Source of the DNA: an uncultured bacterium
GTDB taxonomy: Bacteria > Auribacterota > Erginobacteria > Erginobacterales > CAZKCI01
Assembly (NCBI GenBank): GCA_964584165.1
Contig: CAZOYW010000002.1
Location: 35,488-99,487 of the forward strand
Direction of reading: 5' to 3'
DNA: 64,000 nt
The notes beneath the pieces are model-generated. The model was not told the origin of the DNA, did no database searches, and was given only the letters and a program-made list of their open reading frames with translations. Positions 1-64,000 of this stretch are shown here, one piece after another. Every line of letters starts with the position of its first letter. Within the stretch, counting starts at the first letter, position 1. The position numbers and the translations under genes are program-made.

Positions 1-633
1 GAGGTCCGCCCCGCCCTCGCCGCGGCCGGGTGGGAGTTCGTCTCGGAGACGCCCACGGCGCTCAAGTTCTCCCGCCCCGGGGCGGGGCGGTTCCGGGCTT
101 TCCTCGAGGTTCACACCGATCTCCAGGCGCCCTCCCGGAGGAACCCCGCCTTCTCGATCCGGATCTCCGATTTCTGGGAGACGAGCCGGGCCGATTCGGT
201 CGCCGGCGTCCCGGTCCGGGCGCTTTCGGCCGAGACCGAGGCCTTCTACCTCGCCGCTCACGCCGGTCACCACGGCTTCTCCCGCCTGATCTGGCTCTAC
301 GACCTCGACCGGATCGCCGCCCGGGGCGAGCTGAGCTGGGAAGGCGCCGCTCTTCTGGCGGTGGCCGCCCGCTCCGCGACACCGGTCTGGCTTGCCCTCT
401 TGCGCACGCGAGAATTCTTCGGGAGCGCGATCCCGGCGGCGGCACTGGAGATGCTGGCGCCCGCGCGCCACCGGAGGATCGTTCTCGAGGGGCTTTTCCC
501 CGCCCGGCGGTTCCTGGAGGGGGAGGCGGAAAGGGAGAGAGGGCTCACCCTTCTCGATCGGTTCGCCCTGAACGACCGGTGGGGAGAGGCGCTGCGGTCG
601 TTTCTCCTCCACTTCCCCGCCCGCCCGGGCTAG
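1..633 (+). CDS. Nucleotidyltransferase-family protein (PF14907/NTP_transf_5-like), C-terminal part; the 5' end lies outside the window
   Basis: Frame 1 is open from base 1 to the TAG at 631-633. The translation ...FYLAAHAGHHGFSRLIWLYDLDRIA... matches the hallmark of the 'uncharacterised nucleotidyltransferase' family that typically sits next to PqqD-like genes. The track's 30..638 ORF is in a different frame and is an artefact. Confidence 0.55.
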   Translation, partial: EVRPALAAAGWEFVSETPTALKFSRPGAGRFRAFLEVHTDLQAPSRRNPAFSIRISDFWETSRADSVAGVPVRALSAETEAFYLAAHAGHHGFSRLIWLYDLDRIAARGELSWEGAALLAVAARSATPVWLALLRTREFFGSAIPAAALEMLAPARHRRIVLEGLFPARRFLEGEAERERGLTLLDRFALNDRWGEALRSFLLHFPARPG

Positions 634-793
634 GTTAAAAGGTCGGGATTGCTCGCCGGCGAGGAGCTTTCAGAATGGTTGACGACGACACTGGAATTAG
701 TTAGTTTGATCGCAGTTCGCGCCTCTGATCAGCCAAGGGGGCGAGCGGCAGTGCGCAAACTAAAGCTCTCCGCCGGAATGCACGGCCTATCCA

Positions 794-910
794 CGTAACC
801 TTACGTAACCTTTTCTGCGTAACCTTACGTAACCTTTTCGACGTAACCTTTCCTGCGTAACCTTACGTAACCTTTTCGACGTAACCTTTCCTACGTAACC
901 TTACGTAACT
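794..910. repeat. About 11 tandem copies of the 10-mer (A)CGTAACCTT, forming four perfect TTACGTAA palindromes, directly upstream of the PqqD start
   Basis: Read directly: cgtaaccttacgtaaccttttctgcgtaaccttacgtaaccttttcgacgtaacctttcctg..., a higher-order ~38-bp unit repeated about 3 times, ending 6 nt before the ATG at 917. Confidence 0.9.
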
Positions 911-916
911 TTTTAT

Positions 917-1213
917 ATGCCCTCCTCTCCGGTCTACCGCCGCTCCCCCGGCGTCGTCTTCCGTTCGATCGCCGGAGAGACGCTCCTCGTCCCCGCCTCC
1001 GGGAAGGCGGCGGCGGTCGGGAGGCTTTTCACACTGAACGAGACCGGAGCCTTCGTCTGGGGGAGGATCGACGGGAAAAGGAGCGCGGAGGCGATCGCCC
1101 GGGAGCTTAGGGCGGAATACCGAGTCGGGGAGGAGGAGGCCCGCGCCGACGTCGCCGAGCTCCTGGAAAGGCTCTGCGCGCTCCGGGCGGTCGAGCGGGC
1201 GGATCGGCCTTAA
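917..1213 (+). CDS. PqqD-family protein (peptide-chaperone / RRE-like)
   Basis: 98 aa. LFTLNETGAFVWGRIDGKRSAEAIARELRAEYRVGEEEARADVAELLERL is the classic PqqD pattern. Its stop overlaps the convergent GT4 stop. Confidence 0.75.
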   Translation: MPSSPVYRRSPGVVFRSIAGETLLVPASGKAAAVGRLFTLNETGAFVWGRIDGKRSAEAIARELRAEYRVGEEEARADVAELLERLCALRAVERADRP

Positions 1214-2358
1214 GGGAGGCGCGCGTAGAGTGAGAGGAGCTCCTTCGCCTTCTCCTCCCAGGTGCAGCGCCGCGCGGTCTCCCGTCCGGTCGCTCCCCGC
1301 TCCGGGAGGGTCCCCTCCCGCACCAGCCGGTTCGTCCGCTCGGCGATCTCCGCCTCGTTCTCCGGATGGTCTAGGAGGAACCCCTCCCTCCCCGGCGTGA
1401 TCAGCTCCGCGGAGCCGACCCGCCGGCTGACGATGACCGGGAGGCCGGCGGCCATCGCCTCCAAGGCGGCGGTCCCGAAGGGATCGAAGCGGGCGGGGAG
1501 GACGAAGAGGTCGGAGGCGAAGAAGAGGTCGCGGGCCTCCCGGTAGACCGGCCCCGCGAAGACGACCCGGCGCTCGATCTTAAGTTCGGCGGCGATCCTC
1601 CGGCACCCCCGCGCCCCCCCCGTCCCTCCCACCGCCAGGAGCTTGACCCGGCCATCGATCGCCGGCAGAGCCCGAAGGAGCGCGGGCAGTCCCTTCCGGG
1701 TGAAGTCGTAGCCGACAAAGAGGGCGACGAGGTCGCTCCCGGAGAAGCCGTAGCGCTCCCTGACCCTCCGCCGCCGGGACTCCCGGTCGGGCGGGTTGTA
1801 GAAGGCGTAATCCACTCCGCCGTGGACGGGGACGACGTCTTCCGGGGGACAAGGGTAATATCTCAGGATCTGGCTCTTCTCGAACTCCGACGCCGGGACG
1901 ATCAGGCGGTAGAGGCGGCCGCGGTAGACGCGGTTCTCCAGATAGCGCACCAGAAGATGCTTGGGGGTCTGCTGGGAGAGGAACCCGGCCCAAGATTCCT
2001 TCGCCCGTCCCTCCATCACCGCCTTCTGGCACATCAGCTGGGAGATCAGGAGGGACTTCGAGGAGGCCAGGCCGTTGTAGAGATGAAGGATCTCGTTCTC
2101 TCCCGCGATTGTTCGGCAGAGGCGTCCGACGCTGATATAGTTGGCGAGGATACGCAGCGGAAAAAAGAAATGCGCCGGCCAATTGCCTCGAGGGAAGAGG
2201 TGATGCATCTCCACGTTCCCGGGGACGACGGGTTCCCAGGAGTTGGCGTAGACGCGGACGCGGTGGGAGGCGGGAATGTTTTTGCAGAGAGACCAGACGG
2301 TGAGTCCGGCGCCGGAAACAGGGCCGAAATGACCGGAGACGATATAGGCGATTCTCAT
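1210..2358 (-). CDS. Glycosyltransferase family 4
   Basis: GT4 motifs (EGLPxxxLEAMAAGLPVIVS). The track ORF is over-extended; the in-frame start MRIAYIVSGHF at 2358 is typical of a GT4 N-terminus. Confidence 0.8.
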   Translation of the reverse strand: MRIAYIVSGHFGPVSGAGLTVWSLCKNIPASHRVRVYANSWEPVVPGNVEMHHLFPRGNWPAHFFFPLRILANYISVGRLCRTIAGENEILHLYNGLASSKSLLISQLMCQKAVMEGRAKESWAGFLSQQTPKHLLVRYLENRVYRGRLYRLIVPASEFEKSQILRYYPCPPEDVVPVHGGVDYAFYNPPDRESRRRRVRERYGFSGSDLVALFVGYDFTRKGLPALLRALPAIDGRVKLLAVGGTGGARGCRRIAAELKIERRVVFAGPVYREARDLFFASDLFVLPARFDPFGTAALEAMAAGLPVIVSRRVGSAELITPGREGFLLDHPENEAEIAERTNRLVREGTLPERGATGRETARRCTWEEKAKELLSLYARLP

Positions 2359-2511
2359 TATAAATCGGGACGGGATAGCAGGGACGCCATTGCGGGGAGC
2401 GAGGCGACGAAGCAATCTCAATCCCCTTCCTAAACGAGAGCGATATAGTATCATAAAAGCGAGAGCGGGAGGCGCGTTCAGGGCGCCTGGCCGTCCTTCC
2501 TGGATAACGGA

Positions 2512-3423
2512 ATGACTCGCAGAGCGCTTGAAAACGGCCGACAACCATCGCCGCTTGCGACCCTAAACGCGGGGGGAGAGATGTCGGGATGCCTCCCAAG
2601 TGAAAGCATGATCGCCCAGTTCCTCTACCGATATAAGCGCCGGACCGAGTATCTGAACTATGGCGGGGATATCATTTACTCCTGGGCGGCCGATTATTCC
2701 CGCGGATCGGATAATCTGAAGATCCTGGACATCGGATTTTCGGAGGGCCGCGACCTCTTGTCCATTAAGGAGCATCTTCCCGGCAAAAAGGTGGAGTTGT
2801 TCGGAGTCGACTGCCGAAATGTTTCCGTCGCCCAAGCGGGAGCAATAGGGATCCGCGCGGTATCCATGAATATCGAGAACGAACCGCTGCCCTTTGCCGA
2901 CGCGCATTTCGACATCGTGGTAGCTAATATGGTTTTGGAGCACACTAAGGAAATTTTTTGGATTTTTTCCGAAATATCGAGAACTTTAAAGAGAAAGGGC
3001 GTCGCTATAATCGGCGTGCCGAACTTGGCCTCATTGCACAACCGCCTGGCTCTCCTCATCGGCCAGCAGCCTCTCTGTATGCGACTGTTCGGATCGCATG
3101 TCAGGGGTTTTACTCAGCCGTCCTTTGCTCATTTCATAAGGCAGGGCGGCTATTTCCGACTCCTCCAAGTCAGGGGGGCCAATTTCTATCCTTTTCCTTC
3201 ATTTATTTCCAAAGTCCTGGCCCGGGCGTTGCCGACGATGGCCGTATCTTTGTTTTTTCTCGTGGAAAGGACGGAAAAATCCGGGCGCTTCATCTCCGTT
3301 CTGGACGATCATGATCTGGGCACCCCTTACTTTATCGGCGATTGGCATCGAGCCAAACCGAGGTGGAAAACGGACTGCCGGCCCGCTTTCTCCAATGAAT
3401 CCTTCCGCCCGCCGCCGCCGTAA
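2512..3423 (+). CDS. Class I SAM-dependent methyltransferase (start uncertain; internal Met codons at 2581 and 2608)
   Basis: ILDIGFSEGRDL ... FDIVVANMVLEH resembles the Methyltransf_11 fold. The gene is divergent from the GT4. Confidence 0.7.
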   Translation: MTRRALENGRQPSPLATLNAGGEMSGCLPSESMIAQFLYRYKRRTEYLNYGGDIIYSWAADYSRGSDNLKILDIGFSEGRDLLSIKEHLPGKKVELFGVDCRNVSVAQAGAIGIRAVSMNIENEPLPFADAHFDIVVANMVLEHTKEIFWIFSEISRTLKRKGVAIIGVPNLASLHNRLALLIGQQPLCMRLFGSHVRGFTQPSFAHFIRQGGYFRLLQVRGANFYPFPSFISKVLARALPTMAVSLFFLVERTEKSGRFISVLDDHDLGTPYFIGDWHRAKPRWKTDCRPAFSNESFRPPPP

Positions 3424-3608
3424 CCCCGGTCCGGTCTTTTGGTCGATCGCCGCCGAGACGGTCGGGGTCCCATCGATCGGATAGACGGTGGCGGACTAAA
3501 GGCTTGCAGGCCATAAGGGGCGTTCTGGCCCCGATCCACTTCCGCTCGGATTGCGGCTGCCCGCCCGTCCCGTGTCCGAAGCTGTTCCGGTGCGGCCGGA
3601 TACGACGC

Positions 3609-4904
3609 ATGAAGAGGTTATCGTATATATCGATCGGGATTCTGCTGGCGGTTTTGGGGGTGGAGCTCGCGGGGAGGCTGATCAACCGGATCGAAAGGAA
3701 ACAATACCGGTCCATCGCCGAGAAGTCGCTCTTCCGCGCCGACCCTCTCCTCGGCTACTCCCTCAAGCCGTCCTTCCGGATCGACTACGGGGAGACGACC
3801 CCGGTCGAGACCGATCGCTGGGGGTGGCGGGACCGGGAATACCCCCGGGAGAAGGGGGCGGGGGTCTTCCGGGTCGTCTGCATCGGAGACTCGCGGGTCT
3901 TCGGGTTGGGCTTGCCGGCGGAGGAAACCTACCCCAAGCAGCTCGAGCGGATTCTGCGGGAAAGGCGGCCCGGACGGGCGGTCGAGGTGATCAACGCCGG
4001 CGTCCCGGGATACACCAGTCGGGAGGGGGCGGTCCTGGTCCGGGAAGTCCTGCCCGCCTTCTCTCCCGACCTGGTCATCGCCTCCTTCGGCCACAACGAC
4101 CGTTGGAAGAGCGCCGACCGGCGGAGCGAGATCGCCGATTTCCTCGGGACCCCCCCCTCCCGCCGCCCCGGCCTGGTCTCGGTGGCGAAGGGGATCGACG
4201 ACCTCCTCGACTCTCTCCCGGGTTACTTCGCCCTCAAGGTCCGTCTGCGCGGTCTCGCCCGCTCCGCCCGTCCCTCCGCCCCGCCGCCGGAGGCGGCCTA
4301 CCGTCCCAACGTCCCGCCCGAGGCCTGGCGCGAAAACCTCCGGGCGATGGCCTCGGCCGCGCGGGAGAAGGGGATGGGGCTGCTCTTCCTGGATTTCTCC
4401 GAGAACCCCGCCGTCTTCGACCTCCCGGAGGCGGGGCGGCGCTGGCTCGAGGCGGGGCGGCTCGACCGGGCCGAGGAGGATCTGAAGCGCGCGGCGGCGA
4501 TCCCGATGAACTTCTCCCCCGCTCCCCACTATTACCTCGGCGTCTTCTACCGGCGGACGGGGCGGGTGAGGGAGGCGGAGGCGGAGTTCCTGACCGCGGA
4601 GCTGGGGGCGCTCGTCTACCCCCGCCCCTTGCGGATGGTGCGCGAGGAGTTCCGCCGCCGGGGGGTCGCTTCCCGCCGGCTCCCCGAGGCCGAGCTCGCG
4701 GCCCTGCCGCCGATCGCGAACCCCTACGGTCTGATCGAGGAATACCAGGCGATCGCGTCCGAGGTCGCCCGGGAGGAGGGGGTCTCCGCGGTCGTCCTGG
4801 GAAAGGAAAGCCTCCGGGAGGAGTTCTTCCTCGACGCCGACCACCCCTCCCCCACCGGCGCCCGCTTTATCGCCGAGCAGGTCTCCCAGTCGGTCGTTTG
4901 GTAG
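3609..4904 (+). CDS. SGNH/GDSL-family hydrolase with an N-terminal membrane anchor (possible polysaccharide O-acetyl esterase/transferase)
   Basis: Start MKRLSYISIGILLAV (TM). VVCIGDSRVFG is a GDS block, GHNDRW is block III, and DADHPSPTG is the DxxH block. A TPR-like insertion lies between blocks. Confidence 0.65.
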   Translation: MKRLSYISIGILLAVLGVELAGRLINRIERKQYRSIAEKSLFRADPLLGYSLKPSFRIDYGETTPVETDRWGWRDREYPREKGAGVFRVVCIGDSRVFGLGLPAEETYPKQLERILRERRPGRAVEVINAGVPGYTSREGAVLVREVLPAFSPDLVIASFGHNDRWKSADRRSEIADFLGTPPSRRPGLVSVAKGIDDLLDSLPGYFALKVRLRGLARSARPSAPPPEAAYRPNVPPEAWRENLRAMASAAREKGMGLLFLDFSENPAVFDLPEAGRRWLEAGRLDRAEEDLKRAAAIPMNFSPAPHYYLGVFYRRTGRVREAEAEFLTAELGALVYPRPLRMVREEFRRRGVASRRLPEAELAALPPIANPYGLIEEYQAIASEVAREEGVSAVVLGKESLREEFFLDADHPSPTGARFIAEQVSQSVVW

Positions 4905-4982
4905 GGGCGAACCTACCTGCCCCGATCTATCGGGGGTGTTCGCCCGCCGGCCCGCCAGGTCCGCGGGCCGTCGCGCGGGTCT

Positions 4983-6527
4983 TTAAGACCCGCGCTTACG
5001 GAAAGCGGGTTCGGTCGACGTCTCGCTTTCCTGCCACGCCACCCCCGGATTGCGGAGGATCCTCCGCCCCTCCCGGGCCTGGCGGGCAATCTCCCGGAGG
5101 TAGGCCTTCTCCTCGCCGGAGAGGACGAGGAACCAGGCCCCTCCGAAGTAGAGGGCTCCGAGAGCGCCGAGGCCGACCGCGAGGGAAGGGGTGGCCCGCT
5201 TGAGGAGAAGGATCGCCCCCCCGACCGCGGCGGAGAAGAGAAGGAGCTTGAGCGGGCTCCTCAGGTCGATCGGGACGCGGAGAGCCTTTTTCAGGATGAG
5301 GAGCATCCCGGCCGTGGTGACCGCGTGGGTGAGGAGCTTGGCCGCCGCCGCCCCGGTCGTTCCCCAGAGGCGGGTGAAGACGAGAAGGGAGGGGACGAGG
5401 ACGGCGACCCCGGCGGCGTAGTTCAGGGAGTTGAGCCGGGTGTAGCCGCACCCGATCAGGAGGGACGAGCCCGGGTTGGTGATCGCGCTGAAGACGAAAG
5501 CCGCGCTCATGATCGCCAGGACGTTGGCCGCCGGAGCGAAGGCGCCGGAGAAAAGGAGGACGACGATCTCCCGGGCGTAGAGGACGAAGAGGAGGGTGAG
5601 GAAGAAGAAGACGAGGGCGTAGAAGGCGATGTTCTTGTTGAGGGCCCGCCCCAGGACCTCCTTCCCGGAGAGGGAGATCTTGGCGTAGGAGGGGACCAGG
5701 ACCTCGGTCAGGGAGAGGGGAAGCCGCCGGGCGGCGGAAAAGACCACCAGCCCCGCGGAGAAGATCCCCATCTCCTCCGGCCCGAAGTAGACGCCGAGGC
5801 TGAAGCGGTCGAACCACTCGACCAGGAAATCCAGCCCGGCGACCAGGAAGAGCGGGGCGGAGAAGAGGAGCGCGCGCTTGAGCTCGCCGCCGTCGAAGCG
5901 GAGAGAGAGAACCCCCTGGCGACGGGCCAGGAGGAGGCCGAGGACCCCCGAGACCAGGTAGCCGGCGACCAGGAGAAGATAGACCGGGAAGAGGTGGGCT
6001 AGGTAGGCGTAGGCGGCGAGGGCCGCCATCGCGATTAGGGAGGAGGCGGAGATGGCGAAAGCGAGGACGTTCCGGAAGAGCCCGAGGAAGAGGGTGGAGG
6101 AGAGGATCGAGTAGGTGCCCAGGAAGAGCGTGGCCCCCAGGAGAAGGGCCCGCCTCCCGTCCACCGGGAGGTGGATGAGCTTCCCGAGGAGAGGGGAGAA
6201 AACGATGGAGGCTAAGGCGATCACGAGGCAGGTCAGGGTGAGGAAGAGGAAGACGGACGAGAAGAGGGCGCGGACCCGGTCCAGGCGCCCGGTCTCCTCG
6301 TACTCGGCGGTGAACTTGAGGACCGCCCGGGGCAGCGAGAAGGCCGCGAAGGTGCCGAAGAGGCTTAAGAACATCATGAACCCGGCGTACTCGCCCATCC
6401 CCTGCGGCCCCCAGACGCGGGCGACCAGGGAGCGCACGCCCATCCCGAGAACGATCGAGACCCCGCTCCCCAGGACGGAGATCATCCCGGCGCGGATGAC
6501 GCGGCGCTTGATCGAGGGGCGTTTCAT
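4983..6527 (-). CDS. Polysaccharide flippase, MOP superfamily (Wzx-like)
   Basis: About 12 predicted TM helices. The internal start MKRPSIKRR at 6527 follows a GGAG-like SD. The track's 706-aa version carries a Pro/Arg-rich artefactual N-extension. Confidence 0.7.
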   Translation of the reverse strand: MKRPSIKRRVIRAGMISVLGSGVSIVLGMGVRSLVARVWGPQGMGEYAGFMMFLSLFGTFAAFSLPRAVLKFTAEYEETGRLDRVRALFSSVFLFLTLTCLVIALASIVFSPLLGKLIHLPVDGRRALLLGATLFLGTYSILSSTLFLGLFRNVLAFAISASSLIAMAALAAYAYLAHLFPVYLLLVAGYLVSGVLGLLLARRQGVLSLRFDGGELKRALLFSAPLFLVAGLDFLVEWFDRFSLGVYFGPEEMGIFSAGLVVFSAARRLPLSLTEVLVPSYAKISLSGKEVLGRALNKNIAFYALVFFFLTLLFVLYAREIVVLLFSGAFAPAANVLAIMSAAFVFSAITNPGSSLLIGCGYTRLNSLNYAAGVAVLVPSLLVFTRLWGTTGAAAAKLLTHAVTTAGMLLILKKALRVPIDLRSPLKLLLFSAAVGGAILLLKRATPSLAVGLGALGALYFGGAWFLVLSGEEKAYLREIARQAREGRRILRNPGVAWQESETSTEPAFRKRGS

Positions 6528-6694
6528 GGGGTTCCGGGCGGGGCGGGAAGAAAGCCGCGGATTACGCGGATTGCGCGGATTAAAAATAGATTCAGAAGAA
6601 GCCGGAGTGAGGGTGCCGGAAGCTTGGTGGCGTGAGCTGGTCGTTCCATAATCCGTGCCAATCCGCGCAATCCGCGGCCATTCTTTCGGGTTGT

Positions 6695-7399
6695 TCAGTC
6701 CCGCCGGGCCAGGACGACCAGGATGTCGCCGAAGCGCCCCCCCCAGGAGAGATGCTGGAAGAGGGCGCCGAGCTTCTTCCCCCCGTAGCTCCCCACCCAG
6801 GGATGGGGGTTGCTGCCGTGGACCGCCCGCTCCACCCGGAAGCCGTGGTCCAGGAGGAGGCTCCGGAGCTTCTCGAGGGAGAAGGCGTGACGGTGGGTGT
6901 CGTCCCAGGCCCGCACCTGCTCCATCCGGTTCAGGCCGAAGCGGGAGCGGTGGTAGCGGCTGAGGAAGGAGTCGCAGACCGGGACGGAGAGGAGGAGGAG
7001 CCCGCGGCTCTTGAGGAGGCCGCGGATCCCGTCCAGCGCCCGGCCGGGATCGTCGACGTGCTCGAGGACCTGGATGAGGAGGACGAGGTCCTTGTCCCCG
7101 CAAGGGGGGAGGTCCTCCAGGGCGGCCCGGCGCGCGTTGAGCCCCCGTTCCCGGCAGCGCTCCACCATCGGGCCGCTCGGGTCCACCCCAACGACGTCGT
7201 TGAAGCGGAGCTCCCGCAGGCGATCGAGGTAGTAGCCGTCCCCGCAGCCCAGGTCCAAGACGGAGAGGGAACGATCCAGCCGCTTGAGGATGCGGTCGAC
7301 GATCCTGCCCGCCAGGCGATGGTGAAGGTAGCGGGACCGCTGGCCGCGGGGGGAGCGCTCCCGGCCGTAGTCGTCCCAGTTGGTCGGTTGCGGGTTCAT
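6695..7399 (-). CDS. Class I SAM-dependent methyltransferase
   Basis: VLDLGCGDGYY ... LLIQVLEHVDDP. Confidence 0.75.
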   Translation of the reverse strand: MNPQPTNWDDYGRERSPRGQRSRYLHHRLAGRIVDRILKRLDRSLSVLDLGCGDGYYLDRLRELRFNDVVGVDPSGPMVERCRERGLNARRAALEDLPPCGDKDLVLLIQVLEHVDDPGRALDGIRGLLKSRGLLLLSVPVCDSFLSRYHRSRFGLNRMEQVRAWDDTHRHAFSLEKLRSLLLDHGFRVERAVHGSNPHPWVGSYGGKKLGALFQHLSWGGRFGDILVVLARRD

Positions 7400-7561
7400 A
7401 GCTAGCCGCCTCCCGGGGCGGCCTTCCGGGCCGAGATGCAGCGATGCCCCCCCCAGAGGAGGTTCAGGGGGTGGGGCAGCGCCTGCAGGCGGGAGGAGGA
7501 GCGGCTGACCGAGACCCGTTCCGCCCTTAATCCGCTCCGCCGCAGGGTCTCCAGCATCGCC

Positions 7562-8332
7562 TCAGCGGGGAGGTCGCTCGTCCCGTTTTTCATAGACGTG
7601 GATCTTCTGGCTGGGGGGCGGGGCGGGGAGGTTCAGCGCCTGGGCAAGGAGGTTCAGCCCATAATAGCACGGGAGGAGGAGGCGGAGAAGCGCGCGGCGC
7701 GTCTTTCCGGCGAGGAAGGCATCCCCGGGGAGAAGGCGGTAGACGGACCGGGAGGAGGAAAGCGCCCAGCCGCGCTCCCGGAATAGGCCGACGACCCTTT
7801 CCTCCGGCCGGAAGCGGACGTGCGCGGGCTCCGGGCGTCCGGGGGGGGAGAAGGACTCCACGATCACGATTTGTCCCCCGGGACGGGCCACGCGGCAGAT
7901 CTCCGAGACCGCCCGCTCGAGGCTCTTCCCGTCCAGGATATGGATAAGGACGGTGACGCTGAAGATCAGGTCGAAGGCGCCGTCCCGGAAGGGGAGGCGG
8001 GATCCGTCGAACTGGGCGGGGAAGAGGCGGCCGTCCCGGACCCGGAACCTCTCCCGGAACCGGACGAGCATCTCGGAGGAGATGTCGACGCCGCAGATCA
8101 GCCCCGCCCGTCCGGCGTATTCATTCTCCCAGCGCCCGACCCCGCAGCCGAAGTCGAGCCAGCGGGCGGCCCGCGCGCGCCCGATCGCCCGGTCGAGCGC
8201 GCGCTTCTGGAGGCGGTGGAGGAGGCGGTTGACCGCTTCCGGCCCGCCGAGGTGGCAGACCGCCTTCCAGCCCTCGGGCGAGGAGCCGTAGCGGCGGGAC
8301 CTCTCCTCCCAGTAGGCGCGGGGATCGATCAT
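7562..8332 (-). CDS. Class I SAM-dependent methyltransferase
   Basis: WLDFGCGVGRW ... GGQIVIVES. The start MIDPRAYWE at 8332 overlaps the upstream stop by ATGA. Confidence 0.7.
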   Translation of the reverse strand: MIDPRAYWEERSRRYGSSPEGWKAVCHLGGPEAVNRLLHRLQKRALDRAIGRARAARWLDFGCGVGRWENEYAGRAGLICGVDISSEMLVRFRERFRVRDGRLFPAQFDGSRLPFRDGAFDLIFSVTVLIHILDGKSLERAVSEICRVARPGGQIVIVESFSPPGRPEPAHVRFRPEERVVGLFRERGWALSSSRSVYRLLPGDAFLAGKTRRALLRLLLPCYYGLNLLAQALNLPAPPPSQKIHVYEKRDERPPR

Positions 8333-9486
8333 CGCCGGGCCTCCCGGTAGAGGGTTTCCAGGCGATCGAGATAAGGCCCGCGGCCGAACCGCACGGAGGC
8401 CTCCCGCCGGGCCGCCTCGCCCAGGCGGCGCCGGAGGGCGGGGTCTCCGATCAGGCGGCGGACCGCTCCGGCGAGGGCCGAGACGGTCTCCGCCTCGGCC
8501 CCGACCTCGACCAGGAGACCGCTCTCTCCGTCCCGGACGGCCGCGCTGAGCCCCCCCACCCGGGAGGCGACCACGGCCTTGCCCGCGGCCATCGCCTCCA
8601 GGCAGGAGATCCCTCCGGCCTCGCGCCGGGAGGGGACGACCACGATGTCGACGGCGCGGAGGTAGGCGGGCACTTTGTCCGAGGCGACAGAGCCTGCGAA
8701 GGCCACCTCCGATCCGATCTCCTGCGCCCGCCGGCGCAGCTCTCCCTCCGCTGCGCCGGTCCCGATGATGAGGTATTTTAAGTCCGCTCCCCCGGCGTGG
8801 AGGCGGCGGGCCATCTCCAGAAAGAGGTCGGCGCCCTTGACCGGATCGAGGCGCCCGAGGAAGGCGACCACCGTTTCCCGCTCCCCCCAGCCCCAGCGCG
8901 CCCGGATATCCCCTCCGCTCCCGTCCGGCCGGAACCGCTCCGCGTCGACGAAGTTGGGAAGGATCTCGATCCTTCCGTCGGGGACGCCGGCCGCCCGGAT
9001 CGCCCCCCGGAGCGTCTCGCCCACCCCGATGACCCTTTCCGCCCGCCGCAGGGTCCAGTCCAGGACCGGGCGGAGCCAGTTGACCTCCCGGTTGAGGAGG
9101 AGGGAACTGCCGTGGCAGGTGATCAGGAGCGGGATCCCGGCGCGGAGGCCGGCCAGGGCCCCCGCCGTTCCCGCGGGATACTCCTGGTGGGCGTGGATCA
9201 GGTCGAAGGGATCGCGGCGGTGGAGGCGCAGCGCCCGCCTGGCCGCCCGCAGGGCGTAGAGCTTGTAGCGGAAACGGTAGACGGGGAGGACGGTGTCCAT
9301 CTCGCGGTAGATCGCGATCCCTGCCCGCTCCTCGCGCTCCGGGAAAGCGCGTCCCTGCCAGTTGCGCCACCCGATCAGGGAGACGCGGTGCCCCCGTCCC
9401 TGAAGCCCCCGGGCGAGCTCCCAGACGTGGCTTTCCAGCCCTCCGGTGACGGGAGGGAGCGTGGAGGCGATGAGGCAGAGGTTCAT
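8329..9486 (-). CDS. Glycosyltransferase family 4
   Basis: MNLCLIAST ... EAGGISCLEAMAAGKAVVASRVGG. ATGA overlaps at both ends indicate translational coupling. Confidence 0.8.
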   Translation of the reverse strand: MNLCLIASTLPPVTGGLESHVWELARGLQGRGHRVSLIGWRNWQGRAFPEREERAGIAIYREMDTVLPVYRFRYKLYALRAARRALRLHRRDPFDLIHAHQEYPAGTAGALAGLRAGIPLLITCHGSSLLLNREVNWLRPVLDWTLRRAERVIGVGETLRGAIRAAGVPDGRIEILPNFVDAERFRPDGSGGDIRARWGWGERETVVAFLGRLDPVKGADLFLEMARRLHAGGADLKYLIIGTGAAEGELRRRAQEIGSEVAFAGSVASDKVPAYLRAVDIVVVPSRREAGGISCLEAMAAGKAVVASRVGGLSAAVRDGESGLLVEVGAEAETVSALAGAVRRLIGDPALRRRLGEAARREASVRFGRGPYLDRLETLYREARR

Positions 9487-10814
9487 AACGGAGGATGGGG
9501 GATAGAGGGCGGAGGATGAAGAGCCGCTTCGGGCGCGGCGGCGGAGAACTCGAAGGATTTGACGATGATGCCGAGATGGAGGCCCAAGAGCCAGTTGATC
9601 ATGGGGAAGTAGAAGGGGTTCTCGCCCACGCCGATCCCCAGCGCGGCCCAGAAGGCGGAGAGGGACCCCAGCGCCATCGCCTGGGATAGTCCGGGAGCGG
9701 TCCCGCGGAAAGCCTGGATCCCCGTCCCGGTGACGATCGCGATCACGGTGATGAAGATCGCCGCCTGGAGGAGGCCGCCTTCGGCCAGGATCTGCAGGTA
9801 AAGGTTTTCCAGGGCGGAGTGGGCCGTGATCGCCCATTCCTCGGACTCGGGGGCGAGGGCCTGGAAGGCGCCGGGTCCCTTGCCCAGGAAGGGGCTGGAT
9901 TGGAACATCTTCCAGGCCATGCGGATCTTCACCTGGCGGTAGACCACGCCGGGGTCGGTCCGATCCTCGAATACCCGCTTCTTGACCGTGGGGAGGAGGA
10001 GGGAGAGGGCGAGGAGGGGGACGAGCAGGGCGAGGTAGCGGTAACGGCGCTTGATCGCCCCGATCCCGAAGAGGCCCACGATCGCCCCCAGCCAGGAGCT
10101 GCGGGAGAGGGTGAGGAGGATCGAGACGAGCATGGCCAGGGCGGAGCCCCCGAAGAAGACGCGGGCCCGGGTGGAGACGGGTGCGTAGAAGGCGAGGGCG
10201 ATCGCGAGCGGGAAGATCAGGGCCAGGAAATTGCCCAGGGAGTTGGGGTTGTCGAGGACCAGGGCCCCGACCCGCTCCCCGACGGTGGGGGTGAAGAAGG
10301 AGATGGAGGCGTTGGCGGCGCCGCAGGCGATCAGGAAGGCGGCCGTGGAGAGGAGCTGGCGCTCGTTCTCGATCGCCAGGCGGGAGAGGAGGTAGGAGCC
10401 GATCAGCATCAGGGCGTAGAGGATCCACTTGATCGAAAGGGCGGCGCTGGGGGAGACGAAGGTGGAGATGAGGAAGGAGAGGAGGAAAAGGGCCAATACC
10501 CGGTCCAGGGGGAGGATCGGGAATTTTTTCCGCCGGACGATCCAGCGCCCGGCCAGGAGGAGGAGGGCGACCAGGATGACCCACTGGTGGAGCCAGAGGC
10601 GGAGGAAGGGGAACCAGTAGCGGGGATCGTGGAAGGAGACCGCGGCGATGGCGAGGTAGATGGCGCTCTGGGGCTGGACGACCAGGATGATCGAGGCGGC
10701 CGCGATCGCCGTGAAGGCGAGGAGGCGCGCCGGCTTGAGCTGGAGGCTGACCAGCGTCTGGGAGATAAAGACGGCGGCGAGGAGGAAGACGATGACGACG
10801 AGGGCCGTTCTCAT
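9483..10814 (-). CDS. O-antigen ligase/polymerase family protein (Wzy_C)
   Basis: Polytopic membrane protein with a LTLSRSSWLGAIVGL Wzy_C loop motif. Start MRTALVVIVFLL at 10814. Confidence 0.7.
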   Translation of the reverse strand: MRTALVVIVFLLAAVFISQTLVSLQLKPARLLAFTAIAAASIILVVQPQSAIYLAIAAVSFHDPRYWFPFLRLWLHQWVILVALLLLAGRWIVRRKKFPILPLDRVLALFLLSFLISTFVSPSAALSIKWILYALMLIGSYLLSRLAIENERQLLSTAAFLIACGAANASISFFTPTVGERVGALVLDNPNSLGNFLALIFPLAIALAFYAPVSTRARVFFGGSALAMLVSILLTLSRSSWLGAIVGLFGIGAIKRRYRYLALLVPLLALSLLLPTVKKRVFEDRTDPGVVYRQVKIRMAWKMFQSSPFLGKGPGAFQALAPESEEWAITAHSALENLYLQILAEGGLLQAAIFITVIAIVTGTGIQAFRGTAPGLSQAMALGSLSAFWAALGIGVGENPFYFPMINWLLGLHLGIIVKSFEFSAAAPEAALHPPPSIPHPPL

Positions 10815-13138
10815 CGCCGGATCCTTCCCTGCAGGGCGAGGAAGAGGGAGTTCTCCGGATCCCGCCGCAGGGCCTCCGCGAGCTCCGCCTCCGCCCGCTC
10901 CGGATCGTTCTCCCGGAGGAAGATCTCCGCCCGGGCGTAGGGCGGGTAGCCCCAATCCGGTTGGCGCCGGGCGAGCGATCCCCAGAAGGCCAGGGCGGCC
11001 TCCGGGCCGCGCCGGGAGAGGAGGAGGCTCCCGGCGGCGCGGGCCGGCCCGAGAGAGGTGTGGGAGATGCCCGCCGCGGTCAGGTAGCAGGCCAGCGCCG
11101 CCTCCTCCTCGCCTCGGCGGAGCTCGAGGGCGCCGAGCTCCGCCCAGACCGGGGGATTGAGGGGGGAGAGGGCGAGGGAACGGCGGTAGGCGTCGCGCGC
11201 CTCCGCGAGGTCCCCGGCGGCCGCCGCGGTCCGCCCGACCGCGAGCCAACCGGCGGCGGAGGGCTCGCTCCCGGCCGCCCGCCGCGCCTCCTCCCGGGCC
11301 GCCCCCGTCCGGCCCCGGGCGAGGAGGGCGTAGGCCAGGTCGCGGCGGAAGCGGGCGCCCTCCGGGGGGAGATCCCGGAGAAGGGAGGGATCGTCGACGC
11401 GGGCGACGAGGAGGGAAAGGGCGCCCGGCCAGGCCGGGGGATAGATCGAAGCCGCCTCGCGGAGGACCCCGACGGCGGAACGGGCCTCCCCCCGGGCGAT
11501 CAGCGCTCGGGCGAGCTCCCGGGAGAAGAAGGGGTTGGAGGGATCGAGCGCGAGGCCCCGCCGAAGGGCCGCCTCGGCCCCCGCCCCGTCGCCGAGGCGG
11601 GAAAGAAAGGCGGCCCGGGTCCACTCGGTGCGGGCGTCCCGGGGGTTGGCGGCCCGGGCTCGGTCGAGGAGGGACTCGATCCGCGCGTATGACTCCGTTC
11701 GCTCTCCCGCCCGGCCGAAGAGCGCGATCTCGGAGCGGGCGAGGCCGTAGAGGGCGGAGTAGTCCAGGGGGTCGAGGTCGTGGGCGCGGGCGAAATAGGA
11801 GACGGCGGGGGAGGCCTTCCCCCGTTGCAGGAGGAGGAACCCCCGCGCGGCCGCCCGCCGGGAGAGGAAGGAGCGCGAGGCGGGGAGGATCAGGAAGAAG
11901 ACCGCGGCCGCAGCGGCGGCGAGGCGGGCCGCCCTCCGCCACCCCCTATTCCCTATCCTGCATCCCCCAGAGGACGAGAGCGCCATCCCCCCGAGGGCGG
12001 CGAGCAGGTAGGAGATCGCCGGCACGCGAAAGACGAACTCGACGCTGGCGTGGACAACGGCATAGATGAAGGATAAGGCCGCGGAGCGGGCGAAGAGCGA
12101 ACCGGCCTTCCCCTCCGCCGCCGCCCGGATAAGTCCGCGGAAGAGAAGGACGAGGGCGAGGGCGATCAGGGCGAAGCCGGCGATCCCCCCCTCCGCCGCG
12201 ATCTGAAGCCACTCGTTGTGGGCGTGGAAGACCGTATACCAGACGCCCGCCTCCTTGAAGCGGGGATAGAGGAAGGGGAACGATCCCCAGCCCCAGCCGA
12301 AGAGGGGACGGTCCAGGAAGATGGAGGCGGTCGACTTCAGGAGAGAGATCCGGGTCGAGACGGAGATCTCGGTGGAGGATGGGGGATCGGGGGTAGGGGA
12401 TGGGGGATGGAGCGGGAGGGGAAAGCCCGCGGTGAGGGCGAGCGCTCCCGCGAGGAGGACGGCGGCGATCGCGCCGGTCAGGGCCACCGGCCAGAGCGGC
12501 CAGCGGCGCCGGCGCCGCTCGGAGCCCCAGAGGCAGAGGAGGGTGAAGAGCAGGGCGGCGAGACCGCCCCGCGAGCGGGTCAGGACCATCCCTCCGGCGA
12601 GGACGGCGGAGAGGAGGAGCCGGAAGAGGCGCTCCAGCCTCCGCGTCCCGGACAGGGCGGGAACGAGGGCGAGGGGGAGGACGACCCCGAGGAAGGCGCA
12701 GAAGTGGTTGCGGTTGACGAAGGTCGAACGGAGCGGCCCCGGCGCGCCCCCCAGGAGTCCGCGGGCGATCAGGGCGGCGGCCCAGACGGCGAGGACGAGG
12801 GCGGCCGCGGAGAGGGCGCGGGGGGAGGGGGGGAGGAGGAGAAAGGCGGCGAGGAGGAGGGCGGCGGCGGCGATTTCCCGTCCGCCCAGGCGGCCGAGGG
12901 CCGTGGCCTCCGCCGCGGCGGCTCCGACCAGGGCGGCGAGGAGGAGCGCGGCGGGGACGAGGAGGGCGGCGCCGCTGCCGCCGGCGTCCCGGGAAGCCGC
13001 GGCGAGGACGGCCGCCAGGGCGAAGACGGTGGCGGAGGAGGCCGTCGCGAAGAGGCGGGTATCCTCCGCCGTCCCCCCCGCCCGCCAGGAGAGGAAGACG
13101 ACCAGAGCGAGGGCGAGGGCGAGGGGGATCGATTTCAT
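10811..13138 (-). CDS. O-antigen ligase-like (Wzy_C) membrane domain fused to a C-terminal TPR-repeat domain
   Basis: N-terminal half is TM-rich with LTRSRGGLAALLF. The C-terminal ~350 aa are Ala/Arg-rich TPR-like repeats. The signal/TM start MKSIPLALALALVV is at 13138. Confidence 0.65.
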   Translation of the reverse strand: MKSIPLALALALVVFLSWRAGGTAEDTRLFATASSATVFALAAVLAAASRDAGGSGAALLVPAALLLAALVGAAAAEATALGRLGGREIAAAALLLAAFLLLPPSPRALSAAALVLAVWAAALIARGLLGGAPGPLRSTFVNRNHFCAFLGVVLPLALVPALSGTRRLERLFRLLLSAVLAGGMVLTRSRGGLAALLFTLLCLWGSERRRRRWPLWPVALTGAIAAVLLAGALALTAGFPLPLHPPSPTPDPPSSTEISVSTRISLLKSTASIFLDRPLFGWGWGSFPFLYPRFKEAGVWYTVFHAHNEWLQIAAEGGIAGFALIALALVLLFRGLIRAAAEGKAGSLFARSAALSFIYAVVHASVEFVFRVPAISYLLAALGGMALSSSGGCRIGNRGWRRAARLAAAAAAVFFLILPASRSFLSRRAAARGFLLLQRGKASPAVSYFARAHDLDPLDYSALYGLARSEIALFGRAGERTESYARIESLLDRARAANPRDARTEWTRAAFLSRLGDGAGAEAALRRGLALDPSNPFFSRELARALIARGEARSAVGVLREAASIYPPAWPGALSLLVARVDDPSLLRDLPPEGARFRRDLAYALLARGRTGAAREEARRAAGSEPSAAGWLAVGRTAAAAGDLAEARDAYRRSLALSPLNPPVWAELGALELRRGEEEAALACYLTAAGISHTSLGPARAAGSLLLSRRGPEAALAFWGSLARRQPDWGYPPYARAEIFLRENDPERAEAELAEALRRDPENSLFLALQGRIRR

Positions 13139-13314
13139 ATCTCAATGCTCATATATCATTGAGCAGCGGGCAGAGAGGATTGTATGTGCAGCCGGGTTGC
13201 CGATTCGGGGGAGAAATCGGGGATGAATTCAAACCGCCGCGCCGGCGTTCGAGCAAGCGACAACGATCCTACAAGCGAAGCGATCCTACAAGCGGCGCGA
13301 TCCGCCGCGGCTTT

Positions 13315-15201
13315 TCATCGGTACCCGTACCCGTATCTGTAGACGCTGTGGTAGTAGTAGTAGTAGCTCCGCATCTTAAGCTCGATGTAGTTCAGGACTA
13401 CGCCGTAGAGCTTCGCCCCGCTCTTCTCCAACTGCTGCTTGGTGCGCAGGATGAAGCGCTTGTCGATGTGCCCGGCGAAGCAGACCAGGATCACCCCGTC
13501 CACGAGGGCGGCGAGGATGAGGGCGTCGGCCAGGGCCCCGGCGGGGGGGGAGTCGAAGATGACCCGGTCGAAGCGGGACTTGAGAAGGGGGACCAGCTCG
13601 CGGAGCCGGGGCGACTCCAGGAGCTCCGCCGGGTTGGCGGGGATCGATCCGGCCGGGATGACGGAGAGGTTGGGGATGGCGGTCGGGTGGATGATCTCGT
13701 CCAGGCCGGCCTTGCCCTGGAGGTAGGCGGCGATCCCGGTCGTCCCGCTCAGGCCGAAGAACCGGTCCACCGCCGGCCGGCGCATGTCGGTGTCGACCAG
13801 GACCGTGCGGGCCCCGGCGTGGGCGGTGGTGATGGCGAGGTTGGTCGAGACCGTGGTCTTCCCTTCGCGGGGGCTGGAGCTGGTGACGAGGAGCGCGAGC
13901 GTGGTGGCCTCGAAGTCGCTGAACCGGATCGAGGTCCTTAAGCGCTTGAACATCTCCGTCTCGTGGCTGCGCGGGCTGCGCTCCGAGATCAGACAGAGGA
14001 ACTGGTTGGCGTCCTCCTCGCTCATCCCCGGGGTCTTGGCCATCCGGGGGATGGAGGCGAGGACGGGGAGGTTGAGGAAGCTCTCCACCTCCTCCGGCGT
14101 CTGGAGGGTGGGGTCGAGGAACTCGGTGACGAAGATCGCCCCCAGACCGAGGAGGAGCCCCAGGAGCGCCCCCAGGAGGAGGTTCCGCTTCTTCTGGGGG
14201 GCGACCGGCGCGGGCGGCCGGTCGGCCTTCTCGATGATCGCGATGTCGCTCTCGATCCCTTCCCGGGAGAGGTCGAGCTCGGCCAGCTTCTTCAGGAGGA
14301 CGTTGTAAAGCTCCTCATTGACTTGGGTCTCCTTCTGGAGGATGTCGTATTCGATCGCCTTCTTGCGCGCCCGGTTCAGCCGCGCCTCCTCGGAGGCGAT
14401 GGTCGCGCGGAGGACCTCGATCTGCTGGTCCGCCTCCTTCACCTGGGGGTGGCCCTCCAGGTACTTGATCAGGAGGTCGCCGCGCTCAATGTTGAGCTGG
14501 ACCAGGCGGGTGTAGAGGGTGGAGAGGAGCGAGACCTCCGGCCGCTCGCTGTCGCTCGCCCCCTCGACCGGGAGGTGGCCGTCGGCCTCGGGCACGCCTT
14601 CCTTGTTGATGTAGTCGATCAGCCCCAGCTGGGACTTGGCGATCTGGCTTTTCAGCTCCGCGATCTGGGAGGTGAGGAGGGTGAGGGACTTCTGGGCCGA
14701 GGCCCGCTTCTCGCCGACCGAGAGGTCGATGTAAACCTCGGCGGCGGTGTCGGCGATCTTCTGGGCCAGGTCGGGTTCGGAGAAACGGACCCGGAGGAGG
14801 TAGATCCGGGTGTCCTGCTCCTTGTCCACGGAGATCGCGGCCTGGACGCGCCGGGTCCACCCCCTCCGACCCTCCGGGGAGCCGGCCGGGGCGAGGCCGA
14901 GCTTGTCCACCACCCCCTCCGCCACCGCCTTGGACTTGATGATGTGCTTCTCGGTCTCGAAGGTCATCGAGTCGTAGTAGGGGCTGAGCCAGTAGTAGGG
15001 CGAGCCGGGGGAGGCCAGCGCCGAGGAGACCCCCTGCTTGTAGCGGATCTTGCAGACCGCCTCGAAGACCGGGCGCTGGCGGATGGTGGCGATCGCGGTC
15101 AGCCCCTCCACCAGGACGAAGATCGCGATCAGGATCCAGATCTTCCGGCGGACGACCAGGAGATAATCGAAGATCGGCCAGGATTGAATGGGATTGCGCA
15201 T
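13315..15201 (-). CDS. wzc: Polysaccharide co-polymerase / tyrosine autokinase (Wzc/GumC/EpsG-like, PCP-2a)
   Basis: N-terminal TM plus Wzz region, a long coiled coil, a Walker-A P-loop (SSSPREGKTTVSTNLA), DTDMRRP, and a Tyr-rich tail YYYYYHSVYRYGYGYR. Confidence 0.85.
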   Translation of the reverse strand: MRNPIQSWPIFDYLLVVRRKIWILIAIFVLVEGLTAIATIRQRPVFEAVCKIRYKQGVSSALASPGSPYYWLSPYYDSMTFETEKHIIKSKAVAEGVVDKLGLAPAGSPEGRRGWTRRVQAAISVDKEQDTRIYLLRVRFSEPDLAQKIADTAAEVYIDLSVGEKRASAQKSLTLLTSQIAELKSQIAKSQLGLIDYINKEGVPEADGHLPVEGASDSERPEVSLLSTLYTRLVQLNIERGDLLIKYLEGHPQVKEADQQIEVLRATIASEEARLNRARKKAIEYDILQKETQVNEELYNVLLKKLAELDLSREGIESDIAIIEKADRPPAPVAPQKKRNLLLGALLGLLLGLGAIFVTEFLDPTLQTPEEVESFLNLPVLASIPRMAKTPGMSEEDANQFLCLISERSPRSHETEMFKRLRTSIRFSDFEATTLALLVTSSSPREGKTTVSTNLAITTAHAGARTVLVDTDMRRPAVDRFFGLSGTTGIAAYLQGKAGLDEIIHPTAIPNLSVIPAGSIPANPAELLESPRLRELVPLLKSRFDRVIFDSPPAGALADALILAALVDGVILVCFAGHIDKRFILRTKQQLEKSGAKLYGVVLNYIELKMRSYYYYYHSVYRYGYGYR

Positions 15202-15274
15202 GGTGCGTTTAACGGTTCAGTTCCTCATCTGGAACAGCACACTAGCCCCGAGCGTCCCTCAGGGACGATCGGGG

Positions 15275-16264
15275 CTAGAAGAAGAGCGACTCGGGCACGA
15301 TGATCAGGTCGCCCGGGGAAAGGATGAGGTTCTTGTCCTTCTGCCCCTCCAGGATGTCCTCCAGGCTGAGGGGGATCTCCTGCTTCTGCTCTCCCGTCCC
15401 CCGGACCAGCCGCGCCCGGTTGCCGGCGGCATACTGGTTGAGGCCGCCGGCGGCCATCAGGGCGTCGAGCGCGGTCAGGTTCTCCCGCCAGGGGAAGGTG
15501 CCCGGTCCGTTCACCGCCCCGACTACGTAGATGCGGTCCTGGCCGAGGAGGGTCCCCTGGGAGTCCGGCGAGGAGACGGTCACGATGTCGCCGTCCTCGA
15601 GCAGGATGTTCTCGTCGGCCGCTCCGTCCAGGAGGCCCTGGAGGCTCGCCGTGATCCGCTCCTGCTTCCCGTCGGGGGAGGCCCGGAGGATGGTGATCGT
15701 GGACTCCCCCCAGATCTTGGGCCCTCCCGCCTGGAGGAGGTTCTGGAGCAGGGTGCGGTTTTCCCCCAGACGGCTGGATCCGGGCAGCGAGATGTTGCCG
15801 AGGAAATAGACCGCCCGGGACCCGTACTTCTCCACCGACGTTTCCACCCGGGGCTGGCGGATGTACTGGCGGGCGAGGAGGGAGCGGAGCCGCTCGGCGA
15901 TCTCCTCCACCGTGAGACCCTGGACCTCCACCTCCCCGACCCACGACCAGGCGATCGTCCCGTTCCGGGCGATCCGGAAGGTCCCCGAGAGGTCGGCCTC
16001 TCCGTAGACCGCGATCTTGAGGATGTCCCCCGCGCCCAGGCGGTAGAGATCGTCCCCTTTCGCCTCGGCGGGGAGGGCCCCGGCGGCCGGACCCGGCGCC
16101 TCCGGCGACGGGCCGGGCCGCGGCCGGGCGGTCGGCGAGGGAGCGGGCGCGGCCGTAAGGGAGGCGGCGGGGAGGGGGTCGGGATCGGACGCGGTCCGGC
16201 AGCCGGCCGCCCCGGCGAGGAGGAGGGCGGAGATGAAAACGATCTTGGCTCTCGTTTGCGTCAC
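15275..16264 (-). CDS. wza: Polysaccharide export outer-membrane lipoprotein (Wza-like, Poly_export + SLBB)
   Basis: Lipobox LLAGAAGC, then YRLGAGDILKIAVYGEADLSGTFRIARNG (Poly_export) and SLBB-like repeats. GTG start. Confidence 0.8.
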   Translation of the reverse strand: MTQTRAKIVFISALLLAGAAGCRTASDPDPLPAASLTAAPAPSPTARPRPGPSPEAPGPAAGALPAEAKGDDLYRLGAGDILKIAVYGEADLSGTFRIARNGTIAWSWVGEVEVQGLTVEEIAERLRSLLARQYIRQPRVETSVEKYGSRAVYFLGNISLPGSSRLGENRTLLQNLLQAGGPKIWGESTITILRASPDGKQERITASLQGLLDGAADENILLEDGDIVTVSSPDSQGTLLGQDRIYVVGAVNGPGTFPWRENLTALDALMAAGGLNQYAAGNRARLVRGTGEQKQEIPLSLEDILEGQKDKNLILSPGDLIIVPESLFF

Positions 16265-16291
16265 GATGTCTGGACTACAACGGTCAAAGGA

Positions 16292-17422
16292 TCAGTAGCT
16301 ATACGTGATCGAGGCGAAGAAACGGTTGGAGACGGCGTCCCCTTCTTCTTCCGGGCGGTCGAGGGTCTGGGTGCGCGAGCCACCGATCCGGAAGGTGAAC
16401 TCCTCGCTGATCAGGTAGCGCAGGTCGATCCGGGAGTGGATTATCTTCTCCGTGTCGCCCGCGTAGAGGTAACGGCTGTAGCGGAAGAGGCCACCGAGGA
16501 TCCAGCGGTGGTAGGGGCTGTAGTCGAGGCGGACGTCCAGGTATTCGTCGGTGAAGGGCTCTCCGGTGACGTCGGTCAGGCGGTCGCGGGTATAGACGAC
16601 CTTGGCCCGGATCTTCTCCGAGGGGAGATAGGAGCCCGCCGACCGGAATACCCAGCCGCGGTGCCTCAAGTCCCCCTCGTCATCGTGCTCGAAGGAGTAG
16701 CCGACGTCGCCTTCCAGGACGAACTTGGAGTTGGGCTCGGCCCGGAGCCCGACCATGGGGATGAAGGAGCGGTAGCGGGGGATCTCGTCGTAATCGTAGA
16801 TGGTGTAGGCGTTGGACTGCTTGAAGGTAAGACCGCGGAGGATCCCCAGCTCCCAGAGGCTGTCGAACTTGTGGCCGAAGTAGTCCTCGCCCACCCGGGG
16901 GGTGCTGGTGTAGTCGACCCGGGAGAAGTAGTAGCCCAGGGAGAGGGTGTTGCGGCGGGAAAAGGACTTCTGCCAGCGCGGAGAGATATAGGCGGTATTC
17001 TTCTGGGTGAAGTTATAGGGGGTGTCCACCGGCATGCCGAGGTTGATCGGGACCAGCTCGTAGAGATCGCCGAAGGAGATCCGAACGTTGCGGATCAGCT
17101 CGGCCTGGTCGCTGACGTCCAGCCGGGCCTGGTGGTAGTCCCGGCTCAGGTCGGTCCGGTCGCGGTAGTCGTAGCGGATGTAGGTGTAGTCGGCCTTGAT
17201 GTCGATGATCCGGGTGGGGATGATCACGCCCATCCCCGGCTCGAGCTGGGAGTAGTAGTCGGAGGTGCCGGAGTGGGGGCTGAAGTCGACGTTATCGTCG
17301 TGCCAGCCGGTGACGCGGCAGTGGGGGATGAGCTCGAAACGCTTGGCCTCCTCGGCTCCGGACCTCGGGGCCGCCGCCGACAGGACGGCCAGGGCGCAAG
17401 CGAGGATGGCGACGATTTTCAT
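16292..17422 (-). CDS. Outer-membrane beta-barrel protein, EPS-associated (EpsL-like?)
   Basis: Signal peptide, alternating amphipathic beta-strands, C-terminal ...ITYSY aromatic terminus. It sits between wza and a secreted repeat protein. Confidence 0.45.
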   Translation of the reverse strand: MKIVAILACALAVLSAAAPRSGAEEAKRFELIPHCRVTGWHDDNVDFSPHSGTSDYYSQLEPGMGVIIPTRIIDIKADYTYIRYDYRDRTDLSRDYHQARLDVSDQAELIRNVRISFGDLYELVPINLGMPVDTPYNFTQKNTAYISPRWQKSFSRRNTLSLGYYFSRVDYTSTPRVGEDYFGHKFDSLWELGILRGLTFKQSNAYTIYDYDEIPRYRSFIPMVGLRAEPNSKFVLEGDVGYSFEHDDEGDLRHRGWVFRSAGSYLPSEKIRAKVVYTRDRLTDVTGEPFTDEYLDVRLDYSPYHRWILGGLFRYSRYLYAGDTEKIIHSRIDLRYLISEEFTFRIGGSRTQTLDRPEEEGDAVSNRFFASITYSY

Positions 17423-17450
17423 CGGATCGTGGTCGGGGGAAAGCCGGGCG

Positions 17451-20000
17451 TCAGGGCGTGGGGCCGATGAAGGTGGAGAGGACCGGGTAGGAGGGCGTGG
17501 AGACGGGGAGGGGGCTGAAGCTGGGGAAAGGCTCGGGCGGCCGCCGCCTCTTTTCTATCTCCTCCAGGTTTTTCCGCGCCGCCTCGGAGGTCACCGGCGC
17601 GAAACCCAGGGCGCTCATCTCGCACTCGCAGGCCGTCCGCTTGCGGATCTCCCAGGAGTCGAGACCGTCGTTTTCGGAGAGGGTCACCTCGAGCACGTGC
17701 CTCCCTTCCGGGATGTAGAGGGTGGAGACCTCATGCCACGCGAAGGCGTCGTCCTTCACCGGGAAGATGGTCTGCTCCAGGATGGGGGGTTTCCCCTCCG
17801 GGGAGAGCCGGAAGGTGACCGGGTCGGAACCGAAGTCCCGGCTCATCAGGGAGTAGAGGTTCTCGTCGCACCAGCCCCTCCGGCGCACCTCCCAAACGTC
17901 GAGTCCGCTCCCCGGGGCGATCCGCGCCGCGAAGGTGTGCTTCCCGGCGGCGAGGGGGAGGACGGCGATCGGGTGCCACTCGAAGGCGTTCTCCCGGGGG
18001 GAGGCGACGGTCCGGCGGGCGAGGGGGGGGGATCGGTCGGGGTCAATCGTCCAGGTGATCGGCTCCCGGCCGAAATCGCGGCTGTAGAGGACGAAGAGCT
18101 CCTCGCCGCAGGGATCGGATTTCCTGAGCTCCCAGGCGTCCAGGCCTGATCCATCCGGGAGGCTCACGTCCACGGAATGTCGCCCCTGGGGGAGGAAGAT
18201 CGAGGCCACGGGGTGCCAGGCGAAGGAGTCCTTCCCGCCGGGCGGGGACGCCGTCTGGAGGAGAAAATCGCCCTTCTCGCCGTCGATCACCCAGACCAGG
18301 GGATTGGGCCCGAAGTCGCGGGCGCGGAGGGCGTAGAGGGTGTCGGACGGGATCTCGAACTCGAAGCGGGCGGAGGCCGGTCCGGTGGCGGAGATCCACT
18401 GCCGGTCGGAGGGATCCCCGTGGTCGGTCCCGGTGGAGACGGCGAAGGCCCCGGAGAGCTTCTGGGCCCGCTCGGCCTCGGCGGAGAGGGCGAGGAGCGC
18501 TTCCGGACCGGGCGAGACCTCCGTCCGGCGGGGGACCTCGACCTCGAAGTAGGCGGTGGCGAAGCCGTCCTCGGCCTTGAGCCAGCGGCCTTCCGAGAGG
18601 TCGCCGTGGTCGGTGGACTCGGAGAAGGCGTGGGGGCCGTCGACCGCGCCGGCCTTTTCCCCCTCGGCCCGGATCCGGGTGGAGCTTTCGCCCTCCGCGT
18701 CCTGCTCCTTCTTCTCGTCGGGGACCGAGATGTCGAACTCGAAGCGGGCGGTGACCTTCTCGGCGGGGGCGAGCCAGCGCTCCCGCGAGGGCTCGCCGTG
18801 CGACGGGTCTTCCGAGAGGGCGTGCCGCCCCTCGACCGCCGCCGCGCTCTCCGCCTCGCGGGCGAGCCAGCGGGCGTAGACGAGGCGGTCCTGCTCGACG
18901 ACGGAGAAGGCGAACGCCCCTTCCGCGACCCCCTTGTCGGCAAGGAGGATGAGGTAGTCCTCCGCCCCCGCCCGGTGCTTCAGAAGTTGGAAGGCGTCGG
19001 CCCCGGTGCCCGGCTTGAGCTCGACGTCGATCCGGTGCCCCCCGGAGTTCAGGGGGACGGTGTCGATGGTGATCCAGCCGAAGCGGTTCGGGTTCTCCGG
19101 GCGGAAGGCGACCCGGTGCTGGTCGATCTCCAGGGAGAGGATATTGTCGGTGTCTCCCCAGAAGCGCCCCTGGAGGCTGTAGAGGCCGTCGCGGAGGACG
19201 GAGATGTAGTAGGTGACGACGGAGGGATCGGAGGCCGGGATGATCCAGCGGTTTTCCGAAGGCTTCCCGTGGTCCCGCGTCTCCCGGACCTCCACCGGGC
19301 CCCGGGAAGACGCGTAGGACTCGGCCTCCCAGATCCGGCAGGGCTCGGCGTCGACGGGGAGGAACTGCTCCCAGTTGAGGACGCGGGCCAGCGACTCGGC
19401 CTTCTCGGCGAAGTTGAGGGGGGCGGCGGGGGCGAATCCGCCGGCGGGGGCGATGGGGGGGGCGGAGGAGGTGATGAACTCGAGGACGTCAATCCCCCCT
19501 TCGGCGGGGAGATCGACGGTGATCAAGTGCTCGCCCGGCTTGAGGTCGATCCGGTCGCTGACGGTCTCCCAGTCCAGGGACTCCTCGGGCCGGACCTTGA
19601 TCGGGTCCCCCCCGTCGATCGCCCAGAACTGCTCCTTCCCGCTGACCCGCGCCCGGAGGAGATAGCTCTTCTCCAGGGGGATGGTCACCCGGTAGGTGAC
19701 CTTGCCCGGCGCATTTCCGGCCCGGGCCCATCTCCCCAGGCTCAAGGAGCCGTCCGGCGCGCCGGCGGCGGCCGCCCCCGCGCTCGCCTCCGAATAGTCC
19801 TCGCCCTCTTTGCGGATGTAGCCCCCCTGGGAGAGTGCCCGGATGTAATCTTCCTTGCCGGCCGAGGGGGGAAGGCTTTCCTTGAGACCGGTCCCCTCGG
19901 CGAGGTACGAAGCCCATTCGCCCTGGGTGATGGCCTCGGTCTGGCCGGAGGCCGGGCCGAGCCAAACCATCCCCGCCGCTACGATCGCGAGCGCATGCAT
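17451..20000 (-). CDS. Secreted ~850-aa protein of unknown function with at least 5 internal ~100-aa repeats
   Basis: Start MHALAIVAAGMVWLGPASG (signal peptide) at 20000. Repeats end in a conserved ...G(K/R)H...(L/V)...G(L/I)D.WE(I/V/L)R(K/R) block (DVLEF / DAFQLLK / DAWELRK / DVWEVRR / DSWEIRK). Confidence 0.6.
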   Translation of the reverse strand: MHALAIVAAGMVWLGPASGQTEAITQGEWASYLAEGTGLKESLPPSAGKEDYIRALSQGGYIRKEGEDYSEASAGAAAAGAPDGSLSLGRWARAGNAPGKVTYRVTIPLEKSYLLRARVSGKEQFWAIDGGDPIKVRPEESLDWETVSDRIDLKPGEHLITVDLPAEGGIDVLEFITSSAPPIAPAGGFAPAAPLNFAEKAESLARVLNWEQFLPVDAEPCRIWEAESYASSRGPVEVRETRDHGKPSENRWIIPASDPSVVTYYISVLRDGLYSLQGRFWGDTDNILSLEIDQHRVAFRPENPNRFGWITIDTVPLNSGGHRIDVELKPGTGADAFQLLKHRAGAEDYLILLADKGVAEGAFAFSVVEQDRLVYARWLAREAESAAAVEGRHALSEDPSHGEPSRERWLAPAEKVTARFEFDISVPDEKKEQDAEGESSTRIRAEGEKAGAVDGPHAFSESTDHGDLSEGRWLKAEDGFATAYFEVEVPRRTEVSPGPEALLALSAEAERAQKLSGAFAVSTGTDHGDPSDRQWISATGPASARFEFEIPSDTLYALRARDFGPNPLVWVIDGEKGDFLLQTASPPGGKDSFAWHPVASIFLPQGRHSVDVSLPDGSGLDAWELRKSDPCGEELFVLYSRDFGREPITWTIDPDRSPPLARRTVASPRENAFEWHPIAVLPLAAGKHTFAARIAPGSGLDVWEVRRRGWCDENLYSLMSRDFGSDPVTFRLSPEGKPPILEQTIFPVKDDAFAWHEVSTLYIPEGRHVLEVTLSENDGLDSWEIRKRTACECEMSALGFAPVTSEAARKNLEEIEKRRRPPEPFPSFSPLPVSTPSYPVLSTFIGPTP

Positions 20001-20119
20001 GAGCACCTGCCTGTTTGGTTTATATTTAAGCGAAATAGTATATATGTATTGATGGAACGGCGCAAATAATTTGAATACCAAGAAGTAGGTAAAAGCGTCA
20101 ACGCGGGGAACGGGGGGAA

Positions 20120-20170
20120 AAAAGAACGGGAGGCGGAAAGCGACGGGTCGCCTTCCGCCTCCCGTTTTCG
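20120..20170. terminator. Bidirectional rho-independent terminator hairpin
   Basis: aacgggaggcggaa-N13-ttccgcctcccgtt followed by TTTTCG, and preceded by GGGGGGAAAAAAG on the other strand. Confidence 0.6.
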
Positions 20171-20181
20171 CTTTTCTTAGG

Positions 20182-21999
20182 TTACTTGGCCTCGCCTTCC
20201 GCCGGCTTTTGCGGAGCGGGCTCGGCGGCCTTGGTTTTGCTCTCGAAGAGCTTCTTGACCGCCAGGATCTTCTCCATCGGGAAGGCGCTGCCCGCGCGGA
20301 GCGTCTCCCCCTCGGCCCGGATGGTGGCCACCAGGGGGAGGTCGAGCGCGGCGATCTTCTTGAGCGTCTCGGCCGCCTCGCCCTTGACCTGGTCGGCCGG
20401 GAGGAGACCCATGATCCCCCGGAGGAAGGAGTCGAGAGAGAGGAAGATCACCCCGTTGGCGCTCCCGGCGGAGGGGCCGAAACGGGAGGCCTCGAACGAG
20501 GCCTGGGCGGAGCTGACCCGGTCCACGATCTCGCCGATCCGCGATTCCCCCCCCCAGCTCATGGCGGAGACGCCGATCTTCCCCACCGCCGCCATCGCCA
20601 CGGTCATCGTCTGGGACATCCAGCTCCCGACGGTCTTCAGCGCCTCCGGGGGGATGGAGAGGGCGCCGGGGTCGACGCGGACCCGCAGGGTGTAGACGTC
20701 GATGTCTTTGTACTTAGCGGGCTTCTCGATCCCGGAGGTGTCATAGGTCATTCCCTTCCCGGCGGCGGAACCCTTCCAGGCCGGGATGACGTCCAGGACC
20801 CCCTGGCGGATGTAGTTCTTCCACCCCGCCTCGCTTTTGATCTCCATCACGCTCACGCCGGAGAAGAAGGTCCCGGGCGGGCTGGAGATACAGAAGGCCT
20901 CTTCCTCGCCCATGGTCTCGACCATGGCCTTGATCGCCTGGAGGTAGGAGCTGCGCGCTTTGGGGTCGGGGGCCGCGCCGGCGAGGGGAGGAGACTGGTA
21001 CATGAGGTCGAACATCCGGCTGTAGAAACCCATGAGCATCTCGGGGCGGCTCACCCGGAAGTCGGCGGCCAACCAGGAATCCCGGTCGAGGAAGCGGGCC
21101 AGCTTGAGCTCGCCCTTCTTCTGGGCGGCCAGGAAGGCGGCCAGCGTGGTCCCGGGACGGGCGGTGACGGACTTCTCGACGGCCGCTCCGGCCTTGTCCA
21201 GCGTGATTCCCAGCTCCGCCCGCCGCACCTGGGCGAGATAGCCGAGGTAGAGATCGACCTGGGCGTGGAGCATCTTCGCGGAGGCGTCCGCGCCCGCCGA
21301 CTCGTCGATCGCCTGAAGCTGCTTATCCGCCTCCTCGCGGAGGAGCTTGCCCAGGGTCTCGGCCTCGAAGACCAGGACGAGGTTGTGTCCGAGACCGGGG
21401 GAGAGGGTTTCCGGGGCCAGTCCCTGGAGCCGGCCGAGGAGGTCCGGGTTCTCGGAGACCCAGGCCGTGTCTCCCCGGATGGCGAGGAAGGGCTCCTCGG
21501 AGGTCTTGTAGAAGCGGTTGACGTCGCTCTGCTCGTCCGGGGAGGCGGCGTCGTAGGCGGCGCTGTCGAAGGTCGAAACCTTGCGCGCGTAAACCTTGAC
21601 CCCGCTCGCGGCGTCGCTCTGTTTCAGGATCGGCGGCTCCTCCAGCCCCTTGAGGTAGGCGTCGAGCTGGCTGATCCGGAAGGCGGCGGCCAGGGGCTGC
21701 GGGTTCTCCTTGGGGTTGAGCATGACGAGCAGGAGGGGCCCCTTCATGTCCACCGCGGAGAGGTCGGGGTTGGAGAGCATCTGCCCGAGCAGCGATTTCA
21801 CGAACATCAGCCCGGCGTTGGGAGTCCCCAGGGCGCCGAGGAAGGAGTCGGCGTCGGCGAAGAGCTTCTCGGGGCTGGGGACCCAGAGGTAGCCGACGGT
21901 TCCGGGGGGGAGGGAGGGAGCTTGCGCGGCCGGGGCTATTAGCGCTCCGGCGAGGCAGGCGGCGATCGCCGCGATCGCGATGACGGTTCTCGTGGACAT
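20182..21999 (-). CDS. Secreted hypothetical protein (signal peptide; ~605 aa)
   Basis: Start MSTRTVIAIAAIAACLAG at 21999 with a perfect AGGAGG SD 7 nt upstream. No recognisable domain. Confidence 0.55.
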   Translation of the reverse strand: MSTRTVIAIAAIAACLAGALIAPAAQAPSLPPGTVGYLWVPSPEKLFADADSFLGALGTPNAGLMFVKSLLGQMLSNPDLSAVDMKGPLLLVMLNPKENPQPLAAAFRISQLDAYLKGLEEPPILKQSDAASGVKVYARKVSTFDSAAYDAASPDEQSDVNRFYKTSEEPFLAIRGDTAWVSENPDLLGRLQGLAPETLSPGLGHNLVLVFEAETLGKLLREEADKQLQAIDESAGADASAKMLHAQVDLYLGYLAQVRRAELGITLDKAGAAVEKSVTARPGTTLAAFLAAQKKGELKLARFLDRDSWLAADFRVSRPEMLMGFYSRMFDLMYQSPPLAGAAPDPKARSSYLQAIKAMVETMGEEEAFCISSPPGTFFSGVSVMEIKSEAGWKNYIRQGVLDVIPAWKGSAAGKGMTYDTSGIEKPAKYKDIDVYTLRVRVDPGALSIPPEALKTVGSWMSQTMTVAMAAVGKIGVSAMSWGGESRIGEIVDRVSSAQASFEASRFGPSAGSANGVIFLSLDSFLRGIMGLLPADQVKGEAAETLKKIAALDLPLVATIRAEGETLRAGSAFPMEKILAVKKLFESKTKAAEPAPQKPAEGEAK

Positions 22000-22117
22000 G
22001 GCGGACCTCCTAGGTTCTGGCGTGCGCGTTTCGGTATGCAAATAGCTTGCTTAGTGTATATACAGTGGGTTACGAAGACAAGGTAATCTTTCGCGCTGGC
22101 CGGGGCAGTCCCGTCGC

Positions 22118-22250
22118 GTGCTTCGTAGCCGCGGTCTTTCAAGTCCGCGGGACGGGTCGCGCGGACCTCGTAAGGTCCGCGTTTACGAGAGCTTGACGGG
22201 TCGCGCGGACCTCGTAAGGTCCGCGCCTACGAGAGCTCGGCGGCGCGCTA
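22118..22250. repeat. REP-like compound hairpin element: unit A (ccgcggtctttcaagtccgcgg) plus a tandem ~40-bp unit B x2 (gtcgcgcggacctcgtaaggtccgcg)
   Basis: Read directly. A second copy with the units in swapped order is at 26266-26370. Confidence 0.85.
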
Positions 22251-22292
22251 AACGCGAGGAAGAGCAACGGAGACCGAAAGGAGACCTGGATA

Positions 22293-22751
22293 ATGAAAAT
22301 CCCGCTGGACAAGATCGCCATCGACGAGGCGCACCGCATCCGCCGGGATCACGGGAACCTGGCCGCCCTCAAGGCCTCGATCTCGCGGCTCGGGCTCCTC
22401 AACCCGATCGTCATCGACGAGGAATACCGTCTGGTCGCCGGCTACCGGAGGCTCTTGGCCTGCCGGGCGCTGGGCTGGAAGGAGATCGACGCCCACCTCG
22501 TCCCTTTCCGCCGCGACCTCCTGCTCATGCTCGACGCCGAGGTGGACGAGAACCTGGCCCGGAAGGACTTCACGCCGGAGGAGATCATCGGGATCGAGCG
22601 TCGCCGCCAGGAGATCATCCGTCTTCTTAGGGGAAACTTCTTCCAGCGGATCTGGCGCTCTCTCCGCCGCCTCTGGTTCCGCCTCTTCCCCCCCCGCGCC
22701 CGTCCCGGCGCAAACAAGATTAACCGCGAATTCACGCGAATAAAGCGCTAA
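22293..22751 (+). CDS. ParB/Srx-like N-terminal-domain protein (small, 152 aa)
   Basis: IDEAHRIRRDHGNLAALKASISRLGLLNPIVIDEEYRLVAGYRRLLACRALGW is the ParB N-terminal (ParB/sulfiredoxin) fold. Good SD AAAGGAGA. Confidence 0.65.
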   Translation: MKIPLDKIAIDEAHRIRRDHGNLAALKASISRLGLLNPIVIDEEYRLVAGYRRLLACRALGWKEIDAHLVPFRRDLLLMLDAEVDENLARKDFTPEEIIGIERRRQEIIRLLRGNFFQRIWRSLRRLWFRLFPPRARPGANKINREFTRIKR

Positions 22752-22915
22752 TTGGATCGAATCGAGCCCACAATAGATTATCAACTACGAATTGCGCGAA
22801 TTACGCGAATTATCTCATCCGATCCCCATTCGCGAAATTCGCGTAATTCATAGTTTATTTCGCCGAGCCAAGCCGGGATGATTCGCGTTTTATTTGCTTG
22901 ATTCGCGGTTAAATT
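22741..22915. promoter_or_regulatory. AT-rich array of at least 6 TTCGCGAA-type 8-bp palindromes (parS-/operator-like) immediately 3' of the ParB-like gene
   Basis: gaattgcgcgaattacgcgaatt ... cattcgcgaaattcgcgtaatt ... gattcgcgttt ... gattcgcggtt. The local GC is far below the ~70% background. Confidence 0.6.
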
Positions 22916-25552
22916 TTAGCGCGTGACCGGGATGTCGCCGGTGGAGCCGAGGTAGACCCGGGTCAAGGCGCGCGCGTTCCACATCCCCGCCCCGTCGCGG
23001 AAGATCCCGGCGTCGTCGGCCCCCTCCCCGTCGTAGTCGGCCGGAACCGGCCGGTCGCCCGCGGCGCCGAAGTAGAAGGTGGTGAGGAGGCGGATCGCCC
23101 AGTAGCCGTTCGCCGGCCGGAAGACGGCGATCTCCGCGCGCCCGTCGCCGTCGTAGTCGGCGGGCGCGGCGATGTCCGCGCCCCCCCCGAAGTAGGCCCG
23201 GGTGACGTTCCGCGCCGACCAGAGGGACTGCGAGCCCCGGAAGACGGCGAGGTCCCTCGTCCCATCGCCGTCGTAGTCGGCGGGGACGGGAAGGTCGGCG
23301 GACCCGCCGAAGTATTCCCGGGTGAGGGCGTAGATCACCCAGAAGCCCGCCGCCGGGCGGAAGATCGCCGGGCGGCTCGACCCGTCGCCCGCGTAGTCGC
23401 CGGGGAGGACGAAGTCCTCCGCCCCGCCGAAGTAGACGCGGGTGAGGTTCCGGATCGACCACATGACCGAGGAGGGGCGGAAGATCCCGATCTCGCTAGT
23501 CCCGTCGCCGTTGTAGTCGGCGGGGACGGGGAGGTCGGCTATCCCGCCGAAGATGACCCGAGTGACGTTCCGGACCGTCCATTGGCCGTTCGCCTGACGG
23601 AAGATCCCGATCTCGCTCGTCCCGTCGCCGTCGTAGTCGCCGGAGGCAAGCACGTGCTTCGCGGGGGTGGGCGTGGCGGCCGTCCCCGGCGAGGGCGTCG
23701 GGGTCGCGGTTGCCGCGGGTCTGGGCGTCGGGGTGGGGCTCGGCGTCCGGCTCGGCGAAGGGGCCGGCGTGGCCGAAGGCGTCGGCGTGGCCGAGGGGAG
23801 AGCCGTGGGGGTGGGGGAGGGTGATGAGGTCGGGGAGGGGGAGGGCGTTTCATAGCCCGGCGGCGTGGAGGTGGGCGAGGCGGTAGGGCTGGGGGTGGGG
23901 GTCCGGGTCGGGGTGACGCTGGGTCCCACATTGAACTGGTTGCTCACGTCCCACTCCTCGGTCGCGCTTGGATAAGTCATCATCGCCCAGATCCGGAACT
24001 TGGTGGGTTGCAGTCCGCCGCCCGGCATGGGCAGATCGGCCTTGCAGTTCCAGTTATAGACGTGCTCGGCGCCGCCGAGGGAGGAGGTCAGATTGGACGT
24101 GTTTTCGCCCCAGGCCGCCTTGGTCGCCCCATACCAAAAATCCCCGGCAATGCTGTACTCGGCGCGGATGAGGGGGGTGGTGGAGCTGTTCCACGAGTAG
24201 AGGCGATAGTTCACCGGGACGGCGTTGGACCAGACGCGGCTGGGCAGGTCGTTGACCTCGACGGAGCGCGCCCCCTTCTTGATCCCCGCCCCCAGCTGTC
24301 GCCGCTCCTCCGGTGTCTCCGTCCGTCCGCTCCGGAGGAAGAAGTAGCTCGTCCCCAGACGGACGGAGTCGAGGTCGGCGTTGCCGAGCTCGTTCCAGGA
24401 GCCGGACTCCCCGCTCGCCTCCCCGATCTCTCCGATCGGCCATTCCCGCAAGACCCAGCGGAAGCCGTTGGTGGAGTACCAGGAGGCGATCGGACCGTCC
24501 TCGCCCTCATGCGTCCACATCATCCATCCCTGCCGGACGCCGTAGTAGTAGACCTCCTCGAAGGCGTCGAGATGGTCGGGATAGCTTAGGCCCGGATCGG
24601 TGTAGCCGGTGAAGGCGACGAGTTTGTTCGGTATCTGACCGGGGGAGCGGGTTCGGCAGTAGGGATCGTTGGCGTAGAGAGTCCAGTTGAGGCCGTTGGA
24701 GGATAGATAGAGCTCGTAGTAATAGGGATCGCCGTTCTCGGAGCTATTCAGGTACATCAGATAGCGGTTGTTCATGGAGTTGGAGTCGGTGGTGGAGAGC
24801 GCCGGGAGGCCTTCCGGGCGATAGAGGACGGTGGGCTTGGACATCACCCGGTAGGCGTCGACGGTCTTGGCCGCGGGCGGGCAGTACACCCCTTCCGAGA
24901 AGGCGCGCCAGGAGACGCCGTCGGTGGACTCGGCGTACTGGAAGTGGCGGCCGGCGTCGGGAGGGGCGTTGGCGAACCACATCCGTCCCTTGATGCGCTG
25001 GCTCTCGGCCGTCCACCTCACCTCGAACTCCGGGAAGGTCTCCCGCGACCAGGCGACGGTGTGGCAGCCCATGCCGTGGGCGAAGAGGCTTTCGACCGCG
25101 ATCGCCTCCCCCCCGTTCCCGTATTCCCAGGCCATCCCGTCGGAGGAATGGGCGACGAAGAGCCGGCCGGATTCGGTGTCGTCCGTCCAGCCCTGGAAGA
25201 TCGCGGTGAGACGCGACCCGTCCCAGCCGATCGCGCTGTCGAAGGCCCCGTGTCCGTCCCGGCTCGGGATCGCGGCGGCGGAGCCTTGCGACCAGTCGGC
25301 GTAGGTAAAGCCCGTCCAGAAGGGGGGGATGGGGGTCTTGGCGGGGGAGGGCGTGGGCGTCGCGGTGGGTGTCGCGAGGGGCGTCGGCGTCCGGGGCGGC
25401 GTGGGGGTTTGGTATCCCGGAGGCGTGAGCGTCGGGGCCGCCGCCGGGGTCGGCGTGAAGAAACCTTCGGGCGTGGGCGGCGGGGTCTGCCCCCGCAGTG
25501 CCGGCGGCAGAATGAGGAGAACGGCGAAGGCGATGGCGGCCCGTCGTTTCAT
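22916..25552 (-). CDS. Secreted protein with Pro/Thr-rich linkers and 7 C-terminal FG-GAP/VCBS-type repeats (beta-propeller)
   Basis: Signal peptide [15 protein letters not shown], (TPTP)n linkers, and the repeated block PADYDGDG(T/R)xE(I/L)(G/A)(I/V)FR. Confidence 0.7.
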
Positions 25553-25631
25553 AAATCACCAGTATAAATATCGAAGGTCGGGCTGACCATGTCAAGGTGT
25601 CGTCAGCGGCGGGAGCCGCGAGACGGGCGTC

Positions 25632-26216
25632 TCAGTCGCGTTCCGGCCCCCGGACGGGGCGGACGAAGAGCTCGTGGTCCATGGAGGCGTGGTTGACGTA
25701 GCCCAGGTTGAAGTAGACGTACCAGGCGTGGGCGGTGTTGTAGGTGAAGGGGGTCGAGGTCCAGTAGAAGTCGGAGCGGGTCGCGGGGAAGCAAGCGGCG
25801 TCGATGGCGGGGTCGGTTTTCCCGAGGTCGAGTATGCTCACAAGCTCCTTGCAGTTGGGGAGCCGCCAGTCGCCGTGGCCGGCGAATTCGAGCCGCTCGC
25901 AATAGTTGATCGCCTCCGTCCAGTTGTATTTCCTCCATCCCCCCTCTTCCCGGAAGGGTGTGGGGGGGACGGTGTCGATGTCGCCCCGCCCGGAGCCGAT
26001 CCAGGTCAGGCCGGTGTTCGGGTCGGTGACCGTCCCGTCGCCGTGGTCGGCGAAGCGCAGGGGCGCTCCCGCGCGGTAGGATCCGTCGTCCCCTTCCCGG
26101 ACGACGGCGGTGACGCCGGTGGCGGGGAGGGAAGGGCGGGTTTTCTCTCCCGCCCCGGCCGCCGCGCACCCGGCCAGGAGGAGACAAGCGAAACCGAAGC
26201 TGCCAGTTCTGATCAT
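25632..26216 (-). CDS. DUF1566 (Lcl C-terminal-like) lipoprotein
   Basis: Lipobox LLLAGCAAAG. GDWRLPNCKELVSILD is the DUF1566 signature. Confidence 0.6.
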   Translation of the reverse strand: MIRTGSFGFACLLLAGCAAAGAGEKTRPSLPATGVTAVVREGDDGSYRAGAPLRFADHGDGTVTDPNTGLTWIGSGRGDIDTVPPTPFREEGGWRKYNWTEAINYCERLEFAGHGDWRLPNCKELVSILDLGKTDPAIDAACFPATRSDFYWTSTPFTYNTAHAWYVYFNLGYVNHASMDHELFVRPVRGPERD

Positions 26217-26265
26217 TTGTTCACCGGTGCGTTCATCCCGCCGCGCCGCGACGACGGGATACTGT

Positions 26266-26370
26266 TGTGGGCCGGTCGCGCGGACCTCAAGGTCCGCGCC
26301 TACGGGGTGCTCGGGAGCGGCGCGTCGATGCGTCGCGTTCGTAGCCGCGGACTTTTAAGTCCGCGGGACG
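26266..26370. repeat. Second copy of the REP-like compound hairpin element (unit B then unit A), overlapping the stop codon of the downstream Wzy gene
   Basis: ggtcgcgcggacctcaaggtccgcgcctacg ... cgttcgtagccgcggacttttaagtccgcgggacgggg. Compare with 22118-22250. Confidence 0.85.
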
Positions 26371-27905
26371 GGGTCGGCGCGCGTCAGGTCGCGGCCCTCT
26401 CCATTCCGGACCAACTCGTTGGCGATGATCCCCAGCCAGAGCCAGACGTGGAGCATGGGGATCCGGTTGACCAGGTTGAACGAGACGAAGTTCTGGAAGA
26501 TCAGGCCGGCCCAGACGCCGAGGAGGCCCAGCGCGATCCCCCGGCTCAGGGGGGAGGGGGACGAATCGCGGACCGCGACGCAGATCCCGAAGAAGCGGCT
26601 GAGGAGCCAGGCCACGGCGAAGAGTCCGAGGAGCCCCAGCTGGGAGAGGAGGGAGGTCCAGCCGGAGTCGCTGATGTAGGTCAGGCGGTAGGTGTCGATG
26701 TCGAGCCAGCGGCGGTGGGAGTGCTCCGGAAACATGCCCGGGGTGCCCCGCCCGGCGCCGGTCACCTCGGAGGCCAGCGTCCCCGGTCCGACGCCGAAGA
26801 TGGGGTAGCGCCGGATCACCCGGGGGGCGACGGTGAGAAGGGCGTAGAGGCGGTCGGACTTGAAGGACTGGCGGAACTTGCCGGGAGAGAAGGTGGAGAG
26901 GTAGCGGTCGGAGAGGGAGGCCCGCTTCTCCTCGCCGGCTTTCCAGGACACCTCCCGGGCGAGGAGGAGGGAGAGGCCGAGGACGAGGGCGAAGACGGAC
27001 CAGTAGATCCAGGCCTGGTACTGCTTGAGCAGGGAGAAGATGAAGAAGACGCCCAGGACGAGACCGATCCAGGACATCCGCGAGTAGCTTAAGCCCAGCG
27101 CGGCCAGGCAGGGCAGGGTGAAGGCGAAGTACCCCAGGCGGAGGCTGTCCGTGCGGGGGGAGGCGAGGTAGATCCCCAGGGTCAGGCAGAGGATGAAGAA
27201 GAGGAAATTGCCGAGGTGGTTGTAGCGCCCCAGGGTGGAGAAGATCTTGGTCGTGCCGCCCAGGTCCTGGCGGGTGGACTCCCGGATCAGTTTCCCCTTG
27301 AAGTAGACATCCCGGGGCTTCAAGACCTTGGAGAAGTTCTCCCCGGCGGCGGACTGGGCCAGGCCGATGGCGCAGACGATCACGGCGGCGACCGCCGTCG
27401 CCGCGAGGAGTCGCCGGGGGAAGCGGAGCGGCAGTTCGAGGTTGACCACGGCGTAGAAGAGGAAGAAGTAGCGGATCAGGTTCTTGATCCCCAGCAGGCC
27501 GACCAGAAGCGGAGCGCGGTTGACCAGCGTCGATGCTCCCGCCGCGACGAGGATGAGCAGGATGGGTCCGTCCAACGGGGTCCGGCGCCAGAGGAGTCCC
27601 GCGTGCCAGTTGCGCAGGAGGAGGTGGAGGAAGACGAGAAGGATCAGCGCCTCCCCCCAGTAGCGGGCGGGGGACCCCAGGACCGGAGGGAGCCACTTGG
27701 TCAGGAATTCCTCGAAGAGCGAGTAGACGGCGAGGAAGCCGAGGAAGAAGGGGATGTGGCGGACGAAGAACCAGGCGGCGAAGACGAGGAGGGGGAGAGC
27801 GAGAAGGAGCGCGGGTTTGAGGACGGTCAGGGCGCCGGCCAGGAAGAGGGCGGCGAGCCAGACCAGGCCGAAGAGGAGGGTGGAGAGGGCGGAGCGGAGT
27901 GTCAT
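26355..27905 (-). CDS. O-antigen ligase/polymerase family protein (third Wzy_C paralog)
   Basis: Polytopic membrane protein with a GLSYSRMSWIGLVLGVFFIF motif. Confidence 0.65.
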   Translation of the reverse strand: MTLRSALSTLLFGLVWLAALFLAGALTVLKPALLLALPLLVFAAWFFVRHIPFFLGFLAVYSLFEEFLTKWLPPVLGSPARYWGEALILLVFLHLLLRNWHAGLLWRRTPLDGPILLILVAAGASTLVNRAPLLVGLLGIKNLIRYFFLFYAVVNLELPLRFPRRLLAATAVAAVIVCAIGLAQSAAGENFSKVLKPRDVYFKGKLIRESTRQDLGGTTKIFSTLGRYNHLGNFLFFILCLTLGIYLASPRTDSLRLGYFAFTLPCLAALGLSYSRMSWIGLVLGVFFIFSLLKQYQAWIYWSVFALVLGLSLLLAREVSWKAGEEKRASLSDRYLSTFSPGKFRQSFKSDRLYALLTVAPRVIRRYPIFGVGPGTLASEVTGAGRGTPGMFPEHSHRRWLDIDTYRLTYISDSGWTSLLSQLGLLGLFAVAWLLSRFFGICVAVRDSSPSPLSRGIALGLLGVWAGLIFQNFVSFNLVNRIPMLHVWLWLGIIANELVRNGEGRDLTRADPVPRT

Positions 27906-28003
27906 GTCATCATCTATTGGCGTCGCCGGCGTCCCGTCGCGCCTTGTCGGCCGGTTCTATGAACCGGCGGCTAGAGCCCGGCGCGCCCCGACCGGGTCGG
28001 GGC

Positions 28004-29365
28004 CTATAAACCGGCCGCCCCCCCATCATAGCCCAAACCCTTCCGATAGACTCGAAGAAGATAGGCGAGGCCGAGCAGGGCGGCGATGACCGTGGCGGCG
28101 GCGATCCCGGCGAGCCCCCAGAGCTTGATAAAAAGGAGGTTGAAGGCGATCTTCCCGGCGAGGCGGATGATCCCGAGGTTGCGGATCGCCCGGGTATTCT
28201 TGATCGTGAGGAAGGCGCGGGTCAGGATGTAGCTCAGGATCTGGGGGAGGAGGGCGAGGTTCATCACCGCGTACAGGAGGGCCACCTGCCGGAGGGATTC
28301 GGCGGGGAAGCCGGTCCGCCCGTAGGCGAGCCCGACGAGCGGGCGGTGGACGAGGATGAGGAGGGCGCTGGCGCCGGCCGCCAGGAGCGCCGTCCAGCGC
28401 AGGGAGCGGGAGAGCGAGCGCTTAAGCCCCGCGGACCCGTCCTCGCCGTAATAGCCGTGTGACCAGTGGGAGAGGAAGGTGGTGAGGAAGCCGGTGGAGG
28501 AGAAGATGACCGGGATGAGGTAGAGCCGCTCGGCGTAGGAGAGGGAGGAGATCGCCCCCACCCCGAGTCCGGTGGCCATCATCTTGTCCACGATCGGGGA
28601 GAGCTCGGAGGCGACCATTCCCACCGTCTGCTGTCCCGCCTTGCGGACGAACTCCCCCATCCCCCGGAAGAGGCTGTCGGCCCGGCGGAGGCGGAGGCGG
28701 GGGGAGGCGAGGAGGGCGGCGAAGAGGAGGAGGAGGCGGATGAGCTCCCCCGCGACGTAGCCCAGGCTGATGGCGCGGATGCCCAGGTGGTCCCGCAGGA
28801 GCCAGCCGCAGGCGAGGACGATCGCCGCCCGGACCCCGGCGGAGAGGCCGGGGAGGGCGAAGGAGCGATAGGCGTTCAGGGTCCCGGCGATCAGGCTGGA
28901 GAGGGCGGTCAGCGGAACCAGCGGCGTCAGCTCGGCGAGGCAGCGGCGGACCAGGGGAAGCTCTCCCGGAGGGAAGCGGGTGACCCAGGGGAGGAGGAGG
29001 GAGATCAACGCCCAGCCGGAGAGGGAAAGCGCCGCGAGCGAGATCGCGGTCAGGGGGAGGAGCCGGCCGACGAACTGTCCCACGTCTCTCCCGGCGGCCC
29101 GCTCCTCGGCGATGAAGGGGACGACCACGGACTCCAGGACCGGGGCGAAGATCAGGGTGATGAAGGTGACCCAGGCGTAGGCGAAGAAGAAGGCGTCGGT
29201 GGCGGAGGAGGAGCTGAACCAGTCGGCGATGAAGAAGGGGACGACTAGGCCCAGCCCCTTGCCGAGGTTGTTGGCGGCCGTCGCCACCGCCGTGTCCCGG
29301 AGGAGGGGGGAGGGGCGCCAGCGACGGGGTTTTCCCGGGGGGACGGAGACGCTGGAGTCAGCCAT
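28004..29365 (-). CDS. MurJ/MviN-family flippase (MOP superfamily)
   Basis: N-terminal ...NNLGKGLGLVVPFFIADWFSSSSATDAFFFAYAWVTF matches the MurJ signature. About 14 TM helices. Confidence 0.65.
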   Translation of the reverse strand: MADSSVSVPPGKPRRWRPSPLLRDTAVATAANNLGKGLGLVVPFFIADWFSSSSATDAFFFAYAWVTFITLIFAPVLESVVVPFIAEERAAGRDVGQFVGRLLPLTAISLAALSLSGWALISLLLPWVTRFPPGELPLVRRCLAELTPLVPLTALSSLIAGTLNAYRSFALPGLSAGVRAAIVLACGWLLRDHLGIRAISLGYVAGELIRLLLLFAALLASPRLRLRRADSLFRGMGEFVRKAGQQTVGMVASELSPIVDKMMATGLGVGAISSLSYAERLYLIPVIFSSTGFLTTFLSHWSHGYYGEDGSAGLKRSLSRSLRWTALLAAGASALLILVHRPLVGLAYGRTGFPAESLRQVALLYAVMNLALLPQILSYILTRAFLTIKNTRAIRNLGIIRLAGKIAFNLLFIKLWGLAGIAAATVIAALLGLAYLLRVYRKGLGYDGGAAGL

Positions 29366-29484
29366 GGCTGTTCACGGATCGGGGCCCCGACGAACCGCGC
29401 TCGGGGCCAGCCGGAATGCCCCTTCCCCCCGGGAACAGGACCATCCGCGGGTTCCCCGGCGCTGGCATCGGCGTTCCAATATTT

Positions 29485-31164
29485 ATGCTTAACGATCGCG
29501 CGGCTATCACTTACTATTACTCGACTTTTCCCGTGAAGACCAGACAAACATGGGCGTGGCTATCCGCGGCGGTTCTCCTTTTGCTTTTGGCGGTGTGGGG
29601 GATGGCGAGCTATCGCTCCCCCCTCCTCGATCCCGGCGGGAGGAACCCGGCGGAGCGGGTCGCCGACTTCTTCGCCTACAGCTGGCTTTACAGCAAGGCG
29701 CTCTGGCTGGAGAATACCCGCCGTCCCGAGGCCTCTGAGGCGGCGGCCTTCTCCGCCGCCTGGTTCCGCCCCTCCCTCCTGGCCAGCCGGTTGGGCGGCG
29801 ACCTCTCCGATCCCCTGGCCCTGGCCGGGGAGTACGAGAAAAGAGGGCTCCCCGACCGCGCCGGACGGCTCCTGCAGCTCGCCGCCGCCCGGACGCGCGA
29901 CGGGGAGCGGCTCCCCGAGATCGTCTCCCGCCTCGCCGCCCTGGAGGATTGGGAGCGGCTGATCGCCGTTCTCGACGCTAGCGACCAGGGCCGCCTCGCC
30001 GCGGCGAACGCCGACTACTGGCGGGGGCGCGCCCTCCTCGAACTCGGGCGGCCGGAAGAGGCGATCCCCGATCTTTCCCGCGCCGCCGCCGCCGGCCTCG
30101 GCGACGCCTCCTACCGCCTCTTCCTCGCCCTCCGCGCGGCGGGAAGGGGAGAGGAAGCCGGGCGGAGCCTCCTCGCGGCGGTCGCGGCCGCTCCCGATCA
30201 CGCCGCGGCGGAAGCGGCCGCCGCCGATCTTCTGCGCGTTTCGGGAAAGGCGGGGGAGGGGGAGGACCGGCGTTGCCGCGCCGAGTCGCTCACCCCCGCC
30301 TTCCCCGTGCGCGCGGTTTTCGGGGAGATCCGCCTCCTCGGCTTCGACCCGCCCGCCCCCCGCCTCAAGGGGGAGGAGACGCTCCGCTGCCGGATCTTCT
30401 ATGAGGTAATCGGAGCCGCCTCCGGGCCGGTCACCGCCCGTCTCGCCCTGGAGAGGGAGAACCGCCCGGGGGCGGTCAAGGAAATCGCGATCCCCCCCGG
30501 CCGTTTCGACCCGGGAGTCGTCCGCACCGCCCTCTGGGAGTTTCCTCTCCCCGCCGATATCGTCCCGGGATCCTACCGGGTCGAGATCCGCCTGGAGAGC
30601 GCCCCCGGCCGTCCGCTCCGCCGCCTGGGCTCCCGGGAGGAAGAGCTGTCCTGCGGGGAGACGGTGGTCCTCCCCGGCGTCTTCCCCGTCCCCTACGCCG
30701 ACCGCCACCTCGCCGAGCTCTTCGGGTCCGACCTGGAGAACCTGCGCCTCTCCTCCGTCCTCAACGGCCGCGACCGGGTGGTCATTCCCCTCTCCCCCGC
30801 GCGCCTCCGCGCCGGGGTCGGGATCGTCTCCTACACCCAGTGGTCCGCCTCGGTTCCCCAAGGGGCGCCGGTCGCCGAGCTCACGGTGGAGACGGCGGAG
30901 GGCGAGAGGCACCGCTTCCCGATCGCGGCGGGCGTGGAGACCGCCGACATCTGGCTCTCCGACCGCTCTCCGGAGGAGCGGGCCCACGGGCTGGCCCCGC
31001 TTTACCGTTCCCGCGCGGTGGAGCGGGGGGGGAAGCAGGCGACGGCCAACGCCTACTACTACGTCTTCCGCCTCCCCCGCCCGGCGCGCCTGACCGCGGC
31101 GGCCGTCGAGTACGTCCATCCCTCCGCGGGGGCGCTCTTCATCCAGAATCTTTTTCTCCTCTGA
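29485..31164 (+). CDS. Membrane-anchored TPR-like protein of unknown function
   Basis: Start MLNDRAAITYYY followed by a TM helix (WAWLSAAVLLLLLAVWGMA), then Ala/Leu/Arg-rich TPR-like helices and a C-terminal beta-rich region. Confidence 0.45.
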   Translation: MLNDRAAITYYYSTFPVKTRQTWAWLSAAVLLLLLAVWGMASYRSPLLDPGGRNPAERVADFFAYSWLYSKALWLENTRRPEASEAAAFSAAWFRPSLLASRLGGDLSDPLALAGEYEKRGLPDRAGRLLQLAAARTRDGERLPEIVSRLAALEDWERLIAVLDASDQGRLAAANADYWRGRALLELGRPEEAIPDLSRAAAAGLGDASYRLFLALRAAGRGEEAGRSLLAAVAAAPDHAAAEAAAADLLRVSGKAGEGEDRRCRAESLTPAFPVRAVFGEIRLLGFDPPAPRLKGEETLRCRIFYEVIGAASGPVTARLALERENRPGAVKEIAIPPGRFDPGVVRTALWEFPLPADIVPGSYRVEIRLESAPGRPLRRLGSREEELSCGETVVLPGVFPVPYADRHLAELFGSDLENLRLSSVLNGRDRVVIPLSPARLRAGVGIVSYTQWSASVPQGAPVAELTVETAEGERHRFPIAAGVETADIWLSDRSPEERAHGLAPLYRSRAVERGGKQATANAYYYVFRLPRPARLTAAAVEYVHPSAGALFIQNLFLL

Positions 31165-31257
31165 TCCGCGGCGCGGATCAAAGGAGAAAAAGGGGCTTGC
31201 TATCCGCGGACCTTTCCGCGATCTAGTATCGGGGTTTCCCGGGCTGGGGCAGGAAGA

Positions 31258-32694
31258 TTGTCCATGCATAAGCGCATCGTCAGGGCCTACATCGCCGTTG
31301 ACGCCGTCGGCCTTCTTCTGGCCTTCTACCTCCCCTACCTCATCCGCTACAACAGCGACCGGATCGCTCTGCTCCTCTCCTACCCGGCCGGCCGGATCAT
31401 CAGCAACCTCTGGCTTCCGTCGCTCGGCTCCTACACCACGGTCTACCTCTTCTGGGGGATGACCGCCCTCCTCCTCCTCCAGCACTACCAGCTCTTCGCC
31501 ACTCCCCGCGAGCTCTCCTATCTGGAGGAGACGATCGCCGTTCTCAAGGTCACCTGCTTCTCCTGCCTCCCTGCGGCGGCGGCCGTCTTCTTCCTCCAGA
31601 TCAAGTTCTACTCCCGCCTGGTCTTCGCCTTGAACGCCCTCGCCCTCTTCCTCCTCCTCGCCGCCTGGCGGGCGGCGAAGCGGCGCCTGGTGCGCGCCCG
31701 GGTGGCCCGGGGACACGACAACCTCCGGGTCCTGATCGTCGGGGCGGGGAAGGTGGGGGCGGCGGTGGCCTCCGAGATGGCGCGCCTCCCCTACTTCGGC
31801 TGGGAGGCGGTCGGCTATCTCGACGACCGCGCCCGCGCCGGCCCGTCCGGCCGGCCGGTCCTGGGGACGCTCGCGGAGCTGGAGCCGGTCGCCCGGCAGC
31901 ATTTCATCGACCTGGCGATCGTGACCATCCCCTCGGCCCGGGAGAAGGTTGCCGCCATCCTGGAGACCGCCCGCGCCCTCAAGATCGGCGTCCGGATCGT
32001 CCCCGATCTCCACCAGCTCTCCTCCGAGGAGATCCGCGCCTCCGCGCTCGGGGAGATCCCCCTCCTCGAGTACCACCCCCACCATCCCCACGGGACGGAC
32101 CTGGCGGCGAAGAGGGCCTTCGACCTGATTTTCTCCGGCCTTCTCCTCCTGTTCCTTCTCCCCTGCCTGCCCGTCCTCGTCCTCCTGATCAAGCGCGACA
32201 GCCCGGGGCCGGTCTTCTACGTCTCCCGCCGCTGCGGCAAGAACGGGCGGGTCTTCAGCTTCTTCAAGTTCCGGACCATGGTCCCGGGGGCGGAGGCGAT
32301 GCTCGACTCCCTCCAGGCGGAGAACGAGTCCGACGGGCCGGTCTTCAAGATGAAGAACGATCCCAGGGTGACGCGGGTCGGGCGCCTCCTGCGCCGCTTC
32401 AGCATCGACGAACTCCCCCAGCTCTGGAACGTCTTCCGGGGCGATATGTCCCTGGTCGGCCCCCGCCCGCCCACCCCCGAGGAGGTGAAGCGGTACAGCG
32501 ATCGCCAGCTCCGGCGCCTGGAAATCCGCCCCGGGATCACCTGCCTCTGGCAGGTCAAGGGGCGGGCCGACCTCTCCTTCGAGGAGTGGATGAAGTGGGA
32601 CCTTTTCTACATCGAGAACTGGTCCTTCTGGCTGGACCTCCAGATCCTCCTCCTCACGTTGGGGGCGGTGGTGCGGGGGAAGGGAGCGTATTAA
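31258..32694 (+). CDS. Undecaprenyl-phosphate sugar phosphotransferase (WbaP/EPS priming transferase)
   Basis: 4-5 N-terminal TM helices, a Rossmann-fold LIVGAGKVGAAVA, and a C-terminal bacterial sugar-transferase domain (AKRAFDLIFSG ... DELPQLWNVFRGDMSLVGPRP). Confidence 0.9.
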   Translation: MSMHKRIVRAYIAVDAVGLLLAFYLPYLIRYNSDRIALLLSYPAGRIISNLWLPSLGSYTTVYLFWGMTALLLLQHYQLFATPRELSYLEETIAVLKVTCFSCLPAAAAVFFLQIKFYSRLVFALNALALFLLLAAWRAAKRRLVRARVARGHDNLRVLIVGAGKVGAAVASEMARLPYFGWEAVGYLDDRARAGPSGRPVLGTLAELEPVARQHFIDLAIVTIPSAREKVAAILETARALKIGVRIVPDLHQLSSEEIRASALGEIPLLEYHPHHPHGTDLAAKRAFDLIFSGLLLLFLLPCLPVLVLLIKRDSPGPVFYVSRRCGKNGRVFSFFKFRTMVPGAEAMLDSLQAENESDGPVFKMKNDPRVTRVGRLLRRFSIDELPQLWNVFRGDMSLVGPRPPTPEEVKRYSDRQLRRLEIRPGITCLWQVKGRADLSFEEWMKWDLFYIENWSFWLDLQILLLTLGAVVRGKGAY

Positions 32695-32699
32695 AAAAA

Positions 32700-32748
32700 G
32701 TTACGTAAGGTTACGCAAGGTTATGTAAGGTTACGTAAGGTTACGGAA
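32700..32748. repeat. Five tandem 10-mers (G)TTACGTAAGG (the reverse complement of the 794-910 repeat) at exact 10-bp phase, abutting the radical SAM start codon
   Basis: gttacgtaaggttacgcaaggttatgtaaggttacgtaaggttacggaatATG; palindromic cores TTACGTAA / TTACGCAA / TTATGTAA / TTACGTAA / TTACGGAA. Confidence 0.9.
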
Positions 32749-32749
32749 T

Positions 32750-33733
32750 ATGGAAGCCGCGATCGTCGTCACCTACCGTTGCAACGCCCGCTGCGCGATG
32801 TGCGGGACCTGGCGGCACCCCTCCCGGCGGGAGGAGGAGTTCGCCCCGGAGCTCCTCCGGAAGCTCCCGCCGCTTGCCTTCGCCAACGTCACGGGCGGGG
32901 AGCCTTTCCTGCGGGAGGATCTCGCCGAGATCGTCTCCATCCTCTCCGGGCGCTCCTCCCGGGTGGTGATCAGCACCAACGGGTTCTTCACCGACCGGAT
33001 CATAGCCCTCTCGGACCGGTTTCCCTCCGTCGGCGTCCGGATCAGCCTGGAGGGCCTGCCCGCCGCCAACGACGAGCTCCGGGGGCTTAAAGACGGCTTC
33101 GACCACGGCCTGCGCACGCTTCTCGAGCTCCGTAGGCTCGGCCGGCGGGACATCGGCTTCGGGATCACCGTCTCCGACCGGAACGCCTCCGACCTGCTCG
33201 AGCTCTTCGAGCTGGCCCGGTCGATGCGGCTCGAGTTCGCCACCGCCGTCGTCCACAACTCCTATTATTTTCACAAGCAGGACAACGCGATCCGTGACCC
33301 GGATCATGTGATCCGGTGTTTCGAGGAGCTTGTCCGGCGGCTCCTCGGGAGCCGCCGGATCAAGGAGTGGTTCCGGGCCTACTTCAACCGCGGCCTGATC
33401 AACTACGTCCGGGGGCGCCCGCGCCTCCTCCCCTGCGCCGCCGGGGAGGACATGTTCTTCCTCGACCCCGCGGGCGAGGTCCGCCCCTGCAACGGCCTCC
33501 CCGAGGAGTCCGAGGAGACCAGCCTGGGGAACCTGAAGCGCGCCTCGTTCGAGGAGATCTGGCAGGGGGAGCGGGCGCGCGCGATCCGGGAGCGGTTGCG
33601 CTCCTGCCCCCGCAACTGCTGGATGATCGGGACCGCCGCCCCGGCGATGAAGAAGGATCTCATCCGGCCCCTGCGCTGGATCGCCCGGAACAAGATCCGT
33701 CTGGCGCTAGGGAAAGAGCTGGAGGAGATGTAG
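32750..33733 (+). CDS. Radical SAM protein with a C-terminal SPASM/twitch-like Cys cluster
   Basis: VVTYRCNARCAMCG is the CxxxCxxC motif. The C-terminal CAAGEDMFFLDPAGEVRPCNGL ... CPRNCW provides auxiliary-cluster cysteines. 327 aa. Confidence 0.75.
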   Translation: MEAAIVVTYRCNARCAMCGTWRHPSRREEEFAPELLRKLPPLAFANVTGGEPFLREDLAEIVSILSGRSSRVVISTNGFFTDRIIALSDRFPSVGVRISLEGLPAANDELRGLKDGFDHGLRTLLELRRLGRRDIGFGITVSDRNASDLLELFELARSMRLEFATAVVHNSYYFHKQDNAIRDPDHVIRCFEELVRRLLGSRRIKEWFRAYFNRGLINYVRGRPRLLPCAAGEDMFFLDPAGEVRPCNGLPEESEETSLGNLKRASFEEIWQGERARAIRERLRSCPRNCWMIGTAAPAMKKDLIRPLRWIARNKIRLALGKELEEM

Positions 33734-33877
33734 TATCGTCCGGTGTTCGCTCGCGCGAACACCGGAATTGAAGTATCTCCTTCCCGATTCGCCGGCGAAT
33801 CGAGAAGGATCGCCGGGCCGGCTGAATACGGAAGGAGTTTGGCCCCAACCGCTCGCATAATTATTCATCATTCGCTA

Positions 33878-33922
33878 AGTCCATGCCGTCCATATCGTCC
33901 ATTCCGTCCATAACGTCCGCCG
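33878..33922 (+). repeat. 9-bp-periodic GTCCATNNC array (x4-5) directly upstream of the GT4 gene; it lies within a 22-codon uORF (33883-33951) encoding MPSISSIPSITSAAFPGADLRP
   Basis: gtccatgccgtccatatcgtccattccgtccataacgtcc. The uORF stop overlaps the GT4 ATG (ATGA). Confidence 0.7.
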
Positions 33923-33947
33923 CCTTCCCCGGGGCTGACTTGCGCCC

Positions 33948-35060
33948 ATGAAAGTCGTCGTCGTCGGGACCCGCGGCTTCCCCGGCGTCCCCGGGGGGGT
34001 GGAGCGGCACGGCGAGGAGCTCTATCCCCGCCTCGCCGAGAGGGGGTGCGAGGTCACCGTTCTGACCCGGGCGCCCTACCTCCCCCCGGCGGGGAGGCTC
34101 AAGGAGTGGCGGGGCGTCCGCTTCCTCCACCTCGGAGCCGTCCGCTCCAAGCATTTCGAGGCCGCCCTCCACACCCTGCGGGGCGTGCTCCTCGCCCGCC
34201 GCCTCCGGCCCGATCTCCTGCACGTCCACGCGATCGGCCCCGCCCTCTTCGTCCCGCTGGCCCGCGCCCTCGGCTTGCCGACGGTGATGACCGACCACGG
34301 CCCCGACTACCGGCGGTCCAAGTGGGGGCGGTTGGCCAAGGCCATGCTCCGGCTCGGCGAGTCCGCCGGCGTCCGCTGCTCCACGCGCGTGATCGCGGTC
34401 TCGCGGGGGATCGCGTCCGACCTCGCCGAGAGATACCGCCGCGCCGACATCGCCTACATCCCCAACGGGGTGCCCATCCCCGCCCCGGTCCCGCCGGGCG
34501 AAACCCTGCGCCGGCTCGGCCTTTTCCCCGGCGGCTACCTTCTCACCGCCTGCCGGTTCGTCCCGGAGAAGGGGCTTTCCACCCTGGCCGAGGCCTTCCG
34601 CCTCCTTCCGTCGCCGGAGGCGAGGCTGGTGATCGCCGGGGGGGCCCAGCTTGGCGACCCGACCGAGCGGGCTCTCCTCTCGGCCGCGCGCGCCGACCCC
34701 AGGATCGTTCTCCCCGGCTTCCTCTCCGGACGGCCGCTCGCGGAGCTCTTCTCCCACGCCGGCCTCTTCGTCCTTCCCTCGCTCTATGAGGGGCTCCCGA
34801 TCGCGCTCCTCGAGGCCCTCTCCTACGGCCTCCCGGTCGCGGTGAGCGACATCCCTCCCCACCGGGAGATCCCCCTCCCTCCCTTCCGCTATTTTCCCCC
34901 CGCCGCCCCGGCGGCGCTGGCGGGAAAGATCGCCGAGTGCCTGGAGCGGGGGATAACCGAGGAGGAGCGAGCGTCCGCCCTCGGCCTCCTCCGGCGCGAT
35001 TTCGACTGGGACGCCATCGCGGAGAGGACGCTCGCCGTCTACCGCTCGGCCCTCCCATAG
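33948..35060 (+). CDS. Glycosyltransferase family 4
   Basis: MKVVVVGTRGFPGVPGGVERH ... LPSLYEGLPIALLEALSYGLPVAVSD. Confidence 0.8.
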   Translation: MKVVVVGTRGFPGVPGGVERHGEELYPRLAERGCEVTVLTRAPYLPPAGRLKEWRGVRFLHLGAVRSKHFEAALHTLRGVLLARRLRPDLLHVHAIGPALFVPLARALGLPTVMTDHGPDYRRSKWGRLAKAMLRLGESAGVRCSTRVIAVSRGIASDLAERYRRADIAYIPNGVPIPAPVPPGETLRRLGLFPGGYLLTACRFVPEKGLSTLAEAFRLLPSPEARLVIAGGAQLGDPTERALLSAARADPRIVLPGFLSGRPLAELFSHAGLFVLPSLYEGLPIALLEALSYGLPVAVSDIPPHREIPLPPFRYFPPAAPAALAGKIAECLERGITEEERASALGLLRRDFDWDAIAERTLAVYRSALP

Positions 35061-35099
35061 GTCTTATAGGTCCTATAGGTCCTATAGGACCTATAAGAC
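35061..35099. terminator. Near-perfect 39-bp palindrome/hairpin (gtcttataggtcctatagg|tcctataggacctataagac) immediately after the GT4 stop
   Basis: Read directly. Arms are complementary apart from the central unit. It is an AT-richer island. Confidence 0.5.
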
Positions 35100-35146
35100 C
35101 TATGGGAGGGCTGGAGTTTTCGTCCGCCTTGACCTATGATCGCCCC

Positions 35147-36544
35147 ATGAAGCGCGATCCGTCCCCCGCGTTCTCTCCTCCACCCCCCTCCCGGCCGCCC
35201 TGGCTCGCCGCTCTCTTCGTCCTGGCCGCCTCAAGCCTCGCCTTCTGCGTCGCGGCGATCCCGCCCTGGCAGTCTCCCGACGAGCCGACCCATTTCGAGT
35301 ACGCCCGACTCCTCGCCCGGGACGGCTGGCGCTCCCCGCTCCGCCCCGATCCCGCCCTGGAGGAGGCGATCATCGCCTCCCTCTCCCGCAACGACTTCTG
35401 GCGCTTAGTCAAGGTCTCCCCCCCGGAGCGTCCGCCCCGGACCTTCCTCGCCGCCCCCTTCCTCTGCCAGGCGCCGACCCAGATCGGCAAGAACCCCCCG
35501 GGCTACTATCTGCTCGCCGCTCAGGTCCTCCGTTTCTGCCCCCGGCAGAGCCTGGTCGCCCAGCTTTATTGCCTCCGCCTCCTCAGCGCGCTCTTATCCC
35601 TCCTCACCGTGGGGGCGGTCTTCCTCTGCGCCCGGGAGGCCTTCGGCGGCGGATTCTTCCCCGCCCTGGCCGCGGCCGCTTTCGCCGCCGGTCTTCCCCA
35701 GTTCGCGGTGATCGGGGGTTCGGTCAGCCCCGACCCGCTGAGCAACCTCCTCGGCGCGCTGTTCATCCTCCTCACGCTCCTCGAACGCCGCGGTCCGCGC
35801 CGGCGCTTCTCGGGGGCCTTTCTCGTCCTGCTGGCCGGCCTTTTCGTCAGCTACAAGTTCCTCATCCTGCTCGGCGCCCATTTCCTTCTCCGCCTCGCCG
35901 ATCTCGTCCGCCCTCCCCCGGGCCATGGTCGCCGCGCGGCCCTCGCCGCCTTGGGCGCCGAGTCGCTCGTCCTGCTCGTCGCCTACTGCGCCCTCCTCTG
36001 GTTTTCGCCCTCCCTGGTCGGGATCTTCCTCCGCCGGTTCCGGATGCTCATCGCCGCGGTCTTGGGCTTCCCCGGCGCCCCCGCCCCGCCTCCGGGATAC
36101 TGGCGCTGGTTCGCGGTCATGCTCTTCAAGAGCTTCTGGCTTTATTTCGGTTGGCTCCTCTATCCCGCCCCGGCCGTCCTCTACGGAGCCTGGGGGGCTC
36201 TGACCGGGCTCGCCCTCTGCGGGGCCGCGGTGCGGCTGCTCGGAGGGAAGGGGGACGAGGAGGGCTCGCGCGCGTCCTTCCCGGGGATCGGTTCGCTCGC
36301 CGTTCTCGCCGGTTCGGTCCTGGCCGCCTACTACGCCTTCTGGGGACTGCGCAGCGGCTACACCACCACCCAGGGGCGGCATCTCTTCCTCGCCCTTCCC
36401 GCCTGGGCGATCCTTTTCGTATGGGGGCTGACCGGCCTCTTCCCGCCCCGCCTCCGGGACGGCCTCTGCCGCGGAGTTTTCCTGATCCTGCCGCTGCTCG
36501 CCTCCGCCGCCTTCGCCGGTTCGGTGTGGAAGGTCTACCGCTGA
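35147..36544 (+). CDS. DUF2142-like polytopic membrane protein (GT-C-like fold?)
   Basis: MKRDPSPAFS ... WQSPDEPTHFEYARLL near the N-terminus, then >10 TM helices. It is typically paired with GT2, as here. Confidence 0.5.
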   Translation: MKRDPSPAFSPPPPSRPPWLAALFVLAASSLAFCVAAIPPWQSPDEPTHFEYARLLARDGWRSPLRPDPALEEAIIASLSRNDFWRLVKVSPPERPPRTFLAAPFLCQAPTQIGKNPPGYYLLAAQVLRFCPRQSLVAQLYCLRLLSALLSLLTVGAVFLCAREAFGGGFFPALAAAAFAAGLPQFAVIGGSVSPDPLSNLLGALFILLTLLERRGPRRRFSGAFLVLLAGLFVSYKFLILLGAHFLLRLADLVRPPPGHGRRAALAALGAESLVLLVAYCALLWFSPSLVGIFLRRFRMLIAAVLGFPGAPAPPPGYWRWFAVMLFKSFWLYFGWLLYPAPAVLYGAWGALTGLALCGAAVRLLGGKGDEEGSRASFPGIGSLAVLAGSVLAAYYAFWGLRSGYTTTQGRHLFLALPAWAILFVWGLTGLFPPRLRDGLCRGVFLILPLLASAAFAGSVWKVYR

Positions 36545-36577
36545 AACCGCCGACAAATAATTAACCGCGGATCGCTA

Positions 36578-37636
36578 TTGGCCATGCCTGACATCCCATC
36601 GGATAAATCGGCGGTCGCCGGCGAGCTCGCCTCCGTGGTCGTCCTGACCTGGAACGGGAAGGAGCACCTCGAGGAGTGCCTCTCCGCCCTGCTCGCCCAG
36701 ACCTATCCGGAAAAGGAGGTCATCCTCGCCGACAACGCCTCGACCGACGGGACGGTCGGCTTCGTCCGGGAGCGCTTCCCCGCCGTCCGGGTGGTGGCCA
36801 TCGAGAAGAACCTCGGCTACGCGGGGGGCAATAACCGGGGGATCCAATCCGCCCGCGGCGCCTACGTCGCCCTGATCAACAACGACACCCGGGCCGACCC
36901 CTCCTGGCTCGCCGAGATGGTCGCGGCCATGAAGGCGGACCCGTCCTGCGGGATGGTCGCGGGCAAGATTCTCTCCTACGGCGACCGCCGGGTGATCGAC
37001 AACGTCGGCCACGTCTTCTACCGCGACGGCACCTTCCGGGGGAGGGGGAGGCTGGAAATCGACCGGGGCCAATACGACCGCCCGGAGGAGGTCCTTTCCC
37101 CCAGCGGCTGCGCCCTCCTCTTCCGCCGCCTGGCCCTTGACCGGGTCGGCCTCTTCGACGAGGAGTTTTTCATCTACGGCGACGACGCCGAGCTCTCGCT
37201 GCGCCTGCGCCTCAACGGTTGGCGGGCCCTTTACGTTCCCACCGCGGTGGTCTATCATAAATACTCCGCCAGCACCGGGGCCTATTCGCCCTTCAAGGCT
37301 TTCCTGGTGGAGCGGAACCGGATCTGGCTGACGATCAAGTATTTCCCGCTCGGCTCGTTGCTCCGGAGCCCGGTCTTCGCGGTCTGGCGGATGCTCCTCC
37401 AGGCCTACGGCGTGGCGTCGCGGAAGGGGGCGGCCGGCCGCTTCGCCCGCGAGCATTCGGCCGGCGCGCTGGCCCTGGTCGCCCTGAAAGCGAACCTGGC
37501 CGCCCTCCGGGGGGCGCCGGGGATGTGGCGCAAGCGGCGGGAGATGAGGGCGCTGCGGCGGGTCTCCGCGGCCGAGTTCAACCGCTGGTTCAAGCGGTTC
37601 GGCCTCTCGGCCCGGGAGTTGGCGTTGAAGGAATAG
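36578..37636 (+). CDS. Glycosyltransferase family 2
   Basis: VVVLTWNGKEHLEECLSALLAQTYP ... ADNASTDGT ... DDAELSLR (DxD). Confidence 0.8.
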   Translation: MAMPDIPSDKSAVAGELASVVVLTWNGKEHLEECLSALLAQTYPEKEVILADNASTDGTVGFVRERFPAVRVVAIEKNLGYAGGNNRGIQSARGAYVALINNDTRADPSWLAEMVAAMKADPSCGMVAGKILSYGDRRVIDNVGHVFYRDGTFRGRGRLEIDRGQYDRPEEVLSPSGCALLFRRLALDRVGLFDEEFFIYGDDAELSLRLRLNGWRALYVPTAVVYHKYSASTGAYSPFKAFLVERNRIWLTIKYFPLGSLLRSPVFAVWRMLLQAYGVASRKGAAGRFAREHSAGALALVALKANLAALRGAPGMWRKRREMRALRRVSAAEFNRWFKRFGLSARELALKE

Positions 37637-37640
37637 GACC

Positions 37641-38780
37641 ATGAGAATCGGCATCAATGCGCTTTATCTCATCCCCGGCCGGGTCGGCGGTTCCGAGATC
37701 TACCTGCGCCGCCTCCTGCAGGGCCTGGCCGCCCTCGACCGGGAGAACGACTATGCGGTCTTCACCAACCGGGAAAGCCGGGGGGGGCTGGCCCTGGGGC
37801 CGAACTTCAAGGAGTATCCCTGCTCCGTCCGCGCCCGCTTCCGCCCCCACCGGATCCTCTGGGAGCAGATCGTCCTTCCCCTCCGGGCGAGGAAGCTTAA
37901 GCTTGACCTCCTCCACTCCCCCGGCTTCACCGCTCCGCTCTTCTGCCCCTGCCCGTCGCTGGTGACGATCCTGGACCTGATCTACCTGGACTTCCCCGAA
38001 ACCTTCCCCCCCTTGGCCCGGGCGATGATGAGGTTCTTCACCCGCCGCTCCGCCCGCGGCGCGGCGCGGGTGATCGCTCTCTCCGGCTACTCGCGCGACG
38101 AGATGCTCTGGGAGCTGGATCTGCCCCCCAACCGGGTCAGCGTCGTCCCGCTGGGCGCGCCCGAGCGGGAGTCGGACGGGCTCTCCCCGGAGGGGAGGAG
38201 GGAGATCCTCTCCCGCCGCGGCATCGTCGCTCCCTACATCCTGGCCATCGCCGCCGCCCATCCCCACAAGAACATCATGCGCCTCCTGGAGGCCTTCTAC
38301 CACCTGCGCCGGAAGGGGCTCCCCCACCGGCTGGTCGTGGTGGGCGTGATGCACGGGCGCTACTACGGGGAGCTCCAGAAGGCGTGCGACCGCTTGGAGA
38401 TCGGGCGGGAGGTCGTCTTCACCGGCTGGATCCCCGAGGCGGAGAAGGAGTCGGTCCTGGCCGGAGCCGATCTTCTCGCCTTCCCCTCCCTGCTCGAGGG
38501 GTTCGGACTCCCGGTCCTGGAGGCGATGAAATTCTCCGTCCCGGTGGCCTGCGCCGACGTGCCCTCCCTGCTCGAGGTCACCGGCGACGCGGCCTACCTC
38601 TTCAACCCCTACTCGGTGGAGGAGATCGCCCGGGCGCTGGAGGCCTGCCTGACCCTGCCGGACCTCCGCCGGGACCTGATCGCAAAGGGGAGGAAGCAGG
38701 CCGCGAACTTCTCCTGGGAGAAGACCGCGCGGCAGACGCTCGACCTCTACCGGTCGGTCGCCGCCGGGGATAAACAGTGA
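37641..38780 (+). CDS. Glycosyltransferase family 4
   Basis: MRIGINALYLIPGRVGGSEIY ... PSLLEGFGLPVLEAMKFSVPVACAD. Confidence 0.8.
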   Translation: MRIGINALYLIPGRVGGSEIYLRRLLQGLAALDRENDYAVFTNRESRGGLALGPNFKEYPCSVRARFRPHRILWEQIVLPLRARKLKLDLLHSPGFTAPLFCPCPSLVTILDLIYLDFPETFPPLARAMMRFFTRRSARGAARVIALSGYSRDEMLWELDLPPNRVSVVPLGAPERESDGLSPEGRREILSRRGIVAPYILAIAAAHPHKNIMRLLEAFYHLRRKGLPHRLVVVGVMHGRYYGELQKACDRLEIGREVVFTGWIPEAEKESVLAGADLLAFPSLLEGFGLPVLEAMKFSVPVACADVPSLLEVTGDAAYLFNPYSVEEIARALEACLTLPDLRRDLIAKGRKQAANFSWEKTARQTLDLYRSVAAGDKQ

Positions 38781-38863
38781 TCAGCAATCAGTGATCAGTT
38801 ATCAGCAACATCCGTCCATCTCTTTTCACTGATCACTGATTACTGATCACTGTTCACTGATCC
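38775..38863. repeat. Compound inverted repeat with 7-bp-periodic arms (TGATCAG...CTGATCA) after the GT4 stop
   Basis: gtgatcagcaatcagtgatcagttatcagca-N19-actgatcactgattactgatcactgttcactgatc. The same family recurs at 45159-45257. Confidence 0.8.
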
Positions 38864-39922
38864 CTGCTTCTCTCCCTTCCGCCGCCTTTCCCGGGCCAGC
38901 TCCTTCTCGAAGGCCGGCCAGAAGGGGTCGGCGAGCGGTTGGCTGAGCCGCCGCGCCCGTCCCCCGCCGAAGACGCGCACCCCCTCCCGTTCCGGGCGGA
39001 CCTCCCCGGCGATCGAGGCCGGGATCGCCGCCCGGTTGAGGGCGCGGATCACCCCCTCCGCCGCCCCGGGGCGGGCGGTGGCAAGGAGCGTCCCCTCGCT
39101 GATCGAGACGAAGGGATCGATCCCGAAGCAGGCGCAGGTCTTCTCGACCTCCTCCGGGATGATGATCCGGTCGAGGTCGATCCGCATCCCCACCCGGCTG
39201 TGGGCGGCGATCTCCCAGAGCCCGCCGAGGACGCCCCCCTCGGTGGCGTCGTGCAGGGCGGTCACCCCTCCCGCCGCGGCCGCGGTCAGGGCGTCCTTCA
39301 CCGTCGACATCCGGTAGTACACGTCCCGGGCCCGGCGGAGGAAAGCCCTCCCCCAGCGCTCCTCGAGCGGGCGGGGGAAATAGGCGGCGAGCAGGCCCGT
39401 GGTCTCGATCGCCGGCCCCTTGCTGACGATGACGGCGTCGCCGACCCGGGCCCGGGGGACGATCAGCTTCTCCCTCCGGTCGATCCCGAACATGGTGGCT
39501 CCGCCCACCATCGGGTAGTTGCACCCGGCGTAGCGGGCGGTGTGGCCGGTGGCGACCGCGATCCCGAGGCGAGCGCATTCCGCGTGGACGGTCCCCCACA
39601 TCCCGACGAGCTCGCGCTCGGTCATCGCGGGGGGGAGGTTGAGATCGATCGAGAGGTAGCGGGGGGCGATCCCGCTGACCGCGACGTCGCTGGCGATGAT
39701 GTGGACGGCGAACCAGGCGGCCTTCTCGATCCCCAGCTCCCGGGCGATGTAGAAGGGGTCGGTGGAGAGGACCAGGACCCGCGTCCCGAGGTCGATGACG
39801 CCGAAGTCGACGCCCGCGCGGGGTTTGAGGATCAGGGAGGGGTCCCTCCGGCCGAGTTTCGGATAGATGTGGCGGCGGAAGAAATCGGGATGGATCTTCC
39901 CCAGCGGAGCCAGTTTCTTCAT
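38840..39922 (-). CDS. AIR-synthase-related protein (PurM/HypE/ThiL-like superfamily)
   Basis: FAVHIIASDVAVSGIAPRYLSIDL ... GIAVATGHTARYAG ... ALHDATEGGVLGGLWEIA parallels HypE/PurM-fold motifs. It lacks HypE's C-terminal Cys. Confidence 0.6.
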   Translation of the reverse strand: MKKLAPLGKIHPDFFRRHIYPKLGRRDPSLILKPRAGVDFGVIDLGTRVLVLSTDPFYIARELGIEKAAWFAVHIIASDVAVSGIAPRYLSIDLNLPPAMTERELVGMWGTVHAECARLGIAVATGHTARYAGCNYPMVGGATMFGIDRREKLIVPRARVGDAVIVSKGPAIETTGLLAAYFPRPLEERWGRAFLRRARDVYYRMSTVKDALTAAAAGGVTALHDATEGGVLGGLWEIAAHSRVGMRIDLDRIIIPEEVEKTCACFGIDPFVSISEGTLLATARPGAAEGVIRALNRAAIPASIAGEVRPEREGVRVFGGGRARRLSQPLADPFWPAFEKELARERRRKGEKQGSVNSDQ

Positions 39923-40232
39923 CTCTTCTCCTCCCGCGGCCGTTCGCCGCGGGCTGCGGTTGGTCGGGAAGATCGCGCCAACGGGGGCAAAACAAAGCCC
40001 CCCGGGCAGAGCACGGAGGGCGACGCGATCCTTTTCCCTACGCCGGCATTACCCGGATCAGGTCCGTCGGGTCTTCCGCTCCCCGCGGAACTCTCAGGCC
40101 GTGGCACGACCTCCCCGTGGTCGTCCCAGTCTCGAGGCAACCGGTCGTTGCTGTCAAGCCCAATCCCCCGGGATGTCTCCCCAATCCCTCGGCCCTAGCG
40201 TTGAGCATTTTCCCCGGTCGGGCATGAGACAC

Positions 40233-40342
40233 CTCGTGTCCGATCGGACACGAGGCGTACGAATCTGCCGGGGCGGAGGGCGGCGGCCCGTCGAGGGCCC
40301 TTCATTACACTTTCATTCCGATCGGAATGAAAGTGTAATGAA
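40233..40342. promoter_or_regulatory. Two perfect palindromes, each centred on CGATCG (24 bp at 40233-40256; 42 bp at 40301-40342), in the gap between the DUF2877 and AIR-synthase-like genes
   Basis: cctcgtgtcCGATCGgacacgagg and ttcattacactttcattcCGATCGgaatgaaagtgtaatgaa. Confidence 0.7.
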
Positions 40343-40426
40343 TCGAAAAGCAGGGGGAGCAGGACGGAAAGAAAGAAAGCGGCCGCCTGACCGATCGAAG
40401 GCGGTTCTGACGGGAATTGGCTCGGG

Positions 40427-41437
40427 CTATTCGCGCTCCGGCTTTCCACCGAGCCCGGCGAGCGCGGCGGCGGTGGCGGCGAAGCCGTCTAGGAGCCAGG
40501 CGCCCGAGGTCGCCCCCCAGGACCGGATCCAGTCGATCCAGGCCGCGGTGCGCCGTTCGTCCCGGGCGCTCAAGGACTCCAGGAAGCGGTAGACGAACTC
40601 GCAGAAGATCCCTTCCGCGGCGGCCGTGAGGAAGTGGGAGCTGATCAGAGTGGTCTTTGCCCAGAGCTTCATGGGAATCCGCGCGATTGCGGACCCCTCC
40701 GGGAAGGCCCGGCGGATATAGCGGCTCGAGGGGAAAGGTGGACGCTCGAGGGGGGATTCGATCATACGCCGGGCCTCCTCGAGCAAGAACGAGCCCGTCG
40801 GGCTCCCTTTCAGCCACCAGGCGGCCGCCATCGCCCCGACGAGGAAATCGTCGCCCGAAGGCGTGAGGCCCTCTCCCAGGCCGATCAGGGCGAGCAGAGC
40901 CTCCCGGAATCGCCCGGCCTCCCGCTGCTCGAGTGCGGCGATGAAAGCGTCGGCGCGCTTCCGGCATTCGTGAAAGTGCTGCTCTCTCGGCCGCCCATGC
41001 GGATCATGCGGACGCGCCTCGAGCATCGTTGGCAGGGCTTGGATCGCCTTTTTCAGGACCTGCCGGGGGGGCGGGGAAGGAAAGGGCGAGGGAGTCCAGG
41101 GCCGGGCGGGACGGAGATCGACGACCAGAGCCGCGGGGGGGCCGTCCCGGGAGGTCCCGGCGGGGGAGACGAAATGGACGGAATCCCCGACCCATATCTC
41201 CAAGTCTCCGAATATCCGGCCGGGGAGGATATCGAGGCAGATGAAGCCGGGACCGTTGAGGCGGTCCTGGCGGACCAGGGGGATCAGTTCGCCGGCGGGG
41301 AGAGCGACGTTGATCGCGCGCTGGAACCAGGACTGGACCCGTCCCCAGTGGCCCTGCTTTTCCAGGAGGGCGCCGAGGCGGCTGTCGTAGGAAACGGCCG
41401 CGATCGTCCGCGACGGAATTCTTTGGTCTCTGGCCAT
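40427..41437 (-). CDS. DUF2877-family protein (AllH/YlbF-like)
   Basis: GLGEGLTPSGDDFLVGAMAA is the DUF2877 hallmark. Start MARDQRIPSR at 41437. Confidence 0.5.
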   Translation of the reverse strand: MARDQRIPSRTIAAVSYDSRLGALLEKQGHWGRVQSWFQRAINVALPAGELIPLVRQDRLNGPGFICLDILPGRIFGDLEIWVGDSVHFVSPAGTSRDGPPAALVVDLRPARPWTPSPFPSPPPRQVLKKAIQALPTMLEARPHDPHGRPREQHFHECRKRADAFIAALEQREAGRFREALLALIGLGEGLTPSGDDFLVGAMAAAWWLKGSPTGSFLLEEARRMIESPLERPPFPSSRYIRRAFPEGSAIARIPMKLWAKTTLISSHFLTAAAEGIFCEFVYRFLESLSARDERRTAAWIDWIRSWGATSGAWLLDGFAATAAALAGLGGKPERE

Positions 41438-41639
41438 CGGTCTCGGGGATTCCGTAGCCGTGGATCTTTCCGGTCCGCGCCCGCGAACGTGTCGTAGCCG
41501 CGCGCCGGCGGGGGATCGCGGGATTGACACCGCCGGCGAATTCCCCTATTAATTATACGACCGGCCCGCCGGGGGCGGAAAAGCTATTGCCCTGACCCTC
41601 CCCGGACCGGGGTGACAATGTTCTGACCGGATCAAACAT

Positions 41640-41662
41640 AAAATTTTCCGGAGGAAAATTTT
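41640..41662 (+). promoter_or_regulatory. Perfect AT-rich hairpin enclosing the SD: aaaattttcc-GGA-ggaaaatttt, abutting the ATG at 41663
   Basis: Read directly. A 10-bp stem with a 3-nt loop; the GGAGG Shine-Dalgarno spans the loop and right arm. Confidence 0.75.
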
Positions 41663-42172
41663 ATGGGAATGGTGAACATCAACCGGCCGATCCACCTGGC
41701 GCTCCGGGACGGTTCCTACGAGAAGTTTCTCGGCCTCCTCAAGCCCTCGTTCGAGGGGCGCCCGCTCGCCTCGCGCAAGAAGATCGTCGGCGCCGCGGTC
41801 GAGAGCCTGGAGGGGGCGCACGCCGCCGCCTCCGGGGCCCTGCGCGGGGTCATGGGGAGCCAGCGGGAACGGGACTTCTGCAAATTCCTCCGGATGATCC
41901 TCGACTCCGCCCGGTCGGTCAAGTTTCTGGTTGAGCACGAGGAGATCCTGGAGCAGGACACCAGCTTCCTGAAGCGCTTCCTCTCCGGGTCGCCGCAGGC
42001 GGTGACCGACGCGCGGGCGATCCGCCGCCGGAAGGCGGAGGAGTTCCTGGAGGGGGTCAGGACCATGGCCCGGCTCGGCGAGAAGGAGTTTCAGAAGCTC
42101 CAGGCCGAGAACTTCCAGGCCTTGAACGAGGACGAGCGCCGGCGCTATCGGGCGATGCGGGCCAACCCATGA
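41663..42172 (+). CDS. Hypothetical protein (169 aa), first gene of the operon leading to the M16 peptidase
   Basis: ORF with the unusual SD hairpin. Its stop overlaps the next start (ATGA). Confidence 0.45.
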   Translation: MGMVNINRPIHLALRDGSYEKFLGLLKPSFEGRPLASRKKIVGAAVESLEGAHAAASGALRGVMGSQRERDFCKFLRMILDSARSVKFLVEHEEILEQDTSFLKRFLSGSPQAVTDARAIRRRKAEEFLEGVRTMARLGEKEFQKLQAENFQALNEDERRRYRAMRANP

Positions 42173-42558
42173 GCGAAGACGGAGAATACCTGCAATCCCT
42201 TTCCGCCCTGGCGCGCCGGGACGGCCGCTACGACGTCGAGGCCTATCTCTTCGTCCAGCGCGCCCTGGCCGCGCTCCTGGAGAAGATCGGCCGCCGCCGC
42301 CACGTCTCGGGGGGCGAGCTTTTGGAGGGGATCCGCGAACTCGCCCTGCGGGAATACGGCCCCCTCTCCCGCGATGTCCTCGCCCACTGGGGGGTGAGGG
42401 CCTGCCCGGACTTCGGGGAGATCGTTTTCGCAATGGTGGAGGCCGGCCTTCTCGCCAAGACCGAAGAGGACCGCCGGGAGGATTTCCAGGGCGGCTACGA
42501 TTTCGGGGAAGCCTTCGAGGCCCCTTTCCTTCCCCCCTCCCCGGGCGGGAAGCCATGA
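42169..42558 (+). CDS. Small conserved hypothetical protein (129 aa) co-translated with the M16 peptidase
   Basis: ATGA coupling at both ends. Acidic C-terminus. I half-recall a small family of this kind that often sits upstream of M16 peptidases, but I cannot name it with confidence. Confidence 0.4.
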   Translation: MSEDGEYLQSLSALARRDGRYDVEAYLFVQRALAALLEKIGRRRHVSGGELLEGIRELALREYGPLSRDVLAHWGVRACPDFGEIVFAMVEAGLLAKTEEDRREDFQGGYDFGEAFEAPFLPPSPGGKP

Positions 42559-45170
42559 TCGCCGCCCGCCTTTCTTTTCTCCTCGGCCTCGCCCTCGTCT
42601 GCCCGGGCGGGGAGGCCGCGGGGGAGATCGCCTTCACCGCTCCCCCCGCCGCCCGCACCGTCCTCCCCAACGGCCTGACCGTGGTCGTCCGGGAGGACCG
42701 CGACCTGCCGGTCGCGGCCGTCCAGCTCTGGGTGCGGGCGGGATCCGTCTTCGAGGGCGTTCGGCTCGGCGCCGGCCTCTCCCACCTCGTCGAGCACCTC
42801 GCCTTCAAGGGAACGGCGGGGGCGGGCCAGGAGGAGATTCCCCGGAAGATCCAGGCCCTGGGGGGAGAGATCAACGCCTTCACCTCCCTCGACCACACCG
42901 TCTTCGACCTGAAGGTCCCCTCCGCCCGCCTCCGCCCCGCCCTCGCCCTCCTCCGGGACCTCGTTCTCGCGGTCGCCTTCGAGCCCGATGAGATCGCCCG
43001 GGAGAAGGAGGTCGTCCTCAAGGAGATGAACATGAACCGGGACGACCCGGACCGGCGGGTCTCCGAGCTTTTCTGGGCGACCGCTTTCCAGGTCCACCCC
43101 TACCGCTTCCCGGTCATCGGTTATCCCCGGATCCTGGAGGACCTCTCCGTCGAGGACGTGGTCTCCTACTACCGGACCTGGTACGTCCCGAACAACATGG
43201 TCCTCGCCCTCTCCGGCGATCTCTCCGCCGCCGAGGCCTTCGCCCTGGCGGAGGAGACCTTCCGGAACGACCCGCGGAAGCCCTACCCGCTCGCCTCCCT
43301 CCCCGAGGAGCCCCCCCAGCTCGTCGCCCGGGAGGCCGAGGAGACGATGGCGGTGGCCTCCGCCCGCCTCCAAGTCGGCTTCCACACCGTCAGCCTCTAC
43401 CACCCCGATCTCTACCCGCTGGACGTCCTGGCCATCCTGCTCGGGCAGGGGCGCTCCTCGATCCTCTGGCAGGAGCTTCGGGAGAAGCGGGAACTCGTCC
43501 ACGCGATCAGCGCCTCCTCCTACACGCCCTCCTATCCCGGGGTTTTCGTCGTTTCCGTCGAGCTCGATGACTCCGATCTCCCCGCGGCCCGCGCGGCGAT
43601 CGGGGAGATCCTGGGGCGGGTACGGGCGGGGGAGCTTCTGACCGCGGAAGGGTTGGAGAAGGCTCGCCGCCAGGTCCTGAGCGACTACGTGGGCTCGCTC
43701 CAGACCGTGGAGGGCGAGGCCCACGATCTCGGCTCCAGCCTCCTCCTCACCGGCTCTCCGGATTTCTCCCGGAGATACGTGGAGGGGATCGGCGCCGTCA
43801 CCCTTCCGGACCTCGCCCGGGTGGCGGCCCGCTATCTCGTCGACGACAACATGACCACGGCGGTCGTCCGCCCCCGTCCGGCCGCCCCGCCCAAGGCGGC
43901 GGCGACGCCGGCCGGGAAGGGGGAGATCCTCAAGCGGGTCCTCCCCAACGGGCTCACGGTCCTCGTCCGGTCCGAGCCCCGCCTCCCCCTGGTCTCGCTG
44001 CGCATCTTCTTCCGGGGCGGCGTGCTGGCCGAGACCGAGAAAAACAACGGGCTCGGCAACCTGCTCGCCCGGATGCTCCTCCAGGGGACGGCCGGACGAA
44101 GCGCCCGCCGGATCGCCGACGAGGTCGAGGGGAAGGGGGGATCGATCGGGTCCTACTCCGGGCACAACAGCTTCGGGGTTTCGGTCTCCGTCCTCTCCGA
44201 CGAGCTCAATCCGGGGCTGGACCTCCTGGCCGACGTTTGCCTTCACCCGACCTTCCCCCCCGAGGAGATCGAGAAGGAGCGGGCGGTGATCCTCTCCGAG
44301 ATCGCCGCGGAGCGCGACCAGCCGGAGACGATCGCCGGCCTCCTCGCCCGGGAGGCGATCTTCGGCTCCCATCCCTACCGCTACCGGGCGGTGGGGACGG
44401 AGGCGGCGGTCTTGCGGCTCGGGCGGGCCGACCTGGAGGAATGGCACCGGAGGTACTGCTGCGGCCGTAACGGGGTCCTCGCCGTCTTCGGCGACGTCGA
44501 TCCGGAGCGGGCCTTCGCCCTGGCGGAGAAGGCCTTCGCCGGTCTCCCGGCGGGGGAGGAGGCCGCCCTGGCCGGGCGCTTCCCCCGTTCCGTCCCGCTC
44601 TCGTCGCGCCGGGTCGAGTCCAAGCCGGGAGCGGCCCAGGCCGTCCTGATGGTCGGCTTTCCGGGCGTGGACGTGAAGAGCCCCGACCGCTATCCCCTGG
44701 AGGTCTTGAGCGGGATCTTCACGGGACTCGGCTCTACCCTCTTCATGCGGGTGCGGGACGAGCTGGGGCTCGCCTACTACCTGGGGGCGCACGAGATCCT
44801 CGGCCTCGACCCCGGAGCCTACATCTTCTACGCCGGGACGGTCCCGGGGAAGACCGAGACGGCGCTCGGGGAGATCCGCTCCGAGATCCGCCGGGTGCAG
44901 GAGGGCGGGGTCACGGAGGAAGAGCTCAAGCGCAACCAGGACCGCCTGATCGGCCGCCGCGAATTCAGCCTCCAGTCGAACGACGGTCTCGCCTTCGCCG
45001 CCGCCCTGGACGAGCTCTACGGCCTGGGCTACGACAACTACCGGGAGTACGAGGGGGAGATCAGGAAGGTCAACGCGGCCGATCTTCAGCGCGTGGCCCG
45101 GGAGTACCTGCGCTCCGACCGCTGCGCCGTGGTGATCGTGCAGCCGGATGAAAAAACAAGTGATCAGTAA
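42555..45170 (+). CDS. Fused tandem M16-family zinc peptidase (insulinase/PqqL-like, ~870 aa)
   Basis: Signal peptide. GLSHLVEHLAFKGT is the inverted HxxEH zinc motif in the first half. The second half is an inactive-type M16 repeat (NLLARMLLQGTAGRSA). Confidence 0.8.
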   Translation: MIAARLSFLLGLALVCPGGEAAGEIAFTAPPAARTVLPNGLTVVVREDRDLPVAAVQLWVRAGSVFEGVRLGAGLSHLVEHLAFKGTAGAGQEEIPRKIQALGGEINAFTSLDHTVFDLKVPSARLRPALALLRDLVLAVAFEPDEIAREKEVVLKEMNMNRDDPDRRVSELFWATAFQVHPYRFPVIGYPRILEDLSVEDVVSYYRTWYVPNNMVLALSGDLSAAEAFALAEETFRNDPRKPYPLASLPEEPPQLVAREAEETMAVASARLQVGFHTVSLYHPDLYPLDVLAILLGQGRSSILWQELREKRELVHAISASSYTPSYPGVFVVSVELDDSDLPAARAAIGEILGRVRAGELLTAEGLEKARRQVLSDYVGSLQTVEGEAHDLGSSLLLTGSPDFSRRYVEGIGAVTLPDLARVAARYLVDDNMTTAVVRPRPAAPPKAAATPAGKGEILKRVLPNGLTVLVRSEPRLPLVSLRIFFRGGVLAETEKNNGLGNLLARMLLQGTAGRSARRIADEVEGKGGSIGSYSGHNSFGVSVSVLSDELNPGLDLLADVCLHPTFPPEEIEKERAVILSEIAAERDQPETIAGLLAREAIFGSHPYRYRAVGTEAAVLRLGRADLEEWHRRYCCGRNGVLAVFGDVDPERAFALAEKAFAGLPAGEEAALAGRFPRSVPLSSRRVESKPGAAQAVLMVGFPGVDVKSPDRYPLEVLSGIFTGLGSTLFMRVRDELGLAYYLGAHEILGLDPGAYIFYAGTVPGKTETALGEIRSEIRRVQEGGVTEEELKRNQDRLIGRREFSLQSNDGLAFAAALDELYGLGYDNYREYEGEIRKVNAADLQRVAREYLRSDRCAVVIVQPDEKTSDQ

Positions 45171-45257
45171 TCAGTGATCAGCAGCGGGCAAACAGAGGCA
45201 TCGTTTTCTCGCTGATCACTGGTCGCTGATCACTGATCGCTGATCACTGATCACTGG
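45159..45257. repeat. Second compound TGATCAG 7-mer inverted repeat, between the M16 peptidase stop and the DUF1844 gene
   Basis: gtgatcagtaatcagtgatcagca-N33-gctgatcactggtcgctgatcactgatcgctgatcactgatcac. Confidence 0.8.
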
Positions 45258-45276
45258 ACAGGAAAGGAGGAGCCGC

Positions 45277-45654
45277 ATGAGCGATCCCAAGAACGGCGAC
45301 ACCGAAAAGATGGACTCCGTCCGCTTCGTTTCCCTCGTCTCCATGTTCGCGGCTTCGGCCTACCAGAGCATGGGGAAGCTCGCCAATCCCCTGACCGGGA
45401 AGGCGGAGCGGAACCTGGAGGCGGCCGAGGGTTTCATCGAGATCCTGATCATGCTCCGCCGGAAAACCCGCTCCCACCTCTCCGCCGAGGAGGAGAAGAT
45501 GCTTGACGCGGCCATCGGCGACCTGCAGATGAACTTCGTCCAGGAGAAGGCCAAGCCCTCTCCGGCGGCTCCGCCGGAGCAACCCGCGGGGACGGAGGCG
45601 AAGGCCGAGAAGGGTCCGGCGGCGGGCGGGGGGGAGGAGAAGAAACAGATCTGA
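45277..45654 (+). CDS. DUF1844-domain protein
   Basis: FVSLVSMFAASAYQSMGKLANPLTGKAERNLEAAEGFIEILIMLRRKTRSHLSAEEEKMLDAAIGDLQMNFV fits the DUF1844 consensus. Confidence 0.55.
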   Translation: MSDPKNGDTEKMDSVRFVSLVSMFAASAYQSMGKLANPLTGKAERNLEAAEGFIEILIMLRRKTRSHLSAEEEKMLDAAIGDLQMNFVQEKAKPSPAAPPEQPAGTEAKAEKGPAAGGGEEKKQI

Positions 45655-45801
45655 TCATATCTCATTTGTCATTGGTCAACTGTCAACCGGCCGGAGGGTC
45701 TCCGCGCATAGTCGTTGACGAAATCGGGGACCTGGAGATAATCAGCCTTCGCTTCCGGGATATTCTATGTTCAGGAGAAAGATCATGGGATTCGCTGTGA
45801 T

Positions 45802-45825
45802 CAAAATATTTCCGGAGGGAATATT

Positions 45826-45828
<3 letters not shown>
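45802..45828 (+). promoter_or_regulatory. Second AT-rich hairpin enclosing the SD: caaaatatttcc-GGA-gggaatattttg, ending in the TTG start codon of the next gene
   Basis: Read directly. 11 of 12 positions in the arms are complementary. Confidence 0.7.
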
Positions 45829-47565
<1,737 letters not shown>

Positions 47566-47655
47566 GCCACCGAAGGCAAATTCATGCAAGAAAACCCATG
47601 GGAAAACCATCCTTATATATGAAAGCCGTTGTAGATCGGCGAAAGGAGGGTTCCC

Positions 47656-47937
47656 ATGAGCACTATTCAATGTTCCAAATTCAATCTCAGCGAGAGGTTC
47701 TTCCTCTTCGCCCTGGAAATTGTCAAGTTGGTACGATCCTTGCCCAACGATCCAGCCGCCCGGGAGATTGGGAAGCAATTGATCCGCGCCGGGACTTCGA
47801 TCGCTGCCAACTACGAAGAAGCCCTCGGTTCCTTCAGTAGGAAAGATTTCACCTATAAATTAAGTACCGCTTCTGCCTTCTCACTTCTAACTTCATATTT
47901 CTCACTTCTCATTTCTCACTTATGCCGAAGGCATTGA
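47656..47937 (+). pseudogene. Truncated four-helix-bundle protein gene ('23S rRNA intervening-sequence protein' family) bracketed by the inverted 7-mer repeats
   Basis: FNLSERFFLFALEIVKLVRSLPNDPAAREIGKQLIRAGTSIAANYEEALGSFSRKDFTYKLSTA matches helices 1-3 of the family. The expected fourth helix is replaced by repeat-encoded SAFSLLTSYFSLLISHL. Confidence 0.6.
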
Positions 47938-48881
47938 TCACCGGCGTCGCCGGCTTCGCGGGCTCCCACCTGGCGGACCTCCTCCTGAAGAAGGGGTGGG
48001 ACGTCGGCGGGATCGACCGCGGGCGGATGCCCGCCGCCAATGTCCGCCGGATCGCCCACCGCCTCGAGCTCAGCGAGGTGGACATCCTCGACCACGCCGC
48101 GGTGGAGAAGACCCTCTCCGCTTTCCGCCCCGACGCGGTCTTCCACCTGGCCGGGGTCGCCTACGTCCCCCACGCCCAATACAACCCTTCCTTCGTCTTC
48201 AACATCAACGCCACCGGGACGCTCAACCTTCTCCAGGCCTGCCAGAAGACGGTCCCGGGCGCGAGGGTGGTCCTGATCAGCTCCTCCCAGGTCTACGGCC
48301 AGGTCCCGTCATCCCGGATGCCGCTCCGGGAGTCCAGTCCCGCCCGCCCCGCCAACGCCTACGGCCTCTCCAAGCTCTGCGCCGAGGAAGCCGGCCTCCT
48401 CTACCACCGCGAATACGGTCTCGCGGTGGTCGTCGTGCGCCCCTTCAACCACATCGGCCCCCGCCAGGCCCCGGTCTTCGTGGTGGCGGACTGGGCCCGC
48501 CAGATCGCCCGGATCGAGGCGGGCAAGCAAGAGCCCGTGCTCCGGGTCGGCGACCTCAGCTCGGGGCGGGATTTCCTGGACGTGCGGGACATGGTCGAGG
48601 GATACCGCCTGGCCCTGGAGAAGGGCCGCCCCGGCGCGGTCTATAATATCTGCTCGGGGCGTCCGCGCGGTGTGAAGGAGATCCTCTCCGGCCTGCTCGC
48701 GCAGACCCGGCGGAAAATCGCGGTCCGCGAGGAGGCCGGCCGCCTCCGCGCCGGCGACATCTCCCTCCTCTACGGCGACTGCGGGAAGTTCCGGGAGCGG
48801 ACGGGCTGGAAGCCCCGGATCGAGCTGGGGAAGAGCCTGCGGGACATCCTCGCCTACTGGCGGGAGCAGGAGCGATCCTAG
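47922..48881 (+). CDS. NAD-dependent epimerase/dehydratase; probable GDP-4-keto-6-deoxy-D-mannose reductase (Rmd-like)
   Basis: MPKALITGVAGFAGSHLADLLLKKGWDV ... YxxxK (YGLSK). It follows gmd. An Fcl assignment is not excluded. Confidence 0.6.
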   Translation: MPKALITGVAGFAGSHLADLLLKKGWDVGGIDRGRMPAANVRRIAHRLELSEVDILDHAAVEKTLSAFRPDAVFHLAGVAYVPHAQYNPSFVFNINATGTLNLLQACQKTVPGARVVLISSSQVYGQVPSSRMPLRESSPARPANAYGLSKLCAEEAGLLYHREYGLAVVVVRPFNHIGPRQAPVFVVADWARQIARIEAGKQEPVLRVGDLSSGRDFLDVRDMVEGYRLALEKGRPGAVYNICSGRPRGVKEILSGLLAQTRRKIAVREEAGRLRAGDISLLYGDCGKFRERTGWKPRIELGKSLRDILAYWREQERS

Positions 48882-48937
48882 AAACGAGGGACGGTGGCAA
48901 CTTGTCAACTATCAAGTTGACAAGTTGCCACCGTCCC

Positions 48938-50194
48938 TCATGCCTTTTTGAGCAGGCGCTTCAGGGCGGCGGCGGGGTTCCGGACCAGGTCCCGGTTCAC
49001 GCGCAGGCGCTTGACGGGGGAGGAGGGGAGCTCGTACTTGAAGTTCCTTAAGATCCGCTCGCAGACGGTGGAGAGCCCCCGGGCCCCCGTCTTCTCCCGG
49101 TGGGCCAACTTCGCGATCTCGGCCATCCCGTCCTCGGTGAAGGCGACCTCGATCCCGAAGGAGGCGAAGGAGGCTTGGTACTGGCGGAGGATCGACCCCT
49201 CGGATCGGGCGAGGATCTCCAGGAAGTCCTTCTCCGCGAGTTCCTCGCAGACCACCCGCACCGGGAGCCGCCCGATGAACTCGGGCTCCAGCCCGTACTT
49301 GATGAAGTCCTCGGTGGCGGCGCGCTGCAGGTACTCGAAGTGCCTCCGGGTCTCCCCCGCCTCCGCCCCGAACCCCAGCGTCCGCGCCGCCGTGCGCCGC
49401 TTCACCAACTCGGCGAGCTCCTCGAACGCCCCGCTGACGATGAAGAGGATGTGGCGGGTGTTGATCATCTTGGGCTGGATCTTCCCCTTCTGCTGGAACT
49501 CCAGCACCGCCTCGAGCTGGCCGGCCATGTCCATGGGGTCGCGCAGGGGAACGTCCGTCTCCTCCATCAGCTTGAGGAGGTTTCTCTGCACGCCCGCCCC
49601 GGAGACATCCCGCCCGGCGAGGTTGTAGGCGGAGGCGATCTTGTCCACCTCGTCGATGTAGACGATCCCGTACTGGGCGAGCGCGAGGTTACCCTCGGCG
49701 TGCTGGCAGAGCTCCCGGATCATGTCCTCCACGTTGCGCCCGACGTATCCGGTCTCGCTGTACTTGGTGGCGTCGGTCTTGACGAAGGGGACGCCGATCA
49801 AGCGGGCGATGCACTTGACCAGGTAGGTCTTGCCCACCCCGGTCGGACCGATCAGGAGGACGTTCTGCTTGGCGTAGTCGTATCCTGGCGCCCCCGCCTT
49901 GGCCCGCATCGCGTGCTGGTAGTGGTCGCAGACGGCGATGGAGAGCACCTTCTTCGCCTCCTCCTGGCGGATGACGAAGCGGTCGAGATACTCCTTGACC
50001 TGCTTGGGGGTGTAGTCGAAGGCGAGGGTGAAGGATTCAGCCCGGGGTTCCGCCCGGGGGCGGGGAGGGCGGACGACCGGCGGCTCGACGGCGATGATCG
50101 GCTGCCCGCCGTATTTTCGGCGGACGTAGTCGCTCAAGTCCTTGATCATCTCCTGCAGGTCGGGGGGATTTTTCGGCGGGGTGTCTTCAGGCAT
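48938..50194 (-). CDS. ClpX-like AAA+ ATPase lacking the N-terminal C4 zinc-binding domain
   Basis: YLDRFVIRQEEAKKVLSIAVCDHY ... NVLLIGPTGVGKTYLVKCIARLIGVPFVKTDATKYSETGYVGRNVEDMI parallels ClpX. The N-terminus is Pro-rich with no CxxC. ATG at 50194 has an AGAGG SD. Confidence 0.7.
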   Translation of the reverse strand: MPEDTPPKNPPDLQEMIKDLSDYVRRKYGGQPIIAVEPPVVRPPRPRAEPRAESFTLAFDYTPKQVKEYLDRFVIRQEEAKKVLSIAVCDHYQHAMRAKAGAPGYDYAKQNVLLIGPTGVGKTYLVKCIARLIGVPFVKTDATKYSETGYVGRNVEDMIRELCQHAEGNLALAQYGIVYIDEVDKIASAYNLAGRDVSGAGVQRNLLKLMEETDVPLRDPMDMAGQLEAVLEFQQKGKIQPKMINTRHILFIVSGAFEELAELVKRRTAARTLGFGAEAGETRRHFEYLQRAATEDFIKYGLEPEFIGRLPVRVVCEELAEKDFLEILARSEGSILRQYQASFASFGIEVAFTEDGMAEIAKLAHREKTGARGLSTVCERILRNFKYELPSSPVKRLRVNRDLVRNPAAALKRLLKKA

Positions 50195-50214
50195 GAGATT
50201 GCCTCTGTCCACTG

Positions 50215-50268
50215 CGATTCTAACCCGGTTTATTCATGAAAACCGTTGGTTTTTATGAATAAACCGGG
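50215..50268. terminator. ~50-bp near-perfect AT-rich palindrome between the amidohydrolase stop and the clpX-like start
   Basis: ctaacccggtttattcatgaaaacc-gtt-ggtttttatgaataaaccgggttag. Confidence 0.6.
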
Positions 50269-51087
50269 TTAGGAACCTTGCCCGTCGACGGTCGGCTCCA
50301 GGCCCAAAAGCCGCTCGGCGTTGCGGAAGAGGATCTTCTCCCGCCGGTCCTCGGGGAGATCCAGTTCCCTCCAGACCCGGAGTTCCTCCTTTTGATCGAG
50401 CCAGGGGGAGTCGGTCCCGAAAAGCAGGTAGTCCGGGGGGTGCTTCTCCAGGATCGCGCGGAAGACGGCTTCTTCCGCCTCCCGGGCGGCGAAGGAGGTC
50501 TCCAGGTAGATCGGCTTTCCGGCCAGCGTCTGGAGGACCTCCGGCCAGAGCTGCCAGCCGCCGAGGTGGGAGGCCACGATCTTCAGGGAGGGGAAGGCCT
50601 GGTGGACCCGGAGGATCCGGGAGGGGTCGGCCTGGTGGTTCCCCGGGAAGGCGATGTCGAAGCCGGCATGGAAGAGGAGGATCAGGCCGCTTCCGGCGAC
50701 CGCCTCGTAGAGCGGGAAGAGAGCGGGGTCGTCGATGGTGAATTCCTGGTACATCGGGTGGAGCTTGATCCCGGGGAACCCCTCCGCGGCTATCCTCTCG
50801 ATCTCCGGGACGGCGCGCGGGGAGCGGGGATGGACGGAGGGGAAGGGGATGATCCGGGGGCCCCGGATCAGGGACGACCAGCGGAGGATCTTCTCCGCCT
50901 GCTCGGGCTTGGTGGCGATGGAGGCGACGACCGCCGCGCCGATCCCGGCCCGGTTCATGGAGATCAGGAGGCCGCGGATCGTCGCGTCGTGGTAGGCCCG
51001 GTAGTCGCCGGAGTTGGCGCCTAAGGCGTTAAGCGCCCGCTCCGCCAGGCTGTCCGGGAAGGCGTGGGTGTGGAAGTCGATGACCAT
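50269..51087 (-). CDS. Amidohydrolase-family (TIM-barrel metal-dependent hydrolase, Amidohydro_2-like)
   Basis: MVIDFHTHAFPD ... LFHAG ... GTDSPW. Confidence 0.65.
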   Translation of the reverse strand: MVIDFHTHAFPDSLAERALNALGANSGDYRAYHDATIRGLLISMNRAGIGAAVVASIATKPEQAEKILRWSSLIRGPRIIPFPSVHPRSPRAVPEIERIAAEGFPGIKLHPMYQEFTIDDPALFPLYEAVAGSGLILLFHAGFDIAFPGNHQADPSRILRVHQAFPSLKIVASHLGGWQLWPEVLQTLAGKPIYLETSFAAREAEEAVFRAILEKHPPDYLLFGTDSPWLDQKEELRVWRELDLPEDRREKILFRNAERLLGLEPTVDGQGS

Positions 51088-51138
51088 ATAAAATATCCTT
51101 CGGAAATATAAATACGCTCCCCGACCGGAATGCGCGGT

Positions 51139-52659
51139 TCAGAGCCCGGTGGCCCAGTCGCGCGACCACTTAAGGATGCGGTCGAGAGGCGTGACCGGCC
51201 CGGCGGGAAGGGCGGCGAACCAGGCGTCGGCGATCCGCTGGGCGCCGGCCGGATAGCGGGGATGGATATGGTCCGAGATGTAGAGCTTGGAGTAGTCGCC
51301 GTAGTCGACCATCTTCTGCCAGGGGTCGGCGAGGCGGACCGCCTTGGCCGCGGCCAGGGGGCGGATGTAGCTCACGCTCAGCGTCCGGGAGCGCTGGCGG
51401 CAGACCTCGGTGTCGAAGCGGGGGACGATGGTGGCGAGGATCGGCTCCACCCCCTGGGCCAGGGAACGGTCGATCATCTCCCCGAGGTTCCACCGCGTGT
51501 CCGCGTAGTCGTCCCCGTCCGCGATGTCGTTGGTGCCGGCCATGAGCAGGAGCATCGTCGAGGGATAGCGGGCGAGGATGGAGTCGATGCCGGGGCAGTG
51601 ATGGACGTAGGGGTCGCCGTTCAGGAGGTGGTAGGTTCGCGTCCCGGGATAGCCCGCGTTCCAGATCGTGTAGAGGTTCCCGGGGTAGGCCTTCTCCAGC
51701 ATGGCGTTGAGGAGTGGGATGTAGCAGTCTCCCTTGTTGACGGTGCCCCAGGTGATGCTGTCCCCGTAGCCCGTGTAGTCGTGGTAGCTCGCCGCCCCCG
51801 CCGCCGGGAGCTCCTCGCCCGCGGCGGCGGCGGCCTGCCAGCGCCGGTTGTCCCAGGCCCCGGAGTCGTCCCGCCGGGCGCACCAGGCGCCCCGGGCGGC
51901 GAGTTCCGCCGAGGGGAGGGGGGGAGGGGGGAGGAGCCCTTCGAGGGAGCCGGCGGCCCCCGCCCAGAGAACGGAGGCTTTCCCGTCCGCCGCCCGGACG
52001 ACGGAGGGAAGGATGGCGTTGCTCCCCGGGGCGGAGGCGATGGCGGTCTCGCCCCAGGCGCCCTCGGCGCGGCGCCGCTCGTAGATGCGGGTCCGGCTGC
52101 CGTCCCAGCCCTGCCAGGCGGCCAGGAGCGCCCCGCCCGCGTCCGTTCCCAGGGCGGGCTTGGCGTCGGGCGAGTCGTCCGGGGAGGAGACCATCGTCTC
52201 CCCCGAGAAACCCTTCCCGTCGAAGCGGGCGCAGAAGATTTCGCTGCTCGCCCCGGCGCGGCGAGCATAGGCGATCCAGGGTACCCCCTCCCCGTCGAAG
52301 GCGAGCGCGGGGTTGGACTCCCAGCCCTCGCCCCCGGAAGCCCTCCGGGGCGGGGTGAAGCCGTCCCCCTCCCGCCGGCTGAAGTAGATCTGGGCGTCCG
52401 CGTCGTCTTTCTGGGCCGCCCAGACGATCCAGGGGTTCCCCCCGCTGTCAACCGCGACGCAGGGGAGGTAGTTGGCGGCGAAGCCGTCTCCGCCGTCGAA
52501 GGGCACGCTCTCCCAACCCTCACCGCCCGCCGTCCGGCTGAGGTGAATCGCCTTTCCCCCGGCCGCCGCATCGGACCAGGCGAGGTAGGCCTCTCCGGCC
52601 GCGGAGAAGGGAGGGAGGAGGAGAGACAGGGCCAGCAGGGTCGGGCAGGTGGTTTTCAT
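51139..52659 (-). CDS. Secreted protein: N-terminal beta-propeller-like repeats plus a C-terminal SGNH/GDSL hydrolase domain
   Basis: Signal peptide. Repeated GGEGWES / PWI(V/A)W(A/Y)A motifs. C-terminal YGDSITWG ... AGTNDI ... DHIHP. Confidence 0.6.
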   Translation of the reverse strand: MKTTCPTLLALSLLLPPFSAAGEAYLAWSDAAAGGKAIHLSRTAGGEGWESVPFDGGDGFAANYLPCVAVDSGGNPWIVWAAQKDDADAQIYFSRREGDGFTPPRRASGGEGWESNPALAFDGEGVPWIAYARRAGASSEIFCARFDGKGFSGETMVSSPDDSPDAKPALGTDAGGALLAAWQGWDGSRTRIYERRRAEGAWGETAIASAPGSNAILPSVVRAADGKASVLWAGAAGSLEGLLPPPPLPSAELAARGAWCARRDDSGAWDNRRWQAAAAAGEELPAAGAASYHDYTGYGDSITWGTVNKGDCYIPLLNAMLEKAYPGNLYTIWNAGYPGTRTYHLLNGDPYVHHCPGIDSILARYPSTMLLLMAGTNDIADGDDYADTRWNLGEMIDRSLAQGVEPILATIVPRFDTEVCRQRSRTLSVSYIRPLAAAKAVRLADPWQKMVDYGDYSKLYISDHIHPRYPAGAQRIADAWFAALPAGPVTPLDRILKWSRDWATGL

Positions 52660-52716
52660 GGACGAACATGTTAGATTCCGCTCTCCGCGCGGTCAATCAA
52701 AACCGTCCGCGGGAGG

Positions 52717-52790
52717 GTGATGGACGATATGGACGGGATGGACGGAATGGACTGAATTGATGGGATGGACCGAAGGACAAAACGGCGGAG
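52717..52790 (-). repeat. Second GTCCATNNC 9-bp-periodic array (x5-6, read on the minus strand), 60-130 bp upstream of the secreted SGNH gene; it encodes ...SIPSIQSIPSIPSISSI... in one frame
   Basis: The plus strand reads gatggacgatatggacgggatggacggaatggactgaattgatgggatggac. Confidence 0.7.
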
Positions 52791-52925
52791 CGCGCCGGCG
52801 GGATGAGGCGACCGGAGTGGAAGGGGCGAATGGGGGTTGAACGGCTGGCGCCGGAAAGGCGGATTAACATTGCCGGGGCCGCGGCGGGGTGGTAGTGTCT
52901 GGCGCAATCGATAGGAGAGAACATC

Positions 52926-53717
52926 GTGACCAGTTTCGTGCTCGTTGCCGCCCTGCTCATCCCCGGCCAGACCGTCGGCGCCGAGCCGTCACCCGCCCCG
53001 GCCGGAGAGACGATCCGGCTTTTCGCCGCCTCGCCGTCCCCCGCCGTCTCGCCGTCTCTCGCCGTCTCCCCGAAGTTGCGTCCTCAGCGCCCATACTCCG
53101 GCCTCCCCGCCGCGCCGCCGCCCGCTCCCGCGAAGAGTCCGGTCGCCGACCGCTGGCCGGTCGAGGTCGGCCTCAAGGGCGGTCTCTGCCGGGCCGGGAT
53201 CAGGGGCGACGGGACCGAGGGATGGGAGGATCGCGACGGCTTCTGCGGGGGAGGGTTTCTCTTCCTCCCCTTGAGCGACTACTTCGGCCTCCAGGCGGAG
53301 CTGCTCTACGTGAGCAAAGGAGCCGAATACAAGGAAGACTGGGGCGGGGCGGAACTCAAGACCACGCTCGACCTCGCCTACCTGGAGATCCCCCTCCTGG
53401 CCCGCCTGACCATCCCCACCGGCATCTCGCTCACCCCCTCCATTTTCGCCGGCCCCGTCCTCGGCCTCAAGGTCAAGGGCGACCAGAAGGCGGAATCCCG
53501 GGGGCGTTCGACATCGGAGGAGATCGAGGGGCTGAAATCCACCGACCTGGGGCTGACCCTGGGCGGGGGCCTGGACTTCGACACCGGCTACGGCAAAGCC
53601 CTCGTCGATCTCCGCTACGAGTTCGGCCTCACGGAGATCCTCGACGACGGGGGATCGGTCAAGAACGGCGCCTTCCTGGCCATGGTCGGATACTCCCTTA
53701 ATTTTTGGCCCTTTTAG
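52926..53717 (+). CDS. Outer-membrane beta-barrel protein (OmpA-like porin family, OMP_b-brl)
   Basis: Signal peptide, Pro/Ser-rich linker, alternating beta-strands, C-terminal ...SLNFWPF. GTG start with an AGGAGAG SD. Confidence 0.6.
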   Translation: MTSFVLVAALLIPGQTVGAEPSPAPAGETIRLFAASPSPAVSPSLAVSPKLRPQRPYSGLPAAPPPAPAKSPVADRWPVEVGLKGGLCRAGIRGDGTEGWEDRDGFCGGGFLFLPLSDYFGLQAELLYVSKGAEYKEDWGGAELKTTLDLAYLEIPLLARLTIPTGISLTPSIFAGPVLGLKVKGDQKAESRGRSTSEEIEGLKSTDLGLTLGGGLDFDTGYGKALVDLRYEFGLTEILDDGGSVKNGAFLAMVGYSLNFWPF

Positions 53718-53745
53718 CCCGACGGGCTAAAAGGGCCAAAAATTA
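53705..53745. terminator. Perfect bidirectional terminator hairpin ttggcccttttagcccg-acg-ggctaaaagggccaa
   Basis: Read directly. It lies between convergent genes. Confidence 0.7.
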
Positions 53746-53761
53746 AAACTCCGCAGGACCG

Positions 53762-54646
53762 TCATGGCCCGCTTTCGTTTCCGGGAGGAAGGGGAGCGGT
53801 CGGGGAAGGGGCGGCGGGCGCGGCAGGGCCGATCGAGGTCTCTTCCGAGGCGGACGCTTCCGCCGCCGGACCGCTTGGCTGCGCGCCGCTCGCCGCCGTC
53901 GGCCCGCCGCCCTTTTCCCGGATCAGCGCCCCGCGATCGTAGATCTCCGTCCTGACCTGGCGGCCTTCGCCGTCCCAGTAGGTCCAGGTCCCATCCTTCA
54001 AGTCTTCCCGGTAATCACCCTCGCTCCGCCGCCGTCCGGCGGAATCCCAGACGACGAAACGCCCTTCCCGCATCCCGGATTGGAAGGTTCCCTGGAGCAT
54101 CTTCTGGCCGTTGTCGTGCCAGAAGGTCACGGGACCCTCCTCCCTCCCGCCCGCGAAGACCCCGGAGAATTTCCGGGCGCCGTTTGGGTGCCAGAGCGTC
54201 CAGCGCCCCTCCTTCTTCCCGGCGGCGTAGCGGCCCTGGGCCTCCGGCTGGCCGTCGGCGAACCAGGAGAGGAACCTTCCGTCCTCCCTCCCGTCGCGAT
54301 ACTCGGCCTCCTGGCGCTTCTGTCCGCTCTCATACCAGAAGGTCCAGACCCCTTCCCGGCCCGCGGCGGGGACGCTGCTTTCGCCCCGCGGGCCGTCCCG
54401 CCGTCCCCGGCGGTAGGAGCCGACCGCGAGCACTTCTCCGCCGGGATACCAGAACGTCCACTCGCCCTCCAGGAACTCGCCGTCGTCCGGGTCCCCGAGG
54501 ACCTTCCCGCGGGCGAACTGGCTCCCGTTGGGATAGCGTTCGACGGCAATCCATTCGCCATCCGGCGGGGGAGAGCGGGCGGGTGGCGAGGGGAGGAGGA
54601 GGGGGAGGAGAAGGAGCGCGACGGCTCGACGCGGATCGCCAGACAT
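53762..54646 (-). CDS. MORN-variant repeat protein (YwqK-like), secreted
   Basis: Repeated G(K/R)xEGxWTxW(Y/H)xNGxK units (GKKEGRWTLWHPNGARK; EGPVTFWHDNGQK). Confidence 0.6.
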   Translation of the reverse strand: MSGDPRRAVALLLLPLLLPSPPARSPPPDGEWIAVERYPNGSQFARGKVLGDPDDGEFLEGEWTFWYPGGEVLAVGSYRRGRRDGPRGESSVPAAGREGVWTFWYESGQKRQEAEYRDGREDGRFLSWFADGQPEAQGRYAAGKKEGRWTLWHPNGARKFSGVFAGGREEGPVTFWHDNGQKMLQGTFQSGMREGRFVVWDSAGRRRSEGDYREDLKDGTWTYWDGEGRQVRTEIYDRGALIREKGGGPTAASGAQPSGPAAEASASEETSIGPAAPAAPSPTAPLPPGNESGP

Positions 54647-54697
54647 GGGAACTGGAAATATTGCCCGGGCGCGGGCTAAGGTTCGCGCCCGGGGAAA

Positions 54698-55552
54698 TTA
54701 CTCGATGACCAGGGGCTCCTGGCGGTCGAAATCGGCGATCTCGAAGGAGACGGCTTTGCCCTCTTCGGAGACGACGAACTTGGCCGGGACCTCCCGCTTT
54801 TCCCCGCCGATCTCCTGGTAGGCGCGGGGCGCCCGCTCCCCGAAGGAGCCGAAGTCGGTCAGGATGGCGAGGTTGCCCTCCGGGTCGATCTGGAGGCCGT
54901 TCACCTGCCCTTCGTAGGCGAATCGGATCGCCGCCGGATCGCCCCCCGGGAGGACCGTGAAGCGGGAGCGGGGGTTCCCCCCCTCGAAGCGGTAGAGGAG
55001 GTCGATCTTCGGATAGAGGCCCTGGTAGGAGACCTCCTCGAAGGTGGGGATGTTCGGCCGCCAGTTGGCCTGGGAGCCGATGAAGTAGTTGACCTTGCCG
55101 GGGAGCTCCTTCCCGCCGGCAACGGCGACGGCCTCCTCGGCCCCGGAAAACTTGACCCGGAAGACCAGACGGTCGTATTCCTTCTTCTTCTCCGCCTCCC
55201 GGTCCGGTCCGCGCGGCCCCCGCTCCTCCGCCTCCCCCTCCGCCGACTCCTTCTCGCGGAGGAAGTCGTAGACCACTTCGGAGGGGGTGAAATAGACCGT
55301 CCCCCGGGCCCCCTTGACGTAATACTTCACGGCCGCGTCGACCTGTCCCCGGTTCTCGGTGAAGAAGGGGGAGACCTTGCCGTAGGCGGCGGCGGCCTCT
55401 CCCTTGGCCGCCGCGGCGGCGGCCTCCGGGGCGGGAGTGATCTGCGCGGCGGGAGTCGCCGCGGCGGGCGCGGTTTTACGCTCCGCGCTCGGCCCGCCGG
55501 CGCAGCCGGCGGCGGCGAGGGCGAGGAGGGCGATGGCGGCGGGTAGTTTCAT
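54698..55552 (-). CDS. Lipoprotein of unknown function
   Basis: Start MKLPAAIALLALAAAGCAGG (lipobox) at 55552. FTENRGQVDAAVKYY resembles the N-terminal modules of SBBP/beta-propeller surface proteins. Confidence 0.45.
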   Translation of the reverse strand: MKLPAAIALLALAAAGCAGGPSAERKTAPAAATPAAQITPAPEAAAAAAKGEAAAAYGKVSPFFTENRGQVDAAVKYYVKGARGTVYFTPSEVVYDFLREKESAEGEAEERGPRGPDREAEKKKEYDRLVFRVKFSGAEEAVAVAGGKELPGKVNYFIGSQANWRPNIPTFEEVSYQGLYPKIDLLYRFEGGNPRSRFTVLPGGDPAAIRFAYEGQVNGLQIDPEGNLAILTDFGSFGERAPRAYQEIGGEKREVPAKFVVSEEGKAVSFEIADFDRQEPLVIE

Positions 55553-55709
55553 GGCTTCCTCCGAGATTGGCGATTTTTTCACATTATATATCTCCCTCCG
55601 CGCCCGGCGCCAGAGCTATCGATGGGTCCGCCGGACGAAAAAATGTCTTGCGCGTTTCGGCCCCAGTGCTACGATTGTATCAAACGTGCTACCAAGAAGG
55701 AGGGCGCTG

Positions 55710-56126
55710 ATGAACCGACTGGTCCGTTTCGGGATCTCCCTGGAGGAAGGGCTGCTCCGCAGCTTCGACCGCCTGATCCGGCAACGCGGCTACGGCAACC
55801 GCTCGGAGGCGATCCGCGACCTGATCCGGGCCGATCTCGTCTCCCAGGAGTGGCGGGAGGGGGGCGAGGTGGTGGGGGTGGTGATGACCGTCTTCGACCA
55901 CCACCGGCGCAATCTTCTATCCACGCTGACCGACGTTCAGCACGAGTCGTATTCCCGCGTCCTCGCCTCCCAGCACATCCATCTCGATCACGACCACTGC
56001 CTGGAAACGGCGATCGTGAGGGGGAAGGGAGAGGAGGTCGAGGAACTGGCCAACCGCCTCAAGGCCCTGAAGGGGGTCAAGCACGCCGCCCTGGTCATGA
56101 CCACCACCGGGAAAAAGATCGGCTGA
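55710..56126 (+). CDS. nikR: Nickel-responsive regulator NikR
   Basis: MNRLVRFGISLEEGLL (RHH), a C-terminal metal-binding domain with HxxxH...C, and a perfect AAGGAGGG SD. Confidence 0.8.
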   Translation: MNRLVRFGISLEEGLLRSFDRLIRQRGYGNRSEAIRDLIRADLVSQEWREGGEVVGVVMTVFDHHRRNLLSTLTDVQHESYSRVLASQHIHLDHDHCLETAIVRGKGEEVEELANRLKALKGVKHAALVMTTTGKKIG

Positions 56127-56165
56127 ACCCGTCGCGCGTCTGACTCCGGGCGGAGAGGAGGAGAA

Positions 56166-57329
56166 GTGAGGATAATCTGTCTGATCGCGGCCGCGGGGGC
56201 GCTGACCCTGGCCCTCCCCCGCTTCGGCCGGGCCCAGGAGGACCCCCGGATCCGCGAGCTGGAGGAAAGGATCCGGGTCCTGGAAGAGCGCGCTGCCCCG
56301 GCCGCCGCGCCCGCCGCGGAGGAGGCCGGGGTAAAGAGCCGGCCCTTCCTGGCCGAGAACCTGCTGGAGAAGAAGTTTCTGGAGGGGATCGAGCTGGTCC
56401 CCGGGGTCCTCCTCTCCGGTCTCCTGGAGGTGGAAGCCGAGTACGAGGCGCTCCGGGCCGAGGAGGGCGAAGACCGGAAGAGCAGCGACCTCAAGCTCGC
56501 CACCTTCGAGCTGGGCTTGGACGTCGACGCGATCCGCTACGTCCACGCCCACGCCCTCCTCCTCTGGGAGGAGGACGAGACCGAGCCGGTCGACCTGGAC
56601 GAGGGCTTCGTCACCCTGGGCGCGGAGGAGGACTTCCCGGGCTATCTCACGGCGGGGAGGCTCTACGTCCCCTTCGGTGTCTTCGAGAGCCATTTCATCA
56701 GCGATCCGCTGACCCTGGAGCTGGGGGAGACGCGGGAGTCGGCGGTCCTGGTCGGATACGAGGACGATCTGCTCGGCGCCGCCCTGGGCGCCTTCCGGGG
56801 CGAGGTCGGCAAGGCCGGCACGGACCCCCGCGTCAACAACCTCGTCGCCGCCCTGAACTTGGCGCCGGTCGAGGGGTTGACCCTGGGCGGATCCTGGATC
56901 ACGGACATCGCCGAGGGAGCGGGTTTCTCCGACCTGATCCCGGAAGGGGAGGTCGAGGAGTTCGTCGGCGGCGTCAGCGCCTATTTCATACTCGAGCTCG
57001 GCCCCCTCGTCCTCAACGCCGAGTACCTTGGGGCGCTCAAGAGCTTCGAGGAGATCCCCGATCCCGAGGGGAAGGGGACCGAGCTGGAGGGGAAGGAGCC
57101 CAAGGCCTGGAACACGGAGCTGACCTGGGCTTTCGTTGCAGACTGGGAGGCCTCGGCCCGCTACGAGGGCTCGGACGAGTTCCCCGGTTTTCCGGAGAAC
57201 CAGGGCGGGTTCTGCCTCTCCTGGGGCTGCTTCCCCAACACCACCGTGAGCGCCGAATACCTATACGGCGAGTACGAGAACGGCGACCAGCGGAACCTAA
57301 CCACCGCCCAGCTGGCGTTCGAGTTCTAG
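56166..57329 (+). CDS. Outer-membrane porin (LbtU-like) in the nickel-uptake cluster
   Basis: Signal peptide, coiled coil IRELEERIRVLEER, then a beta-barrel ending LAFEF. GTG start. Confidence 0.55.
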   Translation: MRIICLIAAAGALTLALPRFGRAQEDPRIRELEERIRVLEERAAPAAAPAAEEAGVKSRPFLAENLLEKKFLEGIELVPGVLLSGLLEVEAEYEALRAEEGEDRKSSDLKLATFELGLDVDAIRYVHAHALLLWEEDETEPVDLDEGFVTLGAEEDFPGYLTAGRLYVPFGVFESHFISDPLTLELGETRESAVLVGYEDDLLGAALGAFRGEVGKAGTDPRVNNLVAALNLAPVEGLTLGGSWITDIAEGAGFSDLIPEGEVEEFVGGVSAYFILELGPLVLNAEYLGALKSFEEIPDPEGKGTELEGKEPKAWNTELTWAFVADWEASARYEGSDEFPGFPENQGGFCLSWGCFPNTTVSAEYLYGEYENGDQRNLTTAQLAFEF

Positions 57330-57377
57330 CACCGGCGATTTGTGCGCCGGTTTACAAACGAAAAGGAGGAATCGGAC

Positions 57378-58433
57378 ATGCATATGGCGGATGCCTTGAT
57401 TTCCCCCGCCGTGGGCGGGACGCTGTGGGTGGTCTCGGGCGGGTTGATCGCCTGGTGCGCCCGGAAGCTGAAGGAGACCGCGCGGGAGCACCTCGTCCCC
57501 ATGATGGGCGTGCTCGGCGCCTTCGTCTTTGCTTCCCAGATGATCAACTTCTCGATCCCCGGCACCGGCTCGAGCGGCCATATCGGAGGCGGGCTGATCC
57601 TGGCCGTCCTGCTCGGCCCCTATGCCGCGTTCCTGACCATCACCTCGGTCCTGGTCGTGCAGGCGTTTTTCTTCGCCGACGGGGGGCTGCTGGCCTTGGG
57701 CTGCAACATCTTCAACTTGGGGTTCTTCCCGGCCTTTATCGCCTATCCCTTCATCTATCGGCCGCTGGCCGGGGGGCGCTGCGGCAGTCCCCGCTCCTGG
57801 GCCGCCGCGATCGTGGGCGCCGTCGTGGGGCTGGAAATGGGCGCGTTCAGCGTTGTCCTGGAAACGAAGGCCTCCGGAGTCTCGGAATTGCCGTTCGGGA
57901 CCTTTGTGCTTATGATGTTGCCGATTCACCTGGCGATCGGGGTTGTCGAGGGACTGGCCACCGCCGCCGTCGTCTCGTTCGTCGGCCGCGCCCGTCCCGA
58001 AGCGCTATACGCCGCGCCGAAAACGGGGACCGCGGTCAGTTTCCGGCCGGTGCTGATCGGCCTGGCGCTCGCCGCCGTCGCCGTGGGCGGCGTGGCGAGC
58101 TGGTTCGCGTCCACCTATCCCGACGGGCTGGAATGGTCGATCGCCCGGGTCACCGGCAAGGAGCAAGTCTTGGGGGAGGAAGCGGGTTGGCACAAGAGAC
58201 TGGCCGACGTGCAGGAGAGGACGGCGTTGCTGCCGGACTACGGTTTTAAGGCTTCCGAGCCCGAAGCCGCTCCCGCCGCAGCGACGGAAGCAAGCGCGGA
58301 ATCGTGGCCGGCGGTCAACGCCGGGACCTCGGTCGCGGGGATCGTGGGCGGGGTACTGACGCTGGCGCTGGCCGTCCTCGCCGGCTGGGCGCTCCGGTCC
58401 CGTTCGGTCCGCGGCGCCCCGGGCCGGGGTTGA
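57378..58433 (+). CDS. cbiM: ECF-type Ni/Co transporter substrate-capture component CbiM/NikM with a C-terminal CbiN/NikN-like extension
   Basis: Start MHMADALISPAVGG (a conserved Met-His N-terminus) with an AAAAGGAGGA SD, multiple TM helices, and a C-terminal extra TM (NikN-like). Confidence 0.75.
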   Translation: MHMADALISPAVGGTLWVVSGGLIAWCARKLKETAREHLVPMMGVLGAFVFASQMINFSIPGTGSSGHIGGGLILAVLLGPYAAFLTITSVLVVQAFFFADGGLLALGCNIFNLGFFPAFIAYPFIYRPLAGGRCGSPRSWAAAIVGAVVGLEMGAFSVVLETKASGVSELPFGTFVLMMLPIHLAIGVVEGLATAAVVSFVGRARPEALYAAPKTGTAVSFRPVLIGLALAAVAVGGVASWFASTYPDGLEWSIARVTGKEQVLGEEAGWHKRLADVQERTALLPDYGFKASEPEAAPAAATEASAESWPAVNAGTSVAGIVGGVLTLALAVLAGWALRSRSVRGAPGRG

Positions 58434-58452
58434 GCTGGTAAGGGAGGGCGTC

Positions 58453-59256
58453 ATGGGGCTGGCGGACTGGATCGAGATCGGGCGCATGGACGAGCTGGGG
58501 CGCCTGGACACCCCGGTCCACCGGATCGACGCGCGGGCCAAGGCGGTCGTCACGGTGGCTTTCATCGGCGTCGTGATGTCGTTCCCTATCTACGCGCTCT
58601 CCGCGCTGACCCCGTTTCTCCTCTATCCGGTCTTCCTCCTCTCGCTCGGCGGAATCCCGGTGCGGCACATCCTGAAGAAGCTGCTCGTGGCGGCGCCCTT
58701 CGCCCTGGCGGTGGGCCTCTTCAACCCCCTCCTGGATCGCCGGCCGGTGGCCTTCCTGGGGCCCTTCGCCGTCACGGGCGGGTGGGTGTCGTTCGCCTCC
58801 ATCCTGTTTCGCTTCATTCTGACGGTCGGGGCGGCGCTCTCCCTGGTCGCCTGCACCGGGATGTATCGCCTGGGCGCCGGCCTGGAGAAGCTCGGGGTCC
58901 CCCGCATGCTGGTCGTGCAGCTCCTCTTCCTCTACCGCTATCTCTTCGTGGTGGCGGGCGAGGGGGCCAAGATGCTGCGCAGCGCGGAGATCCGCTCCGG
59001 GCGTCGCGCCCTGCGCCTGGCCGCCTACGGTTCGCTCCTGGGGCACCTCCTCCTGCGCTCCCTGGACCGGGCGGAGCGCGTCTATCGCGCCATGGTCTCG
59101 AGGGGTTTCGACGGCCGTATCCGCCTCCGCCGGCCCCACCCCTTCCGCTGGTCCGACTGGACATTCGCCGGGGGCTGGCTGGCCTTCTTCCTCGCCGCCC
59201 GCCTCTGGAACCTCGCGTCCGCCCTGGGCCGCCTCTTCACGGGGATTGCGCCATGA
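58453..59256 (+). CDS. cbiQ: ECF transporter T component CbiQ/NikQ
   Basis: Polytopic membrane protein with a conserved ...AEIRSGRR... region. ATGA-coupled to cbiO. Confidence 0.7.
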   Translation: MGLADWIEIGRMDELGRLDTPVHRIDARAKAVVTVAFIGVVMSFPIYALSALTPFLLYPVFLLSLGGIPVRHILKKLLVAAPFALAVGLFNPLLDRRPVAFLGPFAVTGGWVSFASILFRFILTVGAALSLVACTGMYRLGAGLEKLGVPRMLVVQLLFLYRYLFVVAGEGAKMLRSAEIRSGRRALRLAAYGSLLGHLLLRSLDRAERVYRAMVSRGFDGRIRLRRPHPFRWSDWTFAGGWLAFFLAARLWNLASALGRLFTGIAP

Positions 59257-59996
59257 GCCACCATATCGTGGAAGTCTCCGATCTGCACTACGCCTACCCG
59301 GACGGAACGCCGGCGCTCCGGGGGGTTTCCTTCCGGATCGAGCACGGCGCCGCGGTGGCCGTCGTGGGCGGCAACGGCGCCGGCAAGTCCACTCTCCTGC
59401 TCCACCTCAACGGCTACCTCAAGGCCGGGCGCGGAACGGTGCGGATCGGGGACACGATCGTCGTCCGCGAGACCGCCGCGGAGGCCCGCCGGGCGGTGGG
59501 GCTGGTCTTCCAGGATCCCGACGACCAGCTCTTCATGCCGACCGTGGAGGAGGACGTCGCCTTCGGACCGCTGAACGCGGGCCTTCCGCCCGACGAAGTC
59601 GAGGCCAGGGTGGCGTCGGCCCTGGAGCGGGTGGGGATGGCGCACCTGCGGGGGCGTCCGCCCTACCGCCTCTCCGCGGGCGAGAAGAGGGCCGTGGCGA
59701 TCGCGACCGCGCTCGCGATGTCTCCGGACATCCTGGTCATGGACGAGCCGTCCGCCCACCTCGACCCCCGCGCCCGCCGCCGGCTGATCAGCCTCCTCAA
59801 GTCCTTCGAGCACACCAGGATCATCGCCACGCACGACCTGGAGTTGGTCGTCGAGGTCTGCTCGCGGGTAATCGTCCTCGACGGCGGTCGCGTCGTCGCG
59901 GACGGGCCGTCCGCGGCGGTCCTCTCCGACGAGCCTCTGCTCATCGCCCACGGCCTCGAGCGCCCGCACATCCTCCGCCACCTCCACCCGCACTGA
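59253..59996 (+). CDS. cbiO: ECF transporter ATPase CbiO/NikO
   Basis: Walker [22 protein letters not shown] signature, Walker B ILVMDEP. Confidence 0.8.
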
Positions 59997-60114
59997 TCGG
60001 ACGGATGGACGGCGAAGTAACCACGAATCTCGCGAATCCGCGGTTTCTTTTTCGCCGGGCTAAGCCGTTGTTTTCCGTTCGCCTTCCCCCCCCGCTGGAC
60101 TACAATGGCTTGCC

Positions 60115-60969
60115 ATGCGCCCGTCCCTCAGCGCCAAGGAAGCCGAGCTCCGCGCGGGCCTGAAGAAGCTCGGCGGCGTGCTCATCGCCTTCTCCGGCGG
60201 GGTGGACAGCTCGGTCCTCCTGGCCGCCGCCGCCCGGGCGCTGCCGCGGAGGCGCCTCCTCGCCGTCACCGCCCGCTCGCCGACCTTCCCCCCCGAGGAG
60301 CTCAAGTCCGCCCGGGCGATCGCCCACAAGCTCGGCATCCGCCACCGCGTCGTCGAGTCGTCCGAGTTCGACGATCCGCGCTTCGTTGCCAACCCCCTCC
60401 GGCGCTGCTACTTCTGCAAGAGCGCGCTCTACCGGGGCCTCCGTCGGATCGCGCGGGAGGAAGGCCTGCCCGCCGTCGCCGACGCCACCAACCTCGACGA
60501 CCTCGGCGATTACCGCCCGGGAAGGCGCGCGGCGAGGGAGCGCGGCGTGGCGAGCCCGCTCCTCGCCGCCGGACTGAACAAGGCCGAGGTCAGGCTCCTG
60601 GGACGGCGCTATGGCCTGCCCAACTGGAAGAAGCCCGCCGCCGCCTGCCTCGCCTCCCGCGTCCCCTACGGGACGCGCCTCACGCCGCGCCTCCTCTCCC
60701 GGATCGCCGCCGCCGAGCGCCTTCTCAAGCGGATGGGGTTTGGGGAGGTGCGCGTCCGCCACCACGGGGAGATCGCGCGGATCGAGCTGGGACGGGCCGA
60801 GACGGCGAAACTCGCGGGACCGGCTTTCGCCCGCCGGGCCGTCTCCGGCCTGCGCCGTCTCGGCTGGCGCTACGTCGCCCTCGACCTCCGGGGCTACCGG
60901 ATGGGGTCCCTGAACCCGGGGGCTGAGGTTAAAAATCGGAGATTTGAAATTAGAAATCTCGAATTTTAA
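60115..60969 (+). CDS. larE: ATP-dependent sacrificial sulfur transferase LarE (Ni-pincer cofactor biosynthesis), PP-loop ATPase
   Basis: PP-loop AFSGGVDSS, the characteristic ...KPAAACLASRVPYG Cys motif, and a nickel-uptake genomic context. Confidence 0.7.
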   Translation: MRPSLSAKEAELRAGLKKLGGVLIAFSGGVDSSVLLAAAARALPRRRLLAVTARSPTFPPEELKSARAIAHKLGIRHRVVESSEFDDPRFVANPLRRCYFCKSALYRGLRRIAREEGLPAVADATNLDDLGDYRPGRRAARERGVASPLLAAGLNKAEVRLLGRRYGLPNWKKPAAACLASRVPYGTRLTPRLLSRIAAAERLLKRMGFGEVRVRHHGEIARIELGRAETAKLAGPAFARRAVSGLRRLGWRYVALDLRGYRMGSLNPGAEVKNRRFEIRNLEF

Positions 60970-61007
60970 ATTTCATATTTGAGATCCGAGATCATCCCGC
61001 GGTCGCC

Positions 61008-62762
61008 ATGGACCTTCCGAAGACCGATTTCCGCCTCTCCATGCTCGTCATCCTCCTCGGCGTCTGCGGGGGGGTGCTCGCTTCGGTCCTCTGGTATATC
61101 CAGGTGATCCGGGGCGACGAATACTCCCGCCTGGCCGAGGGGAACCGCATCCGCCTCGTCACCATCCCGGCCCCCCGGGGCACGATCTTCGACCGGGACG
61201 GGAAGATCCTGGCCGACAACCGCCCCGGCTTCGAGACGGCGGTCAACGTCGGCGAGGTGAGCGACCGGGACAAGCTGGTCTCCCGCCTGAGCGAGGTCCT
61301 GGAGATCGAGCCGGAGAAGATCCGCGCGCGCCTCGCCCGCTTCCGCCAGAAGCCTTTCGAGCCGGTCCGCCTCGCCACCGACATCGGGATCGCCCGGGCC
61401 ACGGTCTTCGAGGAGCGCAGCCCCGAATGGGAAGGGGTGGAGGTCCGGGTGAACCCGGTCCGGAACTACCCCTACGGGGCCGCCCTCGTCCACCTGATCG
61501 GCTACGTCGGCCAGATCGACGCGCGGGAGCTGGAGCGGCTCGGCGATCTCGGCTACGGCTCCCAGGACGATATCGGCAAGATCGGGGTGGAGGAGTCCTA
61601 CGATCTCTTCCTCCGCGGAGTCGCCGGGGGAGAGCAGCTCCAGGTCAACGCCCGCGGCTACCGGGACCGGGTCCTGGCCGGGCGGGACCCCCAGGCCGGG
61701 AACAACCTTCACCTGACGTTGGACCTGCGCGCCCAGACCATCCTGGACGGGATTTTGGAGGGGCGGAAGGGCGCGGCCGTGGCCATCGACCCTCGCAACG
61801 GGGACCTCCTGGCCCTGGTCAGCAAGCCCTCCTTCGACCCCAACCTCCTCACCCGCCCGGTGGACGAGGAGTATCTCCAGGCGATCTTCTCCAGCCCCGA
61901 CTCCCCGATCCTGAACCGCGCCCTGGCCGGGGAATACCCCCCCGGCTCGCCCTTCAAGGTGGTAGTAGTCCTGGCGGGGTTCCGGTCGGGGAAGCTCAAC
62001 CCGGAGGCGCCCACCGACTGTCCCGGCTTTATCACGCTCGGCTCGACCGTCTTCCGCTGCTGGAAGGAAGGTGGGCACGGCCCCCTCGCCCTCCGGGAAG
62101 CGATCAAGAACTCCTGCAACGTGTACTTCTACCGCCTCGGCCTCGACCTCGGCATCGACCGCCTGCGGGAGGCGGCTCTCCTCGTCGGCTTCGGGGAGAA
62201 GGCCGGGATCGGCCTCCTGGGAGAGAAGGGGGGATTCGTCCCCTCCCGCGAATGGAAGAAGACGGCGCTTCACGAGGGGTGGTACCCGGGAGACACGGCC
62301 AACCTCTCCATCGGCCAGGGCTACATCCGGGTGACGCCGCTCCAGATGGCCGGACTGGGCGCGTTGATCGCGAGCCGCGGCAAGCTCTACAAGCCGCGCC
62401 TGGTCTCCCGGATCACCAACCCCCGGGGGGAGACGATCGAGGAGTACCCCCCGGTAGTCCGGAGGGAGATCCGCCTCCCGGCCCGCCAGTGGGACGACAT
62501 CTGGACCGGGATGGGCAAGGTGGTGAACGAGGAGGGAGGGACGGGGAGAGGGGCCGCCCATCCCCGGGTCATGGTTTACGGCAAGACCGGGACGGTCCAG
62601 GTGGGCGCGCCGCCCGACTATTCGACCCACGCCTGGTTTCTGGCCTTCGTCCCTTCCGGGGAGAGGCCGATCGTTCTCGCCTTGATCCTGGAGGAGCCGG
62701 GCTCGGGGGGAGAAGTGGCCGCCCCGGCGGCGGGGGAGTTCTTCCGGAAGTACTACGAGTAG
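61008..62762 (+). CDS. mrdA: Penicillin-binding protein 2 (class B PBP, elongasome transpeptidase)
   Basis: PBP dimerisation plus transpeptidase domains with SxxK (GSPFK), SxN (SCN) and KTG (KTGT). Confidence 0.85.
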   Translation: MDLPKTDFRLSMLVILLGVCGGVLASVLWYIQVIRGDEYSRLAEGNRIRLVTIPAPRGTIFDRDGKILADNRPGFETAVNVGEVSDRDKLVSRLSEVLEIEPEKIRARLARFRQKPFEPVRLATDIGIARATVFEERSPEWEGVEVRVNPVRNYPYGAALVHLIGYVGQIDARELERLGDLGYGSQDDIGKIGVEESYDLFLRGVAGGEQLQVNARGYRDRVLAGRDPQAGNNLHLTLDLRAQTILDGILEGRKGAAVAIDPRNGDLLALVSKPSFDPNLLTRPVDEEYLQAIFSSPDSPILNRALAGEYPPGSPFKVVVVLAGFRSGKLNPEAPTDCPGFITLGSTVFRCWKEGGHGPLALREAIKNSCNVYFYRLGLDLGIDRLREAALLVGFGEKAGIGLLGEKGGFVPSREWKKTALHEGWYPGDTANLSIGQGYIRVTPLQMAGLGALIASRGKLYKPRLVSRITNPRGETIEEYPPVVRREIRLPARQWDDIWTGMGKVVNEEGGTGRGAAHPRVMVYGKTGTVQVGAPPDYSTHAWFLAFVPSGERPIVLALILEEPGSGGEVAAPAAGEFFRKYYE

Positions 62763-62771
62763 GGAGATAAT

Positions 62772-62848
62772 GTGTCAGGTGTAAGGTGTCAGGTGTCAGG
62801 GAAGCGGTGCTGCGGTTATTTTTTCCCTGACACCTAACACCTGACACC
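62772..62848. terminator. Compound inverted repeat with GGTGTCA 7-mer arms and a T-run (terminator / REP-like)
   Basis: gtgtcaggtgtaaggtgtcaggtgtcaggg-N-ttattttttccctgacacctaacacctgacacc. Confidence 0.7.
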
Positions 62849-62902
62849 GGATTGACCGCGTGATAAATCTCGTTCGAGAAAGATAGCTTTGTCGTCACCG
62901 CC

Positions 62903-63994
62903 ATGTTCCGCCTCCTGAAATACCTCGACTGGTGGCTCATCGCGGCGCTCCTCGCGCTCGCGACGATCGGCCTCTTCTTCATCGGGAGCGCCTCCTTCCA
63001 GCTCCAGCAGGCGACCGGGGTGGATTTCGTCCAGCGCCAGCTCAGCTGGCTGGCCATCGGCCTCCTCCTCTTCCTGGTCCTCTCCCTCTTCGACTACCGC
63101 CGCCTCGTCTCCGCCTCCTACGTCATCTACGGCGCGGTCTTCGCCTTCTTGCTCCTGATCGCGGTCCTGGGCGAGATCCGCTTCGGCGCCCGGCGCTGGA
63201 TCCAGCTCGGCGCCTTCACCGTCCAGCCCTCCGAGTTCGCCAAGCTCGCGCTGGTCCTGACCCTTTCCCGCTTCCTCGCCTCCGCCTCCGCCCAGCGCCG
63301 CCAGTGGAGGTTCGTTCTCATCCCCTGCCTCCTCGCCGCCCTTCCGGCGGGGCTGATCCTGAAACAGCCCGACCTGGGGACGGCGCTGCTCCTCGTCCCC
63401 CTGACCATCGGGATGGTCTTCGTGGCCGGGGCGCGCCTCAAGCACCTTCTCATCCTCGCCCTCCTCTTCGCCGCGGTTTCCCCTGGCTTTTGGTTTTTCC
63501 TCAAGGACTATCAGAAGAACCGCCTCCTGGTTTTCCTCGACCCGGCCCGCGACCCCCTGGGTGCGGGCTACACGGTGATCCAGTCCAAGATCGCCATCGG
63601 CTCGGGGGGGGTCTGGGGAAAGGGCCGGATGCAGGGGACGCAGAACATGCTCAGCTTCCTCCCCGAGCGCCAGACCGACTTCATCTTCTCGGTGGTGGCC
63701 GAGGAGTCGGGCGCGGCCGGTTCGCTCCTGGTCCTCGCCCTCTACTCCCTGGTGGTCTTCCGCCTCTACCGGATCGCCCGCGCCTCCCGCGATTTCTCGG
63801 GGAAACTCGTGGTCGCGGGCTCCATCCTGGTCTTCTCCAGCCACGTCATGATCAACGTGGGGATGGCGATGGGACTCCTCCCGGCCACCGGCCTCCCTCT
63901 CCCGTTCCTGTCCTACGGCGGCTCCATCACCACCACCATGTTCGCCCTGATGGGGATCTGCCAGAGCGTGTATATACACCGATATTACTATTAG
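62903..63994 (+). CDS. rodA: Rod shape-determining protein RodA (SEDS family)
   Basis: FtsW/RodA/SpoVE fold with QPSEFAKLALVL ... PDLGTALL ... AEESGAAGS. Confidence 0.85.
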   Translation: MFRLLKYLDWWLIAALLALATIGLFFIGSASFQLQQATGVDFVQRQLSWLAIGLLLFLVLSLFDYRRLVSASYVIYGAVFAFLLLIAVLGEIRFGARRWIQLGAFTVQPSEFAKLALVLTLSRFLASASAQRRQWRFVLIPCLLAALPAGLILKQPDLGTALLLVPLTIGMVFVAGARLKHLLILALLFAAVSPGFWFFLKDYQKNRLLVFLDPARDPLGAGYTVIQSKIAIGSGGVWGKGRMQGTQNMLSFLPERQTDFIFSVVAEESGAAGSLLVLALYSLVVFRLYRIARASRDFSGKLVVAGSILVFSSHVMINVGMAMGLLPATGLPLPFLSYGGSITTTMFALMGICQSVYIHRYYY

Positions 63995-64000
63995 GGGGGG

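Follow-up and report, generated by a model that had tools for sequence, protein, structure and literature searches.

Pairs of mutually inverted arrays of short tandem units lie in gene spacers along a 64-kb stretch of DNA from an uncultured bacterium (the window, here the whole stretch analysed). It is somewhat more probable than an even chance that these elements are four-helix-bundle (4HB) gene cassettes of the intervening-sequence (IVS) type, together with their gene-less relics, and that they form a widespread hairpin class. Members would include the four loci marked in a first-pass annotation and at least three further hairpins of the window. A complete cassette consists of a small 4HB gene (PF05635/TIGR02436, that is S23p, an Avd homologue) between two mutually inverted arms, each an array of tandem 7–10-nt units and mostly about 32 nt long. 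Pairs of inverted heptamer arrays are already known from Xanthomonas; a link to a 4HB gene was absent from the literature searched.

Architecture of the repeat elements

Re-reading of the sequence confirmed that the four elements are real and lie where the first-pass annotation had placed them, with one architecture common to all: a tandem 7-mer arm and its inverted counterpart (Table 1). Tandem Repeats Finder (TRF) places the period-7 arrays at 38775–38805 and 38826–38866, at 45159–45181 and 45212–45256, at 47479–47560 and 47877–47921, and at 62772–62800 and 62826–62848. The predicted stems of the elements measure 25–35 bp (z −6 to −9.6). The arms of the 38.8-kb element are inverted over 27 nt at 96% (inverted-repeat search); its plus-strand RNA is predicted to fold at −40 kcal/mol (z −7.7) and its minus-strand RNA at −51.7 (z −8.6). 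At 45.2 kb, the arms match over 24 nt at 92% and fold at −50.7 kcal/mol (z −6.3); the right arm is directly followed by an AGGAGG ribosome-binding site and then by the ATG of a DUF1844 gene at 45277. The 62.8-kb element, whose arms match over 29 nt at 90%, folds at −47 kcal/mol (z −6.7 and −9.6) and lacks a T-tail. It is positioned inside the PBP2–RodA gene pair, its left arm beginning 10 nt past the PBP2 stop codon and the RodA start codon lying 52 nt beyond its right arm. The earlier placement of all elements just 3ʹ of genes holds for the arms that overlap stop codons but misses that arms abut start codons too. The TGATCAG arms are indeed dense in GATC, merely because the unit itself is TGATCAG; no Dam-type methylase is encoded within the 64-kb window.

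Table 1. Positions of arrays, arms and associated gene features in the window.
Feature	Position	Strand	Description
Left arm, TGATCAG hairpin	38773..38805		4.4 units CAGTGAT (period 7)
TGA stop of GT4 glycosyltransferase gene	38778-38780		inside first unit of 38.8-kb left arm
Right arm, TGATCAG hairpin	38826..38866		5.9 units TCACTGA
Stop of AIR-synthase-type gene	38840-38842	minus	within right arm of 38.8-kb hairpin
Left arm, second TGATCAG hairpin	45159..45182		3.3 units
TAA stop of M16 peptidase gene	45168-45170		in second unit of 45.2-kb left arm
Right arm, second TGATCAG hairpin	45209..45256		6.4 units CTGATCA
Cassette left arm	47479..47560	+	at least 8 units CAGAAGT/GAGAAGT
Truncated 4HB gene	47656..47866	+	PF05635 and TIGR02436 matches
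Cassette right arm	47870..47926	+	6.4 units CTTCTCA
Left arm, GGTGTCA hairpin	62772..62803		4.1 units
Right arm, GGTGTCA hairpin	62823..62851		3.3 units CCTGACA
CGCGGATTA x3 and its inverse	6556..6676 (arms 6556-6582 / 6650-6676)		67-nt loop
CGAATTNCG x3 and its inverse	22788..22849 (arms 22788-22812 / 22828-22849)		between convergent genes
Perfect 31+31 nt palindrome, also 9-mer array CCTATAGGN x5.7	35049..35111		
Direct array of ACGTAACCTT units	793..914		ends just before ATG of PqqD-like gene
Direct array, GTTACGTAAG x4.6	32700..32745		
Solo array, GTCCATNCC x4.4	33879..33918		30 nt upstream of GT4 gene
Solo array, ATGGACNNN x6.7	52720..52778		divergent intergenic region

Like Rho-independent terminators, the elements are stable hairpins at gene 3ʹ ends, and two of them stand between convergent genes. 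However, they lack a T-tail (U-tract), their loops span 19–67 nt, a consensus-based terminator scan made no call at any element, and some are located within probable operons or immediately ahead of a ribosome-binding site. They are therefore not intrinsic terminators of the consensus type, in line with the first-pass view that they are more than simple terminators. Sense and antisense stem energies display no consistent G–U bias, so an action of the hairpins in RNA, and not in DNA, is only presumed.

Seven further window loci, absent from the first-pass annotation, carry arrays of the same kind with 9- and 10-nt units. Three are hairpins: one between two minus-strand genes (6556–6676; −64 kcal/mol), one at 22788–22849 (−31 kcal/mol, z −7.5) and one overlapping the stop codon of a GT4 gene (35049–35111; −63.6 kcal/mol, z −11.8). 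The unit of the direct array at 793–914 is the reverse complement of that at 32700–32745, which takes up the 55 nt that separate a sugar-transferase gene from a radical-SAM gene. The unit family at 33879–33918 recurs at 52720–52778, where the unit is the reverse complement of GTCCAT, and at 8410–8451 of contig L019. On either strand, every hairpin is predicted to be far more stable than its shuffled versions (z −5.6 to −12). With arrays counted at period 7–10, at least 2.8 copies and a score of at least 36, the window holds 21, whereas 30 dinucleotide-preserving shuffles average about 0.5 (about a 40-fold excess); for arrays of low-GC units, the counts are 16 and about 0.03. Non-periodic perfect palindromes also occur at gene ends in the window (40301–40342, 48886–48939, 50220–50272 and 53698–53746).

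A truncated 4HB gene and its decay at one site

The CTTCTCA/TGAGAAG pair had been described as bracketing a 300-bp insert. The bracketing stands, but the gene in the insert went unnoticed: the insert is a truncated 4HB gene of the 23S-rRNA intervening-sequence protein family, matching PF05635 (E 1.6e-10, profile positions 7–66 of 106) and TIGR02436 (E 9e-14). Homology is confined to its first ~70 codons, and the frame continues into the right arm. The left arm encodes about 18 final codons of gmd (stop at 47531–47533), and the right arm reaches directly to the ATG of an epimerase gene (47922). A 325-nt gap separates the arms, which are inverted over 57 nt at 79% (inverted-repeat search), and the whole 461-nt element is predicted to fold with its arms paired around the gene (−162.8 kcal/mol, z −6.1).

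Among relatives, the gmd-to-epimerase site displays a decay series of the cassette in three states. L102 has an intact 122-aa 4HB gene, 74% identical to the window copy; its AGAAGT-type arms count at least 16 units on one side and about 14 on the other, and the gene that follows begins alike (MPRALITG). The window copy aligns collinearly with that of L102 except for about 200 nt that the window lacks. In L019, the closest relative (its neighbouring M16 gene is 77% identical at the amino-acid level), a 47-nt spacer contains only a 2-unit hairpin, GGGAGAAGCAGGAAGT / ACTTCTTGCTTCCCC.

Variation extends beyond this site. The three orthologous sites of L019 hold, respectively or in turn, no more than a relic hairpin, one arm or no element at all, the 45.2-kb element being missing from the orthologous spacer. 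The window and L019 have conserved units, and arm length varies among relatives while the unit stays constant; same-species contigs from other samples exhibited no array variation. In L093, a gene-less hairpin (4488–4569) built of a full cassette's units stands in the next spacer downstream of that cassette, within one operon; at the orthologous junction, L091 has none. The elements belong to a dispersed, polymorphic repeat system, which bears out that part of the first-pass proposal: the same unit families recur in L019 and in more than 120 metagenome contigs. A search with hmmsearch found no 4HB remnants in the loops of gene-less hairpins, either in the window or in intermediate-size GGTGTCA pairs, so descent from cassettes is directly shown at one site only.

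4HB genes and inverted arrays in other lineages

Judged by reading the flanking sequence, inverted short-repeat arrays bracket 20 of the 21 4HB genes examined; arrays are absent from the flanks of the L103 gene. In addition to the unclassified lineage of the window, the genes come from no fewer than seven named phyla: Candidatus Peribacteria (candidate phyla radiation), Planctomycetota, Deltaproteobacteria, Chloroflexota, Cyanobacteriota (Nostoc, Anabaena, Planktothrix), Bacteroidota and Spirochaetota. In an automated test of 18 of these 21 genes, TRF arrays were required on both sides and were present for 12, compared with 0.35% of random intervals of the same size from the same loci; the flanks of 9 of those 12 were scored as inverted (0.04% of random intervals).

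Intact cassettes elsewhere have arms built from each of the three unit families of the four original loci: CAGTGAT in L058 and L099, AGAAGT in L102 and L091–L093, and GGTGTCA in L114, L126 and L137. Among the matches listed, these last three contigs are the only ones with 4HB genes in 474 kb of GGTGTCA-array contigs, and all three genes lie between an array and its inverse. Gene similarity correlates with the 6-mers common to the arms (Mantel r 0.45, p 0.0002), which fits joint inheritance or transfer of arms and gene. Because the same arms surround genes only 40–46% identical (46% for L126 and L137) and a 72%-identical 4HB gene in L105 has unrelated arms, arm exchange or independent origin is also possible. 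Ordinary genes can be flanked by arrays as well, for example a peroxiredoxin-like ORF in L024.

These observations suggest the following course. A cassette occupies a very short intergenic spacer, usually co-oriented with the neighbouring genes, and overlaps the upstream stop and abuts the downstream start, so that host promoters would transcribe it. In the transcript, the arms would pair into a 25–35 bp double-stranded stem that, by analogy with the 23S IVS, may be cleaved by RNase III or may be another stable processing or stability element; either property could make the insert tolerable. The 4HB gene, apparently selfish, would decay and be deleted between the repetitive arms, leaving the gene-less hairpins at 38.8, 45.2 and 62.8 kb and perhaps also the solo arrays, and replication slippage could afterwards lengthen or shorten the arms. 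The element's way of moving and any role of the protein are likewise conjectural.

Alternative explanations

A possible but clearly less probable explanation is that the hairpins arose in place. Long simple sequence repeats are known from many bacteria, and slippage may have amplified short, often palindromic motifs into hairpins that were retained because they terminate transcription with the help of a factor or stabilise mRNA at 3ʹ ends or between cistrons, with 4HB genes merely preferring to insert into hairpins or surviving best inside them. Several units have palindromic cores (TGATCA, CCTATAGG, CGAATTCG, TTACGTAA) that make direct arrays self-complementary, so slippage alone could build a hairpin, and the 35049–35111 element is both an array and a perfect palindrome. 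The differing arm lengths with unchanged units, the four non-periodic palindromes and the loops free of 4HB remnants also agree with this origin, as do the many solo arrays (35 of the 80 GGTGTCA contigs listed have an array without an inverted partner) and the Xanthomonas heptamer arrays that keep their gene context while their length changes (PMC4692102). However, the missing T-tails and long loops fit poorly with it, and the 62.8-kb element lies within a PBP2–RodA pair, where termination would be harmful. Moreover, related genes of different phyla have related arms, and L102 carries an intact cassette with the same arms at the site of the L019 relic; both indicate that arms travel with the gene. 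Identical unit families also recur at non-orthologous sites of one lineage.

It is rather unlikely that the arrays are primarily DNA or RNA binding sites of a sequence-specific or length-measuring protein, either the 4HB protein or a translational regulator, with neighbour-gene regulation as their main function and the hairpin secondary. The commonest array length is indeed about 31–32 nt whatever the unit length (medians of 31, 32, 31 and 32 nt for periods 7, 8, 9 and 10, with a sharp mode at 31–33 nt for period 7), and units are conserved between the window and L019. Solo arrays stand directly upstream of start codons, as reported for TAACTGA repeats too (PMC4679880), and 2RLD, the closest solved 4HB homologue, was deposited with five chains. 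Yet at least eight unrelated unit families occur inside 64 kb, and sequence-specific recognition would require many different binders. Furthermore, arm complementarity is maintained over ~400 nt in cassettes with otherwise unrelated arm sequences, which suggests that pairing, not unit sequence, is what is conserved.

By far the least credible is the REP/BIME-like system favoured in the first-pass annotation, or REPIN-like or miniature inverted-repeat elements that depend for their movement on a RAYT-type or other transposase acting in trans from another part of the genome: the elements are intergenic, palindromic and dispersed, three families occur twice in the window (TGATCAG, GTCCAT and ACGTAACCTT) and orthologous sites of relatives differ, but unit families change by locus with no consensus beyond periodicity, the GTAG/CGTC tag is absent from the arm ends of the four elements, terminal inverted repeats with target-site duplications were not seen, the ~48 window genes and those related loci that were examined yielded no RAYT, Y1 or other transposase, and the associated gene is PF05635, not a transposase.

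Comparison with known systems

Avd, which serves diversity-generating retroelements as an accessory protein, is a member of PF05635, the Pfam family of the 4HB gene (PMC10053308). The window has no reverse transcriptase, template repeat or variable repeat, and neither transposase nor integrase was found among its ~48 genes. In the retroelements, Avd is a cofactor of the reverse transcriptase.

REP, BIME and REPIN elements are, like those described here, intergenic palindromes often located just after genes; they can stabilise mRNA, and REPINs are inverted pairs. They differ in having a conserved REP sequence, a GTAG/CGTC tag and a RAYT, none of which was seen here, where the arms are internally periodic and locus-specific in sequence.

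Also comparable are the heptamer repeats of Xanthomonas and Nostoc (GGGAATC, GGGGATT), the cyanobacterial STRR and the long simple sequence repeats described by Mrazek in 2007. These arrays likewise comprise some four tandem 7-mer units, lie mostly between genes and are transcribed, with species-variable length in a constant genomic context. In Xanthomonas, 83% of heptamer arrays keep the same gene context between species while length changes, and each genome was described as having 70–75 inverted pairs that could form stem-loops (PMC4692102). Arrays of this group have been read as G-quadruplex formers; the units here are not G-rich, which excludes a quadruplex as the common property. No gene link was reported for such arrays in the literature searched, whereas the arrays here are linked to 4HB genes, and the arms of a Planktothrix 4HB cassette consist of the AATCCCC (GGGGATT) unit.

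ORF-containing IVSs in 23S rRNA, such as those of Coxiella burnetii and Leptospira, differ from the window elements, which lie in protein-gene spacers rather than in 23S rRNA helix 9, 25 or 45, have lost the ORF from most copies and would be excised by RNase III only by analogy. The two have these features in common: a PF05635 gene within a long inverted-repeat hairpin, tandem heptamers of variable copy number beside the ORF, a decaying ORF, and a sporadic distribution that looks horizontally transferred (PMC4990558). In the Coxiella IVS, the S23p ORF is preceded by 2–3 tandem GACAGAT heptamers, their number strain-variable, and the RNase III cut lies at the first repeat, inside the inverted-repeat stem (PMC4990558).

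Tandem Arrays and Hairpins in the Window

Four elements in the window carry period-7 arrays on both sides, at the places where the first-pass annotation had seen inverted tandem heptamers. Tandem Repeats Finder and an inverted-repeat search confirmed all four, and the set was extended by seven further loci, with units of 9 or 10 nt, that had been missed (see table). The arms are complementary over 27 nt at 96%, 24 nt at 92%, and 29 nt at 90%, and those of the 47.5-kb element over 57 nt at 79% across a gap of 325 nt (inverted-repeat search). Fold energies of the hairpins as RNA range from -31 to -64 kcal/mol, with z of -5.6 to -12 on either strand.

Such arrays are abundant beyond chance. The window holds 21 arrays of period 7-10, compared with about 0.5 in dinucleotide-preserving shuffles, and 16 arrays of low-GC units, all at gene boundaries, compared with about 0.03. 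Like heptamer simple-sequence-repeat arrays, a class defined by head-to-tail units of 5-11 nt, they are longer than chance predicts and mostly intergenic; seven inverted array pairs correspond to the convergent pairs of the Xanthomonas type. Of the unit families, TGATCAG, GTCCATNNC, and ACGTAACCTT each appear at two places in the window. A ACGTAACCTT-type array lies directly upstream of both a PqqD-like gene (917-1213) and a radical-SAM/SPASM gene (32750-33733); these two arrays are 32 kb apart and are reverse complements of each other.

The genome also carries non-repetitive long hairpins, as is evident from perfect or near-perfect, non-periodic palindromes at gene boundaries (arms of 24-25 nt, loops of 0-4 nt), two of which lie between convergent genes. 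The spacer upstream of a ParB-N-domain gene contains two copies (95% match) of a 44-nt unit that includes its own GC-rich hairpin, GCGCGGACC...GGTCCGCGC. The 120- and 240-nt repeats within the gene of an 878-aa FG-GAP repeat protein are ordinary coding repeats.

Repeat elements and associated features of the window
Feature	Coordinates	Remarks
38.8-kb element, TGATCAG	38775-38805 / 38826-38866	period-7 arrays, Tandem Repeats Finder
45.2-kb element, TGATCAG	45159-45181 / 45212-45256	period-7 arrays, Tandem Repeats Finder
47.5-kb element, CTTCTCA/TGAGAAG	47479-47560 / 47877-47921	period-7 arrays, Tandem Repeats Finder
62.8-kb element, GGTGTCA	62772-62800 / 62826-62848	period-7 arrays, Tandem Repeats Finder
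Further array	793-914	9-/10-nt units
Further array, inverted pair	6556-6676	9-/10-nt units
Further array, inverted pair	22788-22849	9-/10-nt units
Further array	32700-32745	9-/10-nt units
Further array	33879-33918	9-/10-nt units
Further array	35049-35111	9-mer array and perfect 31+31 nt palindrome at once
Further array	52720-52778	9-/10-nt units
Stop codon within repeat unit	38778-38780	GT4 gene
Stop codon within repeat unit	38840-38842	convergent AIR-synthase-type gene
Stop codon within repeat unit	45168-45170	M16 peptidase gene
Stop codon within repeat unit	47531-47533	gmd
Truncated four-helix-bundle gene	47656-47866	within 47.5-kb element
TPP riboswitch	40018-40125 (-)	58.8 bits
Non-periodic palindrome	40301-40342	
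Non-periodic palindrome	48886-48939	
Non-periodic palindrome	50220-50272	
Non-periodic palindrome	53698-53746	
44-nt unit x2	22151-22237	upstream of ParB-N-domain gene
120- and 240-nt repeats	23111-23643	coding

Gene Surroundings

The window is a chromosomal polysaccharide and cell-envelope gene region, with GT4 and GT2 transferases, Wzy, a flippase, Wza, gmd, PBP2, RodA, and others. The elements occupy very short spacers and extend into neighboring genes, so that four stop codons lie within repeat units. The right arm of the 47.5-kb element ends at the ATG of an epimerase gene, the 45.2-kb hairpin ends at the DUF1844 ribosome-binding site, and the 62.8-kb hairpin sits between PBP2 and RodA. 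Moreover, the frames of upstream genes enter the purine-rich left arm in the window (46493-47533) and on the cassette-bearing contigs L091 (2745-2996) and L093 (1232-2965), which yields tails rich in Lys, Glu, and Ser. Repeat units therefore supply the last residues of these proteins, and such ends are probably not the native C-termini, which carries a warning for annotation: the C-terminal tails of neighboring genes, such as gmd, are sometimes encoded by repeat arms.

The TPP riboswitch, the only Rfam match in the window, lies upstream of the minus-strand AIR-synthase-type gene (38840-39922), which for this reason probably encodes thiamine-monophosphate kinase (ThiL). No tRNAs are found in the window.

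A Truncated Four-Helix-Bundle Gene in the 47.5-kb Element

The 300 bp between the CTTCTCA arms contain an ORF (47656-47937) whose first approximately 70 residues match both PF05635 (23S rRNA-intervening sequence protein; E 1.6e-10, profile positions 7-66 of 106) and TIGR02436 (four helix bundle protein; E 9e-14). Beyond these residues, the reading frame enters the right arm. This is a truncated four-helix-bundle (4HB) gene, and no ORF is present in the other three elements. When all 461 nt of the element are folded, the minimum-free-energy structure encloses the ORF between the paired arms, 47479-47560 and 47870-47926 (-162.8 kcal/mol, z -6.1). The element thus shares two features with rRNA intervening sequences (IVSs), namely a coding sequence of the PF05635/S23p family and long-stem inverted repeats that enclose it. 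Since the window contains no rRNA (Rfam), and hence no insertion at 23S helix 9, 25, or 45, and since the elements lie between protein-coding genes, they are IVS-like in build and are not rRNA IVSs.

The closest full-length homolog of the truncated gene, P0002 (74% identical), is encoded on contig L102. There, the cassette is collinear with that of the window and leads into the same epimerase start, and its AGAAGT-type arms are much longer; compared with the L102 copy, that of the window is missing approximately 200 nt. In L019, the closest species-level relative (77% amino-acid identity in the M16 peptidase gene; 43% for the next relative), the gmd-to-epimerase spacer is 47 nt long and holds only a two-unit hairpin, of the AGAAG type as in the window. 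A single site is therefore seen in three states, which form a series from intact cassette (L102) through truncated cassette (window) to bare hairpin (L019).

L019 also has a single direct TGATCAC array at the GT4/AIR-synthase site, no array in the M16-to-DUF1844 spacer, arrays at sites where the window has none, and a GTCCATNNC array at an apparently non-orthologous site. Directly upstream of its amidohydrolase gene (L019 18424-18499) stand two adjacent arrays, ATGGTGA x4.6 and CGTTGCA x4.4, which are different and non-complementary; the window is without an array there. L019 thus differs from the window at every orthologous site. Ten same-species contigs from other samples have arrays identical to those of the window, an identity that says nothing about change over time. 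An apparent 14-nt indel among the same-species contigs was rejected as a scaffold gap of Ns.

4HB Genes and Inverted Arrays Across Bacteria

When flanks were read by eye, 20 of 21 4HB genes proved to lie between arrays of short tandem units that are inverted relative to each other. These comprise four genes on contigs of Candidatus Peribacteria (candidate phyla radiation); four close homologs from Planctomycetota, Deltaproteobacteria, and another metagenome-assembled genome; six annotated genes on plasmids of cultured Nostoc, Anabaena, Planktothrix, Chlorohelix, Chondrinema, and Treponema; those of contigs L102 and L105; three that adjoin GGTGTCA arrays; and the window copy. On the Nostoc punctiforme plasmid pNPUN02, the gene at 59135-59506 has AATTCGC arms. 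The sole unbracketed gene belongs to a Dependentiae genome (L103), and one cassette (L040) has degenerate arms. A conservative automated test, which called for Tandem Repeats Finder arrays at most 120 nt away on both sides, was applied to 18 of the 21 genes: 12 passed, and 9 of these 12 scored as inverted, compared with 0.35% and 0.04%, respectively, of random same-size intervals in the same loci.

The arms are unrelated in sequence between most cassettes and complementary within each; their conserved property is pairing, not sequence. Gene similarity correlates with common arm 6-mers (Mantel r 0.45, p 0.0002), with clear exceptions. Additionally, each unit family of the four elements recurs in the arms of intact cassettes elsewhere: CAGTGAT on L058 and L099, AGAAGT on L102 and L091-L093, and GGTGTCA on L114, L126, and L137.

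Across a collection of 72,556 plasmids, homologs of the window's 4HB clade are present on only 26, at least 22 of which are cyanobacterial and 13 from Nostoc. STRR repeats were first described in heterocystous cyanobacteria. On L091, the 2-oxoacid:ferredoxin oxidoreductase operon that carries a 4HB cassette also contains an inserted PDDEXK_3 (PF13366) gene (5271-5675), flanked by direct GATTAAACAGATTTAA copies and not by inverted heptamer arrays; this insert may represent another type of small cassette that invades operons.

Gene-Less Forms and Array Length

Gene-less forms predominate. Among the matches listed (at least 120), 80 contigs with a perfect (GGTGTCA)x3 array were classified: 35 have a solo array, 29 have an inverted partner within 150 nt, 10 have one at 166-468 nt (3 with a 4HB gene), and 6 have the array at a contig end. 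The three 4HB genes inside GGTGTCA pairs are the only ones in 474 kb among the matches listed. Profile searches of six-frame translations gave no significant 4HB remnant in the gene-less loops of the window or, among the matches listed, in the GGTGTCA pairs with gaps of 166-470 nt.

In the next spacer downstream of the L093 cassette, immediately ahead of the following start codon, lies a gene-less hairpin built from the units of that cassette; L091 is empty at the orthologous junction. Two other contigs (L146 1088-1466 and L141 184-586) have GGTGTCA arrays and their inverses around 310-350 nt in which neither a long ORF nor a 4HB signal is present, and the enclosed translations suggest further tandem arrays nested inside. 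L024, a 22.6-kb locus from a bacterium labelled ANGP1, carries 18 arrays; an ordinary gene there (ORF 7167-7769), putatively peroxiredoxin-like to judge from its sequence alone, is flanked by GTTCCCCT arrays and their inverse (7237-7266 / 7770-7792).

Over 1.41 Mb of assorted loci, the commonest period is 7 (116 of 238 arrays). Median array length in all these loci is 31, 32, 31, 32, and 32 nt for periods 7, 8, 9, 10, and 12, respectively, and period-7 arrays have a sharp length mode at 31-33 nt. Array size looks to be set by a length rule rather than a copy-number rule.

Origin of the Elements

The 47.5-kb element is best explained as a decayed IVS-type cassette, and the three gene-less hairpins as elements of this kind that lack the gene. 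In the simplest view, these hairpins would be relics that arose by deletion between the repetitive arms. To go by rRNA IVSs as an analogy, the stem, once transcribed, may be cut by RNase III or may serve as a processing or stability element. As to action at the RNA or the DNA level, stem energies and G-U counts displayed no consistent bias between sense and antisense.

The chief competing explanation has the hairpins built in place by slippage of partly palindromic motifs, with the gene merely inserting into them. Support for it comes from the existence of solo arrays, the palindromic cores of the units, loops in which no gene remnants were found, and the cases of mismatch between arms and genes. 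Two observations suggest a protein-binding role of the arrays: their length mode near 32 nt and the closest solved homolog, 2RLD, a five-chain crystal entry. The variety of units in a single genome speaks against binding that is sequence-specific.

The decayed-cassette reading could be carried much further, to a proposal that seems unlikely as it stands. Short tandem arrays at large (cyanobacterial STRRs and the heptamers of Xanthomonas, Beggiatoaceae, and many uncultured phyla) would then be largely arms or relics of one ancient, horizontally spreading family of 4HB (S23p/Avd-like) cassettes, and ORF-bearing 23S IVSs would be a special case. The oligomeric protein of the family would recognize the approximately 32-nt arms and, on the model of Avd and reverse transcriptase, drive their spread or upkeep, possibly via an RNA intermediate.

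Comparison With Known Systems

The first-pass annotation favored a REP-like or miniature mobile repeat system over simple terminators. A dispersed, polymorphic repeat system is borne out by the site differences in L019 and by the occurrence of the units elsewhere, and so is the doubt about terminators; the likeness to REP is not. Intrinsic terminators (GC-rich stem, short loop, U-tract) were rejected: consensus scans found no terminator-like site at any of the four elements and the 3ʹ arms have no following T runs, so simple terminators are not supported. A REP/RAYT or other transposase system is likewise unsupported, as Pfam scans of the approximately 48 window genes found no transposase, RAYT (Y1 transposase), integrase, or reverse transcriptase. 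REP elements have a palindromic consensus of 20-40 bp common to many copies and a GTAG/CGTC tag, whereas no tag is visible at the arm ends and the 64 kb of the window contain eight or more unit families that are unrelated to one another, with no single shared consensus. A diversity-generating retroelement is not supported either: the window genes encode no reverse transcriptase domain; in contrast to its TR/VR pair, the repeats beside the window's Avd-like gene are short tandem arrays.

Among the longer simple-sequence repeats of bacteria, tandem heptamers are the most frequent class, in the summary of Mrazek 2007 given by PMC4679880. In Xanthomonas, GGGAATC arrays form 70-75 inverted pairs per genome, which have been described before as potential stem-loops; these are mostly transcribed, keep their gene context between species, vary in length, and were interpreted as G-quadruplex formers (PMC4692102). 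The architecture noted in the first-pass annotation is therefore of a known kind, to which the window adds new members. Hairpins such as those described here should not by default be called terminators or G-quadruplex elements. In the 23S rRNA IVS of Coxiella, an S23p ORF that is apparently decaying is preceded by two to three GACAGAT heptamers, whose number varies between strains, and the RNase III cleavage site falls at the first repeat, inside the stem of the inverted repeats (PMC4990558).

Two puzzles of some 30 years come together: the nature of the tandem heptamers scattered through some bacterial genomes, and that of the small 4HB gene found in 23S rRNA IVSs and, seemingly at random, in operons, including cas operons, where it was noted as 23S_rRNA_IVP (PMC3936711). 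The evidence joins them in that the repeats are the arms of a 4HB cassette in at least seven named phyla. A link between 4HB genes outside rRNA and flanking tandem arrays was not found in the full-text literature searched, which excludes most subscription journals, and may already have been published. The tie of the window repeats to 4HB cassettes, and thereby to rRNA intervening sequences, appears to be the new part.
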